Source of the DNA: an uncultured Bacteroidales bacterium
Lineage (GTDB): Bacteria > Bacteroidota > Bacteroidia > Bacteroidales > VadinHA17
DNA: 64,000 nt
Assembly: GCA_963782945.1 (NCBI GenBank)
Contig: CAWALO010000021.1
Span: 11,156-75,155, forward strand
Direction of reading: 5' to 3'
A program made the translations under genes and the position numbers. Below the pieces are notes generated by a model that worked only from the letters and a program-made list of their open reading frames with translations, searched no databases and had not been told where the DNA came from. Of the stretch, positions 1-64,000 are shown in pieces; position 1 is the stretch's first letter, and the number at the start of each line of letters is the position of its first letter.

Positions 1-658
1 CAACATCAGGCATATCAAATGCCATAAAATTTCCTGCTATTTTCAAGGGTTTGTCATAGCTGGTGCCGGTATAAAGGACCGGAGGATTTGGCTTTCCTGC
101 CGAAACAGGTGTTCCTCCGGAAATCTGATAATAGGTATCTCCTTCCAGCCACATGTGAGGATCCCATCCCGGATTTGCGATTGGATTGTCTTTGGATTTT
201 TCCCATATATTCAATTCTTTATCCTTACTATAAGCGACACAATTACCTCCTGTGCCAAGTCCATGATATGCAATTACAACATTTCCGTCTTTAGCTATAA
301 AAGCATTGCCGCTGAAAATGCCTTCATCAGGATCGCCATCGTGGTGTTTAAGATCGTTCGAATGCCAGCGCCAGTGGAACAAGTCTATACTTGAAAGGTG
401 CTGCCAGTGATGGCCTGCTTCAGCCTGATAGAGATACCAGAGATGATAAATCCCGTCTTTGAAAATGGCACCGTTCGGATCGAAGGGATATCCGGTGCCT
501 TCTGCAATGGTCAGATGCCATGCCGGACGGATCGGATCGTTCAGTTCTGCTACACGGATTTTTCTTGCAGATACAATATCACCAGGAGTAATTTCCTGGG
601 AATTAACACTGACCGGCAGAACGAAAACTGCAACAAGAAAAACAAATAAATATTTCAT
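1..658 (-). CDS. GH32-like glycoside hydrolase (beta-fructofuranosidase/levanase-type propeller), N-terminal ~219 codons; the 3' end lies beyond the left window edge
   Basis: Own translation of the minus strand from the ATG at 658..656. It begins MKYLFVFLVAVFVLPVSVNSQE (signal peptide). It continues WHLTIAEGTGYPFDPNGAIFKDGIYHLWYLYQ, HLSSIDLFHW and IFSGNAFI, which mirror the GH32 blocks (W)xNDPNG / YHLFYQ / S.DL.HW / FSGSAV. The gene is absent from the ORF track because no stop lies inside the window. Confidence 0.6.
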   Translation of the reverse strand, partial: MKYLFVFLVAVFVLPVSVNSQEITPGDIVSARKIRVAELNDPIRPAWHLTIAEGTGYPFDPNGAIFKDGIYHLWYLYQAEAGHHWQHLSSIDLFHWRWHSNDLKHHDGDPDEGIFSGNAFIAKDGNVVIAYHGLGTGGNCVAYSKDKELNIWEKSKDNPIANPGWDPHMWLEGDTYYQISGGTPVSAGKPNPPVLYTGTSYDKPLKIAGNFMAFDMPDV

Positions 659-690
659 TGACAATAAATTATGAATTATCTGCATACTGA

Positions 691-2572
691 TTAATTCACC
701 CGTTTCTCCAGGTCAGACAGTGAAACCGTAATCATTTTTCCAGCCTGTTTTCCATCACGGTAGCTGATTACTCTGAAGGTATCAGCATCGTTTGGAATAG
801 AGAGCTTATCTCCCTTTTTATATAAAGGAGAGTGATGGTCGGGATAGGTATTGTCGAAAGTGTAAAATAATTCGATCCCATCAATTTCCGTATCCAGCTC
901 TATAAGCAAATTGCCCTTTTCATCTTTTGAAGGTTGAATGATGGCATCACGATAACTGGTCGCAAAATTAATATCCATCAGTTTCATTCTCTCTAGATTT
1001 ATATCAGTACGATTTACAAATCCTGCCCAGTCTCTTGCATTTTTCGGAGACCAGAATATTTCAGAAAGAGCAAATGACCTGGGCCACAGCATATACTCGG
1101 CATGTCTGAAAGTAGGAACACTTTCTGTCCACAGGTTTCCCTGCCCGCCAAGTATAAATGAGGAATCTACTCCTTCGGGAACAGGTTCAAAAGTATAAAC
1201 TTTATTTAGTCGAAGCATTGCAAAAGTAGGAGGCTCAACAGCAGGATCGCCCTGATAGTAGTCAATATAGGCAAAATCAACAGGACTCATCACAACATGA
1301 TGCTGTGCCTTTGCAGCTGAAATGCCTCCCTCCATACCCCTCCAGCTCATAACTGTGGCATTGGGAGCCAGGCCACCTTCGAGTATTTCATCCCACCCTA
1401 TCAGCTTCCTGCCTTTTGCTTCCAGTATTTTCTCCAGTCTCTTGACAAAATAACTCTGCAACTCGTTTTCATCCTTTAAACCGTTATCTTTCATCCTTTT
1501 CCGGCAATCAGGACACTTTTTCCAGAACCCTTTGTAGCACTCGTCACCTCCAATGTGAATATATTCAAAAGGAAACACCTCAGCTACCTCGGTAAAGACT
1601 TTATCCATATATTCATAAGTCGATTCCTTTCCGGCACACAGGGAATTATCCTCTATTGTGTAAAACTTACTTCCGGGATTGACCGTGTACTTCAATCCGG
1701 TTGAGGATAAATAAGGATACGAGGCAATTGCTGCCATGCTGTGGCCTGGTGCCTCTATCTCAGGAAGTATATTTACAAATCTTTCCCCGGCATATTTAAT
1801 AAGGTCTTTAATCTCATCCTGTGAATAAAATCCTCCGTAAGTAGCTTTTTCTCCCTTTCCAGGACTTTTCCGGTCCCACCACAAGCCTGTTCGCGGGACT
1901 CTCCATGCACCGGTTTTTGTAAGTTCGGGCAGGGCTTTAATCTCAACCCTCCAGCCCTGATCATCAGTAAGGTGAAGCTGAAGAACATTGAATTTGTACA
2001 TTACCATCTCGTCAATCATCTTCTTTACCTCATCTATTGTGAAGAAATGCCTGCTGACATCAAGCAGCAATCCCCTCCACTGAAACCTTGGGAAATCTTC
2101 AATTTCTGCACATCGGACCTCAAACATTGAATATTTCTGTTTTGAACTGCTCATCATAATTGGGGGAAGCATCTGAAGAAGGGTTTGGACCCCATAAAAG
2201 ATACCATTTGGCTTGTTTGCAGTTATCTCTATGCCGCTGGCAGTTATATTTAATAAATAGCCCTCTGTTCCAAGACCTTTTACCTCCTCATCAGCAATCA
2301 GAAGATTGATCCCGCTGCCTGATCCATTCTTTACTTCCAGTCCGCCAAGCTGCTCACCAAGGTATTTACCCACATTAACAAGGACTTCACTTTTACAAAA
2401 AATAACAGTACTATTTTTTATTTTAAAACTGCCTGTGTTAAGTTTAACTTTCACAGGCTGCGGAATAATGGCTGGTTCATCAACCTTTCAGGGCAGGATC
2501 ATGGTTAACCTGGCATGCACAAATAAGTGAAATTAGAAGTGTAATAAAAAAGAGTCTTTTTACAATTTTCAT
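691..2572 (-). pseudogene. GH20 beta-N-acetylhexosaminidase; the lipoprotein signal peptide ORF (2480..2572) is out of frame with the catalytic body (691..2454)
   Basis: The 587-aa ORF carries RGLLLDVSRHF and HIGGDECY (GH20 catalytic blocks). Upstream, the ATG at 2572 encodes MKIVKRLFFITLLISLICACQVNHDPALKG then TGA. The body frame reads (K)VDEPAIIPQPVKVKLNTGSF immediately after that stop. One extra base near 2483-2490 (aaaGGttgat) separates the two frames. Confidence 0.8.
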
Positions 2573-2598
2573 ACTGGTCATATTTTGGTTAGATGCTA

Positions 2599-3878
2599 TT
2601 ATCTGACTTTCCCAAGAGCTTTACCCACTGCCTTGATCTGTTCAAGATGGTGAGGAAGGATAGTGCCTTTTGCATCCACAACAACTTCGAGGCAGAGGAC
2701 ACCTCCATTGTCAACGATCTGCTTTGCCTTTTCAGTAAGCACATCTGTTTTGAACTGCTGCCCTTTTCCACCCCATTGCTCCCCCAGGTAGGTAAAGAGA
2801 AACCATTGTACTCCATCTTCAACCCATCTGGATGATGGTATTTCGTCAATAGTCTGTTTCTCCCCGGAGCTGTAATCGCAGTAGGGAGTATTGACATGAA
2901 TTTTTCCGAAACCATAGTTATATGTCACAATACTTTCTTATTTCCGGCTTTGGCAGCTAGTGTATGAGTGCTTATGTTATGCTTAAGCGACATGTCCATC
3001 CTGTGTGCTTCTTATTGCATTCCATTCATATAGTCCGTCAAACCACCAGCCTTTTACATCCGTTCCGTAACGCAGGCTCCATTCCCTGATCATATTTTCA
3101 AGGATTGGCTGGTTGTACTGGCTTGTGGCTGAATCCTTATTGAGCGGGTATCTGAACTTCTCCGACACTAGCCTGTTATTTACAGGTGGATTGCTCGGGA
3201 GGTACAGTATGACAGGAATATTATACTTTTTGAGAGCTTTTATTATATCCATTGGCAAGTCACGCACAGAACACAGTTCTCCCGGCCTGACTCCAACAAC
3301 ACTGTCGAAGGCAGCATTCGGAGAACAATAATAACCTGAGTTCTGTCCAAGTGTGACCATAACAAAGCCTGCTCCCGCCTCATGAGCATTAAGAGCAAAA
3401 GCATCAGCATCAAAACTGTTTACTGCTTCGTTCCATTCTTTGGGGCCACCTTCAGGTACTATGTTTGAACTTAAATAATGAAACATTATACCGAATCCGG
3501 CATCACGGAACCAGTCAGTATCGGGATTGCCTTTATATTCTACCGGACCTGATGAAACGATGGATGATGATATCCGTTTTCCGCTATTAGAGTGTTGTAA
3601 AGAGATTTCACACTTCAGATATTTCCCTGTATATGATGTCAGCAATACTATATCATCGGTGAAGATCCCGTCAAGCTTTTGCCATACGCTGTCAGGAGAC
3701 GTTGAAATATACCAGCTGATCTCAGGTGAATTGTACCCTGATGGCATATCGTATCTTGACAGTAATTATTTGTTTTGCAACCAGATCTCCCTCCAAATGA
3801 ATATTTCGAATCTGATTTTCTGTACATGCGGCCTGAAAAACCAGAAGGATGAAGAGTGACTAATGTTGAAATTTTCAT
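2599..3878 (-). pseudogene. alpha-L-fucosidase-like (GH29-related) TIM-barrel lipoprotein, multiply frameshifted
   Basis: The pieces lie in three frames. MKISTLV at 3878 is followed, in another frame, by SLFILLVFQAAC (lipobox) TENQIRNIHLEGDLVAKQIIT. ORF 2983..3747 follows (WFRDAGFGIMFHYL, WNEAVNSFDADAFALNAHEAGAGFVMVT, DVKGWWFDG). ORF 2599..2928 comes last (GGVLCLEVVVDAKGTILPHHLEQIKAVGKAL, like the GH29 LLLNvgP..dG.i....l..iG.wl tail). Confidence 0.6.
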
Positions 3879-3950
3879 TGCAATTTATCGATTAGATATA
3901 GATTACTATTATTCAGTATTGTTGAAGATATGCTGTTTAATGTTTTTTTA

Positions 3951-4063
3951 AACCCACCCCAAGCCTTCGCTAAAGCTTCGGCTTGCAAAGCTAGCCCCTC
4001 CAGGGAGGGGAACCAGAATCCCTGCCTCCTGCCTTTTGCCTTCTGCCATCTGCCTTCCGCCTT
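3951..4063. repeat. GC-rich composite intergenic element: short C-tract/G-tract hairpin plus six copies of a 7-bp tandem repeat
   Basis: CCCCTCCAGGGAGGGG at 3995..4010 is self-complementary. AAGCC(N14)GGCTT lies at 3961..3984. CTGCCTC CTGCCTT TTGCCTT CTGCCAT CTGCCTT CCGCCTT at 4022..4063 runs into the stop codon of the 4062..5174 gene. The region is much more GC-rich than its surroundings. Confidence 0.6.
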
Positions 4064-5174
4064 ATTTCTTCACATACTCAAACGGCAAGTCATTGTACGC
4101 CCTGGCTAGCACAGCAATATTCTTCTCATCTCCCTTCAGGCTGTCGACCGGACTTGACATATAATAATCCACAGGAGGCATCATGGAACCGGCAACCGGT
4201 TTTGTGAATCCATAAAGTCCTACCTTTTCATTTACAGCTGCCGGAATAACTACAGAGGGATCCTGCCCGTTCCAGTCAGCGAGACATGTAACAAGTTTTG
4301 TATGACCTCCAAGCATGCTCCTGACAGCTTCAGTAGTTGCAATATCTCCTGCTTCATTCAGAACCCAGTCGACCTCCTTAAGCATATCAGAGCCGGCAAT
4401 ATCCCTGCTTGTAAGCTGGCATGATGTAAGCCAGATTATGCAGTCAGGATTAGTGCTCTTAACAGTCTCCCTGATCCTTTTCCAGCGCTCTGTCAATTGC
4501 TTTACGGCGAAACTGAAGTTCCAAGTTCAGGAGTAATATTTTTCAATACCAGGGAATGGCTGACCCATAAGCTCTCCATACATAACCTGCTCACAATCAA
4601 TCCATTTTAAAGGAGGATAAGGTTCCATGGTAGTTCCCGGATTCCAGAGCCAGTCAATAAATACACCATCAATATTTGTCTTTTGTATCCCATCTTTAAT
4701 GGAAGCACACAGAAAATCGAGATACTGAGTAGTATATGGAATATGAGGAGCCGAAGGTATGCCATAACTCAGGTCAGGATTCTCCAGTCCCCACCTGGTA
4801 TTTGAACCTGCACAGAAGTATCCGAATACCTTAATCTTTTTTTTATGAGCCAGCTTAACCTGTTCAGTCAGAAAATCATACTTCAGTCCGGGCTGCTCGG
4901 GAACAATGCCATTCTTATACCAGGCATATCCATTGCATGAAACAGCGAATGACTGAATAACGTTACATCCTAAGTCTGCATACCAGTTCACATGTGCAAC
5001 AGGGTCCGCATCAGCCCATAATCCTGGCCTTGCGAATCCGTTAGGACCTCCTTCGCCCCAGTTAAAATCTATATTATATGCTTTTATGGATCCTGTATCT
5101 TCCATCTTAGGATCAGAACATGAGGTAATAATAAGAACAGAAATAGCGATAAATGATTCAATGAATGTCTTCAT
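4062..5174 (-). pseudogene. glycoside-hydrolase-like TIM-barrel lipoprotein interrupted by a single in-frame TGA (4527..4529)
   Basis: ORFs 4527..5174 and 4062..4496 share a frame (both low coordinates are 0 mod 3). The 30 nt between them are open, reading ...GIEKYYS-TGA-TWNFSFAVKQLTERWKRIRE.... The N-terminus MKTFIESFIAISVLIITSCSD is a lipoprotein signal. The layout (IDFNWGEGGPNGFA, GCNVIQSFAVSCNGYAWY, DGVFIDWLW) resembles GH29-like/GHL TIM barrels. Confidence 0.6.
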
Positions 5175-5236
5175 AAGTCCAGGTTCAGGAATAAGGTTAA
5201 CAGGTAAAGAATATTGTGTACTAAGATATTTAATTA

Positions 5237-5270
5237 TTAAACACGAAGGGCTCGAAGGTTAGCACTAAGT
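5237..5270. repeat. Short intergenic repeat fragment beginning TTAAACACGAAGG, related to the element at 63149..63213
   Basis: TTAAACACGAAGGGCTCGAAGGTTAGCACTAAG shares the 13-nt start TTAAACACGAAGG and an AAGGTTA core with the element at 63.16 kb. Confidence 0.3.
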
Positions 5271-5476
5271 TTTTCAAATGTATGGAAGAATATAAAATCA
5301 CTTTCCGGAATAATATGTTAAAATCATGCAGGAATTCGATATCGTTTATAATGAAAAATATATCTTTAACCCATTAACTGATGAGAACTATAGATATCTG
5401 AATCCATTATCCGGGTCAATAACCTGATAAACCTTGAATTCAATAATAAATGAAATAAAAATAAACCTCCAGAACT

Positions 5477-6151
5477 ATGAAGAGAAGCGAAGTAAATAAG
5501 ATTATAACAGGAGTATCGGACTTCTTTGAAAAAAACCATTTTATGCTCCCGGAATGGGCATCATGGGCACCTGAAAAGTGGAAAGGAAAGTACAGCGTTT
5601 GTTCTGAGATAATTGATAACAAACTTGGATGGGATATTACTGATTTTGGAAGCGGAGATTTTAAGAGACAGGGATTGTCACTTTTCACTATACGCAATGG
5701 GAACTGGGATAAAAAAGACAAACTCTACTGTGAAAAGATCATGGTCTCTGATGAAGAGCAGGAAACTCCTATGCATTTTCACTGGAACAAAACAGAGGAT
5801 ATCATCAACAGGGGCGGCGGGAATCTCGTTATGGAACTTTATATGGCAACACCTGATGATAAATTTTCCCGCGAACCGGTAACTGTAAGTATTGATGGTG
5901 TTCTGACAACTGCTGGACCCGGGAAACAATTAATTTTAAAGCCTGGACAGAGTATTTGCCTTAAATCAAGGGTGTATCACAGATTTTACGGAGAGAAAGG
6001 AAAGGGCCGGGTACTCATAGGTGAAGTGAGCATGGTTAATGATGATGCCAGCGATAACCGCTTTTATGACAAGATTGGCAGATTTCCTGAAATTGAAGAA
6101 GATGAAAAGCCTGTGCGGCTTCTTGTCAACGATTATGAAAAGTACCTTTAA
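5477..6151 (+). CDS. D-lyxose/D-mannose ketol-isomerase family protein (cupin)
   Basis: 224 aa. It contains ETPMHFHWNKTEDIINRGGGNL and a VYHRF..GE cupin metal-binding pattern. Size and N-terminal helix match the YdaE/D-lyxose isomerase family. Confidence 0.7.
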   Translation: MKRSEVNKIITGVSDFFEKNHFMLPEWASWAPEKWKGKYSVCSEIIDNKLGWDITDFGSGDFKRQGLSLFTIRNGNWDKKDKLYCEKIMVSDEEQETPMHFHWNKTEDIINRGGGNLVMELYMATPDDKFSREPVTVSIDGVLTTAGPGKQLILKPGQSICLKSRVYHRFYGEKGKGRVLIGEVSMVNDDASDNRFYDKIGRFPEIEEDEKPVRLLVNDYEKYL

Positions 6152-6178
6152 TCAAACCTGATAAAATAGTTCGCAGTT

Positions 6179-7366
6179 ATGTCAAAAAAGATAATAGTTT
6201 CAGGGGTTGGATGCTGCCTGGTCGACCTGCTGTTTAATGATATTGATTTCAGCAGTGAGGCAATGAGATCATGCCTCTCATTGAAGCGCGGTGACGGAGG
6301 CCTTACTCCGGGGCAGCTTGTGTTCAGGGAAGAATTCGAAAAATTCAGCGGTGATTCTTTTGACCTTGCCCTGAACAGGATAACCGGTGGCAGAAAACAC
6401 GACAAGATAAATATCGGAGGACCTTCGATTGTTTCACTCATAAATGCTGCACAACTCGTTGACAAGGAATATTGCGAAGTGCGTTTTTATGGTCGGGGTG
6501 GCAATGATGATATAGGAAGCTACCTTGTTTCTGCCCTTCAGAAAACTCCTGTAATACTTAAGGATTTTAAGCTGATCAATAGACAGACGCCTTCTACTGT
6601 TGTGCTGTCTGATCCCTCATATGATAACGGTCACGGGGAAAGAGTGTTCATTAACTCTATTGCCGCAGCATGGGAATACGGACCCGATAACCTGGATGAA
6701 GATTTTTTCAGTTCCGACATAGTCGTATTTGGAGGAACCGGACTTGTGCCTCAGATCCATGATAATCTTACCTCCCTCCTGAAAAAAGCAAAATCAAAAG
6801 GATGCATAACTATAGTTAATACTGTTTTTGATTTCAGGAATGAGAAGGCCAATCCATCAAAGAAATGGCCCCTTGGAGAAAGCGATGAAAGTTACAGGTA
6901 TATCGACCTCCTGATTACAGACCAGGAGGAGGCTTTACGTCTAAGTGATGAACGTGATCCGCAGAATGCCATCGACTTTTTCATTGAGAAGAAGGTTTCT
7001 TCACTAATGATCACCAACGGATCCAGGAATGTAATAACCTGGTCTGACGGACAGTTTTTTAATGCATCAGGGATCAAAGCTCTGCCGGTATCGGAAAAAG
7101 TAATTAATGAGAGAAAAAATGCCCAGATTGGTGATACAACCGGATGCGGCGATAATTTTGTTGGCGGTGTTATTGCATCCATTGTTAACCAAATTCAAAA
7201 TGGCGCCGGTCATCCTGACATAGCGGAGGCTTGCAGCATGGGAGTTGTGTCCGGAGGATATGCCTGCTTTTATCTTGGCGGAACATATTTTGAAAAGGAA
7301 CCAGGAGAAAAAAAGGCGAAAATGGAACCATATTATGAAGCTTACAAAAGACAAATCGCAGGTTGA
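6179..7366 (+). CDS. PfkB-family carbohydrate kinase
   Basis: 395 aa. The C-terminal DTTGCGDNFVGG block matches the PfkB DTxGAGD signature. The N-terminal VSGVGCCLVDLL is ribokinase-like. Confidence 0.75.
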   Translation: MSKKIIVSGVGCCLVDLLFNDIDFSSEAMRSCLSLKRGDGGLTPGQLVFREEFEKFSGDSFDLALNRITGGRKHDKINIGGPSIVSLINAAQLVDKEYCEVRFYGRGGNDDIGSYLVSALQKTPVILKDFKLINRQTPSTVVLSDPSYDNGHGERVFINSIAAAWEYGPDNLDEDFFSSDIVVFGGTGLVPQIHDNLTSLLKKAKSKGCITIVNTVFDFRNEKANPSKKWPLGESDESYRYIDLLITDQEEALRLSDERDPQNAIDFFIEKKVSSLMITNGSRNVITWSDGQFFNASGIKALPVSEKVINERKNAQIGDTTGCGDNFVGGVIASIVNQIQNGAGHPDIAEACSMGVVSGGYACFYLGGTYFEKEPGEKKAKMEPYYEAYKRQIAG

Positions 7367-8568
7367 ATCTAAAAAAATAGTCATTTTCGGCGCCGGGAAA
7401 ATCGGGCGCTCATTTATCGGTCAGCTCTTCGGCACAAGCGGATATAAAACTGTATTCATTGATGTTGACCCTGTTATTATTAAAATGCTTAATAAAAGGG
7501 CCTCTTACCGGGTAGTTATAAAAGGAGAAAAAGAGGACGAGATTATCGTTACTAATGTTCAGGCAATTTCTGCCCTTGATAAATCATCTGTTATTAATGC
7601 CGTTTCAACAGCGGGGATTGCTGCTGTTTCCGTAGGCAAGAATGCTCTTGAAAAAGTAATACCTGCTATTGCTGCAGCTCTGGAAAAGAGATATTCTGAC
7701 AATCCGGATAAACCTCTCGACATTATCCTTGCTGAGAATATGAGATCAGCTGCCGATTTCACAAGGGATCTGCTTATTAAGAATCTCCCTTCATTATTTC
7801 CGGTTGATTCATATGTAGGTCTTATCGAAACCAGTATAGGGAAAATGGTTCCTATCATGCCTCTTGCGGAAGCTGAAAAAGATCCGCTGATGGTTTTTGC
7901 GGAGCCATATAATACCCTTATCCTTGACGGAAAAGGATTTAAATCGCCTGTGCCTGATGTCAGGGGGCTCGCACCAAAAAATAATATAAAAGCCTGGGTC
8001 GACAGGAAAGCTTTCATACACAACCTTGGACATGCAACAGCTGCCTATTACGGCTATTTTCATCATCCTGCTGCCATATATATGTACGAAGTTCTTGATG
8101 ATGAAAAAGTTCTGCAATTTACCAGACAGGTCATGCTTCAATCTGCTGAAATATTGAGAGCAGAATATCCCGGCGAGTTTACAGTCTGCTGATCTTACCG
8201 AACATATTGATGACCTCCTGAACAGGTTCAGAAATAAAGCCCTGCAGGACACAATTTTTCGTGTTGGACAGGATCTGCCAAGAAAGCTTGGCTCAGACGA
8301 CCGTTTTATGGGCTCTATTCATCTTGCTATTCAAAATCATATGCCTTACAACCTGATACTTGAGGCTATGTCGTTTGGATTATGCTTCAGTGCCGGAGAT
8401 GAAGAAGGACATTTATTCCCAAATGATATTATATTTCTGGAAAGTCTTGCAAAAAATGCAGAATCGACATTGATAAATGTCCTTGGTCTTGATCCGGTGA
8501 AAGACAGAAGTATAATAAAAGTGTTAAAGAAAGGGAATAGAAAGCCTCCTTTGGATATTTATAAGTGA
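7335..8568 (+). pseudogene. mannitol-1-phosphate 5-dehydrogenase-like polyol-phosphate dehydrogenase with one frameshift near 8170..8192
   Basis: The ATG at 7335 gives MKLTKDKSQVESKKIVIFGAGKIGRSFIGQLF (Rossmann GxGxxG, as in MtlD). Frame 0 stops at 8192. The next frame reads SADLTEHIDDLLNRFRNKALQDTIFRVGQDLPRKLGSDDRFMG, the typical MtlD C-terminal block, through to 8568. Confidence 0.65.
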
Positions 8569-8680
8569 CGGCCAGATCTCTCCACAGCCATAATAAGAAC
8601 CCACCTGGTCAGTTGTTATCTGCCGCTTTAAAAAAATCTTTTTTTTAAAAAAATGGCTGAAATATTTTTTATTTAAACGA

Positions 8681-8720
8681 TTAAGCATATATTTATATCA
8701 ACTATTCTGGATATGCTTAA
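8681..8720. promoter_or_regulatory. 10-bp perfect inverted repeat TTAAGCATAT(N20)ATATGCTTAA upstream of the PKD lipoprotein gene; candidate operator
   Basis: Read directly from the sequence. It sits 25-64 nt upstream of the ATG at 8745, at the head of the long plus-strand gene run. Confidence 0.25.
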
Positions 8721-8744
8721 CCAATTAACTAAAAACCTGAGATT

Positions 8745-9689
8745 ATGAAAAAGATTTTGTTCTTATACCTTGTTTGTTCTGTTTTGTTTGCAGGAATTAA
8801 CTCCTGCAAAGAAGAGACTCCGGCGCCAACTGCCGAATTTGAATTTGTGGTTGCCGGATACGTAGTTACCTTTACTTCTACTGTAACGGATGCTACAACA
8901 TATTTATGGGATTTTGGTGACGGAGAAACAAGCACTGCTGCAAACCCCGTGCATACCTATTTATCATCCGGAACCTATAACGTCAAACTTACCGCAACAG
9001 GTGAAGGTGGGGATGTAAACGTGACTCATGCTGTTCAGACTCTTCCTTCATTCGCCGAAATGCTCACTGGAGGACCGCTGGCAGAAAATGGAAAAACCTG
9101 GGTGCTGAGCAGAGGATACATTGAAGGTGTAGATGGGGGAAGTGGAATAGAACCATCAATGATGATTCTTTTTGCTGCTGCACCGGATATTCTTGATGGA
9201 CTGCAGTTAGCTTCTGACGAATATGACAATGAATTTACCTTTTTTAATGATGGAAAATATGTGGTAGATACCAAAGATGCTGCTCTGGCCGGATCGGTGT
9301 TTGGTCTTTTCGGTGGAGAACAACAGATAATATCCATCACAGACAATGCATTAGGACTCTGCACTACAACTTACACACATCCTGAAAATGCGACATGGAC
9401 CCTTCATGAAGACAATTTAGTTGTTACTGCAGCCCCTTATGGAGGCACTGATGTTCCGGCCGTAACTTATTCAGTAACCTTTACAGGTAAAAAATGGATT
9501 TCCTTATCTGAAGGAGCCTATTTTGGAATCCTTGACTATCCGGGAACCAGACAATTTATAGTTAAGGATCTAACCCCTGATAAGATGTCAGTTGCAATGT
9601 TTTTTTGCGCCTATTGGGCTGATCCTTCCGGATCAGGGCAATACCCGGTTATCATGTATCATCTTACATATGTACCTAAGTCAAAGTAA
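8745..9689 (+). CDS. PKD-domain lipoprotein
   Basis: The signal is MKKILFLYLVCSVLFAGINSC (lipobox). The PKD signature is FTSTVTDATTYLWDFGDGETSTAANPVHTYLSSGTYNVKLTATGEGG. Confidence 0.7.
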   Translation: MKKILFLYLVCSVLFAGINSCKEETPAPTAEFEFVVAGYVVTFTSTVTDATTYLWDFGDGETSTAANPVHTYLSSGTYNVKLTATGEGGDVNVTHAVQTLPSFAEMLTGGPLAENGKTWVLSRGYIEGVDGGSGIEPSMMILFAAAPDILDGLQLASDEYDNEFTFFNDGKYVVDTKDAALAGSVFGLFGGEQQIISITDNALGLCTTTYTHPENATWTLHEDNLVVTAAPYGGTDVPAVTYSVTFTGKKWISLSEGAYFGILDYPGTRQFIVKDLTPDKMSVAMFFCAYWADPSGSGQYPVIMYHLTYVPKSK

Positions 9690-9737
9690 AACATTTCTTT
9701 AATTCACATTAACAGAAATGAATTCTTTCAATATTTT

Positions 9738-9775
9738 AAATTACCTGGATTGGCAAATCCAGGTAATTTTGTATT
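9738..9775 (+). terminator. Rho-independent terminator-like hairpin after the PKD lipoprotein gene
   Basis: AAATTACCTGGATT GGCA AATCCAGGTAATTT forms a 14-bp perfect stem with a 4-nt loop. It is followed by TGTATTT. Confidence 0.6.
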
Positions 9776-9876
9776 TATGAACATTTATTTAAGGCGTTGA
9801 AAGAACTCTCAATCCAACCGCCCGTCAGAAAGAGTCCAATCAATATGATTATCTTTACTAAATGAAACAGTAACTT

Positions 9877-11514
9877 ATGAAAAAAATATTTCCTGTACTT
9901 TTTTGTATGACACTTATAACATGTTTTGGCAGGACAGAATGTAAGGCTGCAAAAGATAAAACCGGAAAAACCGAGATAAATATTTCTATGGCGGATGGAG
10001 TTGTTCTGTCGACCGATGTCTATCTGCCTGGAAAGAAAGGTAAATACCCTGCTGTTCTTGTTCGTACACCTTATGATAAAACTGCTGAACAATGGATGGG
10101 TAAGGCATTTAATCTTTTTGGAATTGCAGTTGTTGTTCAGGATGTAAGAGGCAAGCATAAGTCTGCCGGTGACTATTATCCATTCATAAATGAACGTTCA
10201 GATGGGTTACAGACATTAAGGTGGATAAGGTCGCAACCCTGGTCAGATGGTACAATTGCAGGATGGGGTGGCAGTTATGTCGGATATACACAATGGGCTA
10301 TTGCAGACTCATTGAATTTTCTTACTCCCTTATTGACTGGCGCCAACTTATACGATTTTACATATCCGGACAACCTTTTTTCCCTGCATACAGCTATCGT
10401 ATGGGGATTTCTCAATGCTTCGCAGACTTTGAATACTATTGCTCCTGAAAAACTGGCTGCCGCGACAATGATACTCCCTCTTTCAGCAGCTGACGATTCT
10501 ACAATTAAAGATATCTCATTTATTAATGACTGGCTTATCCATGAGAAATATGACAATTACTGGCAAAAAATGAATTTCAGAGGTATTACCAAGTCTCCTC
10601 TCATTTCTATTGCCGGCTGGCAGGATATTTTTCTCAAAACACAGATAGATGATTTCGAAGCTCTGTCAGCAAATGGGAATCCTGAAAACAGATTGATTAT
10701 TGGGCCCTGGTGCCATGGGAACCAGGGAGAGAAGAACGAATACGGAGGATTGAAAAAGACCGGAAAACCGTCACTCATTTACAGATATACGAAAAAGTAC
10801 ATTAAAGGTAAAAAAATTAAACTTACTTCGCCTTTTAAAGATGAAAAGTACAATCTTTTTATTATGGAGAGGAATGAGTATATCGGATCAAAGACATGGC
10901 CACCCAGGGAAACAATGATAATTCCATATTACCTGGGGCCATCGGGCTACATAGGAGAAATGAAATACCACGACAATTGTAACCTGGAGTATGAATACTG
11001 CCCCTCAGATCCATATCCAAGTATAGGTGGAACTATACTTGGAGAAGGCGTTGGTCCCTCCAGACAAAACAGGAATACAGACCGCAAGGATCAGCTTGTT
11101 TTTGAAATGAGTATAACGGACAAACCGCTAACTCTTCTTGGTCCTGTAAGCGCAACACTCTGGCTCTCCAGTGATGTGCCATGCACTGACTTTATAGTTT
11201 GTCTTCAGGATGTTTTCCCTGATGGCAGGATAATAAACATACAGGAAGGCGGAGCAAGAGTAAGATTCAAGGGTACGCAACCTGAAAAAAATGAGATCTC
11301 TGTATGGGCAACCGGATATCAGATCAATACCGGACACAAGTTAAGGGTGGTTGTTGCATCAAGCTGGTTCCCCCGCTATAACCGGACTCTAAACTCATGT
11401 GAACCAATATACTCGGCAATTGTTATGATTAATGCCCACCAGAAGGTCTGGTTCGGTGGTGATACCCCTTCATCAGTGAATCTTCCCGTTTATGTAACTT
11501 CCAATAAAAACTAA
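9877..11514 (+). CDS. CocE/NonD family alpha/beta hydrolase (X-Pro dipeptidyl-peptidase S15-like)
   Basis: DGVVLSTDVYLPGKKGKYPAVLVRTPYDKT is the family N-terminal block. GGSYVGYTQW is the nucleophile elbow. A signal peptide is present. Confidence 0.75.
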   Translation: MKKIFPVLFCMTLITCFGRTECKAAKDKTGKTEINISMADGVVLSTDVYLPGKKGKYPAVLVRTPYDKTAEQWMGKAFNLFGIAVVVQDVRGKHKSAGDYYPFINERSDGLQTLRWIRSQPWSDGTIAGWGGSYVGYTQWAIADSLNFLTPLLTGANLYDFTYPDNLFSLHTAIVWGFLNASQTLNTIAPEKLAAATMILPLSAADDSTIKDISFINDWLIHEKYDNYWQKMNFRGITKSPLISIAGWQDIFLKTQIDDFEALSANGNPENRLIIGPWCHGNQGEKNEYGGLKKTGKPSLIYRYTKKYIKGKKIKLTSPFKDEKYNLFIMERNEYIGSKTWPPRETMIIPYYLGPSGYIGEMKYHDNCNLEYEYCPSDPYPSIGGTILGEGVGPSRQNRNTDRKDQLVFEMSITDKPLTLLGPVSATLWLSSDVPCTDFIVCLQDVFPDGRIINIQEGGARVRFKGTQPEKNEISVWATGYQINTGHKLRVVVASSWFPRYNRTLNSCEPIYSAIVMINAHQKVWFGGDTPSSVNLPVYVTSNKN

Positions 11515-11547
11515 GAGCAAAGTCAGATAAACTTAAAACCCTGAAAA

Positions 11548-12195
11548 ATGAATTTAGATGAAATCTTAAGGACGGATATAAAATCGTCACTTACAAAATC
11601 GGGCCTGCTGCTCTTCCTGGCAGGTTTTATGATCTTTATGGGAATCATAACAGGTGAGATATTCTATAAAAAGGCTTTTAATACACGGGATAATTATATC
11701 AGCGAACTCGGTGCTCCCCTGCCTCCTGAAACCATAGCTCAGGAGCCATCAGCCTCAATCTTCAATTACACAATGATTTTAAGTGGCTTAATGATAATGA
11801 TTGCCACTTTTTTTATACAGAGGGTGTTTAAAAAATTTATAACATCAGTTCCTCTTGGACTGTTTGGTATCGGAATACTGGGAGTAGGCATTTTCCCCGG
11901 GAACATTGCGCCATGGCATGGAATTTTTGCTCTTTTGCTCTTTATTGCAGGAGGTATCGGAGCTATTACCTCATATAAAATATTGAGCGCGCCGCTTAAA
12001 TATTTATTCATCTTTTTTGGCATAATCACTCTCGTTTTTCTTATTGGCTACAAATATTTTGTTCCGTCTCTGGGTGTCGGAGGAACTGAAAGATGGGTAT
12101 TTTACCCGGAATTATTCTGGATGACAGGACTGGGTGGCTACCTGCTGGGAATTAAAGATGAGTACAGACATATTTCCCATGTAAAACCTGATTAA
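11548..12195 (+). CDS. DUF998-like polytopic membrane protein
   Basis: 215 aa with about six hydrophobic spans. The NYISELGA motif after TM1 is typical of DUF998. Confidence 0.5.
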   Translation: MNLDEILRTDIKSSLTKSGLLLFLAGFMIFMGIITGEIFYKKAFNTRDNYISELGAPLPPETIAQEPSASIFNYTMILSGLMIMIATFFIQRVFKKFITSVPLGLFGIGILGVGIFPGNIAPWHGIFALLLFIAGGIGAITSYKILSAPLKYLFIFFGIITLVFLIGYKYFVPSLGVGGTERWVFYPELFWMTGLGGYLLGIKDEYRHISHVKPD

Positions 12196-12247
12196 TTAAC
12201 TAAATTCATTAATTTACTAATCCATAATTTTTTATTCCTGTATAAGC

Positions 12248-13252
12248 ATGACCAGAAGAGAAGTGATTAAAACAGTGCTGGACGGAAATAAACCTCCCTA
12301 TACACCATGGTCATTCAAATTTACTGTAGAGGCAAAAGAGCTTCTGATTGACCATTACAAAACAGAAGATCTTGATAACATCCTTCATAATCATATACTG
12401 GAACTTGGAGCAGATATTGGCTTTTTCGACAGGATTGGTGATGATTTATATCGTGATATTTTCGGAGCAGTATGGGACAGGAGCATAGATAAAGATATCG
12501 GGAATGTTGTCGGAAGCATAATCAGTGAGCCTTCACTGAAAAATTACACCTTCCCTGATCCTCTGGACAAGCGGATCTTCGCAGATATCGAACCATCAAT
12601 TAAATCACATCCTGATATGTTCAGGCTATTTGAGATCGGTTTTTCACTCTATGAGCGGGCCTGGACTCTAAGGGGAATGGAGAACCTCCTGATGGATTTT
12701 ATGGTGAACCCGGATTTTGTCCATGAGCTAATGACTGCCATTACAGATTATAATATTGCCCAGCTCAGGGAGGCTGTTAAATATGATATCGATGCTGTTG
12801 CCTTTGGAGACGACTGGGGACAGCAGAGCGGCCTCATAATGGGCTATGACACATGGAAGGAGTTCATCTATCCTCATCTTAAACGTATGTATAAGGCAGT
12901 GCATGACGAAGGAAAGTATGTCTTCATCCACTCATGCGGCGACGTTGACGAACTATTTGACGATCTGATAGATATAGGACTGAACTGCTTTAATCCTTTT
13001 CAACCTGAGGTAATGGATGTCCATGCTTTAATGAAAAAATACCGTGGCAGACTGACTTTCCACGGAGGATTATCAATTCAAAAAACTCTTCCTTATGGAA
13101 CACCTGAGGATGTTAAGGCAGAATCTGAAAACCTGTTGAAGGCAGGTTCAGAAGGATCATATATCTTCTCTCCTTCCCATGCAGTTGAAGGGGATACCTC
13201 ACTTGAAAACATTCTCACATTTATTAAGGCTGCCCAATCGCAAATAAAATAG
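12248..13252 (+). CDS. uroporphyrinogen decarboxylase (URO-D) family protein
   Basis: FGDDWGQQSGLIMGYDTWKEFIYPHLKRMYKAVHDEGKYVFIHSCGDVDELFDDLIDIGLNCFNPFQPE matches the URO-D/MtaA-type TIM-barrel block. Confidence 0.7.
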   Translation: MTRREVIKTVLDGNKPPYTPWSFKFTVEAKELLIDHYKTEDLDNILHNHILELGADIGFFDRIGDDLYRDIFGAVWDRSIDKDIGNVVGSIISEPSLKNYTFPDPLDKRIFADIEPSIKSHPDMFRLFEIGFSLYERAWTLRGMENLLMDFMVNPDFVHELMTAITDYNIAQLREAVKYDIDAVAFGDDWGQQSGLIMGYDTWKEFIYPHLKRMYKAVHDEGKYVFIHSCGDVDELFDDLIDIGLNCFNPFQPEVMDVHALMKKYRGRLTFHGGLSIQKTLPYGTPEDVKAESENLLKAGSEGSYIFSPSHAVEGDTSLENILTFIKAAQSQIK

Positions 13253-14666
13253 TTGAAAAAGATGGCTGTCAGTAAAAAAATCAACACCGGATATGTAATG
13301 TTCCTTGCAATTGTTTCGGCAATGGGTGGACTTCTGTTCGGATACGACTGGGTGGTGATCGGAGGAGCAAAACCTTTTTATGAACGATATTTTGAAATAG
13401 CATCGTCCGCCACCTATCAGGGCTTTGCGATGAGCAGTGCACTATTCGGCTGCATTATCGGTGCCGCAGTATCCGGAAATATCACTGATAAATACGGAAG
13501 GAAGCTTCCTCTCCTGTTTTCAGCCTTCCTCTTCATCATCACATCTCTGGGAACAGGTGCTTTCAATTCATTTACTTCATTTATGATCTTCAGGATAATG
13601 GGAGGAATAGGCATTGGCATTGCCTCAAATGTATCACCTGTATATATCGCTGAAATATCGCCAGCCCATATGAGAGGCAAGCTTGTAGCAATAAACCAGT
13701 TCACAATTGCATTTGGCGTTCTGGCTGCACAGCTAACCAATATGATAATTGCCGAACCAGTTGCTGTAGGGGCAACTGATGAGATCATTCGCAATTCATG
13801 GAACGGACAGATGGGCTGGAGATGGATGTTCTGGGCTTGCAGTGTTCCTGCTACCCTCTTTTTTATCCTTATGTGGCTTGTACCTGAAAGTCCAAGATGG
13901 CTCACAAAAGCCGGAAGGAAAGAGAAGGCTTTCAGGGTATTTGAAAGGATAGGAGGAAAAGAATATGCTGAGAACCGAGATAGAAGATATAAGCCTGACA
14001 CTTTCATTGTCAGAAAAACATGGTACAAAAGAAAAATTCAGCCAGCTCTTCTCCGGAAAGCTGGCACCAATAATCACACTTGGAGTAATACTGGCAGTAT
14101 TCCAGCAATGGTGCGGAATAAATGTCATCTTCAACTATGCAGAAGAAATATTCTCTGCAGCAGGTTATGGAATCTCAGGTACATTATTCAATATTGTGTT
14201 AACAGGTAGCGTAAGTCTGATATTCACTGTACTGGCAATGTTCATGGTTGACAGGTGGGGCCGTAAAGCACTCATGCTTACCGGTGCAGGCGGACTTGCT
14301 ATTGTTTATGTAATAATTGCTGCCGGATATTATCTGCACTTTAAGGGCATTTTCATGGTCTTCTGGGTTGTTACAGCCATAAGTATTTATGGACTTACAC
14401 TTGCTCCTATTACATGGGTTTTGCTATCTGAGATCTTTCCGAATAAAGTCCGGGGACATGCTATGTCTGTTGCAACTTTCGCACTGTGGACATCATGTGC
14501 CATCCTTACCTTATCATTCCCCTTCCTGAACAGGGGACTAGGCACCTCAGGGACATTCGGGGTTTATGCTGCAATATGTTTTATGGGATTCTTCTATATA
14601 TTGAAAAAACTTCCTGAAACAAAAGGCAAATCACTTGAACAGATAGAAAGAGAGCTGACATCATAA
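13253..14666 (+). pseudogene. MFS sugar porter (XylE/GLUT type) with one frameshift near 13970..13982
   Basis: GGLLFGYDWVVIGGA, GRKLPLL and PESPRWL lie in frame 2. After ...GGKEYAEN the homology continues in frame 0 (EIEDISLTL..., QQWCGINVIFNYA, VDRWGRKAL, PETKGKSLEQIE). The likely ATG is at 13262. Confidence 0.75.
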
Positions 14667-14703
14667 TCATTGACTTGAAAAGTATCAATAATAGAATTGA
14701 AAG

Positions 14704-15888
14704 ATGACTTCAAAAGAAAGAATGGCAGCAGCAATGAGCCATTTGACTCCTGACAGGGTACCTGTTATGTGCCAATTGTCAATCGGACATTATTTCCTGA
14801 ACTGCAAATACCAGCCATCAAGGATCTGGTTCGATTCCGAAACATTTGCACTCGCCATCACCAGTCTGCAGAAAGAATATAAGTTCGATGGCGTTCTGAT
14901 TAATCTGCCGGGCCGTCCATACGACTGGGAAAAGTATCTGGCATCTGAGGAAAAACAAGGAAGTTCTGAAAAACTGATCTGGAAGAATGGGTACGAAACT
15001 ATAGTCCCGAATGATGACAATGCACATACTTTTCTTCCGGGAAGGATCCCTTTGCCACGTGCTGCATTTGAGACAACAGATCCTGAAGACACTTCAACAT
15101 TCATTAATCCGGGTTACATCTGGAGCACTTATCATATGCCTGAACTCTGGGGATTCGACCCTGATGCCGATCTGACTGACCCTGTATCATATCCGGGATC
15201 ATTTACCAATGCTCTGAAAGCTGTTAAAAAACACGCCGGTGATATTTCAATACATGCAGAGGTATTCTCTCCCTTCACCCATCTTCTTGAACTCTTCGGT
15301 TACCAGGAAGCTTTGATGGGGATGATGATCTACCCTGACATATGCAAAAAGCTGCTTGAATATTTCACTAAGATAACCCTGGCTGAGGTAAATGTTTATG
15401 CTGCAGAGGGAGGCATCGATGCAATTTTAGTCAGTTCTGCCTTTGCAGGAGCAGGATTTATAAGCCGGGATGATTACAGGCAGTTTGTAATGCCGTATGA
15501 AGATGTAGTTTTCCAGGAGATCAAAGCCCACAATTTATTCAGTTATGTGCATACCTGCGGCGCAATTGGTGACCGCCTTGACCTGATGGCCCAGACCTCT
15601 GTCGACGGTATTGATACACTTGACCCTCCTCCTTTAGGTACAGTTCACCTGAATGAAGCAAAAGAAAAATATGGGAAAAGGTTCTTCCTGAAGGGAAACC
15701 TTGATTCAATAAATGAGCTGCTTAATGCAGACGATAAAACTTTTGAGGAAGCAGTTATTGGAAGACTAAAGACCGGAAAACATGGCAGCGGATACATTTT
15801 ATCTACGGCATGCAGTGTCTCGCCATATGTTAAGCCGGAAAGGCTAAAACGACTCATTGAGCTTTCGGAGATGTTCGGCACTTATTGA
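14704..15888 (+). CDS. URO-D family protein, second divergent paralogue
   Basis: DAILVSSAFAGAGFISRDDYRQFVMPYEDVVFQEIKAHNLFSYVHTCGAIGDRLDLMAQTSVDGIDTLDP matches the URO-D family block. Confidence 0.65.
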   Translation: MTSKERMAAAMSHLTPDRVPVMCQLSIGHYFLNCKYQPSRIWFDSETFALAITSLQKEYKFDGVLINLPGRPYDWEKYLASEEKQGSSEKLIWKNGYETIVPNDDNAHTFLPGRIPLPRAAFETTDPEDTSTFINPGYIWSTYHMPELWGFDPDADLTDPVSYPGSFTNALKAVKKHAGDISIHAEVFSPFTHLLELFGYQEALMGMMIYPDICKKLLEYFTKITLAEVNVYAAEGGIDAILVSSAFAGAGFISRDDYRQFVMPYEDVVFQEIKAHNLFSYVHTCGAIGDRLDLMAQTSVDGIDTLDPPPLGTVHLNEAKEKYGKRFFLKGNLDSINELLNADDKTFEEAVIGRLKTGKHGSGYILSTACSVSPYVKPERLKRLIELSEMFGTY

Positions 15889-15927
15889 ATAATTTGGAAA
15901 GTTGCAGTTTAGAAATAGTTTCAGAGT

Positions 15928-17181
15928 ATGTATCACTTATTTAAAAACAGGTATCTCCTGGCAGCAATCTTCTTGCTCTTTTCAGCAAATGTGTTGCCGC
16001 AAAACCTTAAAAAGATATCTCAGGATGAGCTGAGGAATAAAATATCGGGATACTGGATCGGCCAGTGTGTTGGAAACTATATGGGATTCCCTTTTGAAGG
16101 AACCTATACAGAAGATCCAGTTCCTGTTTTTGTTGACAGATATTATCAGTTTGATGACGATAGTTCACTGAATATTAACAGAAATGACATTCGTGGATAC
16201 TGTCTTCTGATGACCAACTGGCTTGAGGGAGCATTTTCTGACGATGATACTGACATTGAATTTGTTACTCTGCATGCTGTTGAAAAATTCGGATTGGATA
16301 TTAATTACTCAGAAATAACCGGGATGTGGAAAAAACATATCAACCGTAAGATCTGGTGCGCCAACAGGACCGCACGCAACCTGATGGCTGAGGGATTAAT
16401 TGCTCCGGCAACCGGCAGCAAAACTAATAATGAAAACTGGTATCAGATTGATCCCCAGTTAGTGAATGAAATCTGGAGTATGTTTTACCCGGGAATGATA
16501 CGCAAAAGTGCTGAAATGGCGGAATGGGGAGCACGAATCACAAATGATGATTGGGGGACTCATCCCACAATCGCCTACGGTGTAATGTACAGCGCCGCAG
16601 TATTTGAGAAGGATGTGAACAAGCTGGTTGATCTTTCACTTAAATATATACCCGTCACCAGCCCATTTTATAAGGGCACTAAAGACGTCATAGCCTGGCA
16701 TGAACAAAATGACGACTGGCGGAAAACCCGTAAACTGATTTTTGATAAGTATTTCCATTATAAAAGCGAAGGATACGAGGCTCCTGTATCAGATGTGTCT
16801 TCATTGATCAATGGATTATTTGGAATTATGGCAGTGCTTTACGGAGAGGGAGATTTTGTCAAAACAACAGGCATTGCAGTTTCAGCAGGGATGGACTGCG
16901 ATAATCAGGCTGCCACCTGTGCAGGGTTGATCGGAGTTATTCACGGATTGTCAGCAATTCCAGCCGGATTGACACTTGGACTTACTGACAAGCCTTCATG
17001 GAAGGTTCCCTTTAACGATGCCTATATCAACTTTACCCGGGATGACTTACCCACGTTTACAAAGATCAGTGACATTGTCAGCAGGATACTGGCAATTGCT
17101 GAAAATGCAATTATCGAAAACGGAGGGGAAAAAATCATCGAGGGAAATAAAGTATTTTACCTCATCAGAAGCGATCTGTAG
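15928..17181 (+). CDS. ADP-ribosylglycohydrolase (ARH)-fold protein with a predicted N-terminal signal peptide
   Basis: MYHLFKNRYLLAAIFLLFSANVLPQ is signal-like. GYWIGQCVGNYMGFPFEG, DDDTDIEF and GMDCDNQAATCAGLIGVIHG match the ARH metal-binding blocks. Confidence 0.7.
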   Translation: MYHLFKNRYLLAAIFLLFSANVLPQNLKKISQDELRNKISGYWIGQCVGNYMGFPFEGTYTEDPVPVFVDRYYQFDDDSSLNINRNDIRGYCLLMTNWLEGAFSDDDTDIEFVTLHAVEKFGLDINYSEITGMWKKHINRKIWCANRTARNLMAEGLIAPATGSKTNNENWYQIDPQLVNEIWSMFYPGMIRKSAEMAEWGARITNDDWGTHPTIAYGVMYSAAVFEKDVNKLVDLSLKYIPVTSPFYKGTKDVIAWHEQNDDWRKTRKLIFDKYFHYKSEGYEAPVSDVSSLINGLFGIMAVLYGEGDFVKTTGIAVSAGMDCDNQAATCAGLIGVIHGLSAIPAGLTLGLTDKPSWKVPFNDAYINFTRDDLPTFTKISDIVSRILAIAENAIIENGGEKIIEGNKVFYLIRSDL

Positions 17182-17184
17182 TTT

Positions 17185-19350
17185 ATGAACAGGAGGAGCT
17201 TTTTTGGAAAGACCGTTGCGGCAGGATTAACCGCATTTATCCCGGTAAATTTACTGGAATCATTTTCTGTTCAAATGAAAGGCAGTCAGTTCAATGATGA
17301 TCTGATGGACAGCAATGACATAATTCCTGCACCCGATGACCCTGGTCTTTGGGAAGAGTGGCGAATAGCATTGCAAAGCTGGCGAAAAAGGAAACAATCA
17401 CAATTAAAGTATGACGGAACAAGCTACCTGTCAGATCCATTCAAATGGGTTTCCTCAAACTTTTCCTGCTGTTTTATAATGATTTGTGATTCTGACTTTT
17501 ATGATTATAAAGCCAATGAATACCGAATAAGCGGTCTTATAAAAAGAGGGAAGCAGGAATACGGCGGATATGACAGTGTGGTTCTCTGGCACGCGTATCC
17601 GAGAATAGGACTGGATGACAGGAACCAGTTTGATTTTTACAGGGAGATGCCTCACGGGCTGTCAGGCATAAAAGAAGTCACAGAGCAATTCCATCAGGCA
17701 GGGATTAAGGTTTTCATTGACTATAACCCGTGGGATAAAGGAACCAGAAGAGAACAGCAACCCGATATTGATCTCCTTATTGATTTGCTGAAATCCATTG
17801 ATGCTGATGGCATATTCCTCGATACCATGAAGGATGCTCCCGGTTTCAGGGAAAAGCTGGACTCAGTAAAGGAAGGAATAGTCCTGGAGGGAGAAATTGC
17901 CCTGCCATTGGAACATATTCAGAGCCATCACATGTCATGGGCACAATGGTTCAAAGACAGCAATGTACCGGGAGTGTACAGGAACAAATGGTTTGAAAGG
18001 CACCATATGCAGCATGCCATTGCACGGTGGAGCGCTGACAGGAATCCCCAGCTCCAGACAGCATGGATGAACGGAAGCGGCATCATGATCTGGGAGAATG
18101 TTTTCGGACAACTGCTTGGGTGGAACGAAAAGGACAAAACAACGATCAGGTGTATAACCTCTATCCAGAGAAGATATAAAGAGCTGTTCTCAGGTGAGAA
18201 CTGGATCCCTCTTTCTGACAGGTCTTCTGTCGATGGCATCTACATCAGCTCATGGGGAAACAACGATCTTAAAATCCGGACACTGGTGAACAGGCTTGAC
18301 AATGAAATCTCAGGCGAACTTTTCAAGTCTGAGTATGACCCGGGGGTAAGGTGGTTCGATCTGGTATCGGGTGAGGAGATCCATCCTGAAATTATGAAAT
18401 CCCTCCTGTCCATAAAGGGCACGATAGCTCCGCGGGGAATTGCCTGCTTCCTCTCTGTGATACGAACCAGGGTTGATAAGGATCTAATGGATTTTCTTGC
18501 ATTCCAGAAGGGTCTTCGGGAGTATTCATCAGAGGATACCAGCGAGCCTGTGGTTCAGATCGCAGCGGTTAAGGTCCCCTTTGTGAGTACAAAGCCCGGA
18601 AAAGCAAGGGGAATGGCAGTGATCCCGGGTGCATCGTTAAACATCAAAACGGAATTCAGATTCAGGGAACCCGGAGGATATGGCAACATTCAGAATCACC
18701 TTAAACTGGCGGCATCTCACACACTTCATTCTGGATGCCAGATAGAAAAACAGACTGACATAAAGAAATTTGCAATTGACCGGACCCCTGTAACGAATGC
18801 TCAGTTCCTTGATTTTCAAAATAAGTCAGGCTATAAACCCCGGATATCAGATAATTTCCTGAAACACTGGAAAAACGGAATTATACCGGCCGGAAAGGAA
18901 AACCATCCGGTTGTTTACGTGGATATCAACGATGCTGTTGCATATGCAGAATGGGCGGGAAAGAGACTCCCAACTGAGGAGGAGTGGCAGTACGCCGCCA
19001 TGGGACCGGAAGCCCTGACATATCCATGGGGAAATGAACCGGACAAAAACAAATGCAACCAGAATCTGAATGGCGAAACCACCGAGGTAAATGGCTATCC
19101 CGAAGGGGCCTCACCTTTCGGGTGCCTTGATATGTGCGGCAATGTATGGGAACTTACCGGCAGGATCTATTCCGACGGAAGAACAAGATTCGTCATGCTA
19201 AAGGGAGGTTCATGCTACAAAGCTGAAGGTTCGGAATGGTATTTTGACGGAGGACCTCAGAAAAACAGCTTTGTTGCAAAGATGCTGCTGATATGGCCAG
19301 GTCTCGACAGGTGTTCCACTGTAGGGTTCAGATGCGCTGCTGATTTATGA
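17185..19350 (+). CDS. Tat-signal protein: N-terminal TIM-barrel-like glycan-enzyme-like domain fused to a C-terminal FGE/SUMF1-type domain
   Basis: MNRRSFFGKTVAAGLTAF is a twin-arginine motif. The central region has KVFIDYNPWD and DADGIFLDTMKD. The C-terminus has HPVVYVDINDAVAYAEWAGKRLPTEEEWQYAA, YPWGNE, GNVWELT and GFRCA (FGE-sulfatase fold). Confidence 0.65.
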   Translation: MNRRSFFGKTVAAGLTAFIPVNLLESFSVQMKGSQFNDDLMDSNDIIPAPDDPGLWEEWRIALQSWRKRKQSQLKYDGTSYLSDPFKWVSSNFSCCFIMICDSDFYDYKANEYRISGLIKRGKQEYGGYDSVVLWHAYPRIGLDDRNQFDFYREMPHGLSGIKEVTEQFHQAGIKVFIDYNPWDKGTRREQQPDIDLLIDLLKSIDADGIFLDTMKDAPGFREKLDSVKEGIVLEGEIALPLEHIQSHHMSWAQWFKDSNVPGVYRNKWFERHHMQHAIARWSADRNPQLQTAWMNGSGIMIWENVFGQLLGWNEKDKTTIRCITSIQRRYKELFSGENWIPLSDRSSVDGIYISSWGNNDLKIRTLVNRLDNEISGELFKSEYDPGVRWFDLVSGEEIHPEIMKSLLSIKGTIAPRGIACFLSVIRTRVDKDLMDFLAFQKGLREYSSEDTSEPVVQIAAVKVPFVSTKPGKARGMAVIPGASLNIKTEFRFREPGGYGNIQNHLKLAASHTLHSGCQIEKQTDIKKFAIDRTPVTNAQFLDFQNKSGYKPRISDNFLKHWKNGIIPAGKENHPVVYVDINDAVAYAEWAGKRLPTEEEWQYAAMGPEALTYPWGNEPDKNKCNQNLNGETTEVNGYPEGASPFGCLDMCGNVWELTGRIYSDGRTRFVMLKGGSCYKAEGSEWYFDGGPQKNSFVAKMLLIWPGLDRCSTVGFRCAADL

Positions 19351-19425
19351 AGCCCTATTACCATGTTATTTTATTGCCGCTTTATTCTTCACTCTGGTTA
19401 ATTAACAAATATTATAAGACTTTAA

Positions 19426-22400
19426 TTATTTGATATTTTTAATCCCTATTACCTGAACAGGACTATTATTCTTTGCTGCAATAATTCCGCGGCTCTTGCT
19501 TATGCCCAGGTGAATCAAGTTTAACCCACGTACATCTCCATCTATAAATAATCCGCTTTGAAAAGGAGGGACAGGTTTAAAATTTCCTTTCCCATCACCT
19601 TCCAAAAGAAGTCCGATACCGGCGTCATTTCTGGGAGTTTCTGCTTCCGAACCATAAAGGTTGCCTGCAATCACCAGATCGAGGTGTCCGTCTCCGTTAA
19701 CATCCTCGGTCAGAATACTGTTAACGGAAGAAATCTGTGCCATGTTATGCAATGGATGAGCACTGAAAGTTCCATCTCCTCTGTTTTCAATATAGCAAGT
19801 AGCAAAATTTCCGGCTTTATAATTCAATGCACTTTGAAGATTATCTGAACCGTATACATCAGCCAATGCAGCCTTTCCGTAAGCATGAAAAGTCATAAAT
19901 TTCTGTTTAATAGACGAAATCTGGTTATAAGAGCTCTCAAGTCCGCGAACCGGATAAAGTGTGTCATTATTATAATAGCCCAGAACAATATCCAGCTTCC
20001 CGTTATTGTCAAAATCTTTTGCATATATTTCAAACGGATATTTAATGCTTGCTTTATATTTACTGTTCAGACCCAGATTCCCTGCCACCAGATCCATGTC
20101 ACCGTCATTGTCGAAATCAGCTGCTGTTACGCAATTCCACCAGCCTGTTTCGCGGGACAACCCTGATTGATCTGTTATGTCTTCAAAAGCATTGCCATTA
20201 TTTCTAAATACTCTGACAGGCATCCATTCTCCAACTATGACCAGATCTAATTTCCCATCACCATTTATCTCAGTAAATACAGCATCGGTAACCATGCCCA
20301 GATTATGAAGCTGAGGAATCACAGTTACGGATACATCAGTAAATCTGACAGCACCAGGTTTGCTGTCATTCCTTAAAATATGGCTTGATGCAGGAAGAGG
20401 ATAGTTGCCAGGATTCTGGCGGCCTCCAACAAACAGATCCATATCACCATCCCCGTCATAATCGCCTGCTTCAACACATGAACCACTCTCTCTCATTTCA
20501 GGCAATGCTGTTTTATCTTTCTTAAAATCACCTGAACTATCATTCAAATAAAGGCGATCCTGCAAATAAGGTGATCCTTCATCATACTCATTGCTGCCGC
20601 TTACTACATATAAATCCAGATCACCATCATTATCAGCATCAAAAAATGTCGCTTTAACATCTTCGCAATTACTATCTTCAGACCAGGGTTGATTGACCGA
20701 AGGTTTAAATCCAGCCTTTGTCTGAAAGAAAAGCTTCCCGGAAAAACCCCTGGCACCACCAATATATAAGTCTTCCAATCCGTCATTATTCACATCACCT
20801 ACAGCCATCCCCGGACCCAGATCTGACATCTTATGAGGCAATAAACTTTCTCTCTCAAAGTCATTAAATTTATTTTCTTCATGTTTTTGATCGAGATGCA
20901 TAGATTTCGTTACATCACTGAACAACGAGGGTTTGACATAAGAGAAATCGTGCAAATGATCAGCATCATCATAAGACAAGGTTAGTGTCTGATTGACTGA
21001 AACATTCAGAATAACCTGTTCTTTCCAGTCAGGCCATATCACCATTATCTCAGGCACAATTTCATCTGATCCCAGACCAAAATGCATTACGGGGCTGACG
21101 GAAGACTGGAACCCACGACTTAAAAATTGCTCCTGTACCTGAGTTCTGTCAGACTGTTTAATAATGATTTTAGCGCCAATGCCAAGAGGATTATTTTTTG
21201 TCCCTTTAAATTTAAACCGGAGATAATTTCCCGAACCACTTTCCCTTGCTTTATTCTTATAAATAAACGACGGGCTCTCGGAATTATTAACTATAATATC
21301 CATATCTCCGTCATTATCAAAGTCTGCATAAGCAGAACCATTTGAACATGTTGGAATATTGTCTACCCATTCCCCGTTCTTCTTGTCAAAGGTTAAATCG
21401 CCATTATTCCTGAAGAAGTAGTTATTTTTCTTCCTGTCTGGCATCTGATTCAGAACACTTGTAATAAGTTCATTCTTATCCATCCGGCCTGATTGTGTAA
21501 TTTCCTTAAATCTCTTTCCGACATACATGAGATAATCTTCATTTATAAAATCCCTTTTAATTCCATTTGCAATGAATAAATCCTTTAAACCATCATTATC
21601 CATATCAAAAAGCAATGGCGCCCAGCTCCAGTCTGTACTTGACATTCCTGCCAACTGTGCAATATCTGAAAAAACAGGTATACTATCTTTATTTTGGATC
21701 CCATTATTCAGCTGGAGAGTGTTGTACATATACTGATGATGCAAATCCAGATCTATAAGCGTCTGAAAATGATTCATATTCATCATGCCTTTACTGGTTT
21801 TCATAGTATAATTGTCTTCGGCCATCATTTCAAGAGTTACGATATCTGACCACCCGTCATTATTAAAATCGGCCAGATCATTCCCCATGGAGGCATATGA
21901 AAGATGATACAATGATCTGTCAATTGATTCAGTAAAAGTACCGTCTCCTCTGTTAATGTATAAATGATCTTTCTCAGAAAAGTCATTACTGACATAAACA
22001 TCGGGCCACCCATCGTTATTTAAATCACTTATTCCAATGCCCAGACCATAACTCAGACTATTATTGACAATCCCTGCTTCAGCTGAAACATCAATATATT
22101 TTCCATTCTGATTCTGATATAACCTGTCTCCTGTAATATTGCTCCTGGCATTCTTTAATTTTTCAATGTCTTCAAATGCATATACATCGGGGTAGTGATT
22201 TATCAGAAACATATCCAGGTCACCGTCAAGGTCATAATCAAAAAAAGCTGCTTGTGTTGAACATAAATTTATATCAAGGTTATATTTTGAACTCTCTTCC
22301 AGGAAGGTTGGTATACCGTCTTTATTCAAGCCCTGGTTAACCAGCAGTTTATTCTCCCTCATTACGGGATCCGCATATTTTCCGGAGTTAGAAATATAAA

Positions 22401-22830
22401 TATCCATCCATCCGTCAGAATTTATATCCACGGTAGTAACTCCAGTTGGGAAACCGGTATGTTCAGCTGTACCTGATTCTTTTGAAATATCCTGAAATTT
22501 AAATTTCCCCTTATTCAGATAAAGCCTGTTCGGATACAAATTAGAAATAAAATATACATCCTGAAGACCGTCATTATTAAAATCGGCGACTGAAAGTCCC
22601 GCGCCGTTGTAATAATATTCATAGTACAGTCCGTTCATTGTAAGAGATTCGGTGAGTTTATTCTCGAAATTGATCCCTGTTTTTTCAGGCATCAGAATAT
22701 CGAACAGTTTGACCGGATTTTTATGAGGATCCATAGAATTACCGGAATCAGAGCCTTGTTTACATGAGGAGACTAATAATATAAGGCCAAAAAAGCAATT
22801 CCCTATTCCTCTTAATTTTAACTTTATCAT
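19426..22830 (-). CDS. FG-GAP/VCBS-repeat lipoprotein with ASPIC/UnbV domain (CRTAC1 family)
   Basis: 1134 aa. Calcium-binding FG-GAP motifs recur (DFNNDGLQDVY, DINSDGWMDIY, DYDLDGDLDMF, DVNNDGLEDLY, DFDNDGDMDL). RGFQSSVSPVMHFGLG is the UnbV_ASPIC block. The signal ends in a lipobox (LLVSSC). Confidence 0.85.
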   Translation of the reverse strand: MIKLKLRGIGNCFFGLILLVSSCKQGSDSGNSMDPHKNPVKLFDILMPEKTGINFENKLTESLTMNGLYYEYYYNGAGLSVADFNNDGLQDVYFISNLYPNRLYLNKGKFKFQDISKESGTAEHTGFPTGVTTVDINSDGWMDIYISNSGKYADPVMRENKLLVNQGLNKDGIPTFLEESSKYNLDINLCSTQAAFFDYDLDGDLDMFLINHYPDVYAFEDIEKLKNARSNITGDRLYQNQNGKYIDVSAEAGIVNNSLSYGLGIGISDLNNDGWPDVYVSNDFSEKDHLYINRGDGTFTESIDRSLYHLSYASMGNDLADFNNDGWSDIVTLEMMAEDNYTMKTSKGMMNMNHFQTLIDLDLHHQYMYNTLQLNNGIQNKDSIPVFSDIAQLAGMSSTDWSWAPLLFDMDNDGLKDLFIANGIKRDFINEDYLMYVGKRFKEITQSGRMDKNELITSVLNQMPDRKKNNYFFRNNGDLTFDKKNGEWVDNIPTCSNGSAYADFDNDGDMDIIVNNSESPSFIYKNKARESGSGNYLRFKFKGTKNNPLGIGAKIIIKQSDRTQVQEQFLSRGFQSSVSPVMHFGLGSDEIVPEIMVIWPDWKEQVILNVSVNQTLTLSYDDADHLHDFSYVKPSLFSDVTKSMHLDQKHEENKFNDFERESLLPHKMSDLGPGMAVGDVNNDGLEDLYIGGARGFSGKLFFQTKAGFKPSVNQPWSEDSNCEDVKATFFDADNDGDLDLYVVSGSNEYDEGSPYLQDRLYLNDSSGDFKKDKTALPEMRESGSCVEAGDYDGDGDMDLFVGGRQNPGNYPLPASSHILRNDSKPGAVRFTDVSVTVIPQLHNLGMVTDAVFTEINGDGKLDLVIVGEWMPVRVFRNNGNAFEDITDQSGLSRETGWWNCVTAADFDNDGDMDLVAGNLGLNSKYKASIKYPFEIYAKDFDNNGKLDIVLGYYNNDTLYPVRGLESSYNQISSIKQKFMTFHAYGKAALADVYGSDNLQSALNYKAGNFATCYIENRGDGTFSAHPLHNMAQISSVNSILTEDVNGDGHLDLVIAGNLYGSEAETPRNDAGIGLLLEGDGKGNFKPVPPFQSGLFIDGDVRGLNLIHLGISKSRGIIAAKNNSPVQVIGIKNIK

Positions 22831-22929
22831 ACCTCTTCCATAATAAGTTGAAAAGATTAACTGGCAAACTATGGTTTAATGTTAATAATATGCAATATAA
22901 ATAAACAGAATTAAATACAATATTATATA

Positions 22930-22971
22930 AATTCAAAAGGTAACCATATTTCCATGGTTACCTTTTGAATT
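22930..22971 (-). terminator. 18-bp perfect palindromic hairpin downstream of the SusD-like gene
   Basis: AATTCAAAAGGTAACCAT ATTTCC ATGGTTACCTTTTGAATT lies 26 nt after the susD-like stop, in AT-rich context. Confidence 0.65.
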
Positions 22972-22996
22972 TTAGTACATTACATTTGCCAGATTA

Positions 22997-24661
22997 CTAA
23001 TTATAACCCGGATTCTGCTGAAGATTTGGATTTGTATTAAGTACATTCAATGGAATCGGTCCAACATTTCTATAATCCCAGTCACCAGATGGATGGCCCT
23101 TGAAAGAAAGATACGATTTTCTGTTATAAATGCCAAACCTTATCATATCCTGACGTCTGTGCCCTTCGCCGCAAAATTCCCATCCCAGCTCATCGAGGAA
23201 TCTTCCATATTGAATATCAGCTCCTCCTTCATGGGTAATACCGCCGTATTGTCCGGTTGTTATATCTCTCAGTCCATAATCATAACTGCTGCCTTCAAGT
23301 AATTGTGCATCAGAAACAATTGCCTTGGAAGGATCGTCAAAACTGCGCATTCTTACTTCAGTAACAAGTGCACCGGCACCAGACCGGCCCAGACGCATTA
23401 AGCATTCAGCCTTCATCATTAATATGTCGGCATAGCGGATGATCGGCGAATCGTTGCTCATATTTATAGGATCACTACCCATTGGGACCTCATATTTCAT
23501 AGGCCTGAAAGAATGGATTTCCTCGCTTGAATCGATACCGGGAATAAAATTTACAACAATCATGGGTTCTCCTGTCAGAGTTCCGCTGCTGACTGTTAAA
23601 GCTTCACCTGAAGAGGAGTATAACTGGCCCTGAATCCAGCCCTCGGTAACTCTCTTATCAACAGGATCGAACGTATCAATGAACTGAGGTATCGATGTTA
23701 AACCGCCCCATCCTGTGGATCGCAGGTTATATGTTTGTGAGCTCTGTTGAGGTAATGCGATTACATTTAAAGGCTGGTACGGACCAAATATTTCATCAAA
23801 GGGAACAGTCCATATCAGCTCATTAGAATTCTGGTTTTGTTCTTTAAAACAATTTAATTGAAAGGGTTCCAGAGCAAAACCTTTATCAGAATTGATAATC
23901 AGATCACAAGTAGCAATGCACTTTTCCCATTCAGGAGTACCTGACCAGACCTCTGCATTCAGATATATTTTTGCAAGGAGTGCATTGACCGACCATACAT
24001 TGTTAAACCGTCCATAGGTATCAACACTGTGATCTTCGCTAAGGGCGGGCAACGATTCTGTTATCTCCTTCACAATAAAGTTGTATATTTCAAGACGTGT
24101 GTTTTGTTCAGGCAAATAACCTTCCGGAACATCATATTGTGTTATTAGAGGAACATTCCCGAAACAATCACATAATACATAATAAAATGAAGCTCTCAAT
24201 ACCCGTATCTCACCAACAGTGGCATCATATTCGGGCCCCGGAGTTAAGGGTATTTGTCCAGATTCAATCTGAAAAAGCAAGCGGTTACAGTTAGTTACTC
24301 CTTCATAGGCATAATACCAGACATTGCCCCATTCCTCATCTTCACTTGTCCAATCATGAAGATGCAATCTCTGATGTATACCACCATCATACCAACCATA
24401 AGGCTTTCTGGGTATGCAAAATGCATCTGCGGTAATTTCCTGAGCCTGCCAAAGGGTCCTTTCACCTCCGAACACATTTCTCCATGATCCATAGGCGGAA
24501 CCAATCAAAGCGCCCACATCCTCATTGGTTGGCACAAAATCCTTTGCAACAATGTCGGTATAGCTTGTGTCTTTAAGCTTTGTACATGAACTCATTATAA
24601 TTACAACATATAATGCGCTCAGCGTCAAAATATTTATTAGTATGTTTTTCATAATTTTCAT
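22997..24661 (-). CDS. SusD/RagB-family nutrient-binding outer-membrane lipoprotein
   Basis: 554 aa with lipobox IIMSSC. It lies 5 nt downstream of the SusC-like gene. The C-terminal RYADILMMKAECL and GWEFCGEGHRRQDMIRFG blocks are typical of the family. Confidence 0.85.
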   Translation of the reverse strand: MKIMKNILINILTLSALYVVIIMSSCTKLKDTSYTDIVAKDFVPTNEDVGALIGSAYGSWRNVFGGERTLWQAQEITADAFCIPRKPYGWYDGGIHQRLHLHDWTSEDEEWGNVWYYAYEGVTNCNRLLFQIESGQIPLTPGPEYDATVGEIRVLRASFYYVLCDCFGNVPLITQYDVPEGYLPEQNTRLEIYNFIVKEITESLPALSEDHSVDTYGRFNNVWSVNALLAKIYLNAEVWSGTPEWEKCIATCDLIINSDKGFALEPFQLNCFKEQNQNSNELIWTVPFDEIFGPYQPLNVIALPQQSSQTYNLRSTGWGGLTSIPQFIDTFDPVDKRVTEGWIQGQLYSSSGEALTVSSGTLTGEPMIVVNFIPGIDSSEEIHSFRPMKYEVPMGSDPINMSNDSPIIRYADILMMKAECLMRLGRSGAGALVTEVRMRSFDDPSKAIVSDAQLLEGSSYDYGLRDITTGQYGGITHEGGADIQYGRFLDELGWEFCGEGHRRQDMIRFGIYNRKSYLSFKGHPSGDWDYRNVGPIPLNVLNTNPNLQQNPGYN

Positions 24662-24666
24662 GTTTA

Positions 24667-27600
24667 TCAGTTTATTGTTACACTCCAGCCGATAGAATAT
24701 ACCCTTGTTGACGGGTATTTATTCCTGTCATCATTACCGGGTGTCAGACCCAAACGGTTAACCTCCGGATCCATTCCTTTGTAACCCGTGAATATAAAAG
24801 CGTTTAACACGGAAAAATACAAACGTGATGGTCCCAGATGTTTGACTTTGGATCCGAGAAAGTTGTATCCTAAATTGATATTGTCAATTTTCCAGAAACC
24901 TCCATCTTCGAGGTAATAACTGTTGTATTCAACCGGAACGTTTTTATCAATAACTGCCTTACCAAAGACTTTGTCAAAAGCGGAACTCAGCATATTATAT
25001 GCCGGGTTGCTCAGATTCTCGGTGTACATGCGCTGGTAATTCAATATCTTATATCCAAAGGCTCCCCTCATGGTTACGTTTAGATCCCATTTTGCATACT
25101 TCAATGTATTATTCCAGCTGGCATAGTATTTAGGTAAGCCGTTACCCAATATTTTCTTATCCTCCTCAACCCTGACATCAGATGGATTACCGTTCTTATC
25201 TTCATAAATCCACTTACCATCGTCAGTAATACCTGTAACCTTATATCCATAGAAGTTACCAATTGGCTTACCAACCTCAATCCGATGCGTATAGGTTGAA
25301 ATAGGAGAACCGGTATAACCAGCATTGAACCATGGATTTGTCGTCTGGTAAAGGTCATTGGAGAGAGAAACAAGTTTATTTGTATTGGTTGAGAAGGTTA
25401 CCCCCGTAAGCCATGAGAATTTATTCTTTTGTACAGCCGTGGCGTTAACCAGAATTTCCACTCCCTTGTTCTCCATAACACCTACATTTGCCTTGGTAGT
25501 ACTAAAGGCATTTGGCGGTGTAGGTACCGAATAATCATACAATAATCCGTCAGTTGTGCGCTTATACAGATCAATGCTTCCGGTGATTTTACCCTTAAAA
25601 AGACCAAAATCCAATCCAATATTTGTTTCTTTCTTTTCTTCCCATCTAAGATAGGGGTTGGGATTACTGGTAGGGCTTAAACTCGGAACCCATTGCCCAT
25701 TTATCAATGATGACCCATTATATCCCAGCATGGCTACTCCCAGGAATAACTCATCAGGTGCCGTACCTGTAACACCATACCCGACCCTCAGTTTCAGATC
25801 GCTCACAAATTCCAGTGATTGCATGAAATTCTCCTCACTTAATCTCCAGCCAGCCGATACGGAAGGAAAAGTTCCCCAGGGTTGCTTTGTGCCAACAAAT
25901 TGTGATGCTGCTTCATACCGAAGGTTAGCCATTAAAAGATACTTTTCCTTATAATTATAGGCCAACCGTCCAAAGAATCCTATGAGATTTTTTTCATATT
26001 TTGAACTGGTCTGCATATTCGGACCTCCCATACCCGATTTAATACCTGCCCCTATATTGTCGATATATGAATAATTACCAGCGGGGAAATTCCAGTTTCT
26101 CTGGTAAGCTGATTCCCAGATATTCTCCTGATAACTGTATCCAGCCAGGGCTGTGATATTATGTGAATTTATTGTTTTTATATACTCAGCAGTTAATTCC
26201 AGAAGCTTGTCGATGCTTTGTCCGGTTGTTTTGCTGGCATATCCGTTGTATCCGTCTCTTACAGTGGTTAAATGTCTTTTTGTCTGACCCTGGCCTCCAT
26301 TGTTATTCGATTTATTTCTGGAAACCAAAGCCTTAAAGCGAAGATTTTTAACAGGCTCAAATATAATACTTCCGCTTAACCTGGTCATGTGCCATTGATT
26401 GCCTCCATAGGTTTCCATCAGCAATCCAACCGGATTTTCGTAATAGGAAATTGAAGTATTTTCATTCCAGGTACCATCCGGATTTTTTAGGGGCGCCGTC
26501 GGATTCCTGTATAATGCCTGATTGAAAACATTGGAAGATTCAGAGTCTGCCAAACCTTCTCCTATTGATCCAAAATCAACCCAGGATTGATTATCATTAT
26601 CAATAATATTTAAATTAAATTTTAATTTATCATCCAACATACTGTGATTTAAATCAATCCTGCTATTCAGCGTCTTGTAATCAGATCTCAGGACTACTCC
26701 CTGCAGCTGCCTGTAATTAAAGCTGGCGAGATAATTTGTTTGGGCATTTCCCCCGTGGAATGATAATCTATGGTTTTGGTTAAGGGGAAAATCCCGGCTT
26801 ATTTCTTTTACCCAGTCTGTACTGGCGCCAAGATCAGTAAATGCAATACCCTCTGATAATCGTAAACGATATTCTGCAGCATCAAGCATTTTTGGCACCC
26901 TGACAAAATTTTGAGTACTGAGGTAACCTTCATATGTAACAGTAGGTTCAATTTTTCCAGCCGATTTTTTGGTTGTCAGCAGAATTACCCCATTAGTACC
27001 TCTTGTCCCATATATTGCTGAGGCTGATCCATCTTTCAAAACATCAACGCTCTCAATATCTTCCGGGGCAACTGTATTCAGATCACCAGGGATTCCATCA
27101 ATCAGGATCAGTGGTTGTGTGCTTGTACTTAATGTGGCCGTTCCCCTTAATACTAACTGGGAAGGTGCTGTCGGATCTCCGCTTATAGTGCTGACAGTCA
27201 AACCGGCAACCTTACCCTGCAGTAATTGTCCTGCATCCTTCACAGACCCTTTGATAAAGTTTTCGGACTTTACATTAGCCACCGAGCTGGTCACTTCAAT
27301 TCTTTTCTGTGTCCCGTAACCAATAACCACGACCTCATCCAGCCCAATTGCAGACACATCTAAAGTCACGTTGAGCTGGGTTGAGGTACCGATAATTATT
27401 TCCTGAGGTTCCATTCCGATAAATGAGAATGTCAGGCTTTGGGCTCCCTGAGGAATTTCAATACTATATTTACCTGTAAAGTCGGTTATCACTCCCTGTG
27501 TTGTTCCTGTAACAATAACGTTCGCACCAGGAAGAGGCGACCCGCTCTTGTCGGTAACAGTTCCGGTAACTTGTTTTTGCTGAGGTTCATTTTCTGAAGA

Positions 27601-27999
27601 AATTGCCTGAAGTTCATTCTCAATAGGATCCGTTGTCAATAATATCTTCCTGTCAAAAACAGCATAATTTACATTCGTTTCACCAAATAAGCCTGACAGG
27701 ATATCAGTGATCAGCAAATTATCAACCTGAATATCAACGATTCTATTGACATCAATCTGTTTCTGGTTAAAAATAAAATAAAACTCACTCTGTGATTCTA
27801 TTTCATCCAAAACCTGTTCGATGCTTGTGTTTTTCATGTCGAGAGAAACCTTTGCTATCTGAGAATAGGTAGAGACACCAAAGACATTTGAAACACTAAC
27901 TACAATAATTAAGCATGCAATTTTGAGTTCCATGATTAGTTTTTTTAGGGTAACATGTAAATGTACCCATAAATCAATTTCTTTTTTCATAATTTGCAA
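24667..27999 (-). CDS. SusC/RagA-type TonB-dependent transporter with an N-terminal STN (signalling) domain; the likely start is the Met at 27933
   Basis: The STN-like region is SLDMKNTSIEQVLDEIESQSEFYFIFNQ. The CarboxypepD_reg-like region is VTGTVTDKSGSPLPGANVIVTG. The plug is DEVVVIGYGTQKR..., and the C-terminal beta-barrel ends in ...YSIGWSVTIN. Confidence 0.9.
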   Translation of the reverse strand: MQIMKKEIDLWVHLHVTLKKLIMELKIACLIIVVSVSNVFGVSTYSQIAKVSLDMKNTSIEQVLDEIESQSEFYFIFNQKQIDVNRIVDIQVDNLLITDILSGLFGETNVNYAVFDRKILLTTDPIENELQAISSENEPQQKQVTGTVTDKSGSPLPGANVIVTGTTQGVITDFTGKYSIEIPQGAQSLTFSFIGMEPQEIIIGTSTQLNVTLDVSAIGLDEVVVIGYGTQKRIEVTSSVANVKSENFIKGSVKDAGQLLQGKVAGLTVSTISGDPTAPSQLVLRGTATLSTSTQPLILIDGIPGDLNTVAPEDIESVDVLKDGSASAIYGTRGTNGVILLTTKKSAGKIEPTVTYEGYLSTQNFVRVPKMLDAAEYRLRLSEGIAFTDLGASTDWVKEISRDFPLNQNHRLSFHGGNAQTNYLASFNYRQLQGVVLRSDYKTLNSRIDLNHSMLDDKLKFNLNIIDNDNQSWVDFGSIGEGLADSESSNVFNQALYRNPTAPLKNPDGTWNENTSISYYENPVGLLMETYGGNQWHMTRLSGSIIFEPVKNLRFKALVSRNKSNNNGGQGQTKRHLTTVRDGYNGYASKTTGQSIDKLLELTAEYIKTINSHNITALAGYSYQENIWESAYQRNWNFPAGNYSYIDNIGAGIKSGMGGPNMQTSSKYEKNLIGFFGRLAYNYKEKYLLMANLRYEAASQFVGTKQPWGTFPSVSAGWRLSEENFMQSLEFVSDLKLRVGYGVTGTAPDELFLGVAMLGYNGSSLINGQWVPSLSPTSNPNPYLRWEEKKETNIGLDFGLFKGKITGSIDLYKRTTDGLLYDYSVPTPPNAFSTTKANVGVMENKGVEILVNATAVQKNKFSWLTGVTFSTNTNKLVSLSNDLYQTTNPWFNAGYTGSPISTYTHRIEVGKPIGNFYGYKVTGITDDGKWIYEDKNGNPSDVRVEEDKKILGNGLPKYYASWNNTLKYAKWDLNVTMRGAFGYKILNYQRMYTENLSNPAYNMLSSAFDKVFGKAVIDKNVPVEYNSYYLEDGGFWKIDNINLGYNFLGSKVKHLGPSRLYFSVLNAFIFTGYKGMDPEVNRLGLTPGNDDRNKYPSTRVYSIGWSVTIN

Positions 28000-28127
28000 G
28001 GTTTTGTTAGGCTATTAAAAACAATAAGAAACATATCATTACATAACGGAAAGCGGTTTCACCGCGTACTTCTTTTTGCTGTTAAAGGGTTATTCCATAG
28101 GCAAATGTCTTATATATTGGATACAAA

Positions 28128-29186
28128 TCATTTAGTCACAGGAGTAATTATTACCTTCTTTCTCTCATAGGTTTCGTCAGGTTTTATGCTCCCGTTCTCA
28201 ATCTTACAATCTACTGCAAGACTGCGTTTTAATAAAGATAACACCTCTTCAAGTCCCTCATCGATGAAAGTGGCGCGAAGCCTTAAATCTTTAGTTAAAC
28301 TGTCATCAATTTCAACTTCAACATCGACATTATACCACCTTCCCAGTCTCCTGGCAATAACATCCAGAGGATCATTCCTGAAAACTAACTTTCCCTCAGT
28401 CCATGATAAGTATTTACGAGGTTGCACTTCCTCGGTTGAAATATCTCCACTGGCTTTGTTATAAATAAGGAGATCATTAGGGCTCATTGTAAATGATTTA
28501 TTCATTTCCCTGTTATTGAATACCAGTTTACCTTCTTCCAGAACTACTTCGACATTCTTTTCATCTTCATATGAGGCAATATTAAACCTTGTTCCCAATA
28601 CTTCAACATTAATCTCATTTGTGTTTACCCTAAAAGGACTTCTTTTGTCCCTGAATACATCAAAAAAAGCTTCTCCGGTAAGGGTGACCCGGCGATTGGT
28701 CATAAAATTTCCATTATATTTTATACTTGAATTGCTGTTCAGCCATCCGGTAGTACCATCAGGCAGACTGAATTGAGCTTTTGTCCATGCCGGAGCATTG
28801 ATCTCGACCCATGTTTCTTTACCTGAATTGTTATTTAAGTAGCCTTTTATACCCCAAAAAATAGCAAGAGGCAGAATAATGACTCCTGCTATTCGAGCTG
28901 ACCATATTAAAAGCCTTGAAAATTTCCTCTCTTTACTCTCAGCTGTTTTTGTGCTTATTTCGTAATGTATTTTGTAAAGAATGTGATCAAGATCCTTTTT
29001 ATCCATATCATCTTCAGGCAATAATCCATAGAACTGTTTCCTTAAATGATGGTCAAGTTCTTTCTCATTATCATTATCACAAAAAATATCATTAACATAA
29101 GATTCATCCTCATCAGAATACTTTCCATTGAAAAAAAGCTCAATCTTTTCTTTATCAATCCCATTCACTCCCATAAAATAATTCAA
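28128..29186 (-). CDS. FecR-type transmembrane anti-sigma factor
   Basis: 352 aa with a single TM (LLIWSARIAGVIILPLAIFWGI). It has a periplasmic FecR domain (TLPDGTTGWLNSNSSIKY, LTGEAFFDV, FRVNTNEINVEVLGTRFNI). Confidence 0.85.
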   Translation of the reverse strand: MNYFMGVNGIDKEKIELFFNGKYSDEDESYVNDIFCDNDNEKELDHHLRKQFYGLLPEDDMDKKDLDHILYKIHYEISTKTAESKERKFSRLLIWSARIAGVIILPLAIFWGIKGYLNNNSGKETWVEINAPAWTKAQFSLPDGTTGWLNSNSSIKYNGNFMTNRRVTLTGEAFFDVFRDKRSPFRVNTNEINVEVLGTRFNIASYEDEKNVEVVLEEGKLVFNNREMNKSFTMSPNDLLIYNKASGDISTEEVQPRKYLSWTEGKLVFRNDPLDVIARRLGRWYNVDVEVEIDDSLTKDLRLRATFIDEGLEEVLSLLKRSLAVDCKIENGSIKPDETYERKKVIITPVTK

Positions 29187-29251
29187 TTAATAATTTTCAG
29201 ATAATATTCAACATTTATCTAAATCCTGTTCGCTTTCATCACACTAACTAG

Positions 29252-29288
29252 AAAAAAAAGCAGCTCTCCATCTGAGAAGAACTGCTTC
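29252..29288 (-). terminator. Intrinsic-terminator-like hairpin followed by T8, inside the spacer between the ECF sigma and anti-sigma genes
   Basis: The minus strand reads GAAGCAGTTCTTCTCAGATGGAGAGCTGCTTTTTTTTC. This gives a stem of about 10 bp (one G-U pair, one bulge) followed by eight T. Confidence 0.5.
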
Positions 29289-29517
29289 TACCCTAAATCA
29301 CTAACCTGAACCTATGAAAAATATTCTGACAGATATAACTATTATCGTGTTTAAGATTCCGAATTGTCATAAATGTAAATTCAATATAGAGTAATATCCA
29401 TATCTGCCCGAATACACCTATCAGGAAAAGGGAAAAAATAAAAATAACCGGTTGTCGTGTCTATACAATTTTGCAGGAAGGTTTTTATCGTATTGGTTGA
29501 AAACCAGCGGATCTTTA

Positions 29518-30072
29518 TCAATGCAAACTTTCCCTGTTAAGATTCGTTCTGATGAATTTTAATGCATCGGTCAACTGATTCTCCACAGTCTTATGGCTGA
29601 TCTTCAATTCTTCAGAAATCTCTTTAATACTCAGCCCCTGGAACCTGCTTTTAATAAAGATCTCTTTACGCCGGGCAGGTAATTTATTAACCAGTTCACT
29701 TACATAATTATGGAGCGAATCATAAAGGATTTTTTGAGAAGTCTGAATATCCTGTTCAGATCCTGTTCCGGTCTTGAGATAAACAGACAGATAAGCTTTG
29801 GTTCTGAAGTGCTTTCTGATAATATTAAAGCTGATTGTAAAAAGGAATGACTTAAAAGACAGTTCCTCTTTGAGATCCCTCCTCTTCTCCCATATTATTG
29901 TAAAAACTTCCTGAACTAATTCTTCTGCCTCCGGTTCGGATTTTAAATACCCAAGAGCAAAACGGTACAGACGGCCACTGTAAGCTCTGTACAAAGTATT
30001 AAACGCCAAAAGATTACCTTTTGATAAATTACGGACAAGAATTGATTCGCTTTCTATGGTGCGATCTTGCAT
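29518..30072 (-). CDS. ECF-type RNA polymerase sigma-70 factor
   Basis: 184 aa. The region 2 block is EAEELVQEVFTIIWEKR. The region 4 HTH is GLSIKEISEELKISHKTVENQLTDALKFIR. Confidence 0.85.
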   Translation of the reverse strand: MQDRTIESESILVRNLSKGNLLAFNTLYRAYSGRLYRFALGYLKSEPEAEELVQEVFTIIWEKRRDLKEELSFKSFLFTISFNIIRKHFRTKAYLSVYLKTGTGSEQDIQTSQKILYDSLHNYVSELVNKLPARRKEIFIKSRFQGLSIKEISEELKISHKTVENQLTDALKFIRTNLNRESLH

Positions 30073-30174
30073 TTACCGGAATCTTTTGTACGAAGAAATT
30101 GCTTTTCAACAAATCACATAGACAATATATTAATATTTAAGGATTAATTGACAAATAAAAAATTGTAAAAGGAA

Positions 30175-31667
30175 TTAAAATAATGACTTCAATGCCGGGT
30201 ATAACATTTTATAGGTGTTGAACTTATTATCATAATGATCCTTAAGCTTTGGTTCTACTTTAGATACCGGTTTTACCCAGTCAGCAGCTATCTTCCTTAT
30301 TTTTTCCCCCGTGGCAAGGCTTTTGCAAGCATTGCCACTCCCATACACCCTGCTTCTGTAACATCCAGTATTGTAATTGGCATTCCAATCACATCTGCCT
30401 TCAGCTGCACATGTCTCTGAGATCTTGCACCACCTCCTATCACTCTCAGTTCCTTTACCTCGTATCCCGATTCCCTTAGAATATCCAGGTTCAGCTTTAT
30501 TTCAAACGCAACACCTTCAAGCAAAGCTTTCATGATCTCTGCACGTTTAACTGACATGTCGAGTCCAAGAATAGCCCCTTTTACCGATACATCAAAATAT
30601 GGTGTGCCTGTAGGGGTGAAATATGGCAGGACAAGAAGCCTGCTAGGTTCTTCAGGCAGTTTATCAATAAGCAGTTCATATGGATCCCGGTTCATTGTCC
30701 GTGCAAGTGCCACTTCCGCCTCTCCAAACTGATCCCTGAACCACTTAAGTATATTACCTCCGGTAAGACTAAAAGCTACAGTTGCATACATGCCTGGTGC
30801 TGTATGATCGTAGGTACAAAGGTTGCTATTGCGCAGCTGATTCGTAAATACTGGTCTGTCAAAAGCAGGAGTTATGCATTCAACTGTGCCTGAGGAATAA
30901 ACTGCTATTCCTGATTCGATTGCTCCTGCGCCCAGGGCAGAACATGGCTGATCGTGACCGCCTGTTACAATAAAGGTTTTTTCAGAAAGATTCAGCTCCC
31001 TTGCAATTTTAAGTTCTGCATAACCAGCAAAGCTGCCTGACTGCATTGGCCTGGAAAGCTGTTCAACCCTTACTCCTGCCGCTCCAATGATCTCTTTATT
31101 CCATTCGTGCTTTACAACATCAAATAGCATGGTTCTGCCGGCCAGGGGCCAACCCATGGATGGCTCCATTATCCCCAGCCTGTATTGAAGAAGGTCTTCG
31201 AAACACATTATCCTGTCAGCTTTCTCCCAGATGTCAGGATTGTTTTCTTTTATCCACAGAAGCTTGAAGAGTGAAAACATAGGGTGCGGAGTATGCCCTG
31301 TAATATTGTACAGTCTCTCCTCTCCGAATTTGTCTGTCCATGGCTTTATCAACTCATTTGCCCTGATATCTGAAGAGACAAGGGCATTGCATAAAGCTTT
31401 GCCATCCCTATCAACCATAGTAAATGCCTCACCCTGGCTGGATATGCCAATCCCCATCACTGACCCGGATTTTATTCCGGAAGCAGATTCCCTTATTACG
31501 TCAAAACATTTTTTGATGACTTCGTCAGTATCAAGCTCTGCCCATCCGGGCTTTTTTGAAATAATATCATATTCACGATAAGACAATGATTGCTGATGTC
31601 CATTCTCATCAAATATCACAGCCTTGCAGCCGCTTGTGCCTATATCTATGCCAAGGTAATTACACAT
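30175..31667 (-). pseudogene. FGGY-family sugar kinase (xylulokinase/fuculokinase-like); the last ~50 codons are out of frame (shift near 30318..30330)
   Basis: ORF 30297..31667 has LGIDIGTSGCKAV and GGGARS, and ends abruptly at GVAMLAKALPRGKK. A second frame continues LATGEKIRKIAADWVKPVSKVEPKLKDHYDNKFNTYKMLYPALKSLF to a stop at 30175..30177, as expected for an FGGY C-terminus. Confidence 0.7.
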
Positions 31668-32664
31668 ACCACAAATTGAAATAATCCAGTACTATTTTCT
31701 TCATTTCACCGAAAACAATATCCTGACGGTACACTGTTGTATAATGTGAAAGAGATGCTTTGCTTGTCCTGTCGGTTCTTTCACCAAGAAGGCCCGCTTT
31801 TACCATTGCCTCAGTTTTATCCGAGCCTGTTATTTTTGAAGCATTCCTTACCATATCCTCAAAAAGCACAGGAGCACTGTTCCTCTCCAGGATTGTCCAG
31901 ATATTAACCTTTGCTATGCCATCGTTAAACAGGTTTTTTACCTGGTCATTACCGACTGACGATGTTCCGTGAAGGACCAGCTTTGTACCAGTCAGCTTAC
32001 TGATCTCCCTTGCCAGATCACCATGATATTTAAGGTCTGCAACACTGGCCCTGTGCTCTGTCCCCAGATTGGCAACAATAAAATCAGCTTTGGTCTGACT
32101 GAGATATCTTATAGCCTGCTCCGGTGTTGTCAGTTCAGGTCTGGTATCACCTGTGGCATCCACTATTTCATCGCATGCACCTTCAATGACAATCTCATGA
32201 CCGTGCTTTTCAATAAATGCCGCTGTGAGCTTTATGTTATCTTCAAATGGCAGGGCAGACGCATCATACATAATCATTGAAAACATGTTCATGTCCCACT
32301 CCAGAAGGGGCTTGTCACTGTCCCACTGTGCATGATCGAGATGGATCATCACGTTCAGATTCTCAAAAGGAGATCCTTTTCCGGTCAAAACCTCAAGATC
32401 AGCAAGGAATAGTTTCAAACCTATGTCCCACAGCCGTGTATGGGTATAATATACTGACTGGCTGCGATGACTGTACTGGTTTGTTATGCCGATAGTCACC
32501 GGAAGGTCAGGCTGACCGATTTTTTTGCTGTACTCAAATGCAGCAGACAATATCGCTTCCGTTGTTGTAAGATTTTCTGAATTAAAAGTCGGGATCACCC
32601 ATCTCTTTCGCCCGGCTTCAGCATATACATCCAGGACTTTTTTTCTGTCTAGAATAAGTGGCAT
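31660..32664 (-). CDS. class II ketose-bisphosphate aldolase family protein (FBA/tagatose-bisphosphate type)
   Basis: IPTFNSENLTTTEAILSAA, MIHLDHAQ and LVLHGTSSV match PF01116-type blocks. It overlaps the kinase start by 8 nt. Confidence 0.7.
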   Translation of the reverse strand: MPLILDRKKVLDVYAEAGRKRWVIPTFNSENLTTTEAILSAAFEYSKKIGQPDLPVTIGITNQYSHRSQSVYYTHTRLWDIGLKLFLADLEVLTGKGSPFENLNVMIHLDHAQWDSDKPLLEWDMNMFSMIMYDASALPFEDNIKLTAAFIEKHGHEIVIEGACDEIVDATGDTRPELTTPEQAIRYLSQTKADFIVANLGTEHRASVADLKYHGDLAREISKLTGTKLVLHGTSSVGNDQVKNLFNDGIAKVNIWTILERNSAPVLFEDMVRNASKITGSDKTEAMVKAGLLGERTDRTSKASLSHYTTVYRQDIVFGEMKKIVLDYFNLWYV

Positions 32665-32676
32665 GAGGTTTTTGTT

Positions 32677-34191
32677 TTATTTTTTGAATTCAATTTTAAA
32701 GCCAAGCACTTGCCATGCAGGCAGTTTAGATGGGTTTTTAATAACCAGTACATCTGCTTCCTGTGTCCATTTTACTTTAGCATCACTCCCAAGCATCTTT
32801 ATCGAAGCAACCTGACCTGACAGTTTTGAATTCTTGCCGAGGGATTTGATCCTTATTTCCTTTTCAGGAGTGCCGAGACAGTATGCGTAAAGGAATGCGT
32901 CTTTAGTCGTAAAGCGGATATCTTTTGAATTGAATTTATAGTTTTCATCAAATTGTCCGGGTTTGAAGGATTCTGCCTCAACTGAGTTCTCGCCGAATAT
33001 CTTCCAAGGCCTTGAACCATAAATCCCTTCGCCGTTTGCTGCAGTCCATCTTCCTATACCGTCAAGAATAGTAAGCATATCAGGTTCGAGATCTCCTTCC
33101 GGCGTTTGCACTACATTGAGAAGCAGGTTGCCGTTTTTGCTGACGATATCGACCAGCATCTGTACGACTTCGTTTGCTGTTTTATACTTCTGACCGGTAC
33201 GGTAATACCAGTCACCTATTGAGGTGTCGGTCTGCCATGGATAGATGCTTGTGGTATCCTTAATTCCCCTTTCTACATCTTCAACCCATTTTCCACCCGA
33301 GAATTGTTTGCATGTGTAGACCACATCTGTTCCGCTTTCATTTGCAGCTATGCCCTGATTGTAGAAATGCGCAACAAGACTTCTGCCAACTTCCCCGAAA
33401 GGCATCTGGCTGTCAGAATATAGCAGGTCAGGATGGTAATTGTCAATCAGCTCCTTAATCCTTTCAAACCATTCAATCTGAAAAATGAGATTATTTGTAA
33501 GCCATTTATTATCATCAGGCAGAGCAGCTGCATGATACAACCCGCTGTATTCTGGATTGGCACCATCATATGGAACACCTTCCTTTGGCCCCTTTGTATC
33601 GGAAAGGTGAGCCGCCTGAAACCAGGTATAGCTGGCACCCAGATGTTCAGATACTCCGAATTTCAATCCCTCCTTTCTGGCGGCCTGCTGCCAGATCCCG
33701 AGGACATCCTTTTTCGGCCCCATATTTACCGAATTCCATTTATGCAATGATGAATTCCAAAGGAAGAAGTTATCATGATGGGTTCCCATACTGACAAAAT
33801 ATTTCGCCCCTGCCTTTTTATAAAGGGCCATCAGATTTTCCGGATCCCATTTCTCAGCTTTCCATAGGGGAATAATGTCCTTGTAACCAAATACTGACGG
33901 GTGACCATAATGCTCAGCATGGTACTTATAAGCAGGATCTTTCTCAAGATACATCCTTCTGGCATACCAGTCTCCCTGGCGGGGCACAGCCTGTGGACCC
34001 CAGTGGGCCCAAATCCCGAATTTCGCATCGCGGAACCACTCCGGATACTTGAACTGGTTCAGTGATTCATCGGTAGGCTTATACGGGCCATCGGCTATGG
34101 GCAGCTTACCCATTTGCCCGTTTGCTGAAACAGAAAGCAAAATGGCATAGACGCTTGCCAGAATGAATTGTAAAAAGTTTTTGGTTTTCAT
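32677..34191 (-). CDS. GH29 alpha-L-fucosidase
   Basis: EWFRDAKFGIWAHWGPQ, GAKYFVSMGTHHDNFFLWNS, LLYSDS and GNLLLNVVQTPEGDLEPDMLTILDGIGRW are present, plus a signal peptide. Confidence 0.85.
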   Translation of the reverse strand: MKTKNFLQFILASVYAILLSVSANGQMGKLPIADGPYKPTDESLNQFKYPEWFRDAKFGIWAHWGPQAVPRQGDWYARRMYLEKDPAYKYHAEHYGHPSVFGYKDIIPLWKAEKWDPENLMALYKKAGAKYFVSMGTHHDNFFLWNSSLHKWNSVNMGPKKDVLGIWQQAARKEGLKFGVSEHLGASYTWFQAAHLSDTKGPKEGVPYDGANPEYSGLYHAAALPDDNKWLTNNLIFQIEWFERIKELIDNYHPDLLYSDSQMPFGEVGRSLVAHFYNQGIAANESGTDVVYTCKQFSGGKWVEDVERGIKDTTSIYPWQTDTSIGDWYYRTGQKYKTANEVVQMLVDIVSKNGNLLLNVVQTPEGDLEPDMLTILDGIGRWTAANGEGIYGSRPWKIFGENSVEAESFKPGQFDENYKFNSKDIRFTTKDAFLYAYCLGTPEKEIRIKSLGKNSKLSGQVASIKMLGSDAKVKWTQEADVLVIKNPSKLPAWQVLGFKIEFKK

Positions 34192-34272
34192 CTTTGAATT
34201 TTTTGGTCAGAACTGAAATTAGAGTATGCAAAAATTTGGAGATTTAAAATTAGATGTTGCCCTTTAAGTCAA

Positions 34273-34280
34273 CAAAGTTA
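34273..34280 (-). promoter_or_regulatory. Candidate Bacteroidota -7 promoter box (TAACTTTG on the minus strand) upstream of the GH29-aldolase-kinase operon
   Basis: It matches the TAnnTTTG consensus described for Bacteroides primary-sigma promoters. It lies about 85 nt upstream of the GH29 ATG. No clear -33 TTTG was seen. Confidence 0.25.
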
Positions 34281-34320
34281 AAGTTCTTAAAGATAAAAAA
34301 TAATGCTTTCATTAATGCCC

Positions 34321-34453
34321 TTAACCACGGAGTTACAGCGGAGTTTGTATAATTACACGTCTGCCAGATTACACTTGCTCATTTAACTGTCTGATAAACT
34401 CCGTGATTTGCTCTGTGTTTTACTCCGTGTAACCGTGTGACTCCGTGGTTTAA
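34321..34453. mobile_element. MITE-like 133-bp element with terminal inverted repeats TTAACCACGGAGT...ACTCCGTGGTTTAA
   Basis: The ends are reverse complements, with an 11-bp perfect AACCACGGAGT. The interior carries repeated ACTCCGTG / CGGAGT motifs. It has no coding capacity. A second copy lies at 38864..38989. Confidence 0.6.
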
Positions 34454-34491
34454 AAAAGTGTCAAAAAGATACATAACCAGATACTATTATT

Positions 34492-35346
34492 CTATTTTAT
34501 TGACCAGATGACTTCCCAGCTCAATTTTTCTCCTGGCGCAACTGAGAGATAAACTCCATCCCTGAAGGATTTTGACAGATCACTGCATGTCCCCGGTATT
34601 GGTTCGAATGCACATTCAGTACGCAGCTGCCCTCCTTCGGGGTAACCTTTGTTGTTCCACCATATCCCAAGTGTAGGAAAAAGCTTCATATCAAACCTGA
34701 TCTCTAATTTAAATCCATTGCTGAATTTTAATTTCACATATCCGTCATTAATCTCTTTTAAAATCAGCATTCCATAAGAGCCCGGCCGAAAAGCATGCAG
34801 ATATTCCCCAACCTCTGCAGAACTTTTCAATCCGGGTTCAGATGAATTGATTTCATCAAGACTTTCTGTGAATGCCGGGACCTCGATCTCCGTAATATTA
34901 TTCATCGGTAAAAGAGCATGCATCACATGAAGAAAAACAGATCTTTCCTCTGATAGTGAGGTAACTTCAAATCTCCAGATTAAACTGTTGCGTTCAAATC
35001 TGAGGATCCTTTTGAAATTCACCAGGGGATGAAGACAATCTGTTGAACATATCAGGCAGTTGCCATTTATTTCAGTGATCCATTTCTGCCAGCATAATTC
35101 ACCATGATCCCTGCACTGATATTCTCCTCCTGGACAGAGACATGGATCAACTGTCGGAAAACAATCATCATAACCATATACAGGCCTTGTTTCGTATTCT
35201 CCGTAAAACCTTTCAGGAGATCTGAAACTAACCGCAGGTGAAGAAAGCAAATCATGACCTGCATATCTCAGGGCTGCAATCCTGGACCCGTCATCAGGGA
35301 TATATTCTATATGCCAGTTATCAAAATCTGCTTTCAGTATCTCCAT
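34492..35346 (-). CDS. aldose 1-epimerase (mutarotase)-like protein
   Basis: 284 aa. The N-terminus NWHIEYIPDDGSRIAALRYAGHDLL and the later CFPTV and FEPIPG blocks resemble the galactose-mutarotase-like fold. This is a weak by-eye assignment. Confidence 0.45.
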   Translation of the reverse strand: MEILKADFDNWHIEYIPDDGSRIAALRYAGHDLLSSPAVSFRSPERFYGEYETRPVYGYDDCFPTVDPCLCPGGEYQCRDHGELCWQKWITEINGNCLICSTDCLHPLVNFKRILRFERNSLIWRFEVTSLSEERSVFLHVMHALLPMNNITEIEVPAFTESLDEINSSEPGLKSSAEVGEYLHAFRPGSYGMLILKEINDGYVKLKFSNGFKLEIRFDMKLFPTLGIWWNNKGYPEGGQLRTECAFEPIPGTCSDLSKSFRDGVYLSVAPGEKLSWEVIWSIK

Positions 35347-36728
35347 TAAAGAGCAATTGCCTTAATCCCTGTCAGTTCACAAAATGCTTTAAGCTCTTCA
35401 TAAAGGTGAGCCCCGTATCCCAGACAAGCGTATTCATTATTCCATGACTGTAACAGAGCTTCAATATCACATTCCGCCTTAACAAATCCGTGCGGCCAGA
35501 ATGGTATGCCGCACTCGAGCTTTCTCTTTTCAATTTCACTTGCCGGTGGTTGGAAGATAGTGCAACGTGTGATTACCATTTCAAATTTGCCATTGTTCCT
35601 GCCAAGCCTTGCGAGCACTCCCTCTCCAACCTTGCAAACAAGCTTAATTGATAACCCGCCGGCTTCTCCCTCTGTCGGGATCCCATGTTCTGCAAATCCT
35701 GCAGGACCGAGCTTGCTTGCCAGCGAAGGAGGACATGCTCCGTCACCAATTATCTTTATTTCATTGTTCGACTTGTCAATATGCTGCAAATCGCCATAAT
35801 ATACGGGCTCCTCACTCATATCAGTCAGACATTTTACTGTGAGTGCCGTATTGAAATCACCAAGTGTAGAGGTGCCCGTTCCGTCTTCAAGTATCATGCT
35901 CTGGGCAAAACAGGTTGCTGAGTATTCATCGCCAAGTCCAGGAAATGATTGAATGGTATAGAAATCCCAGCCATTCTTCTTAACCAGTTTTTTTAGTGCC
36001 AGATAGAGCCGTATTGACTTTTCAGCCTGCTCATTCTCCGGAATAGGCTCTGCAAAAAGTTTTTGAATTCTTTTTTTTGCATCAGAGATCTCTTTATTAG
36101 TAATCTTTTTAGCTGTATCGAGTAATTCCGATGTATCTCTTGAATCAATGTCAATACCAAAAACTTTCATCCATTGTGAAGGATCGGCTGCTCCGCATGT
36201 CTGTCCCATTCCTCTTCCTCCGAATGTTCCGATAGTGCTCATATTCAGTGAATTCTTCATGGCACTAGCCCGGCAATATGAAGTTATCTTCTCAATCTCC
36301 CCCTGATCTTCAAAACTGCCGTAAACAAACCTGTGCTTAATACCCACCTCTTTCAGGGCACCCTGCATTACGAGTCCTCCGACAGGTCTCCATCCCTGGC
36401 TTCCCGGATTGGTCCAGAGAATAATTCCTTTGCCTGTTGCAGCAAAATCCCTTATGGCTGCAATCAGATGTGCTGCCCATACCCATGTTCCTGAAAAGAG
36501 AACGACAGCATCAACATCGTTCATTTTTTTGAATTTGTCAAAGCACTCCCTGGCCTCTTTCTTTGAGGCGATAACCAGATCGTATTCAACAAGATCAACT
36601 CCGCTGGCCTTAAGAGCTTTTTTTGCTCCCGCAACAATACTGTCATCAATGAAGGGTGTGCCCATAGGATCAGGTAATCCATCCTTATGCACTCCATAAA
36701 CTATAAATCCGACTTTAGCTTTGATCAT
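35346..36728 (-). CDS. L-fucose/L-arabinose isomerase family protein
   Basis: 460 aa. It has an N-terminal KVGFIVYGVHKDG-type sugar isomerase domain and a C-terminal HGFVKAECDIEALLQSWNNEYACLGYGAHLYEELKAFCELTGI. Its stop overlaps the next start (TAATG). Confidence 0.55.
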   Translation of the reverse strand: MIKAKVGFIVYGVHKDGLPDPMGTPFIDDSIVAGAKKALKASGVDLVEYDLVIASKKEARECFDKFKKMNDVDAVVLFSGTWVWAAHLIAAIRDFAATGKGIILWTNPGSQGWRPVGGLVMQGALKEVGIKHRFVYGSFEDQGEIEKITSYCRASAMKNSLNMSTIGTFGGRGMGQTCGAADPSQWMKVFGIDIDSRDTSELLDTAKKITNKEISDAKKRIQKLFAEPIPENEQAEKSIRLYLALKKLVKKNGWDFYTIQSFPGLGDEYSATCFAQSMILEDGTGTSTLGDFNTALTVKCLTDMSEEPVYYGDLQHIDKSNNEIKIIGDGACPPSLASKLGPAGFAEHGIPTEGEAGGLSIKLVCKVGEGVLARLGRNNGKFEMVITRCTIFQPPASEIEKRKLECGIPFWPHGFVKAECDIEALLQSWNNEYACLGYGAHLYEELKAFCELTGIKAIAL

Positions 36729-36733
36729 AAATT

Positions 36734-37822
36734 TTATTTTAATGTTAAATTAATCTCATCTTTAAGAGAGGGTATGATTCTCAGGATATTTTCATTGTAG
36801 ATTTTCCGCAGGACCTCCTTTGGAAGACCGATTCCGCATATTGGCCATCTTGACCGGTCAAAAGTGCCGTCATAATCAGGGGAATAAAATGACTCATCGT
36901 ATGTCTCCAGGAACCTGAAATAGGTGCGGTACATCTCAACTGAGCTATCTATATTTGCAGGCATATCTGTACCGAAAATTATCCTGTCCTGATGTTTTAT
37001 AAAGAATTCCCTGGTAGAATAAGGCTGACGACCAAGCTCATCAATCCTTGCAGAAAAATCTATGTAAACATTTGCATTTTCATCAAGAAGCTTTGAAGTA
37101 TATTGAAGATTCTCAGCATAATTGCCAAAGTGAGGCAGTATAAATATCGTTTGAGGATGTTGCCTTACAAGTTCATCCCTTCTTTTCAGAAGTTCAATTT
37201 TTCTGGGATATTTCGGATCAGCGAAACTCCATGACGGGTATTTAATAAGCGATTCATAATGTTCATTTTCGGGTGTAACAGGTTCAAAAAAACCTGCAGG
37301 ATCCGCCTGGTGGATAAGAACCGGCATTTTCAGACGTCCTGCCTCTTCCCAAATGGGGAACAGACGTTTATCATCGCATTGAATGAGATTACCGGCAGAA
37401 TCACGGTAATGAAGGCCCAGCTCCTTAAGTATCTTCAGTCCTTTCGCCCCTTTCTGATGATGGTCATTCAATGTCTCAATACATTCTGAAGCAAACCTTT
37501 TATAGTCATCGAACAGAGGTTTCTGAACCGGTGTTGCAAAATTTGACATTGTAAAACAATAGAATCGCCCGGGATATTTAACAGAACAATTCTCAAAGAA
37601 TTCTGAAATATCACCCGGTTGTATCAGATATCCTCCACCTGCAAATTCAATGCGAACATTTCCTGTAAGATCGCAATAACTTACCACCCCAACCTCATCA
37701 AGAGTTTTTACAACCCTCTCTACCTGCCAGTTGCCCCATAGATGATTATGAGCATCAATCGCGGGGAATGCAGGTTTTTCGATATTTGTCTGGTCGTGAA
37801 CCAGGTAATTCATTTTTGCCAT
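36734..37822 (-). CDS. amidohydrolase-2 (PF04909-like) metal-dependent hydrolase, possible sugar lactonase
   Basis: AIDAHNHLWGNW is an HxH metal motif. VLIHQADP, FILPHFG and IIFGTDMP are also present. Confidence 0.6.
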   Translation of the reverse strand: MAKMNYLVHDQTNIEKPAFPAIDAHNHLWGNWQVERVVKTLDEVGVVSYCDLTGNVRIEFAGGGYLIQPGDISEFFENCSVKYPGRFYCFTMSNFATPVQKPLFDDYKRFASECIETLNDHHQKGAKGLKILKELGLHYRDSAGNLIQCDDKRLFPIWEEAGRLKMPVLIHQADPAGFFEPVTPENEHYESLIKYPSWSFADPKYPRKIELLKRRDELVRQHPQTIFILPHFGNYAENLQYTSKLLDENANVYIDFSARIDELGRQPYSTREFFIKHQDRIIFGTDMPANIDSSVEMYRTYFRFLETYDESFYSPDYDGTFDRSRWPICGIGLPKEVLRKIYNENILRIIPSLKDEINLTLK

Positions 37823-37919
37823 TGACTGTTTTTCCTAAAATTATTAAATATTCATTCCCAATGACAAATTAAGTTCATAATATACATCAAAGGTACCTCC
37901 ACAATTAGAATTTTTATGA

Positions 37920-37927
37920 TAGTTTTG
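37920..37927 (+). promoter_or_regulatory. Candidate Bacteroidota -7 promoter box TAGTTTTG upstream of the AraC-family gene
   Basis: It matches TAnnTTTG and lies 26 nt upstream of the ATG at 37953. Confidence 0.3.
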
Positions 37928-37952
37928 TATTTATAAATAACACAATATTGAC

Positions 37953-38807
37953 ATGTTACCCAATCTCGAAAAAGTTGATGCCAACATCAACCATTCTTTC
38001 CAGGTTAATCATTTGAAGGTTGATTACTTTCCATCTCTCCGCCATTTTCATCCCGAGGTTGAAATATTGCTCGTAGTTCTGGGGACAGGTACTCGTTATG
38101 TAGGAGATTCAGTGGAGTCTTTTGCCCCCGGCGACCTTGTGATGATAGGGCCGAACGTATCACATGAATGGTCTAGTGAAAAGAAATCAGATGCCGGAAT
38201 ATCTGAAGCAATATATATCCTTTTCAACCCTGAAATACTGGGAAGTGTTTTCTGGAATCTTCCGGAGTCAAAAATCATCTTAAAGATTATACAACAATCC
38301 GAAAGGGGAATAAGGCTGACAGGCAAGACGCGCGATGATGTTGCATATCTGATGAAACGGATAGACACCTCCTACGGCTTTACCAGAATAACATTGCTGA
38401 TGACGATCCTGGAGTTGATAGCCTTTAATGGGGAATATCAATATCTGGCTACTCCTGTGGTTCAAAATACAATTAATGAGCGCGACAGTGAAAGGCTCAA
38501 TAAGGTTTACAGATATGTACTGGATAATTGCTATCAGGAGATAAGTCTTGAAAAAGCTTCATCCATTGCCAATCTCTCCAAACCGGCCTTCTGCAGGTAT
38601 TTCAAAAAGAGGGCAAATAAAACCTTTGTCAGATTTTTGAATGAGATCAGGGTCGGACAAGCCTGCCGGCTGCTGGTGAATGAAAATCAATCAATTGCAG
38701 ACATATGCTATACCTGCGGTTATAATAATATATCCTATTTCATAAGGCAGTTCAGGGCAATTACAGGTTTCACGCCTCTCGGGTACCGTAAAAAATTTGC
38801 TGATTGA
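37953..38807 (+). CDS. AraC-family transcriptional regulator (cupin sensor plus HTH)
   Basis: The C-terminus SLEKASSIANLSKPAFCRYFKK...IADICYTCGYNNISYFIRQFRAITGFTPLGYRKKF is a double HTH. The N-terminus has cupin-like HFHPEVEILLVV. Confidence 0.85.
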   Translation: MLPNLEKVDANINHSFQVNHLKVDYFPSLRHFHPEVEILLVVLGTGTRYVGDSVESFAPGDLVMIGPNVSHEWSSEKKSDAGISEAIYILFNPEILGSVFWNLPESKIILKIIQQSERGIRLTGKTRDDVAYLMKRIDTSYGFTRITLLMTILELIAFNGEYQYLATPVVQNTINERDSERLNKVYRYVLDNCYQEISLEKASSIANLSKPAFCRYFKKRANKTFVRFLNEIRVGQACRLLVNENQSIADICYTCGYNNISYFIRQFRAITGFTPLGYRKKFAD

Positions 38808-38863
38808 AGAGATAAATAAAGGGGAATTCCCTAAGTGTAGGTGAATTTACAATTTTCATTTTT

Positions 38864-38989
38864 TTAACCACGGAGTTACTCTGAGTTTTCACGGAGTAAC
38901 ACTGTTGTGTCAGTAGCTAATGAGTTAAAGTTTAACTTAATAGAACTCCGTGAATTACTCCGTGTCACTCCGTGGAACTCCGTGGTTAA
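38864..38989. mobile_element. MITE-like 126-bp element, second copy, with 14-bp perfect TIRs TTAACCACGGAGTT...AACTCCGTGGTTAA
   Basis: It has the same termini and the same internal ACTCCGTG motif family as 34321..34453. It is bounded by TTAA at both ends. Confidence 0.6.
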
Positions 38990-39013
38990 TTTCGAATTAA
39001 CTAATAACAAATA

Positions 39014-41032
39014 CTATTTAAAATTAAACTTACGGATGATCTCCTTTGTTCCCTTAGTACTACTGGCAACCACTTTTACCATTCTCTGGGTAATGGGAAT
39101 CTTTGTTGTATCGATGGCTTCACCTCCGAATTGCTCGAAGAAATATCCCTGCTCACTTACCGGCATCTCCTTGCCGTTGATAACAATTCTGGTACCCGGC
39201 TCTGTCCAGCCAAAAACTTCAACTGAAGAATTTTCAGTTAATGTTGAATTTTCGAGGGGATTGGTCTGGATATAAACCATTGGGCCTGCATCAAACGCTA
39301 TAATCTCATCGAGCAGCTGCTTTTTTGCAGCATATAGAACCGCTGGATCATCTGAGTGTTGTTGAATGCTATAGATGACCTGTGAAGAGATTTCATGACC
39401 CCTTCGCTTTGGATCTATCCACTCGGCCCTTTTTCCGAGAGATTCTTTCAGATTGCAGATTTTCTCCTCGAGCATCCTGAAGCATTCATAATCCTGGATC
39501 CCGTTTCTCATCTGCTCCCACCTCAGCGAGTTGAGTACGCCGTCTTTAGAAGGGTAAACATGCCATCCATCGCCTATATGCATCCCCACATCCTTAAACG
39601 GATCTTCGGTCCATTGATTCCATCCCCAGTGCAGATAACCCGTCGCATCGTACCTGTAATTAAGCCAGTGCAGTATACGGCTGTTCATAACAGGCATATC
39701 GATGGTTTTATTGGGGAAGAGGCTTCCCTGGTAGATGCCAACGGTATAGAACCAAAGCTCGACTCCATTTTTCTGTGCTTCCTTGTAGGATTCATACCAC
39801 GTCCCGAAAGCATCAAGTTTTGGGACAGCCACTTCAATGTCATTCAGAAGGTTAGTAGTCTCTATGGCATCAAGTCTTATCAGATCAGGAGCATATTTAT
39901 GGATGTAGGCCGACATTTCACGCCATGACTGTGAGTTATGCATTGAAGGCTCATCTTTTACATGAAAAAGTGTTTTTGTGAGCCACCCCTTTTCCCTCAG
40001 ATGGCTTTCTGTGGCAGCCAGGAGACCGGGAGCCACATCATTGCCGGCCATCGTTTCTATTTTACCCGTTTCAGTATTTTTTACCCGGAAATCCTGGAGT
40101 TTTATTTCAGAACTGAACCATGCATTATTTCCGAATCGTGCAATTTCACCTGTTTCAAGATAATCCATCATCTTTGTATCCCAGAATACCTGGGCTATCT
40201 GGTCAAATCTTGTGAAATCAAATGATAACCTGCCATCAGTTCCTTTTTGAATTCCTATAGCATCCATCGGCACGTGGAAGACGTTCTGTCGGTGATCAGC
40301 CATGTTACCAGCATATTTACGGAGCATTGAGAACCAGGCATCAGAGTATTCTTCTTTAATTCCATGGAACTTTTCAAAATCACCTGTGCTGTACCACTCT
40401 GTTACCTTAAGGTTCCTGGTTGCCGGAAGGGTCAATGGATATACGGTAACAGACAGAGGAAGCTTCACCTCGCCCTGCTGGCTTTTTACAGTAACATCAC
40501 CAGTATAGGAAGCTGGTACGGCAGTTTCCGGAATACTTACGGTAAGCCATACAGCCTGACTCAATTTTGCTTTAAGGTTGATCTGTTTTTCATTCGCCAG
40601 GTAGTCAGGAAATCTTGCCGGAGCCTTACGAATCAATGCACTGACAGGCTGATTTGGTGTGTTTTCCGAGAGAGGTATACTCCCGACAAAGTTCCATTCA
40701 ACTGCCCCTGCAGGCAAAACGATTCCTGTTTTTTTGTCGGTGAGTGCGCTAACCATAACGTTAACAGCTGTCAGATCCTTTTTTGCCTGCAAAGCACACT
40801 GCCCTGATATCACCTCCCCCCGGATGCCGAAAATCTTCAGTGTATCCTGAAGGGCAGGCATATTGTACCCATCTTCAAAAACCCTCTTCAGGTCGCTGAC
40901 GGAATTCAGTTTGAAAGCCTGGGCAGAAAGGGTGCCGGTTGTCAGCAATAAAAAAAAATATCCGTAAATCAAAGATTTAACAAAGTGTCGGGTCAACAGG
41001 TTTTCTTTTTTCATGCTTTTAAGTCTTTTCAA
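39014..41032 (-). CDS. DUF4091 / GH123-like glycoside hydrolase (candidate beta-N-acetylgalactosaminidase family)
   Basis: 672 aa with a signal peptide. It has an N-terminal beta-sandwich-like region and a central barrel with FHVKDEPSMHN (adjacent Asp-Glu) and YLHWGWNQW. I recall that Pfam PF13320 (DUF4091) is the GH123 catalytic domain. This is a by-eye assignment. Confidence 0.5.
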   Translation of the reverse strand: MKRLKSMKKENLLTRHFVKSLIYGYFFLLLTTGTLSAQAFKLNSVSDLKRVFEDGYNMPALQDTLKIFGIRGEVISGQCALQAKKDLTAVNVMVSALTDKKTGIVLPAGAVEWNFVGSIPLSENTPNQPVSALIRKAPARFPDYLANEKQINLKAKLSQAVWLTVSIPETAVPASYTGDVTVKSQQGEVKLPLSVTVYPLTLPATRNLKVTEWYSTGDFEKFHGIKEEYSDAWFSMLRKYAGNMADHRQNVFHVPMDAIGIQKGTDGRLSFDFTRFDQIAQVFWDTKMMDYLETGEIARFGNNAWFSSEIKLQDFRVKNTETGKIETMAGNDVAPGLLAATESHLREKGWLTKTLFHVKDEPSMHNSQSWREMSAYIHKYAPDLIRLDAIETTNLLNDIEVAVPKLDAFGTWYESYKEAQKNGVELWFYTVGIYQGSLFPNKTIDMPVMNSRILHWLNYRYDATGYLHWGWNQWTEDPFKDVGMHIGDGWHVYPSKDGVLNSLRWEQMRNGIQDYECFRMLEEKICNLKESLGKRAEWIDPKRRGHEISSQVIYSIQQHSDDPAVLYAAKKQLLDEIIAFDAGPMVYIQTNPLENSTLTENSSVEVFGWTEPGTRIVINGKEMPVSEQGYFFEQFGGEAIDTTKIPITQRMVKVVASSTKGTKEIIRKFNFK

Positions 41033-41034
41033 AG

Positions 41035-42519
41035 TTAATATAATCGTATTCTGGCATAGCTAATCGTGTTTTTGACTCCGTCGGGGACACCCAGCATATC
41101 AATCATTTCCGAAGGCTTTGAACCTGCCCGTACTGTGGCCGTAAAAAAACTGGAAAAGGGTTTCTTAAGAGGCAGTACCACTGAGGTCCCGGGAATTCCG
41201 CCCGCAGTAATTTCCATGATTCGGTTTTCAGCGACGGATTTACCCGAGACATCGGTCCCCTCAATAAAATAAACAACGAACAGACGGTTGTCAGGTGTAA
41301 TATGAAAGCGGCCGGGGCCGGGCTTCAGTTCAGATCCACCTTCTTCGGCAATTGCAAGAGTCCGGCGCAGTTCTATCTTTCCATCCCGCAATTTTGCATA
41401 ATTCAGAGCATGAGATTGTTTGGCTTCAGGAAAGAACTTCTCCCGTAACCGTTCATCAAGGGCCCTTTCAGCCCATAAAATATGTACACCTCCATCGGGT
41501 GACACCCAAAGATCGGAGGGAAATATCCATCCGCAGGTCTCTTCACGGCTGGCTATTTCAATCCACGGGTGAAATTTACCAGTGGTAATATCATCACTCC
41601 AGGTGTAAAATAACCTTCTGAAATCGTAATCCCATTCCTTGCCTGTGAGCTCTCTCTTGAATTTGCGCCACTCTTTTTTTGGCTCAATAATATCGCTGAC
41701 ACCGCAAAAATAGACTGCTTTATTCTTTAGCATTACATTCGGATAACAGGTGCGAATCGGCTCCGGCTCTTCATAATCTGAGCCGAAAGGCCACTCCAGC
41801 TTTCCCTGTGCCGACCACTTACCCTTTGAATCGAGGAATGCCCATTCGGCATGGGTATAATCTATATTCTGTAAGAGGATCAATTCCCCTGACTTGCCAT
41901 CTGCTGCGAAGCTGCGGTAAGAATGCTCGGTGAAGGGTGGATTTCCGGACCATCCCGGAAGAAGTTTTTCATGCTTCAATTTTTCACCTGATTTTTTGAA
42001 TTGCAGGATTTCCGGTCTGGCGAAACCATTGTATGTATCAGGCGTTGTAATGGTTGGATTTACTGACAGGAAAAACCTTCCGTCGTGAAAAGCGGTCATC
42101 GGACTGGGTTCACGGGTACGTCCCTCCTTATCTGTCAGTCTTTTCTCCCAGCCTTTTTTCGATCTTTCAAACAGCATCCACCTGCAGTTATTCAGAGGTT
42201 TCCATTCGGGGACTGTTTCAATACCGCTGGCAAACACCTCCTTACCAATTCGTACAATTGAGGTAGAACCGTTGCACCACATTGGTCCTGAACCGTTATC
42301 AGCAGGAATATACTTATAAACAACCTCTTCTGCCTCCACAACCGGTTTAATAACCTTACTGGCTGCAGCTTTGCTGAGAGTCTCAGTCAATGCTGAAAAA
42401 CTCCCGGGTTTTAACGCGAAGCTCCCGCATGCAAGTCCTGCGGAACCAAGGAGACTTTTACGGATAAATTCTCTTCTTTTGGTCATGATAATACTATTTA
42501 ACATCTTCTTTAAGTTCAT
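41035..42519 (-). CDS. Tat-signal exported protein of unknown function (likely start MTKRREF at 42486)
   Basis: MTKRREFIRKSLLGSAGLACGSFA is a twin-arginine signal. The remaining ~460 aa match no family motif I recognise. The Trp/Gly-rich repeats suggest a beta-propeller. Confidence 0.5.
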   Translation of the reverse strand: MNLKKMLNSIIMTKRREFIRKSLLGSAGLACGSFALKPGSFSALTETLSKAAASKVIKPVVEAEEVVYKYIPADNGSGPMWCNGSTSIVRIGKEVFASGIETVPEWKPLNNCRWMLFERSKKGWEKRLTDKEGRTREPSPMTAFHDGRFFLSVNPTITTPDTYNGFARPEILQFKKSGEKLKHEKLLPGWSGNPPFTEHSYRSFAADGKSGELILLQNIDYTHAEWAFLDSKGKWSAQGKLEWPFGSDYEEPEPIRTCYPNVMLKNKAVYFCGVSDIIEPKKEWRKFKRELTGKEWDYDFRRLFYTWSDDITTGKFHPWIEIASREETCGWIFPSDLWVSPDGGVHILWAERALDERLREKFFPEAKQSHALNYAKLRDGKIELRRTLAIAEEGGSELKPGPGRFHITPDNRLFVVYFIEGTDVSGKSVAENRIMEITAGGIPGTSVVLPLKKPFSSFFTATVRAGSKPSEMIDMLGVPDGVKNTISYARIRLY

Positions 42520-43864
42520 TTAGCATCTCCAGAATTGTTTCAACGATCATTTCCCCTCCGCCCGGAGCAAGAATGGAGTTTTCGATCTCATATTCCCCCT
42601 GCCAGTAAGCCCTTTTATTTGGTATATATGTAAGGCTGTTGTCTGATATATTGAAGCTTGCAAGTTCCACAATCATTGTATTTTCGAAGGGAGAGTTATT
42701 TTTTATTGAAAGGCCGTGCTCAACAAAAGGTTCGCCTGGCATTGTTACAATTGCAGTATTGTTTGTCAGTCTTAAGACTTGTACGTCGATAGGGAGAGCG
42801 GTCATACCCTTCTGTTTCAGCATATCAAGTGTGAGTATTCTGTTTTTTCTGACCCTCATTAGGAACTGGGCACGCTCATCGGGGACCTCACTTTTTCCTG
42901 ACAATGAAGCGGTCTCAAGATTCCTGGCCCATTCCAGGTCTTCCTTTGTATAGCTCTGTACCGGAACATTTATCACCCTGTATCTTGACGCCATCGAAGG
43001 TAACTCCTCCTTTGAAGCAGGAAGGGCCTTTTTAACTGAGCTATAAAGTGAATCACCAACCTGTTTGGATTTTGTTTCATGACCACGCTGAGGACCAGGC
43101 TTCGAGAAGTCCCAATGGTTGAGGTTACCGCATGTACCTGTGAGGAAAAGCATACTGAAATCCTTCCCGAAGTCCTCCTTAAGAGATTTTTCCATCCAAT
43201 AGGGATAATCTGCACTTACTGAACCGGGAGCTGCCGCTTTTCCTTCATCACCTACAACATCGAGGTGAAGTGCAAAATTCACTATACACGACACAGGTAT
43301 TGAGCTTGCAGCATCCTGGAACATCACTATACCCACTTCCGGATCAAAAGGTCCGACAGGTCTTACGATGTCGGGATTGAGGAACATAGGATTGAAGACT
43401 ATTTTTCCGTTTTTCATATAGTACCTGCGGTTGTATGACACATTGAACTGGTATCCCAGAGCAGTACTGATCTTCACAGGTTTAAGTGCAGCCTGTCCAT
43501 CAGTAACTGCCTTTATGATAGCAGGAAGAAGATCTTTATGGGGGTGGGACTTATGTGTATGGGTTGCGGCAATAATAATATTCTCAAACGGAATGCCTGT
43601 CTTTTTTGACACCTGTTCCCTGGCAGGAATGGTGAGTTCCCATGACACTGCGCCTATCTCACATTCAACAATTGCATACTGGTTTATTCCCTGCCTGAAC
43701 ACCACAGCACGTACATGCAAGGGGTCAAGCACAATAGCTTTTTCACCGCTTATATCAACTATTCCGGTACCAATTTCCAGGGGGCTGACTTTGGTCAGTG
43801 ACTGCCCTGCTGACATGGTGACGTAGAAAAAGAATGCCAGGATAAAAATCGAAAGGCTCTTCAT
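42494..43864 (-). CDS. neutral/alkaline ceramidase-like (PF04734 N-terminal-domain-like) protein
   Basis: After the signal peptide come GTGIVDISGEKA..LDPLHVRAVVF...IIIAATHTHKSHP. This parallels the ceramidase G..k.DITP...G.h.rL.aRA...THTHsgP layout. Confidence 0.55.
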   Translation of the reverse strand: MKSLSIFILAFFFYVTMSAGQSLTKVSPLEIGTGIVDISGEKAIVLDPLHVRAVVFRQGINQYAIVECEIGAVSWELTIPAREQVSKKTGIPFENIIIAATHTHKSHPHKDLLPAIIKAVTDGQAALKPVKISTALGYQFNVSYNRRYYMKNGKIVFNPMFLNPDIVRPVGPFDPEVGIVMFQDAASSIPVSCIVNFALHLDVVGDEGKAAAPGSVSADYPYWMEKSLKEDFGKDFSMLFLTGTCGNLNHWDFSKPGPQRGHETKSKQVGDSLYSSVKKALPASKEELPSMASRYRVINVPVQSYTKEDLEWARNLETASLSGKSEVPDERAQFLMRVRKNRILTLDMLKQKGMTALPIDVQVLRLTNNTAIVTMPGEPFVEHGLSIKNNSPFENTMIVELASFNISDNSLTYIPNKRAYWQGEYEIENSILAPGGGEMIVETILEMLNELKEDVK

Positions 43865-43929
43865 ATCGAATATTATATTAAGGTTAATTAAATTTCATGT
43901 CTGTCCGGGAAACTGTGTTATGTTTAATA

Positions 43930-45354
43930 CTATTTAACAGATCTTATCAGTGAAGAGAGCTCATTCACCAATCTGGATTCTGCATCTACCTCGAGCAGGC
44001 TCCCGGAACATAGCCAGGTCTCATATCCGCCCAACCTGAATTGCTCAGCAGTCGGCACATACCCGAACTGGCCATTGGCATGGGAAATGGTAAAATAGTA
44101 TTTGAAGGGGGAATTCTTCTTCAGCTTCAAACCTGTTTCGGCAAAGATCTCACCAGGAAGTGTCCCGATTGCACCATCACCGATCCTGATAGCCTGCAAT
44201 GGAAGCTTGTATGTCAGTGGTTCATAAAAATTCAGTTTAACTATGTCTAGCGCATAAAGGCTCCTGATATCATCCGATGCTTTGTCTGTTGTTCCAAGCT
44301 TTGTAAATTCTGTTGTCTTAACCAGATCAGTGGCCCATGCCAGAACTTTTGCCGATGGCTGACGACGGGATATTTCGGATTCCCCGTTTGATACCCTGAA
44401 TTCAGGTTTATCAGAATACTTTACATTCTTCAGGACTTTAACTATTGAATCGGTGATCTCATGGGCAATCACTTTTATTTTTTCATAATCTCCTGTCGGG
44501 TAGTTCTTAGTAAGTCTGAAATCCATAGTATTGACATCACCGCTGGTGCCATTGCTCATAATGCCGATAAAGTCTTTCCCGGCCTTAAGCTTTGATTTAA
44601 GCATTAGATCAACTTCCCCGAAATAATCGGCAGAGATTACATTAGCAGGCACACCTCCCACATAGTGTGTTGAATAATTGGCAAGAATACCTATCCATTT
44701 GTCATCAATTGTTTTTACTGCAAGAAAGCTGACCTGCGGATCGGTGGGACTTACCGGTCTGTCGAGGAATTCGCTTCCAACCGGAGGGTTCATCCATACC
44801 TTCTCTTCTTCTCCAAACGGATTTATCATTGGGAATCCCGGTTTCATATACCACCTTCTGCAGGAAACATGCTTTGGCACATCGATGTGACCCCAGGCGA
44901 TCTTTGCAGGCTGAAGGTTTTTCAAAGCAAGGGCTGCTGCCTTTGCAATTCTGCGTGGCATATATATTCTGTAGCTCATATCAGCCTGGACCGTTGCCGT
45001 TTCTATTACCGCTCCTGTTGAATGGGCATGGGTATTCGATATCATTACCTGGCCCGCTGCAAGTCCGGTTTCCCGGGTAATTATCGCTTTTGCCTCATTA
45101 TCAAGAATTGCATCAAGCGTCATATTATCCACGACAATAAAAACGAATTTCTGCACTCCATTGTCGAAAGCCAGTGCTTTGGCATACAATGAATCGTGAA
45201 TCTCATTTGAATAATTTGGGAGGAAATCACCATTTATTATTGTCCCGTAAGGGGGAGTTATATTTACCTTCGCAGCACCTGCTTTTAAAGGGGTCTGGGA
45301 GGAAGCTACCAGGGGTATCAGCACAAATAGTATAAAGAGTGTTTTTAGTTTCAT
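43930..45354 (-). CDS. neutral/alkaline ceramidase-like protein, second paralogue
   Basis: It reads LKAGAAKVNITPPYGTIINGDF...IHDSLYAKALAFDNG...VMISNTHAHSTGA. The architecture matches 42494..43864. Confidence 0.55.
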   Translation of the reverse strand: MKLKTLFILFVLIPLVASSQTPLKAGAAKVNITPPYGTIINGDFLPNYSNEIHDSLYAKALAFDNGVQKFVFIVVDNMTLDAILDNEAKAIITRETGLAAGQVMISNTHAHSTGAVIETATVQADMSYRIYMPRRIAKAAALALKNLQPAKIAWGHIDVPKHVSCRRWYMKPGFPMINPFGEEEKVWMNPPVGSEFLDRPVSPTDPQVSFLAVKTIDDKWIGILANYSTHYVGGVPANVISADYFGEVDLMLKSKLKAGKDFIGIMSNGTSGDVNTMDFRLTKNYPTGDYEKIKVIAHEITDSIVKVLKNVKYSDKPEFRVSNGESEISRRQPSAKVLAWATDLVKTTEFTKLGTTDKASDDIRSLYALDIVKLNFYEPLTYKLPLQAIRIGDGAIGTLPGEIFAETGLKLKKNSPFKYYFTISHANGQFGYVPTAEQFRLGGYETWLCSGSLLEVDAESRLVNELSSLIRSVK

Positions 45355-45380
45355 AACATTTCTTATTTGTTGAACATCAA

Positions 45381-47465
45381 TTAATAATCTTTCTTAAGGT
45401 CAAATGTTTTATAAAAATCAGGCAGAGGTTCCTCAGGTTTCAGTTCGATCCTGGTACTCTCCATACCCATTATCTGGATCTTTTGCCAGAATTGTATCTC
45501 ATGGTCAAAGCGTGCCAGTGCAGCACCAAGCTTAAACCTCGTATACTCATTCATATAGGCCTTTTCATAATCGTATTTCAATTCGCTGAAATAGTCAATT
45601 AGGTCTGTTGCTTTGGAATGGCAGTGGCCAGCCAGGTCATAATAGAGGAAAAAACCCTGGTACTTACCCTTCTCGGCAGGACTTGTCCACCGTGTATGTA
45701 TATATTCTGCAAAAAGAGCCCTCATTGAGGTGTATTCCATCATACGGCTAATAACATTCATCGACTGAACCATTGGATCCTCCGGATATTTCTTTTCAAG
45801 GATTATCAGCGCCTCAAGAGCCTCTTCGGCAGCGAGTCTTGATTTCTGGAGTTCTGTTTTATTATCTCTCACTTTTTTCAGGAAGTATTCCCTGAAGGGA
45901 TCTACCCATGCTTCATTCTGAGAAGCTGAAGGGAATACTTTTGACAGATAATCATTTGATTCCTGGACTTTGTTCAGGGCCCTGATCATTCCATTCCTGT
46001 ATTCTGGATCATCATAGTGCTGCAATGAATATTGCTCAACAAAGCTGTTCTTGTCGGGATTGTCTTTCTGCCAGGCTCCGACAGCAGTATAGGCTATCTG
46101 AAGAAGTGAAGGCCGCGTCAGGGTTATCATGGCATCAGTCCACAGGCATTGAATCATACCAAGTGCCCCGTTCTCCTTCCCAAGTGGCAGGAAAAGATCC
46201 GCATTGTCGTATGTCATCTGGGTACTATACAGGTCGTTCCAGTTATCTATTGACGGCTGAACAAAATACTTCAGCTTGTATTTGTTCATAACCCTGATCC
46301 ATTTCATCATTTCTGAAGTATCCACATCATAATACCAGGCCGGGTAGTAAAAATCTTTCGGGACATTTTTAAACTGGTCCATCAGGCTCTCATTGATAAA
46401 TATATCCATCCAGGCCATTCCTGTCTTTCCGTTTGCCCTCAGAAGCTCAGTAACATAGTTCAGCTGCTGAACAAAATACTCATTGGCGTCAATCACCTTT
46501 CCATTCTTAAGAGGGGCAACACCGTCAGCCTGCATCCTCGACAGGCGCCTGGTAAACCAGGTTTCATCAAAACCTGCATGGAAGAATTTGCTGGGGAAAA
46601 GGTCGCAGATCTCATCAACCATAGTCTTAACCATCTTTCTTGCTTCCGGGTTGGTAGGATCAAACTCGAAACCATAGGGTACGGTGCTGAGAGAGGAGTA
46701 TTTCTCAATACGGAAAATATCGTGGAGATGCCCGTAAAGTGCCTGCATAGGAATGATATCCACATGTCTCTCACGTCCATATTCTACAAGTCTCCTGATT
46801 ACCTCCTTCGGTATTTTGGACTTATAACCAACCAGTGGAAAGGAATCAAGCTCAATGCTGGATTCTGAATAAAAATAAAACTGATTGCTTTTAAACCTGG
46901 CCAGCTCATCAATAATTTCCCTTGCAAACTGTTCATTATAATTGGCTCCCTCGCCCATTGATACAAGTAATCCACGATAAGGCAATGAAGGGTAATCAGA
47001 AATTTCAGCGTGAGGCAAGAATGCATTGTTACCGCTGCCTTCAGCCATCTGCCTCAGAGTCTGGATGGCGTAATAAGCTCCCGCAGAAGAATTGCCATTT
47101 ATTATAATGCCATTGTTGTCTATTTTCATTGTGTAGGCCTCCCTGCATTTTGACCCGGAAGTTTCATTCAAACCTGGTAACGCCGGAAGGCTTCCATGGC
47201 TGAGCTGAACCTGCTTCCCTTTTTTCTCGTTTATCACAGGAACAGTAATCCCGGTGCGGCTTTTAAGAAATCCAGCGAGTTCATTTGCATTGAAAACATC
47301 TTCCGGAGCAGATTTTGCCGGCAGATATATTGTCAGGTCAGATATCTTAAGCTGGCTGTTTCCGTATTTAATCTGCTGAGGCTGCGGCAGGAGCACAGGG
47401 TGGTCCTGAGCCCTGACCATGACGAATGCTAAAGAAAGTAAGAGAAAGATTATTGGTTTTTTCAT
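45381..47465 (-). CDS. GH20-like hexosaminidase (divergent)
   Basis: The N-terminal domain has LLPQPQQIKYGNSQLKI (GH20b-like). The catalytic region has DYPSLPYRGLLVS and FFHAGFDETW, the counterpart of H-x-G-x-D-E. Confidence 0.65.
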   Translation of the reverse strand: MKKPIIFLLLSLAFVMVRAQDHPVLLPQPQQIKYGNSQLKISDLTIYLPAKSAPEDVFNANELAGFLKSRTGITVPVINEKKGKQVQLSHGSLPALPGLNETSGSKCREAYTMKIDNNGIIINGNSSAGAYYAIQTLRQMAEGSGNNAFLPHAEISDYPSLPYRGLLVSMGEGANYNEQFAREIIDELARFKSNQFYFYSESSIELDSFPLVGYKSKIPKEVIRRLVEYGRERHVDIIPMQALYGHLHDIFRIEKYSSLSTVPYGFEFDPTNPEARKMVKTMVDEICDLFPSKFFHAGFDETWFTRRLSRMQADGVAPLKNGKVIDANEYFVQQLNYVTELLRANGKTGMAWMDIFINESLMDQFKNVPKDFYYPAWYYDVDTSEMMKWIRVMNKYKLKYFVQPSIDNWNDLYSTQMTYDNADLFLPLGKENGALGMIQCLWTDAMITLTRPSLLQIAYTAVGAWQKDNPDKNSFVEQYSLQHYDDPEYRNGMIRALNKVQESNDYLSKVFPSASQNEAWVDPFREYFLKKVRDNKTELQKSRLAAEEALEALIILEKKYPEDPMVQSMNVISRMMEYTSMRALFAEYIHTRWTSPAEKGKYQGFFLYYDLAGHCHSKATDLIDYFSELKYDYEKAYMNEYTRFKLGAALARFDHEIQFWQKIQIMGMESTRIELKPEEPLPDFYKTFDLKKDY

Positions 47466-47485
47466 GTATTTTTAAATTTATGATG

Positions 47486-49018
47486 TTACTTATTAAATAT
47501 CCGGACAACAACGCATTGGTGCGGTGCGACACTGCTGCCGAAATAATCCGAGAACCGGCCAAGGTCTTCATGTTTCCATAAATCCCTGACTATCCTTTCT
47601 CCACTTATTCCTAATTCCTTCCAGTCGATCCTGATATTTTTATCCTCAGAATCATTCCTGTTGAGCAATCCTACAGCCCATGAGCCATCAGAAAGGGGTT
47701 TGACAAACACTTCTGCATCGCCGTCATCTCTTATCCTTTTTGCCTGATTTCCCAGAGGGTCCTGATTGACTGCTATTATCTCCCTGTTCAGCAATATCTC
47801 CCTGATATTTTCATTCATATTCCGGATGTCGTTACCTGCAAGAAGGGGAGCAGCCATCAGGCACCAAAGACTCATATGGGATCTGTATTCCTCAATAGTA
47901 CATCCTTTCGCTCCAGCCCTGTTTACCACTGTGGTTTTGCTTGTATCAATGCCAACAACAAGCATATCAGGATCGTTCCAGTGACCGGGACCGGCATAGT
48001 CTGCGAGGGGAGCATTCATATCCAGGATCTGCATTATGCTGTTCGACCCGGCGTTGTACACATCAAGAAGCCATGCATTCCGGATATCAAGTGTCGTCCG
48101 CCAGTAATTTCCGCCGACCGAGGCGGCCCATTCATAAGGTTTGCGTCCACCAGCCTGTCCATGTGGAGGAATACCCCCTTCGCCCCATTCGCAAATGCTG
48201 AACACAATCGATCTGCCTGTTTTTTTCAGAGCCTCTGCCATTCTTTTATACCTTACGATAGCCGTATCCCTCGAAGGAGGAGCATTACAATAGTCGTATT
48301 TAAGAAGATCAATTCCCCAGGAAGCGAAATCCATGGCATCCTGTTCTTCATATCCATAGCTGCCTGCAACACCACCGCAAGTAAGGTTTGCGGCATCGGA
48401 ATAGATTCCCAGTTTAAAACCTTTCGAATGAACATAATCCGCAACAGCCTTTATCCCATGTGGAAATTTCTCCTTATTAATCTGAATTTTACCATTTTGA
48501 TCCCGGTCCGGCAGCTGCCATAAGTCATCAATATTGATATACTGGTATCCAACATCTTTCATTCCCGATGATTCCATGCTGTCGGCAATCTGCCTGATCA
48601 GTGAATCACTTATGTTGACATCAAAGGTATTCCAGCTGTTCCAGCCCATTGGAGGAGTAAGAGCCAGAAGATCTCCGATCTTTATTATCAGCTTACTGCT
48701 TGTTTTTCCATAATTGTTTCTGGCAGTAATTTTTACAGCATAGTCGCCTTTCTCACTTACGCTCCCATTTATTATTCCTGCAGAGGCATCAAGTTCCAGT
48801 CCGGGAGGCAAGCCTTCTGCACTCCATGTAACCGGTCTGGCACCTTCAGTCGGAATATAAAACAGGAATGGTGTTCCCGGATAATTGGCTGTAACAAATG
48901 GAGGATTAATTACAGGTGCTAAATCAGTTTTTCCTTTTACCCTGAAACATCCTCCGGTGAGAAGAGAAATCAAAACAAGAATATTAATTATGCGCATTTG
49001 CCTGAAGATTTTAATCAT
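47486..49018 (-). CDS. GH27 alpha-galactosidase / alpha-N-acetylgalactosaminidase with an N-terminal Ig-like domain
   Basis: PPMGWNSWNTF, YQYINIDDLWQ, KLGIYSDA, LLKYDYC and SICEWG are present. The Ig-like region is PPGLELDASAGIINGSVSEKGDYAVKITA. The track ORF extends to 49075, but MIKIFRQMRIINILVLISLLTGGC at 49018 is the plausible start. Confidence 0.85.
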   Translation of the reverse strand: MIKIFRQMRIINILVLISLLTGGCFRVKGKTDLAPVINPPFVTANYPGTPFLFYIPTEGARPVTWSAEGLPPGLELDASAGIINGSVSEKGDYAVKITARNNYGKTSSKLIIKIGDLLALTPPMGWNSWNTFDVNISDSLIRQIADSMESSGMKDVGYQYINIDDLWQLPDRDQNGKIQINKEKFPHGIKAVADYVHSKGFKLGIYSDAANLTCGGVAGSYGYEEQDAMDFASWGIDLLKYDYCNAPPSRDTAIVRYKRMAEALKKTGRSIVFSICEWGEGGIPPHGQAGGRKPYEWAASVGGNYWRTTLDIRNAWLLDVYNAGSNSIMQILDMNAPLADYAGPGHWNDPDMLVVGIDTSKTTVVNRAGAKGCTIEEYRSHMSLWCLMAAPLLAGNDIRNMNENIREILLNREIIAVNQDPLGNQAKRIRDDGDAEVFVKPLSDGSWAVGLLNRNDSEDKNIRIDWKELGISGERIVRDLWKHEDLGRFSDYFGSSVAPHQCVVVRIFNK

Positions 49019-49023
49019 CGGTT

Positions 49024-50142
49024 TCAGAGTTTTATGAAATATCTGTTTCTGTAAAGATAATAGAGAAGCAGCCATTCCAGTGCAGCTGATATCAAAGCAA
49101 TTACAAGGCTCTGAGCTGCACCGAGAGAATCCCTTATGCCATATATGAAGAAATAAGAGATATTGTCAAAGCTCATTACATGGGTAAGCATGTAGATAGT
49201 AATCGCATTCATGCCAACTACTACAAAGAAAAATGCCCATTTCTGGAATTTAAGTATCTCAATGAGCCAGTAGAAAAGGACCAGGTTAAGCATAGTCAGA
49301 CCACCTGCAAATAGTACGTAAGAACTTGTCCAGAGGTTTTTGATTATCGGGAACCATATAGACCAGATCAATCCGGCTGCAAGCAGGACAACAGCCGAGA
49401 CCAGCATGCCGAGGGCTTTCTTTTCCTTTGTGTTGTCATACTGAAGCCAGTATCCTGCCAGGACTCCAAGCAATGCTGTGGAAACAGTCGGAATCATATA
49501 GGGAGAGAGAAGGATCCTCCACTTAATGCCGATATTGGCAGCTACAAGTTTCGAGATATATTCATTGAAGTTACCTTCCCGGGTGAAGTTGCCTGCTCCG
49601 TAACCAGGAACGGGTATAAACTTCATAATAAGAAAATAAAATATAATTATTCCTCCTGTCCACAAAGCAACACCCCTGACTGAAGTGTTGAGCATTATCA
49701 GGGATGCAAAGAAGTAGCCTACAGCAAGCAGCTGGAGTACACCATAATATCCTATAACCTCCCCGTCATACTTCAGTTCCGGATCGCTGTATCCAAAACA
49801 GATAAGTCCAAGGATAAAAAGTATAATGGTCCTGATAAATATATGTTTATAAAGTTCTCTTTTCCCGGATGCCGATTCAAGTCTTCTTTTGTAAGAGAAT
49901 GGCAGGGTCAGTCCGATTATAAAAAGGAACATAGGGAAAATAAGATCATAATAGCGAAACCCTTCCCAGGGCACATGTTCCATCTGCGTATAAAGCATCC
50001 GGAAAAAGGAGTTATCAGATATTTCAGGCAATGCCCTTAGTATATAGCCACCGGCTACGAGCATAAACATCGTAAAACCGCGTAATGCATCAATTGACAC
50101 CAATCTTTCTGCTTTAATTGATTGTACCTTTTGCTTTTCCAT
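49024..50142 (-). CDS. HGSNAT-like (DUF5009/DUF1624) polytopic membrane acyltransferase
   Basis: RLVSIDALRGFTMFMLV is the N-terminal motif. There are about 10-11 hydrophobic spans. The size and pattern match bacterial heparan-alpha-glucosaminide N-acetyltransferase homologues (NagX-type). Confidence 0.6.
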   Translation of the reverse strand: MEKQKVQSIKAERLVSIDALRGFTMFMLVAGGYILRALPEISDNSFFRMLYTQMEHVPWEGFRYYDLIFPMFLFIIGLTLPFSYKRRLESASGKRELYKHIFIRTIILFILGLICFGYSDPELKYDGEVIGYYGVLQLLAVGYFFASLIMLNTSVRGVALWTGGIIIFYFLIMKFIPVPGYGAGNFTREGNFNEYISKLVAANIGIKWRILLSPYMIPTVSTALLGVLAGYWLQYDNTKEKKALGMLVSAVVLLAAGLIWSIWFPIIKNLWTSSYVLFAGGLTMLNLVLFYWLIEILKFQKWAFFFVVVGMNAITIYMLTHVMSFDNISYFFIYGIRDSLGAAQSLVIALISAALEWLLLYYLYRNRYFIKL

Positions 50143-50205
50143 GATATCAGGTCTTATCAGTATACTGCTTATCCGTCAGTTACTAATTATTAAACGGCTT
50201 ATCTA

Positions 50206-51315
50206 TCAGACTTTCAGGAATGTTTTCTTCCGGTATAGGAAATAGAGGAATAACCACTCCACCACCAGTATACAAATACTCATGAAAACCGGTTTTGCAT
50301 CACCAAGATAATCTATGAATCCATATACAAACTTGTTTACAAAGGCTTCAAAATCAAGAAACCTGACTGCCAGGTATATTGTAATTGAGTTAAGTCCCAC
50401 GACCACAAAAGGGAAAGCCCACTTTTTATAACCCCTGACATCAATAATCCAGTAAAACAAACTGAGTGTCATTGCACTCATACCGATTGCAAGCATTGCA
50501 TATGAGCTTGACCATAATCTGAAGATAATTGGAAAGGAGAAGTTCCAGATAAGGCCTGTTATAATGCTTGCCAATCCGGCTATGCCAAGTCCGAGCACTT
50601 TTTTATCCGGAGTATTTGCAGATCTGAGCCAGTGGCCTGCAAGAACTCCTGCAAGGCAAACAGCTATTGATGATAACTGCTGAAGTATCCCATCCTCATC
50701 ATATGAGCCGTTATATAACTTTCCGGGAAGCAACTTCTGATCGATAAAAGCATGAAGGTTTCCTTCAGGTGTAAGAACACCAGGACCAAAACCAGGTACA
50801 GGTACGAGGATCATAAGCAGCCAGTAAGAAATCAATAATGATCCGGCAATTATTGCCTGAGTTTTGATATCTGTATTCATTACTATAATGGCAGAAAAGA
50901 AATAAGCTATTGCTATTCTCTGAAGAACACCCGTATATCCAAAATCTGAAAAGTCGAAACCAAGAAATCCATTGATTACCAGCCCAATAATGAATAGCAG
51001 CAGACTGCGTTTGACTATATGGATATAAAGCTTGTTCCGGCTATACCCTTTTTGCAATCTTTTGGTTAACGCGAAGGGGAGGCTTGTGCCGACCATAAAG
51101 ATGAAAAGAGGGAAGATCAGATCATAAAGATGGAAACCATGCCATACTGTGTGCTCACATTGACCGGCAAGCCAGGTGAATAAGGCATTGTCTGAAAGTC
51201 TTGGAAGCGTCTGAAATACACCAGCAATTCCAACAAGGAATAACATGTCAAATCCCCTGAGAGCATCCAACGATACTAAGCGTCCTTCCTCCGGTTTATT
51301 ACCGTCTGTACTCAT
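50206..51315 (-). CDS. HGSNAT-like (DUF5009/DUF1624) membrane acyltransferase, tandem paralogue
   Basis: It has RLVSLDALRGFDMLFLV. It is colinear with 49024..50142, for example LWSSSYAMLAIG against LWTSSYVLFAGG, and KKWAFPFVVVGLNSITIY against QKWAFFFVVVGMNAITIY. Confidence 0.6.
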   Translation of the reverse strand: MSTDGNKPEEGRLVSLDALRGFDMLFLVGIAGVFQTLPRLSDNALFTWLAGQCEHTVWHGFHLYDLIFPLFIFMVGTSLPFALTKRLQKGYSRNKLYIHIVKRSLLLFIIGLVINGFLGFDFSDFGYTGVLQRIAIAYFFSAIIVMNTDIKTQAIIAGSLLISYWLLMILVPVPGFGPGVLTPEGNLHAFIDQKLLPGKLYNGSYDEDGILQQLSSIAVCLAGVLAGHWLRSANTPDKKVLGLGIAGLASIITGLIWNFSFPIIFRLWSSSYAMLAIGMSAMTLSLFYWIIDVRGYKKWAFPFVVVGLNSITIYLAVRFLDFEAFVNKFVYGFIDYLGDAKPVFMSICILVVEWLFLYFLYRKKTFLKV

Positions 51316-51406
51316 TGTCGAACGAATCTGTTATATTAAATATTTTAATTAAGCCGACGAAAATAGAAGGATAATGTGTTGATATTTGATGTCAGAATAA
51401 TGGTAA

Positions 51407-52264
51407 CTATTTTGGTATATCCGAGTAACTTATCAGTTGAATATTTTTCCTTTTTATTATATCCCTGGCTTTTTGAGAGCACATCAATAAAGTTACATCA
51501 CTTCGCTCTTTGCCCACCAGTCCGGGGTGAACAGCAAGGATCAGTGTCCCGGGTTTCAGATTTTCTAGAAGGTCGTAGAACATCTGTTTATTTTCATCCG
51601 GCATAGGTACAATATCATAATAGGCAATTGCTCCGTCGGGAAGCCGCTGTAATGGCCAGCTTTCAAAATCATTGTAAACCCATGTATATCCATTCTGGCT
51701 CCCTAAAACATTCTGACCATAGACCACATTCTGCTCAAGGCATATTTTCCTTACAATATCAGCTACAATTTCCGGTGGATTCATATGGTAATCCATGTAA
51801 ACAAAGTGAAGACCACTACTTACTGCCTTGTCTATCTGTGCCCTGATCTCCTTTTCGAAATCGGCAGGCACTGGATTTGCCTTGTCAAGCTCCTCTCTTG
51901 TATCAAAAAAATAACCTCTGGCATCCACAAGCGTCGGAATCTCTTCAGGTGATAAAACCGGTCTGAATCCTGTTCCCATAACAGCAATATGAATTCCTGC
52001 AGCCAGTTCAGGATTTTCTTTGCACATTTTCACACCTTCATAAAAAAAAAGCGATGCAGGCATAATGCTTGCTGATGTGACAATACCCTCCTTATGAGCC
52101 TTAATAATTGCATGATTGATATCATTATGGTAGCCCATATCATCTGCCCGTACGATCAGTTTAATAGGTTGTTGAGCGAGTACAATTGCCTGAAAAAATG
52201 TAAAAAGCACGAAGATCAAAAACATTATATATTTCATTTCCTTCAGGGTTTTGTAAATAATCAA
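51407..52264 (-). CDS. YdjC/ChbG-family carbohydrate deacetylase-like protein with a signal peptide
   Basis: KLIVRADDMGYHNDINHAIIKAHKEGIVTSASIMP matches the YdjC N-terminal metal-site block. A signal-like MKYIMFLIFVLFTFFQAIVLA is present. Confidence 0.6.
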   Translation of the reverse strand: MIIYKTLKEMKYIMFLIFVLFTFFQAIVLAQQPIKLIVRADDMGYHNDINHAIIKAHKEGIVTSASIMPASLFFYEGVKMCKENPELAAGIHIAVMGTGFRPVLSPEEIPTLVDARGYFFDTREELDKANPVPADFEKEIRAQIDKAVSSGLHFVYMDYHMNPPEIVADIVRKICLEQNVVYGQNVLGSQNGYTWVYNDFESWPLQRLPDGAIAYYDIVPMPDENKQMFYDLLENLKPGTLILAVHPGLVGKERSDVTLLMCSQKARDIIKRKNIQLISYSDIPK

Positions 52265-52338
52265 AAATTAAAATTACTAATAACACCTGGAAATTAATGA
52301 TACAAATATCCTTAGTTATAATAGTTTTATATCGGAAG

Positions 52339-53879
52339 CTACTCCTTGAAGTCTTCACTTTTATTTATAACCCTCGTACACTTTTTTAATGAGACTGCCT
52401 TCAATGATTTATTTGATGGAGAGGCTGCTGCACTCATGCTGGTCAGCTTCATATTATTTACATTTACCGCCTCAATGGCATGGGTATAATAGCTCGCCTC
52501 CACTCCATCCCAGCCAATACGTCCCTGGTTAAAATAAACATTGTCAGCGTTTTCGATATAAACAACCGGTACATCTGATTTGAATATCTCTTTCCCTGCT
52601 ACAGTATTGGGCCTCAAGTCAAAATTGCCCCCGCTGACTTTGTCCAAAGCACTCTTTCCAAGAATAAAATCAAAATTAGTGAAGAAGATATTCTGAAGTT
52701 TTGTCTCTTCAGATGCATACATCAGAATTGCATTTTCCCCCCTGCAGGTAATATTGGTAAAATGAATATTTTTTATTATCCCGATGGGACTATCGGGGAC
52801 TCCCCGTAAAGCTGAAATTTTTATTGGTTCACCATTCCCCCACCAGTCACCGGTATGCATCCGTGGTCTCAATACGAATATTTGAAAAATTAACATTCTG
52901 AACTGAGCCTGAATCTCTTACAGTTATATTGATCCCGCAGTTTGAATCGAATATTGTAATATTGCAGAAATTATAATTTGACATGGAATTCTGATCCCAT
53001 CCCCCTATCCGGATGGCGCTGGATCTTGACCGGAGATATGCAATTGGATACATTGATATTCTGTGACGGTTTTATTATATTCTTGTATCCCGGATCACCA
53101 AAATGATGTGCATAGCCTGCAAGGACTATGGCATCATCACCACAGGAGATTATACAGCCGGATACATTGACATTGCTGCTGGAATTTATATCCAGTCCGT
53201 CGCTGTTCGGTATCAGCAGATTATTATCAATTGATATGTCAGTTACATTCACCCTGTCGCAATGAACAATCAGAAATGTCCAGTAAGGAGCATCCACAAC
53301 TTCGAAATCCCTAAGGGCAACGTTGGTGCAGTTGCTGAAGATTATCATCTGATGATACCTGTCCTTAGGCATAACAGGACCATCGCCAAGTCCCGACTCT
53401 ACTCTACGGAAATCATACCCCTGCCGTATGTATTTATTGACATCACCACGAATGACCTTTGCACTGTCCTTATACATAAATTCCATTCCCTGGCCGAATA
53501 TTCTGCCCTGACCCGTTATTGAAACATCATGAGAATCTTCAGTGTAGAATACACCTGCAGGTTGTTCATTATGCTTCTGATATTGTGAAAGATCGGTTGT
53601 TGCTTTCAGAACTGCTCCGCTTTCAAGATGGAATTCAACATTGGATTTCAGATTAAGGGTGCCAACAAGGTATTCCCCCTGAGGAACGTAGACCACCCCA
53701 CCTCCGTTTATGAAGCATCTGTCAATAGCATTCTGAATCTGTGAAGTTGTAAGCTCTTTGCCATTGTTTTTGGCGCCGAAATCCATTACATTATAGACGG
53801 CTGAATGTGAAGTCAGATTAAGTACCGTGAATAATGAACAGAATAGTATTATTTTTTTCATAACTACAATATTTTTCAA
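52339..53879 (-). pseudogene. GH28 polygalacturonase-family hydrolase split into three frames (two frameshifts, ~53000-53050 and ~52850-52895)
   Basis: ORF 52971..53879 carries NSDGLD and CGDDAIVL. ORF 52847..53053 carries RSSAIRIGG. ORF 52339..52896 carries the parallel beta-helix tail. The low coordinates are 0, 2 and 1 mod 3. Confidence 0.8.
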
Positions 53880-53924
53880 GTATTATTTCATAAAGTACCC
53901 CAATGCGCCTGCAAAGGATACCCT

Positions 53925-54030
53925 TTCTGCCTCCCTAGTGAAGACCCCCTTTCTCCCCCTAGGGGGGGTAAAATACCTTATTAAACACTGTTATATTCTG
54001 ACACGAGTATTAGCCCCACTTCAGGGGGGT
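53925..54030. repeat. GC-rich intergenic element with C-tract/G-tract hairpins
   Basis: CCCCCTAGGGGGGG lies at 53955..53968 and CCCCACTTCAGGGGGG at 54014..54029. The surrounding spacer is otherwise AT-rich. Confidence 0.5.
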
Positions 54031-54071
54031 AGAGGGCTAAACCTTGATCTACTATGAGTAAGTTCTTAAAA

Positions 54072-56308
54072 TTATTTACATTCTAAAATTGAAACAAACT
54101 CCTTATTCGGACTGGCACTCATTGTAAATTCTAGAATTCTTCCGCTCATGATCTCTTCATGTGTAATATACGACCTGTCAAGAGCTTTTCCATTGAAGGT
54201 CACCTCCTGTATGTATTTATTTTCCTTTGAAGCCAGAGGAGCTTTAACAGTAAAATACTTTCCGGGGGCAACTTCAAGTTCAGCCTCCTGTACTATTGGT
54301 GACCCGAACTGATATTTTAAATCTGAAGGATTCACCGGATAGAATCCAAGGGCGCTGAAGATATACCATGCCGACATCTGGCCGCAATCTTCATTACCGC
54401 ATAGTCCGTCGGGGGCTGTTGTGTACATAGTGGTCTGTATCTGACGGTTAAGCTCCTGTGTACGCCATGGCATTCCACAGAAGTTGAAGAGAAATGTAGT
54501 ATGATGACCAGGCTCATTTCCATGGGCATAAGCTCCGATCAGGCCTGAAATATCTGGTGATGCCTCCTCTCCTGCCACACCCTGCTCCACTTTAAACAGC
54601 TTATCAAGCTTTTCTGCGAATGGTTCTTTTCCTCCGAACAATGAGATGAGTCCTTCCGGATTATGAGGTACTATCCATACATACTGCCATGCATTCCCCT
54701 CAGTATAATCGCTTCCTTCATGCTTTGAGAAAACGGGATCAAAAGGTTCAGTCCATTTGCCATTGCTGAGTTTCCCCCTCATGAATCCTGTTTCCTTGTC
54801 GAAATACTGCCTGTAACTCTCCGCACGTTTGAAGAAGTATTCTGCATCTGCCGACTTGCCAAGCTTTTGGGCTACAGCGGCAACTGCCCAGTCATCAACT
54901 GCCACTTCAAGGGATTTTGCGACAGACTGCGGAACCTTATCTGCAGGCATATAACCCAATTTATCATACAAACCCATACCATCCCTGTCATGGAATGATG
55001 TCGCTTTCATGGCTTCATACGCCAGCTCAACATCAAAATCCCCAATTTCCTTCAAGATAGCCTCAGCAATAACTGATATTGAGTGATTGCCTACCATGCA
55101 GAAAGTTTCATTTCCTTCCAGTTCCCAGACAGGAAGGATTCCACACTGTTTATAATGATCGAGCATGCTCTTAACCATATCATTTACCCGTGGCTGCTGA
55201 GTGATTGTAAAGAGCGGATGAAGAGCCCGATAGGTATCCCAGAGTGAAAAGACGGTGTAACGGTTATAGCCGTCAGCCTTCTGTGTCGTCACCGTTCAAG
55301 ACCTTTGAACTGGCCATTAATGTCTGAGAAAAGTGCAGGAGCCACCATTGTATGATAAAGTGAGGTATAGAAATATTGTCTTTTGCTGATGGATCATCTG
55401 ACTTAATGCGGATCTTTGCCAAGTTCCTTCTCCCAGGCATCTGAGGCAGCCTGTCCTCATATGCCTCAAAGTCCCACCCGGGAAGAGATGCATCAAGATT
55501 TTCGAGTGCATTTTCGACACTCACTGACGATATCCCGACCTTTGCCATAACCACGTTATCTGGAAAAACTGAAACAACCAACAACCTTCTCTTCACCTCC
55601 TACAGTCGTCAATATCAGATTTTACAATTGGCTCTGAGAATCTGACAGCAAAAAAGACATGCTGATCGGCGGCCCATCCGGCGAGAGCCTTGAACCTGTA
55701 ACAAGTGTATCATTAACATACTTAATGAACTATTTGTAAGGCTTATCCCAGTTAATGGCAAATCCAAGATTTATTATCAGATTGTTTTCTCCTGTTCCGG
55801 GAAAAGTGTAGCGGTGCAGCCCTGCCCTTTCAGTAACAGTAAATTCCGCCTTTATGTCATTATTCTGATCAAGGTAACTGAATAATATCCAGCTTCAGCT
55901 GTTTCATGATCATGACTGTATTTCCCGGCATATCGTTTTACGAAATCAGCATTTTTTCTCACCTCTGATAAATGAGACCTCTGATGTTACCGGAAGAAAG
56001 GAGATGTCAGCAAGATCACCAATTCCTGTCCCGCTGAGATGAAGATGACTGAATCCTGCAAGGGTACTGTCGGAATAATTGTAACCGGAGCACCAGTCCC
56101 AGCCCTGGGTGCCATTATCGGGACTAAGCTGGATCTGTCCGAAGGGATATGCCGCTCCGGGATATGTGTGACCGTGGGAAGCTGTTCCGATGAAAGGATT
56201 TACAAAATCGGTAAGCCGGTCCTGTTGAACTGGTTTGACTGCTGGTACTGAACACGCAATAAACAACATTGCGCAGCCTGTCAGAAGAAAAAAATGTCGG
56301 GTCATCAT
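54072..56308 (-). pseudogene. GH92 alpha-mannosidase-family gene, full length but with about six frameshifts and one in-frame TAG
   Basis: VNPFIGTASHGHTYPGAAYPFGQIQLSPD is the N-terminal ORF. Across shifting frames come AEAGYYSV / LDQNNDIKAEFTVTERAGLHRYTFP / AGWAADQHVFFAVRFSEP / VVMAKVGISSVSVENALENL / FYTSLYHTMVAPALFSDINGQFKG. The intact tail has SLWDTYRALHPL, GNEPGHH and CGNEDCGQMSAWY. Confidence 0.85.
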
Positions 56309-56420
56309 CAGGGTTATTGGTGAACTGGTATAAAAGTAAAGAAAAAGTATTTAAATCCTAAATTCATTAAAGTCAGATTGAGAATTAGAATGTCCAGCGT
56401 TATACATTTGGGAGTTTCTA

Positions 56421-56487
56421 CCCCCTAAATCCTCCATACGGGGGGGTTGGGGGGTTGATGTGAAGAGAGGATGTCCCCCAGATGGGG
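56421..56487. repeat. GC-rich intergenic element with C-tract/G-tract hairpins
   Basis: CCCCCTAAATCCTCCATACGGGGGGG lies at 56421..56446, GGGGGG at 56449..56454 and CCCCCAGATGGGG at 56475..56487. Confidence 0.5.
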
Positions 56488-56552
56488 TCCCATAGCTCCC
56501 TTAAGGTTAGATATTTATAGTATCTTTAACAGATAAAATCAATAACAATATT

Positions 56553-57473
56553 ATGTTTATGAAAAGAAAACCTTTTTACATGTCTGTTTCTCATCTTGTT
56601 ATAATAGTTACAGTACTTCTGTTTCTGGGTTGTAAGTGTGAGAAGAAAGAGAAGGATTCATTCAGCGTGGCATTTCTTACCGATATTCATCTTCAGCCGG
56701 AGGATGATGCTGTAAAAGGATTCACACAAGCTCTGGATACTGTTAATGCGTTAAACCCTGATTTTATTATAACGGGAGGTGACCTAATAATGGATGCCCT
56801 GGATCAGTCCTATGGTCATGCAGATTCACTCTATAATCTTTATACGGAGGTTGTAAAAAAAGCAAAAAGTCCTGTTTACAATACAATGGGGAATCATGAG
56901 ATTTATGGAATCTATAAAGAATTGGGGGCAGATCGGGCTAATCCTGAATATGGGGAAAAGATGTTTGAAAAGAGACTGGGGCATTCATACTATTCCTTCG
57001 AACATAAAGGATGGAAATTCATGATTATTAACTCGATCGAGGATACTAAAAATGGTAATTATGCCGGGCAGGTCGACACAGCACAGATTTCATGGATAAA
57101 AAGTGAATTAAAGAAAGCTGACTACACTACTCCGATTGTGTTGAGTACACATATTCCTTTCATTACAGCGTCGACTCAGAAATATGATGGATCCACTTTA
57201 CCAAATGACTCATCTCTGGTAGTTTTCAATTCCAAGGAAGTTATCAGCCTTTTCACTGGCTATAATCTTAAACTGGTACTTCAGGGGCATCTGCATACTG
57301 TGGAGGATATATATATTGACGGCATTCATTTTATAACCGGTGGGGCTGTTTCAGGTGGCTGGTGGAGAGGCCCCAATCGTGGTTTTGAAGAAGGATTCCT
57401 GTACATTACCTTCAGGAATGATGATTTCCGGTGGAGGTATGTGGATTACGGGTGGAATGTAAAGAATCACTGA
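56553..57473 (+). CDS. calcineurin-like metallophosphoesterase lipoprotein
   Basis: FLTDIHLQ, GGDLIMDA, GNHE, STHIP and GHLH are the canonical metallophosphoesterase motifs. The lipobox is LFLGC. Confidence 0.75.
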   Translation: MFMKRKPFYMSVSHLVIIVTVLLFLGCKCEKKEKDSFSVAFLTDIHLQPEDDAVKGFTQALDTVNALNPDFIITGGDLIMDALDQSYGHADSLYNLYTEVVKKAKSPVYNTMGNHEIYGIYKELGADRANPEYGEKMFEKRLGHSYYSFEHKGWKFMIINSIEDTKNGNYAGQVDTAQISWIKSELKKADYTTPIVLSTHIPFITASTQKYDGSTLPNDSSLVVFNSKEVISLFTGYNLKLVLQGHLHTVEDIYIDGIHFITGGAVSGGWWRGPNRGFEEGFLYITFRNDDFRWRYVDYGWNVKNH

Positions 57474-58167
57474 TTTGCATTGACTCCGTCAGGTTTTAGC
57501 CTGCCGTTTTCAATAACAAAAACACTATCGGCAAACTTTTCAGGAATATTTCCGTGTGTTGCAATTACAAGGGTCACCTTTTTGTCATCTTTCAGGTGCA
57601 TCAGATGTTCCAGTATCTCCTGTGCAGTCTCATCATCAACTGATCCGGTAGGCTCATCGGCAAATATTACAGATGGCTGTTTGATCAGCGATCTGATGAT
57701 CGCCACTTTCTGTTGCTGTCCGGCACTCAGCTCAGAAGGCATCAGCTCAGTCTTTGTCTGCCAGATTAAATTGTTTCAGGAGAGAGTAAATATTATCCCT
57801 TACAAGGCTTTTGGTCTAATCCTCCTGGTACTAGAGCGATCTCAATGTTCTCATAAACAGTATAAGTAGGTAAAAGGTTAAAGCCCTGGTAAATGATGCC
57901 TATCTTTTTTGACAACAATCTGCTTAATGAATTATCCGCCATTTCGCTGATACACTCATTCTCTATCATGACTTTACCATGAGTGGGCTTTATCAACCCG
58001 CTCATAAGACTCAGCAAAGTGGATTTTCCGGCTCCGGAACGACCTTTAAGCAACACCAGCTCACTCTTCCTGATACTCATATTTATATTATCCACAGCAG
58101 TAACGGTATTCTTTTTACCTGAATACTGTTTCGTCAGGGAGATACATTCGATTTGGTTTTCAGCCAT
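57467..58167 (-). pseudogene. ABC transporter ATP-binding protein (LolD/MacB-type) with two frameshifts about 55 nt apart
   Basis: Walker A GRSGAGKST is in ORF 57793..58167. The signature LSAGQQQKV and Walker B IFADEPT are in ORF 57467..57742. The linker SLVRDNIYSLLKQFNLADK reads only in the third frame. Confidence 0.8.
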
Positions 58168-58186
58168 TGTACAGCCTGAATAATGA

Positions 58187-59408
58187 TTACATATAATTAT
58201 TGATCATATCACCGGCTCTTGTCCGGTAAAGTTTTAGAATCGGAAAAATACCGGCGAACAGTCCTCCTGCCAGAGGAAGCAATATTAAGACAGGAATGGC
58301 GCCTGACTGAAAATGAAATTCCATTGTATTGAAATAGTCTGAAGTTATAGTTGTTCATCAGAAATATCAGTATTATACCAGCAATAACTCCAATCGAGGC
58401 TCCGATTAATGACTGAATAAGAGATACCAGCAGGATCTGCCTGCTGAGTCTGAAATTTGACCAGCCCAGTGATTTGAGTATCCCCACTTCCCTGAATCTT
58501 TCCATCAGGGATGTTAATTGTGTCTTGGCTGAAAAAACAATCAGAAAGAGAAAAATGAGAATTGTAAGGAGGGCGGATGTACCTTCCATTTTTGTCATCA
58601 CTTCACTGGCAGGCTGATAGCAATTATAGCTTGAAACGGACAGGTAATTCATCCTTTCCTTAAGCTGCTTAATAACGCTGTTCTGAATTCGGGCATCAGT
58701 AACTTCAACGAGTACTATATTCATGTCAAAACCCGGGGACATACATTTCATCCTCTCTTTAAGTATTGTTCTGACATTATCTATCGGAGCATAAAGATCC
58801 GCCTTGCCGGGCTTGATTCCTGAATTTACTATCCCTGCCAGCTTCAGTTTACTTGCATAAACATTAAGAGTATCCCCAACTCTCAGTCCATGAGCTTTTG
58901 CAAATGATTCCTCAGCGACTATTTCATCCGGGATTGAGGAGAGATATTTACCTGAAATAACATTTGTCGCCGCACAGACGTTATTCTTCGTAGCAATGCT
59001 GGTGGTGTCTATTCCTCCAAGGGATACTTCACTCTGCAGATTTTTATCAAAAATCCTGTATAAAAGGTATGGGGCAGCATCCCTGACACCATCAATCTCC
59101 TTAATTGAGAAGATCAGATCACTGTTGAGCATCATTGTGAAGACACCTTCCGCGATCAGTGATCCGCTGGAGCTCTCATTGTCACAGCTTAGGCAACAGG
59201 AGGTACTACTGGGAAGGTATACTATAAAATGAGTACCTGTCCCCTTCAGTATTCCAATGGAGTCTCTTTCGTTGGCTCTTGTAACTGACATAACCAGAAG
59301 AATAAAGAGCGTGGCAATGATATAGCCGCTTATGCCGGCAATTGTTCTCCATTTATGACGAAAAAGTTCTTTTATTAAATAATTCATCCAATAAAATTCA
59401 ATTTGCAA
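58187..59408 (-). pseudogene. FtsX-family ABC permease with a C-terminal frameshift near 58300..58310
   Basis: ILKSLGWSNFRLSRQILLVSLIQSLIGASIGVIAG is the FtsX domain. The annotated frame then turns non-hydrophobic. A shifted frame gives SGAIPVLILLPLAGGLFAGIFPILKLYRTRAGDMINNYM to a stop at 58187..58189, the expected last TM and tail. Confidence 0.7.
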
Positions 59409-59547
59409 AGATATTTACTTTTCATCACCCCATAATTGTGCTCCGCTTTTGTTTTCAACACGCCAGGCATGTCTCCATTTATGTATTTCGGAAGCTCCTA
59501 TCAAGGGCTTTGGCTGGCGCTCCTCTTTTGTGAAGGACCGGGGCAGT

Positions 59548-60600
59548 TTACCCGGGAGTATCCTGGTACCAGTATGCAACAGATGCAAGATCCAGGGTCA
59601 GATTATTGTTGTGGCCATGTTCGATTGTAAATCTGCATGATTTATCGAAAAATACAGGATCGGCAATGAAAAAACGGTAAACATGAGTATGCCCCAGCCA
59701 GCCTGTCTCATTATTTACACGAGGATACCCAAAGTATGGATGCTGGTACAATTCCTTCGGACACCATGAGGTGTTGAAGAAGTCTTCAGTACCGGTACCA
59801 TTGAATGCAGGTATGGGATCGCCGTCAATAAAGACCATTTCATCACCTTCTCCATACCACATGGTTGTAGGGCAATTTACATAGTAATTAACTCCTACAA
59901 ATTGCCCCTTCCCTTTAATGTCAGCAAAAAGGTAATTATCCTTGCCATTAAGGTTCTTGCCCGGCTCACCAAGAAGTCCCCACTCATTTTCACCGTCTGG
60001 GAGGGCCTTTGTCACTTCATGATTATACCAGGCATGAAAGCGTCCTGAGTTTTCAGGCAGATTAGCCATCTCAGCATATTCAATGTTAAAGTAAAAAGCA
60101 TCTATTTTCTGTCCGGTCTGATTTTCTATCTCAATCCTTGCACCTTGCGCAAAAGGCATTGCGAAATAGGAGACATATGATTTTCCGGCTCCCGGAGAAA
60201 CAGCAAGCGGAACACTGACAAAATTATATGATTCGTCCCATCCATTCCCGAAGAACGGTCCGATAGGAGATTCTACCGAAGGAAAGGAATTTCCGTCCCA
60301 GTACATCCGCATCACAATATTGTTCCTGTTGAGCTGTTCTGCACCGGGGGCTATTGTTATCCAGATACGGTTAATTATACCTGCCCCTTTAACATCAAAA
60401 ATTGTCACCTTCGCTCCATCCTGAATACCACTGAGGCAATCCCCGTTCCCTCCGCTCTTGTCGTAACTGCTAACCTGCTTAGATTTTACATTATTCCTGA
60501 TCTGCGAAAGCTGATACATTTCGGTACCCACATTCTGCGAAAAAAGTAAAAATGAATTTAAGGCTATAACAATGATTATAAATACTTTTCTCATATACAT
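59548..60600 (-). CDS. DUF2961 / GH172-family protein
   Basis: GAGIINRIWIT, MRMYWDGNSFPSVESPIGPFFGNGW, SYFAMPF, GRFHAWYNHE and WYGEGDEMVFIDGD..FNGTGTEDFFNTSW are the characteristic DUF2961 blocks. A signal peptide is present. Confidence 0.8.
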   Translation of the reverse strand: MYMRKVFIIIVIALNSFLLFSQNVGTEMYQLSQIRNNVKSKQVSSYDKSGGNGDCLSGIQDGAKVTIFDVKGAGIINRIWITIAPGAEQLNRNNIVMRMYWDGNSFPSVESPIGPFFGNGWDESYNFVSVPLAVSPGAGKSYVSYFAMPFAQGARIEIENQTGQKIDAFYFNIEYAEMANLPENSGRFHAWYNHEVTKALPDGENEWGLLGEPGKNLNGKDNYLFADIKGKGQFVGVNYYVNCPTTMWYGEGDEMVFIDGDPIPAFNGTGTEDFFNTSWCPKELYQHPYFGYPRVNNETGWLGHTHVYRFFIADPVFFDKSCRFTIEHGHNNNLTLDLASVAYWYQDTPG

Positions 60601-60613
60601 ATTTTCTTAAGCG

Positions 60614-63126
60614 TTAATTTGTCATTTCTTTTTCGACACCTGACACCATTACTGTTTGTGCATCTATTGTACCATATACAACTTTCATAAATGGTTTGCC
60701 ATCCTTAAGGCCTACATTTCCAAAGCCTGTATCAGTTGAGAGGAAGCTGGTGAAATCACCTATCCTCGAATCGATAAACAGAGTGCGGTCAACTGCATCA
60801 TAGCGCACACCTGTCAGTCCTTCAAGAATTGCATAACTCGACATGGCGCGTGCATACCAGTTTCCGCATTCATATTCGTTGAAAGGATTACGAACCCTGC
60901 CGTCATACCTTTCCCTGCACAGACGAACAATTTCAAGTCCCTTTTCAACCTCACCCTTGTACATAAGATGACTGGCTACCTGGTACTCGATACCGGTCCA
61001 AACTTCATTGCTGTAAACGAAAGGAAGCGAGAGTGCTCCTCCTTTAGGCCAGGTGCACAGTAACAGTCCTCCGTCCTTTCCGTTTGCATAGGTAGGTCGC
61101 TGTGGATTTGAATGGTTATAAAGTACCTGCCTGAGGTTATATTTGTGAACAGCGACAAGATGACTTGTTACTTTCTGATTATCAATAACTTCATTGAGAC
61201 CACAGGCAGTTGCCAGCCACATTCCGAGTATGCCGTCTGAAAGGCATCCTTTTCCATACTGATATTTGGGACCCTCTTTTTTCATCAGTTCAAGGGCTTC
61301 CGCTGAATATGTTGTCATCAAACTTGTTTTTGCTGCTTCAACGGGACTTGGGGCTCTCAGTCCTTCCCATGTTACTTTCTGAATAAAATATTCACCATCA
61401 TATAATTCCGACTCCATGTAGACTTTCCCTTTTTCAAGGAGCATCTCATATTCTTCAGATGGCATATTGGTTGCCTTGCTCATCTCAATCATTGATGAAA
61501 GGGCACCCAGGTAAAAACTGGTACACATCCCATCCGGTCCCCAGAACTCAATATCGTAGGTATTATGATGTGGCTCAACTACACTGCCTTCATGCCTGGG
61601 GTCCCATGTCTCAATACAATAGTCAAGGCTTTTTTTGACGTAAGGATACAGGCCTTTCATCCATTCAGTGTCTCCGCTTATCCTCCATTCCCTGTAGACT
61701 TTCATGATCCCTCCAAGCTGTCCGTCAGCTGCTGCATAGAAATCGTGTACCGGTTCGGCTATCGGAAGAGCTGACCTGAAAATCTGGTGTCCGTTGATCA
61801 TTCTGACTGACCATGAATTCTGTCTCCCGAAGCGTTCTTTCAAGCGAAGGGAAAAGATGTGATAATAGCCTGTGCATAATTCCAGACATGAGTACAGCTG
61901 CCATGACAACAACCATCATTATCGCCGCAGCCTTCCCATCCCCATAGCCTTCCGTCAGTCTGCCTGAGAACTGTCGGCGATTTAAGTATTGTGAGATTTG
62001 CAGCAATAGCTTCCATAGCTTCGGGTGGAAGAGTTGATGCAAAGAATGCATCGCGGAAAAGTTCACTTTTTTTCTTCAGATCGGAATAGTTGTTTGACCA
62101 GTAATCAGCAACTTCGGAAAGATTTTTAAATCTTGCAGAATACCAGGGTTTGTAAAAGCCGCATTTTGGAATCCGTTGCGGGATTTACACCTATTGTAAG
62201 GCTTGTCTCAGGCATATACCAGCAGAGATTTACAACAACAGTCTTTTCTTCGCCCGGTTTTAATTTGAAAGGGACATAAATTGATGCTCCGGGAGCCGGC
62301 GTCTCAACAGGCTTGTTATCAGGGATTTTACAACTTTCAATATTCTCCCACAGGATCATATGAGGATCGAACCACTGCCCCCTGAACCAGCAATAATCGA
62401 CTATAGCATTATCATCCTGTACTGACGCAGAAAATCCTGTTGTACCGAGTGGCGTTCCGTCACTACTGTTTTTTGAAAGAATAAATCCGTTCTTTATGCC
62501 CAAAATACGTCCGACATTTTCGGAAATAATATTTCTTGAATTCCATGAAAAGACTGCCTCAATTTCAGAAGTGGAGTTATTCTTAAATTTATACTCCATT
62601 GCGCCAACCGGCAGACTTGAATTATCTGCATCTGTTGGAATGAAAGGACTCCATCCTGTGACTTCAACTGTAAAAGGGATATCGCTGTCTTCCAGCTCCA
62701 GGGAGGCAAATGGGAAACGCGGGAGAAAACGTCCGTTTTTGAAACGAGGCAGGCCGTAGTTTCTTCCTGCTCCACCGTTTCCGCTTCCGCCCGGGCCAAA
62801 CATCTTCCACTCAGGAACCTGGGCTTCAAGTACTTTTGCTCCATCTTTCCTGCCTTTGATACTTATTGCTGCAAAAGAAAAAGGCTCATTGAATATCTCA
62901 GGCTTATTATTTATTGAAAGGTGTGACAATGAACCGGTACCGTCCATACAAAACATTCCGGCACCAATGCCACCAATGGGAAATGAGACCCTGTCAAGAT
63001 ATTTACCGGTATAGTCACCGTTAAAGAGATGTTTGTCAGGATCAGTTTTCCGTTTTCCACAGAACAGGAAAAAAATGTTAAAACTGCCAGAGTAAGAAAA
63101 ATCAACTTGTGATATTGCTTCTTCAT
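60614..63126 (-). pseudogene. GH116 (GBA2-type beta-glucosidase/glucosylceramidase family) lipoprotein gene with at least four frameshifts
   Basis: MKKQYHKLIFLTLAVLTFFSC is the signal and lipobox. After a shift come SFPIGGIGAGMFCMDGTGSL and the N-terminal domain (62126..62956). After further shifts come YKPWYSARF...GSCTHVWNYAQAI, HLFPSLERTLRETEF and AADGQLGGIMKVYREW...NEVWTGIEYQVASHL...NPFNEYECGNWYARAMSSY. Confidence 0.8.
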
Positions 63127-63135
63127 TGTGATTAA

Positions 63136-63226
63136 GACTTAATTATTTATATTCATGATCATTTAAACACGAAGGATACAAAGGCATCCACAAAGTAACA
63201 CCAAGGTTAATACGACTTAATTATTT
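63136..63226. mobile_element. 65-bp non-coding insert (TTTAAACACGAAGGATACAAAGGCATCCACAAAGTAACACCAAGGTTAA core) bracketed by a perfect 13-bp direct repeat GACTTAATTATTT
   Basis: The direct repeats lie at 63136..63148 and 63214..63226. The second copy contains the stop codon of the MFS gene. The first lies 10 nt upstream of the GH116 start. Confidence 0.45.
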
Positions 63227-64000
63227 CTTCCACAGCATTTCAATTTCCTCAAGGGATTTACCTTTTGTTTCAGGAACATAGAAAAATGTAAACAGCCATT
63301 GTGCAAATGACATTACAGCCAGAAACAGAAAAGTAACTGCACCTCCGAGCAATGCCAGGAAATGAGGGAATAACAGTATAACAAGGAAATTGAAGACCCA
63401 TTGTGTTAAAGAGGCAAAAGCCAGAGCTTTGCCCCGTATCCGGTTCGGAAATATTTCCGAGACCAGTGTCCAGAATACCGGTCCGATACAGGAGGAGAAA
63501 AAGACAAGAAAAAGCATTATGCAGACCAGTGTAAATATGCCATCCAGCTTCAGATAGAATGAAAGCGCCAGCAAAACCAACGTTACAGCCATTCCCATAG
63601 ATCCTACCAGATAAAGAATTCGCCTTCCGACTTTATCAATGAACAGGATTGCAACAAACGTAAATATGAAATTTATAAGGCCCAGCAACGAAGTCTGGAG
63701 AAGAGCATTTTTTATCTCAACACCGGCAGCCAAAAGGATTTTCGGTGCATAATCGATTATAGTATTTATACCGCTTATTTGCACAAGAACTGCCAAAAAG
63801 AATCCAACCACCATTACTTTACGCGATGCCGGTTTGAACAACTCTCCTCTGGTCACTGCCGCATCCTTCACTTCAAGAGATTCAGCTATCTCTCTTATTT
63901 CTATCCTGGCCAGAGCTTCACCTCCGACTCTGGTAAGAACTTTCAGTGACTCATCCTTCCGACCTGCCTTATACAACCATCTGGGACTTTCAGGTATGAA
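63221..64000 (-). CDS. MFS sugar porter, C-terminal part; the 5' end lies beyond the right window edge
   Basis: IDKVGRRILYL, FPNRIRGKA and PETKGKSLEEIE are present. The frame stays open to the window edge beyond the first internal Met at 63976. Confidence 0.8.
   Translation of the reverse strand, partial: FIPESPRWLYKAGRKDESLKVLTRVGGEALARIEIREIAESLEVKDAAVTRGELFKPASRKVMVVGFFLAVLVQISGINTIIDYAPKILLAAGVEIKNALLQTSLLGLINFIFTFVAILFIDKVGRRILYLVGSMGMAVTLVLLALSFYLKLDGIFTLVCIMLFLVFFSSCIGPVFWTLVSEIFPNRIRGKALAFASLTQWVFNFLVILLFPHFLALLGGAVTFLFLAVMSFAQWLFTFFYVPETKGKSLEEIEMLWKK

What the first reader, a model, noticed from the sequence alone, without database searches (positions are those of the whole stretch)
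39014..52264. Nine-gene co-directional island of 'lysosome-like' hydrolases: candidate glycosphingolipid/glycolipid catabolic system
All nine genes are on the minus strand with gaps of 100 bp or less, and none carries a frame lesion. In order they are:
- a DUF4091/GH123-like protein;
- an unknown Tat-exported protein;
- two neutral/alkaline ceramidase-like paralogues;
- a divergent GH20 hexosaminidase;
- a GH27 alpha-galactosidase/alpha-GalNAcase;
- two HGSNAT-like membrane acyltransferases;
- a YdjC deacetylase-like protein.

The founding GH123 enzyme (NgaP of Paenibacillus sp. TS12) was found as a glycosphingolipid beta-GalNAcase. In animals, GH20, GH27, GH29 and ceramidase are the enzymes that strip globo- and ganglio-series glycolipids. 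An intact GH29 (32677..34191) and a now-decayed GH116 of the GBA2 glucosylceramidase family (60614..63126) lie within 15 kb. I know of no described bacterial locus that combines these families with ceramidase homologues. The island contains no SusC/D pair and no regulator.

The substrate call is inference from family membership only. The same families also act on non-lipid glycoconjugates.
Basis: partly seen in the sequence, partly recalled or inferred. Interest (0 to 1): 0.7.

Follow-up and report, generated by a model that had tools for sequence, protein, structure and literature searches.

The report
Glycan-trimming gene cluster with sugar amidases
Nine intact neighbouring genes in an uncultured Bacteroidales bacterium encode sugar-cutting enzymes plus amide-cutting and re-acetylating enzymes. 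They most likely digest an amino-sugar-rich glycan, not animal-type glycosphingolipids, and two of the protein families have never been characterised.

Summary
In detail: nine co-directional, intact minus-strand genes lie at 39014..52264. Their order is conserved in related Bacteroidales MAGs.

Most family calls are right, with corrections:
- The GH123 protein is closest to NgaDssm ("Group 3"), a beta-GalNAcase that did not cut the GA1 or Gb5 glycolipid sugars tested.
- The GH27 looks like an alpha-galactosidase.
- The two "HGSNAT-like" proteins are NagX-type amino-sugar N-acetyltransferases.
- The YdjC deacetylase carries a signal peptide.
- The Tat protein is a beta-propeller from a large, strongly conserved family with no Pfam model. 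It resembles PL42/PL24 lyases and sialidases.

The two ceramidase-like proteins do belong to the neutral-ceramidase superfamily, and every Zn and catalytic residue is conserved. They lack the C-terminal domain. In about 90 loci from other genomes their relatives sit only in carbohydrate or amino-compound contexts, and none lies among lipid-handling or sphingolipid genes. One example is a SusC-SusD-CER-GH20-GH27 locus. Others have a NagP-like sugar transporter, PIG-L, DegT or GFO/IDH/MocA enzymes, or a conserved RidA-aminotransferase-M19 operon.

The glycosphingolipid reading is therefore not supported. My preferred reading is periplasmic trimming of a HexNAc/HexN-containing glycan. Amides are removed, NagX re-acetylates the free amines, and GH20 and GH123 can then cut. 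Confidence is moderate to low, and the substrate is unknown.

The parts
51407..52264 (-). YdjC-family carbohydrate deacetylase with an N-terminal signal peptide, so predicted periplasmic
   Evidence: Pfam YdjC 1.4e-39. Weak best NCBIfam hits are HpnK and chitin disaccharide deacetylase. The N-terminus MKYIMFLIFVLFTFFQAIVLAQQ and the ADDMG motif were read.
50206..51315 (-). NagX-type (HGSNAT-like) transmembrane amino-sugar N-acetyltransferase, copy 1
   Evidence: NF046061 NagX 9.2e-89 (298 bits, below the cut-off of 480) and DUF5009 2.9e-07. It is 42% identical to copy 2. The E-H-x-x-W-x-G-F motif with the putative catalytic His is present (role of the His from PMC9007349).
49024..50142 (-). 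NagX-type transmembrane amino-sugar N-acetyltransferase, copy 2
   Evidence: NF046061 5.2e-69 (233 bits), full-length match. Paralogue of copy 1.
47486..49075 (-). GH27 alpha-galactosidase with an N-terminal He_PIG Ig domain. Probable lipoprotein; likely true start at 49018.
   Evidence: Melibiase_2 2.2e-73, Melibiase_C and He_PIG. Best solved relatives are the putative alpha-galactosidases 4ogz and 4nzj (about 1e-165), then plant alpha-galactosidases. KYDYC, DPDM and C-E-W motifs were read.
45381..47465 (-). Divergent GH20 beta-N-acetylhexosaminidase or biosidase with a ~280 aa C-terminal extension
   Evidence: GH20b 4e-20 and GH20 5.5e-14. The best solved relative scores only 3.4e-19 (lacto-N-biosidase TrpyGH20), with the H-x-G-x-D-E pair aligned. 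Full-length orthologues lie next to CER genes in Chitinophagia (L020, L024).
43930..45354 (-). Short neutral-ceramidase-superfamily Zn amidase, 'CER-A' type, with signal peptide
   Evidence: Ceramidase_alk 6.3e-09. The family profile hits 2zws at 8.5e-23 and 4wgk at 3.6e-22. H109, H111, R167, H230, E402, Y432 and Y444 align with PaCD His97, His99, Arg160, His204, Glu411, Tyr448 and Tyr460. There is no C-terminal domain. More than 6,400 homologues were found.
42494..43864 (-). Short ceramidase-superfamily Zn amidase, 'CER-B' type, with signal peptide
   Evidence: No Pfam or NCBIfam hit. It is 25% identical to CER-A (1e-23). It shares all invariant catalytic columns. 380 homologues were found, and those examined have signal peptides.
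41035..42519 (-). Tat-exported beta-propeller of an unnamed, strongly conserved family. Candidate glycan lyase or hydrolase for an anionic sugar; likely start at 42486.
   Evidence: No family hit. The KRREFIRKS twin-arginine motif is present. More than 2,000 homologues share 60-65% identity across Bacteroidota, Planctomycetota and Verrucomicrobiota. The AF2 model has pLDDT 81 and pTM 0.82. Best Foldseek hits are the PL42 Rha-GlcA lyase 7esk (5e-09), sialidases, PL24 ulvan lyases and GH93.
39014..41032 (-). GH123-family beta-N-acetylgalactosaminidase, NgaDssm-like ('Group 3')
   Evidence: GH123_cat 1.8e-43 and GH123 N-domain 1.2e-14. 8k2j at 6.2e-80 against 1.5e-16 and 2e-16 for BvGH123 and CpNga123. 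The D-E motif (KDEP) aligns.
37953..38807 (+). AraC-family regulator next to the island, convergent with its last gene. Candidate regulator.
   Evidence: HTH_18, HTH_AraC and Cupin_2. It lies next to GH123 in L001, L005, L006 and L007 at 84-93% identity.
52339..56308 (-). GH28 and GH92 genes directly upstream on the same strand, each split by frameshifts in this window
   Evidence: Pfam hits. Intact 505 aa and 752 aa orthologues sit in the same position in L005 and L007, and GH92 (751 aa) also in L006. GH28 uses three frames with 82-89% identity kept; one break lies near a G5 run.
30297..37822 (-). Sugar-catabolic operon (amidohydrolase_2, FucI-like isomerase, unknown 284 aa, class-II aldolase, FGGY kinase) with GH29 fucosidase. 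Conserved neighbour of the island.
   Evidence: Pfam hits. Parts of this operon follow GH123/AraC in L001, L005, L006 and L007, and follow GH123 in L002.
19426..30072 (-). ECF sigma, FecR anti-sigma, SusC-like, SusD-like and a 1134 aa FG-GAP/ASPIC protein. Probable uptake and sensing module.
   Evidence: Pfam hits. FG-GAP/ASPIC homologues flank CER and GH123 clusters in L002, L003, L004, L011 and L175.

Best explanation
The island is the enzymatic core of a Bacteroidales glycan-utilisation system that works in the periplasm on a glycoconjugate rich in N-acylated or free amino sugars (GalNAc, GlcNAc, GalN, GlcN) and carrying alpha-galactose.

Proposed sequence:
1. Exo-glycosidases trim the chain: GH27 alpha-galactosidase, upstream GH92 and GH28, and nearby GH29.
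2. The two short ceramidase-superfamily Zn amidases and the secreted YdjC deacetylase hydrolyse amide substituents on sugar residues. These could be non-acetyl N-acyl groups on amino sugars, or amino-acid amides.
3. The two NagX membrane acetyltransferases use cytoplasmic acetyl-CoA to N-acetylate the exposed amines.
4. That restores the 2-acetamido group which GH20 and the NgaDssm-like GH123 need for substrate-assisted catalysis. It also gives HexNAc that can be taken up.
5. The Tat beta-propeller probably cleaves at an anionic sugar.

Shown here: gene content, intactness, synteny, catalytic motifs, export signals, fold of the propeller, and the genomic contexts of relatives.

Inferred: every substrate, the order of steps, co-transcription, and regulation by the adjacent AraC protein.
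For: - **Families and motifs.** Family assignments and catalytic motifs are intact for all eight assignable enzymes.
- **Export.** Signal, Tat or lipoprotein leaders are present on all seven soluble proteins.
- **NagX function.** Published fitness data from five bacteria link NagX to glucosamine use. The authors propose periplasmic GlcN to GlcNAc conversion (PMC9007349).
- **GH123 mechanism.** GH123-type enzymes use the D-E motif and substrate-assisted catalysis (PMC11087588).
- **Conserved CER, GH20 and GH27 genes.** CER-A, a g5-type GH20 and a g6-type GH27 lie directly after SusC-SusD in Chitinophagaceae locus L024. CER-B, GH20 and CER-A lie together in L020.
- **Carbohydrate neighbours of CER genes elsewhere.** These include a NagP-like MFS transporter (316 bits), PIG-L deacetylase, DegT aminotransferase, GFO/IDH/MocA oxidoreductases, ribokinase, 3-keto-disaccharide hydrolase, CBM9, GH31 and sulfatases.
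- **Link between CER and the propeller.** A CER-like gene is the most frequent recognisable neighbour of the beta-propeller family, including in Planctomycetota: 10 of the 68 loci where the propeller ORF was recovered.
- **Conserved flanks.** The AraC gene and the sugar operon are conserved flanks of the island.
Against: - No substrate has been tested, and no member of either short CER clade or of the propeller family is characterised.
- A secreted deacetylase next to an acetyltransferase looks futile unless they act on different residues.
- The NagX hits are below NCBI's equivalog cut-off, so their acceptor may differ.
- GH20 and GH123 would also act on ordinary HexNAc glycans without any N-acyl editing.
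- The most conserved context of CER-A relatives is rich in amino-acid-type enzymes (RidA, aminotransferase, 3HCDH x2, M19, D-Ser-dehydratase-like, sometimes Asp/Glu racemase and D-aminoacylase-like). The leaving group may therefore be an amino acid or peptide rather than a fatty or short acyl chain.
- Co-transcription is not shown. The sigma-70 and terminator scan was uninformative.
- I could not model CER-A or CER-B, so pocket shape is unknown.
Confidence: 0.45

Rival explanations
1. Glycolipid catabolism. The glycosidases strip the head group of a glycosphingolipid, and the two ceramidase homologues then split the ceramide. The version that fits best is not an animal globo- or ganglio-series lipid. 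It is a GlcN-GlcA-type lipid such as sphingomonad GSL-3/GSL-4 or plant and fungal GIPCs. Free GlcN in those lipids would explain NagX. Alpha-Gal and alpha-Man would explain GH27 and GH92. The 4-linked uronic acid would explain a PL42-like propeller. The structures of these lipids are from my own knowledge.
For: The proteins belong to the neutral-ceramidase superfamily with a complete Zn and catalytic set. The propeller's best structural matches include an exo-lyase acting on X-alpha-1,4-GlcA. GH92, GH28 and GH27 are conserved neighbours. The related MAGs carry Danish environmental and wastewater sample labels (MFD, Mari), habitats where such lipids could be available (the habitat reading is my interpretation of the sample names).
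Against: - The nearest characterised GH123-type enzyme did not cut GA1 or Gb5 glycolipid sugars.
- The CER proteins lack the ceramidase C-terminal domain and do not reach the neutral-ceramidase equivalog model.
- CER-A relatives at 40-46% identity are cytoplasmic and sit with a sugar-type MFS transporter. Others follow SusC/SusD.
- No endoglycoceramidase, sphingomyelinase, fatty-acid uptake or beta-oxidation genes appear in the window or in about 90 surveyed loci.
- GH20, GH123 and YdjC are not needed for sphingomonad GSLs.
Confidence: 0.12
2. Glyco-amino-acid or glycopeptide degradation. The CER amidases cut amide bonds between sugars and amino acids or peptides, for example amino-acid amides of uronic acids or N-aminoacyl amino sugars in bacterial capsules, O-antigens or cell walls. 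The glycosidases then take the glycan apart. In other lineages the released amino acids, often D-forms, are consumed by the adjacent M19, racemase, aminotransferase, RidA and D-Ser-dehydratase-like enzymes.
For: A conserved operon RidA-3HCDH-AT3-3HCDH-M19-CER-(D-Ser dehydratase/BhcC-like) occurs in about 30 of 80 loci. L176 adds an Asp/Glu racemase and an Amidohydro_3 (D-aminoacylase-like) protein between the two CER types. Uronate-related neighbours recur: GH28, a CE15-like esterase and a lyase-like propeller.
Against: None of those amino-acid enzymes is in this window. NagX and YdjC point to amino-sugar N-acyl chemistry. The transporter in those operons is of the sugar (NagP/FucP/GluP) type, not a peptide transporter. 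The idea is untested.
Confidence: 0.2
3. There is no single system. The nine genes are independent periplasmic CAZyme and accessory genes packed together in a CAZyme-dense part of a Bacteroidales genome, acting on several unrelated glycans.
For: The whole 64 kb window is dense in glycoside hydrolases of many families: GH20 x2, GH27, GH28, GH29 x2, GH92, GH116, GH123, DUF2961 and GHL6. Gene content between CER-A and GH123 varies among relatives, and NagX/YdjC are absent from L003-L006.
Against: Recurrent partial synteny across orders and phyla is hard to get by chance. It includes CER with GH20 and GH27, CER-A with CER-B, CER with the propeller, and GH123 with AraC and the sugar operon. Gaps of 91 nt or less on one strand suggest co-transcription.
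Confidence: 0.15

Closest known systems
Neutral ceramidase (P. aeruginosa PaCD, PDB 2zws; human ASAH2, PDB 4wgk)
   Same: Homologous catalytic domain (profile E 8.5e-23 and 3.6e-22). The Zn ligands and catalytic His, Arg and Tyr residues align one-to-one.
   Different: About 455-475 aa instead of 646-688. The C-terminal domain is absent. Pfam hit is weak (g4) or absent (g3), and there is no hit to NCBI's ceramidase_neut equivalog. Genomic contexts are carbohydrate or amino-compound, not lipid. Substrate unknown.
NgaDssm, 'Group 3' beta-N-acetylgalactosaminidase of the expanded GH123 family (PDB 8k2j; Sumida et al. 2024, PMC11087588)
   Same: Best solved relative of 39014..41032 (6.2e-80 over residues 41-525), with the D-E motif conserved.
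   Different: The window protein has an extra ~145 aa C-terminal region. NgaDssm's own natural substrate is unknown. It did not cut GA1 or Gb5 sugars and prefers GalNAc4S-4MU.
NagX / HGSNAT transmembrane acetyl-CoA:amino-sugar N-acetyltransferases (Price et al. 2022, PMC9007349)
   Same: Full-length match to the NagX model, with the conserved His motif. The proposed logic matches the lysosomal one: acetylate a free amine so that the next enzyme or transporter can act.
   Different: Scores are below the equivalog cut-off. There are two diverged copies (42% identity). No NagP, NagK or NagA genes are next to them. They are paired with a secreted YdjC deacetylase and with amidases.
Bacteroidota polysaccharide utilisation loci (SusC/SusD-centred)
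   Same: Periplasmic and lipoprotein glycosidases on one strand, an adjacent regulator, and a SusC/SusD/ECF-sigma set nearby. An orthologous CER-GH20-GH27 set lies directly behind SusC-SusD in L024.
   Different: No SusC/SusD lies inside the island. It carries accessory amidases, acetyltransferases and a deacetylase. My literature searches found no described PUL that combines these.
Beta-propeller polysaccharide lyases PL42 (FoRham1, 7esk) and PL24 (LOR107, Uly1), and sialidases
   Same: Best structural matches of the Tat protein (Foldseek E 5e-09 to 1e-06). Many invariant Arg residues, as expected for an anionic ligand.
   Different: TM-scores are only 0.4-0.55 and sequence identity 10-13%. 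There is no sequence-level family hit. Catalytic residues were not mapped.

Membership tests
Neutral/alkaline ceramidase (PF04734; EC 3.5.1.23) | Sequence homology to the N-terminal catalytic domain | tested here: met
   g4: Pfam 35.5 bits (gathering score 32.1), E 6.3e-09. The family profile hits 2zws at 8.5e-23 and 4wgk at 3.6e-22. g3 is linked only through paralogy to g4 (1e-23) and shared invariant columns.
Neutral/alkaline ceramidase (PF04734; EC 3.5.1.23) | Zn ligands His97, His204, Glu411 and Tyr448, and catalytic His99, Arg160 and Tyr460 (PaCD numbering, from my knowledge of the 2zws structure) | tested here: met
   Invariant H109, H230, E402, Y432, H111, R167 and Y444 of g4 fall on these positions in the HMMER alignment.
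Neutral/alkaline ceramidase (PF04734; EC 3.5.1.23) | C-terminal domain following the catalytic domain (total length ~650-700 aa) | tested here: not met
   g4 ends 29 residues after the Y444-E445 motif, and g3 is 456 aa. The solved ceramidases are 646 and 688 aa, and the match stops at chain residue ~461.
Neutral/alkaline ceramidase (PF04734; EC 3.5.1.23) | Match to NCBI equivalog model NF041649 ceramidase_neut (cut-off 1200 bits) | tested here: not met
   No hit at E<=0.01 for g3 or g4. A 43%-identical relative scores 26.6 bits.
Neutral/alkaline ceramidase (PF04734; EC 3.5.1.23) | Hydrophobic ceramide-binding pocket and ceramide hydrolysis | not testable with these tools
GH123 (beta-N-acetylgalactosaminidase, DUF4091) | GH123 catalytic and N-terminal domains with the consecutive Asp-Glu catalytic motif | tested here: met
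   PF13320 at 149.6 bits and PF22680 at 54.8 bits. KDEP aligns with ADEP of 8k2j. The motif's role is from PMC11087588.
GH123 (beta-N-acetylgalactosaminidase, DUF4091) | Activity on glycosphingolipid glycans, as for NgaP | not tested
   Indirect only. The closest characterised enzyme, NgaDssm, did not hydrolyse GA1 or Gb5 oligosaccharides.
GH20 | GH20b domain plus (beta/alpha)8 catalytic domain with the H-x-G-x-D-E pair | tested here: met
   PF02838 at 73.2 bits. PF00728 at 52.7 bits, covering profile positions 76-272 of 348. HAGFDE aligns with HMGADE of 9fyn. Divergent: the best solved relative scores 3.4e-19.
GH27 | Melibiase_2 catalytic domain, C-terminal beta-sandwich, and the nucleophile and acid/base Asp motifs | tested here: met
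   247.5 and 73.5 bits. KYDYC and DPDM are present. 4ogz at 3e-165. The Glu in C-E-W suggests alpha-Gal rather than alpha-GalNAc specificity (rule recalled from human GLA versus NAGA, not tested).
NagX / HGSNAT acetyltransferase | Full-length multi-pass membrane domain matching NF046061 or PF07786, with the catalytic His | tested here: inconclusive
   Full-length matches, but at 233 and 298 bits against a cut-off of 480. Only g8 hits DUF5009. The His was seen by eye in the E-H-x-x-W motif and was not aligned to HGSNAT here.
YdjC carbohydrate deacetylase | YdjC domain with the N-terminal D-D-x-G metal and catalytic motif | tested here: met
   PF04794 at 137 bits, full length. ADDMG is present. 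Unusual feature: a signal peptide.
Polysaccharide utilisation locus (PUL) | Adjacent SusC/SusD pair within the locus | tested here: not met
   There is none in 39014..52264. The nearest pair is at 22997..27999. An orthologous gene set in L024 does follow SusC-SusD.

The most novel reading that the evidence does not exclude
The short ceramidase-superfamily amidases (two clades, more than 6,000 sequences), the unnamed Tat beta-propeller family (more than 2,000 sequences) and NagX together define an undescribed 'de-N-acylate, then re-N-acetylate' route. It would be a bacterial counterpart of the lysosomal sulfamidase, HGSNAT and NAGLU sequence. It would let Bacteroidota, Planctomycetota and Verrucomicrobiota digest glycans, or GlcN-GlcA-core glycolipids such as sphingomonad GSLs and plant or fungal GIPCs. 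The unusual N-acyl or free amino sugars in these substrates otherwise block substrate-assisted hexosaminidases.
Probability: 0.2. Interest if true: 0.75.

Novelty: new variant of a known kind. Interest (0 to 1): 0.45.

Why it matters
Two large protein families with no characterised member sit at the centre of a conserved glycan-degrading gene set in abundant environmental bacteria. They are the short ceramidase-like amidases and a beta-propeller that keeps about 60% identity across phyla.

If the amidases act on sugars rather than ceramide, thousands of 'neutral ceramidase' annotations in Bacteroidota, Planctomycetota and Verrucomicrobiota are misleading. A new accessory step in glycan breakdown, N-acyl editing coupled to NagX, would also become testable.

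Cultured carriers exist, for example Niabella aurantiaca DSM 17617, Parapedobacter defluvii, Rhabdobacter roseus and a Mucilaginibacter strain. If the glycolipid reading were right instead, this would be the first bacterial locus for complete glycosphingolipid breakdown.

Tried and rejected
1. **Structure of CER-A.** Single-sequence AlphaFold of CER-A gave pLDDT 31, which is unusable. This used one of two modelling jobs, so no pocket or Zn-site model could be made.
2. **Direct PDB search.** A phmmer search with CER-A alone found nothing. Only the family profile reached the ceramidases.
3. **Promoter and terminator scan.** The sigma-70 and terminator scan of 37800..56700 was close to shuffled expectation: 57 against 44±6.5 promoter-like sites and 17 against 16 terminator-like sites. 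It is uninformative for Bacteroidota.
4. **Literature.** Five searches found no description of such a locus or of a characterised short ceramidase-like protein. The terms combined ceramidase with PUL/Bacteroid-, GH109/GH20, RidA/dipeptidase, bacterial ceramidase/glycosphingolipid, and SusC.
5. **GH109 idea.** I considered that the 430 aa Tat GFO/IDH/MocA protein next to CER and the propeller in Rikenellaceae is a GH109 alpha-GalNAcase. I rejected this. Its best solved relatives are the 8tdf and 8tdh dehydrogenases and DgpA.
6. **GH27 in Chitinophagia operons.** I considered that the GH27-like genes in those CER operons are orthologues of g6. Most are not: identity is 24-28% and the KYD and DPD motifs are missing. 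L024's is an orthologue (45%).
7. **Context of the propeller in Planctomycetota and Verrucomicrobiota.** It is largely unconserved. One apparent neighbour cluster was made of antisense shadow ORFs.
8. **GH123 association.** The link between CER and GH123 does not extend beyond the Bacteroidales and Rikenellaceae relatives: 4 of 80 loci.

Full report
**Observation**

The window holds nine minus-strand ORFs exactly at the coordinates given. Their lengths are 672, 494, 456, 474, 694, 529, 372, 369 and 285 aa.
- Gaps are at most 91 nt.
- Two small overlaps are artefacts of taking the longest ORF. Homologues of the Tat protein start at its Met12 (483 against 494 aa). The GH27 has a lipoprotein leader starting at Met20.
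- Each product matches full-length homologues in other assemblies, so none is visibly damaged.

Seven related loci from uncultured Bacteroidales and Rikenellaceae genomes carry the cluster or parts of it.
- L001 and L007 have the same gene order at 85-94% protein identity. L007 lacks a detectable GH27, and L001 lacks a detectable CER-B.
- L002 has a rearranged version with one NagX.
- CER-A and the GH123 gene co-occur in all seven.

The arrangement is therefore real and conserved, not a chance run of ORFs.

**Family assignments**

- GH123 catalytic domain, 1.8e-43.
- GH20b and GH20, 4e-20 and 5.5e-14.
- GH27 Melibiase_2, 2.2e-73, preceded by a He_PIG Ig domain.
- YdjC, 1.4e-39.
- Ceramidase_alk, 6.3e-09, for 43930..45354 only.
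- The two membrane proteins match NCBI's NagX model over their full length. NagX is the transmembrane glucosamine N-acetyltransferase and the bacterial short form of HGSNAT. The scores (233 and 298 bits) are below the equivalog cut-off. The two copies are 42% identical to each other.
- 42494..43864 hits nothing, but it is a clear paralogue of 43930..45354 (25% identity, 1e-23).

Catalytic motifs are present throughout:
- KDEP in GH123, aligned to the D-E motif of 8k2j;
- HAGFDE in GH20;
- KYDYC and DPDM in GH27;
- ADDMG in YdjC.

All seven soluble proteins carry export signals, including the YdjC deacetylase. From my own knowledge, YdjC enzymes such as ChbG are usually cytoplasmic, so this is unusual.

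**The ceramidase-like proteins**

I built a profile from 21 family members, including both paralogues. It hits only the two solved neutral ceramidases: P. aeruginosa 2zws at 8.5e-23 and human 4wgk at 3.6e-22. Counting along the printed alignment gives these matches between invariant family residues (g4 numbering) and PaCD:
- H109, H230, E402 and Y432 fall on His97, His204, Glu411 and Tyr448, the Zn ligands.
- H111, R167 and Y444 fall on His99, Arg160 and Tyr460, the catalytic residues.

The residue roles come from my knowledge of the PaCD structure.

Superfamily membership and an intact metallo-amidase site are therefore established.

The proteins nonetheless stop about 30 residues after the last catalytic Tyr. 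They lack the ~185-residue C-terminal domain of real ceramidases. They also miss NCBI's neutral-ceramidase model entirely. They are catalytic-domain-only relatives.

The CER-A type has more than 6,400 detectable homologues. The CER-B type has 380.

**What the relatives of CER-A and CER-B sit next to**

This is the evidence that moves the interpretation. I fetched 80 genomic loci with a family profile, clustered their neighbours and annotated the recurrent clusters.

1. *A conserved cytoplasmic operon.* In about 30 loci from Chitinophagaceae, Cytophagales and Sphingobacteriaceae, a CER-A-type gene (38-46% identical) closes this operon:

   RidA – 3HCDH-like – (MFS) – class-III aminotransferase – 3HCDH-like – peptidase M19 – CER

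   - A D-serine-dehydratase/BhcC-like gene, an aldo-keto reductase or SusC/SusD often follows.
   - The CER proteins in this operon have no signal peptide.
   - The MFS transporter's best match is the GlcNAc transporter NagP (316 bits, GluP/FucP family).
   - Ribokinase, a sugar-transport protein and GFO/IDH/MocA genes occur alongside.
2. *L024 (Chitinophagaceae).* The order is CBM9 – SusC – SusD – CER-A (43%) – g5-type GH20 (32% over the full length) – g6-type GH27 (45%). This is a textbook PUL containing three of the island's genes.
3. *L020.* The order is CER-B (55%) – GH20 (33%) – CER-A (55%), flanked by GH37-like and GH31 genes, RidA and a D-Ser-dehydratase-like gene.
4. *L175 and L176.* These carry both CER types together with the M19/aminotransferase operon. 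The CER-B type is secreted and the CER-A type is cytoplasmic. L175 also has a GH27-family gene and a 1134 aa FG-GAP/ASPIC protein 39% identical to the one at 19426..22830 in this window.
5. *L177.* The order is DegT aminotransferase – GFO/IDH/MocA – PIG-L deacetylase – unknown – CER-B – CBM9.
6. *Clostridiaceae and Victivallaceae.* A cytoplasmic CER follows a GFO/IDH/MocA oxidoreductase. An ABC sugar permease or a DegT aminotransferase lies nearby.
7. *Other contexts.* These include 3-keto-disaccharide hydrolase with a DUF7133 cytochrome c protein, and sulfatases.

Across roughly 90 loci I saw no fatty-acid uptake or beta-oxidation set, no sphingomyelinase and no endoglycoceramidase. The 3HCDH-like genes are the only nominally lipid-related family. 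Their best NCBIfam match is a pyridoxine-pathway dehydrogenase.

These contexts indicate amidases that serve carbohydrate or amino-compound catabolism, frequently on substrates small and soluble enough for a sugar-type transporter. They do not prove what the two periplasmic copies in this window do.

**The other components**

*GH123.* The nearest solved relative is 8k2j (6.2e-80). Canonical GH123 enzymes are far more distant: BvGH123 at 1.5e-16 and CpNga123 at 2e-16. 8k2j is NgaDssm, the 'Group 3' enzyme of Sumida et al. 2024. In that paper NgaDssm:
- cleaved GalNAc-beta-pNP and released Gal-beta-1,3-GalNAc from its pNP glycoside;
- was twice as active on GalNAc4S-4MU;
- did not act on GA1 or Gb5 glycolipid oligosaccharides.

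Its natural substrate was not found. The argument 'GH123, therefore glycosphingolipid' does not transfer to this protein.

*GH27.* It is about 60% identical to two Bacteroides-type 'putative alpha-galactosidases' of unknown function, 4ogz and 4nzj. It carries Glu in the C-E-W motif. By the human GLA/NAGA rule, which I recall and did not test, this favours alpha-Gal over alpha-GalNAc.

*GH20.* It is remote from every solved GH20. The best is 3.4e-19, a lacto-N-biosidase.

*NagX.* Published fitness data from five bacteria link NagX to glucosamine use. The authors propose that it acetylates periplasmic GlcN with cytoplasmic acetyl-CoA (PMC9007349).

**The Tat protein**

It belongs to a family of more than 2,000 sequences with no Pfam model. 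The family keeps 60-65% identity between Bacteroidota, Planctomycetota and Verrucomicrobiota. About 120 columns are invariant, many of them Arg.

With a 30-sequence alignment AlphaFold gives a confident beta-propeller, pLDDT 81 and pTM 0.82. Foldseek's best PDB matches are:
- the PL42 L-Rha-alpha-1,4-GlcA lyase 7esk (5e-09);
- Dfer_1899, a protein of unknown function;
- several sialidases;
- PL24 ulvan lyases;
- GH93.

TM-scores are about 0.4-0.55. This suggests a carbohydrate-active enzyme for an anionic sugar, but nothing firmer.

Its neighbourhood is poorly conserved in the PVC phyla. The most frequent recognisable neighbour is nevertheless a CER-like gene, in 10 of the 68 loci where the propeller ORF was recovered, several of them Planctomycetota. 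A 430 aa Tat-signal GFO/IDH/MocA oxidoreductase is next, in 6 loci. That oxidoreductase resembles the 8tdf and 8tdh dehydrogenases and DgpA, not GH109.

**Surroundings in the window**

- An AraC regulator lies immediately beyond the last gene on the opposite strand. It holds that position in four relatives.
- Beyond it is an operon of amidohydrolase_2, a FucI-like isomerase, an unknown protein, a class-II aldolase, an FGGY kinase and GH29. The operon is also conserved next to the cluster.
- Then come ECF sigma, FecR, SusC, SusD and FG-GAP/ASPIC.
- Upstream on the same strand are GH28 and GH92 genes. They are split here but intact in the same position in L005 and L007, and GH92 also in L006.

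GH28 has two frame changes within 200 nt, one near a G5 run. All pieces keep 82-89% identity to the intact L007 gene. The relatives come from MAG projects and have other genes split: GH123 in three pieces in L001, and GH20 and CER-A in L007. These lesions, including the 'decayed' GH116, may therefore be assembly indel errors or very recent events. I cannot tell which.

**Most likely mechanism**

I read the island as the periplasmic enzyme core of a glycan-utilisation system aimed at a glycoconjugate containing N-acylated or free amino sugars.
1. Exo-glycosidases remove alpha-Gal, and with the neighbouring genes also Man, GalA-type residues and Fuc.
2. The two Zn amidases and the secreted YdjC remove amide-linked substituents.
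3. The two NagX proteins re-acetylate the exposed amines.
4. The substrate-assisted GH20 and GH123 enzymes then cleave the HexNAc residues.
5. The propeller deals with an acidic residue.

Only this reading gives a role to all nine genes. The enzymes are related to HGSNAT and the logic is the same as in lysosomal heparan-sulfate breakdown.

It remains an inference from family chemistry and gene neighbourhoods, and I put it at about 0.45. A close variant, in which the amide leaving group is an amino acid or peptide, is suggested by the M19, racemase, RidA and aminotransferase neighbours elsewhere (0.2). The glycolipid reading survives mainly in a modified form, GlcN-GlcA-core lipids of sphingomonads, plants or fungi. 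That form would explain NagX, GH27, GH92 and a lyase-like propeller, but it is contradicted by the contexts above (0.12). A null model of unrelated co-located CAZyme genes gets 0.15.

**Novelty and score**

The parts are known families arranged in a known way, as a Bacteroidota glycan locus. The accessory chemistry is what stands out: ceramidase-fold amidases, doubled NagX, a secreted YdjC and an unnamed conserved propeller. I found this combination nowhere in the literature I could search, and two of the families are wholly uncharacterised.

I rate it a new variant of a known kind, interest 0.45. It is a useful lead for CAZyme and PUL biochemists and a caution about 'neutral ceramidase' annotations. 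It is not evidence for a bacterial glycosphingolipid catabolic system.

Noticed in passing
L021, L023, L025-L027, L029, L034-L036, L042, L043, L046, L048, L053, L057, L059, L060, L066, L072, L076 (and others); e.g. L025:1967-9483: A strongly conserved, apparently cytoplasmic operon occurs in many Chitinophagia, Cytophagia and Sphingobacteriia genomes. Its order is RidA, 3HCDH-like, (NagP-like MFS), GSA-aminomutase-like aminotransferase, 3HCDH-like, peptidase M19, ceramidase-like, then a D-Ser-dehydratase/BhcC-like gene. It is often next to SusC/SusD and an AraC gene. I found no description of it. It looks like an uncharacterised catabolic pathway for an N-acylated amino compound.
   Followed up: partly
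window 41035..42519 and loci L095-L174: The Tat beta-propeller family has no Pfam model. It keeps about 60% identity between Bacteroidota, Planctomycetota and Verrucomicrobiota, with ~120 invariant columns. That is unusually strong conservation for a secreted protein of unknown function.
   Followed up: partly
window 52339..53879, 54072..56308, 60614..62956, 13253..14666, 2983..3747, 4062..5174, 6179..8192: Many genes in the window are split or truncated: GH28, GH92, GH116, an MFS sugar transporter, a GH29-like fragment, GHL6 fragments, and a mannitol dehydrogenase overlapping PfkB. GH28 and GH92 are intact in relatives, while those relatives have other genes split. This pattern fits indel errors of long-read MAG assemblies at least as well as gene decay.
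   Followed up: partly
window 51407..52264: The YdjC-family deacetylase has a clear signal peptide, whereas characterised YdjC/ChbG enzymes are cytoplasmic (my knowledge). It always travels with NagX in the relatives that have either (L001, L002, L007).
   Followed up: no
window 12248..13252 and 14704..15888; L002:18509-19690; L008:4020-5147: URO-D-like (uroporphyrinogen-decarboxylase-fold) genes recur. There are two in the window, next to an ADP-ribosylglycohydrolase and an FGE-sulfatase-domain protein. One follows GH123 in L002. One follows the ceramidase-like gene in a Clostridiaceae locus. Their role in these sugar contexts is unclear.
   Followed up: no
window 30297..37822: The sugar operon beside the island pairs a FucI-like isomerase (only weak Pfam hits) and an FGGY kinase with a class-II FBA/tagatose-bisphosphate-type aldolase, not a FucA-type aldolase. 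It also has an amidohydrolase_2 and a 284 aa protein with no family. It may encode a non-standard deoxy-sugar or ketose pathway.
   Followed up: no
window 5477..8192 and L177:13615-16012: A PfkB kinase plus mannitol-dehydrogenase pair occurs in the window, preceded there by a D-lyxose isomerase. The same pair follows a CER-B cluster in the marine locus L177. This may be another recurrent companion of the system.
   Followed up: no
L003:5461-6717, L004:4184-5437, L011:3705-4961; L002:11434-13434: Relatives carry further proteins with no Pfam family inside the cluster. One is a ~418 aa protein between GH123 paralogues in Rikenellaceae loci. Another is a ~666 aa protein between CER-A and CER-B in L002. 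Neither is present in the window.
   Followed up: no
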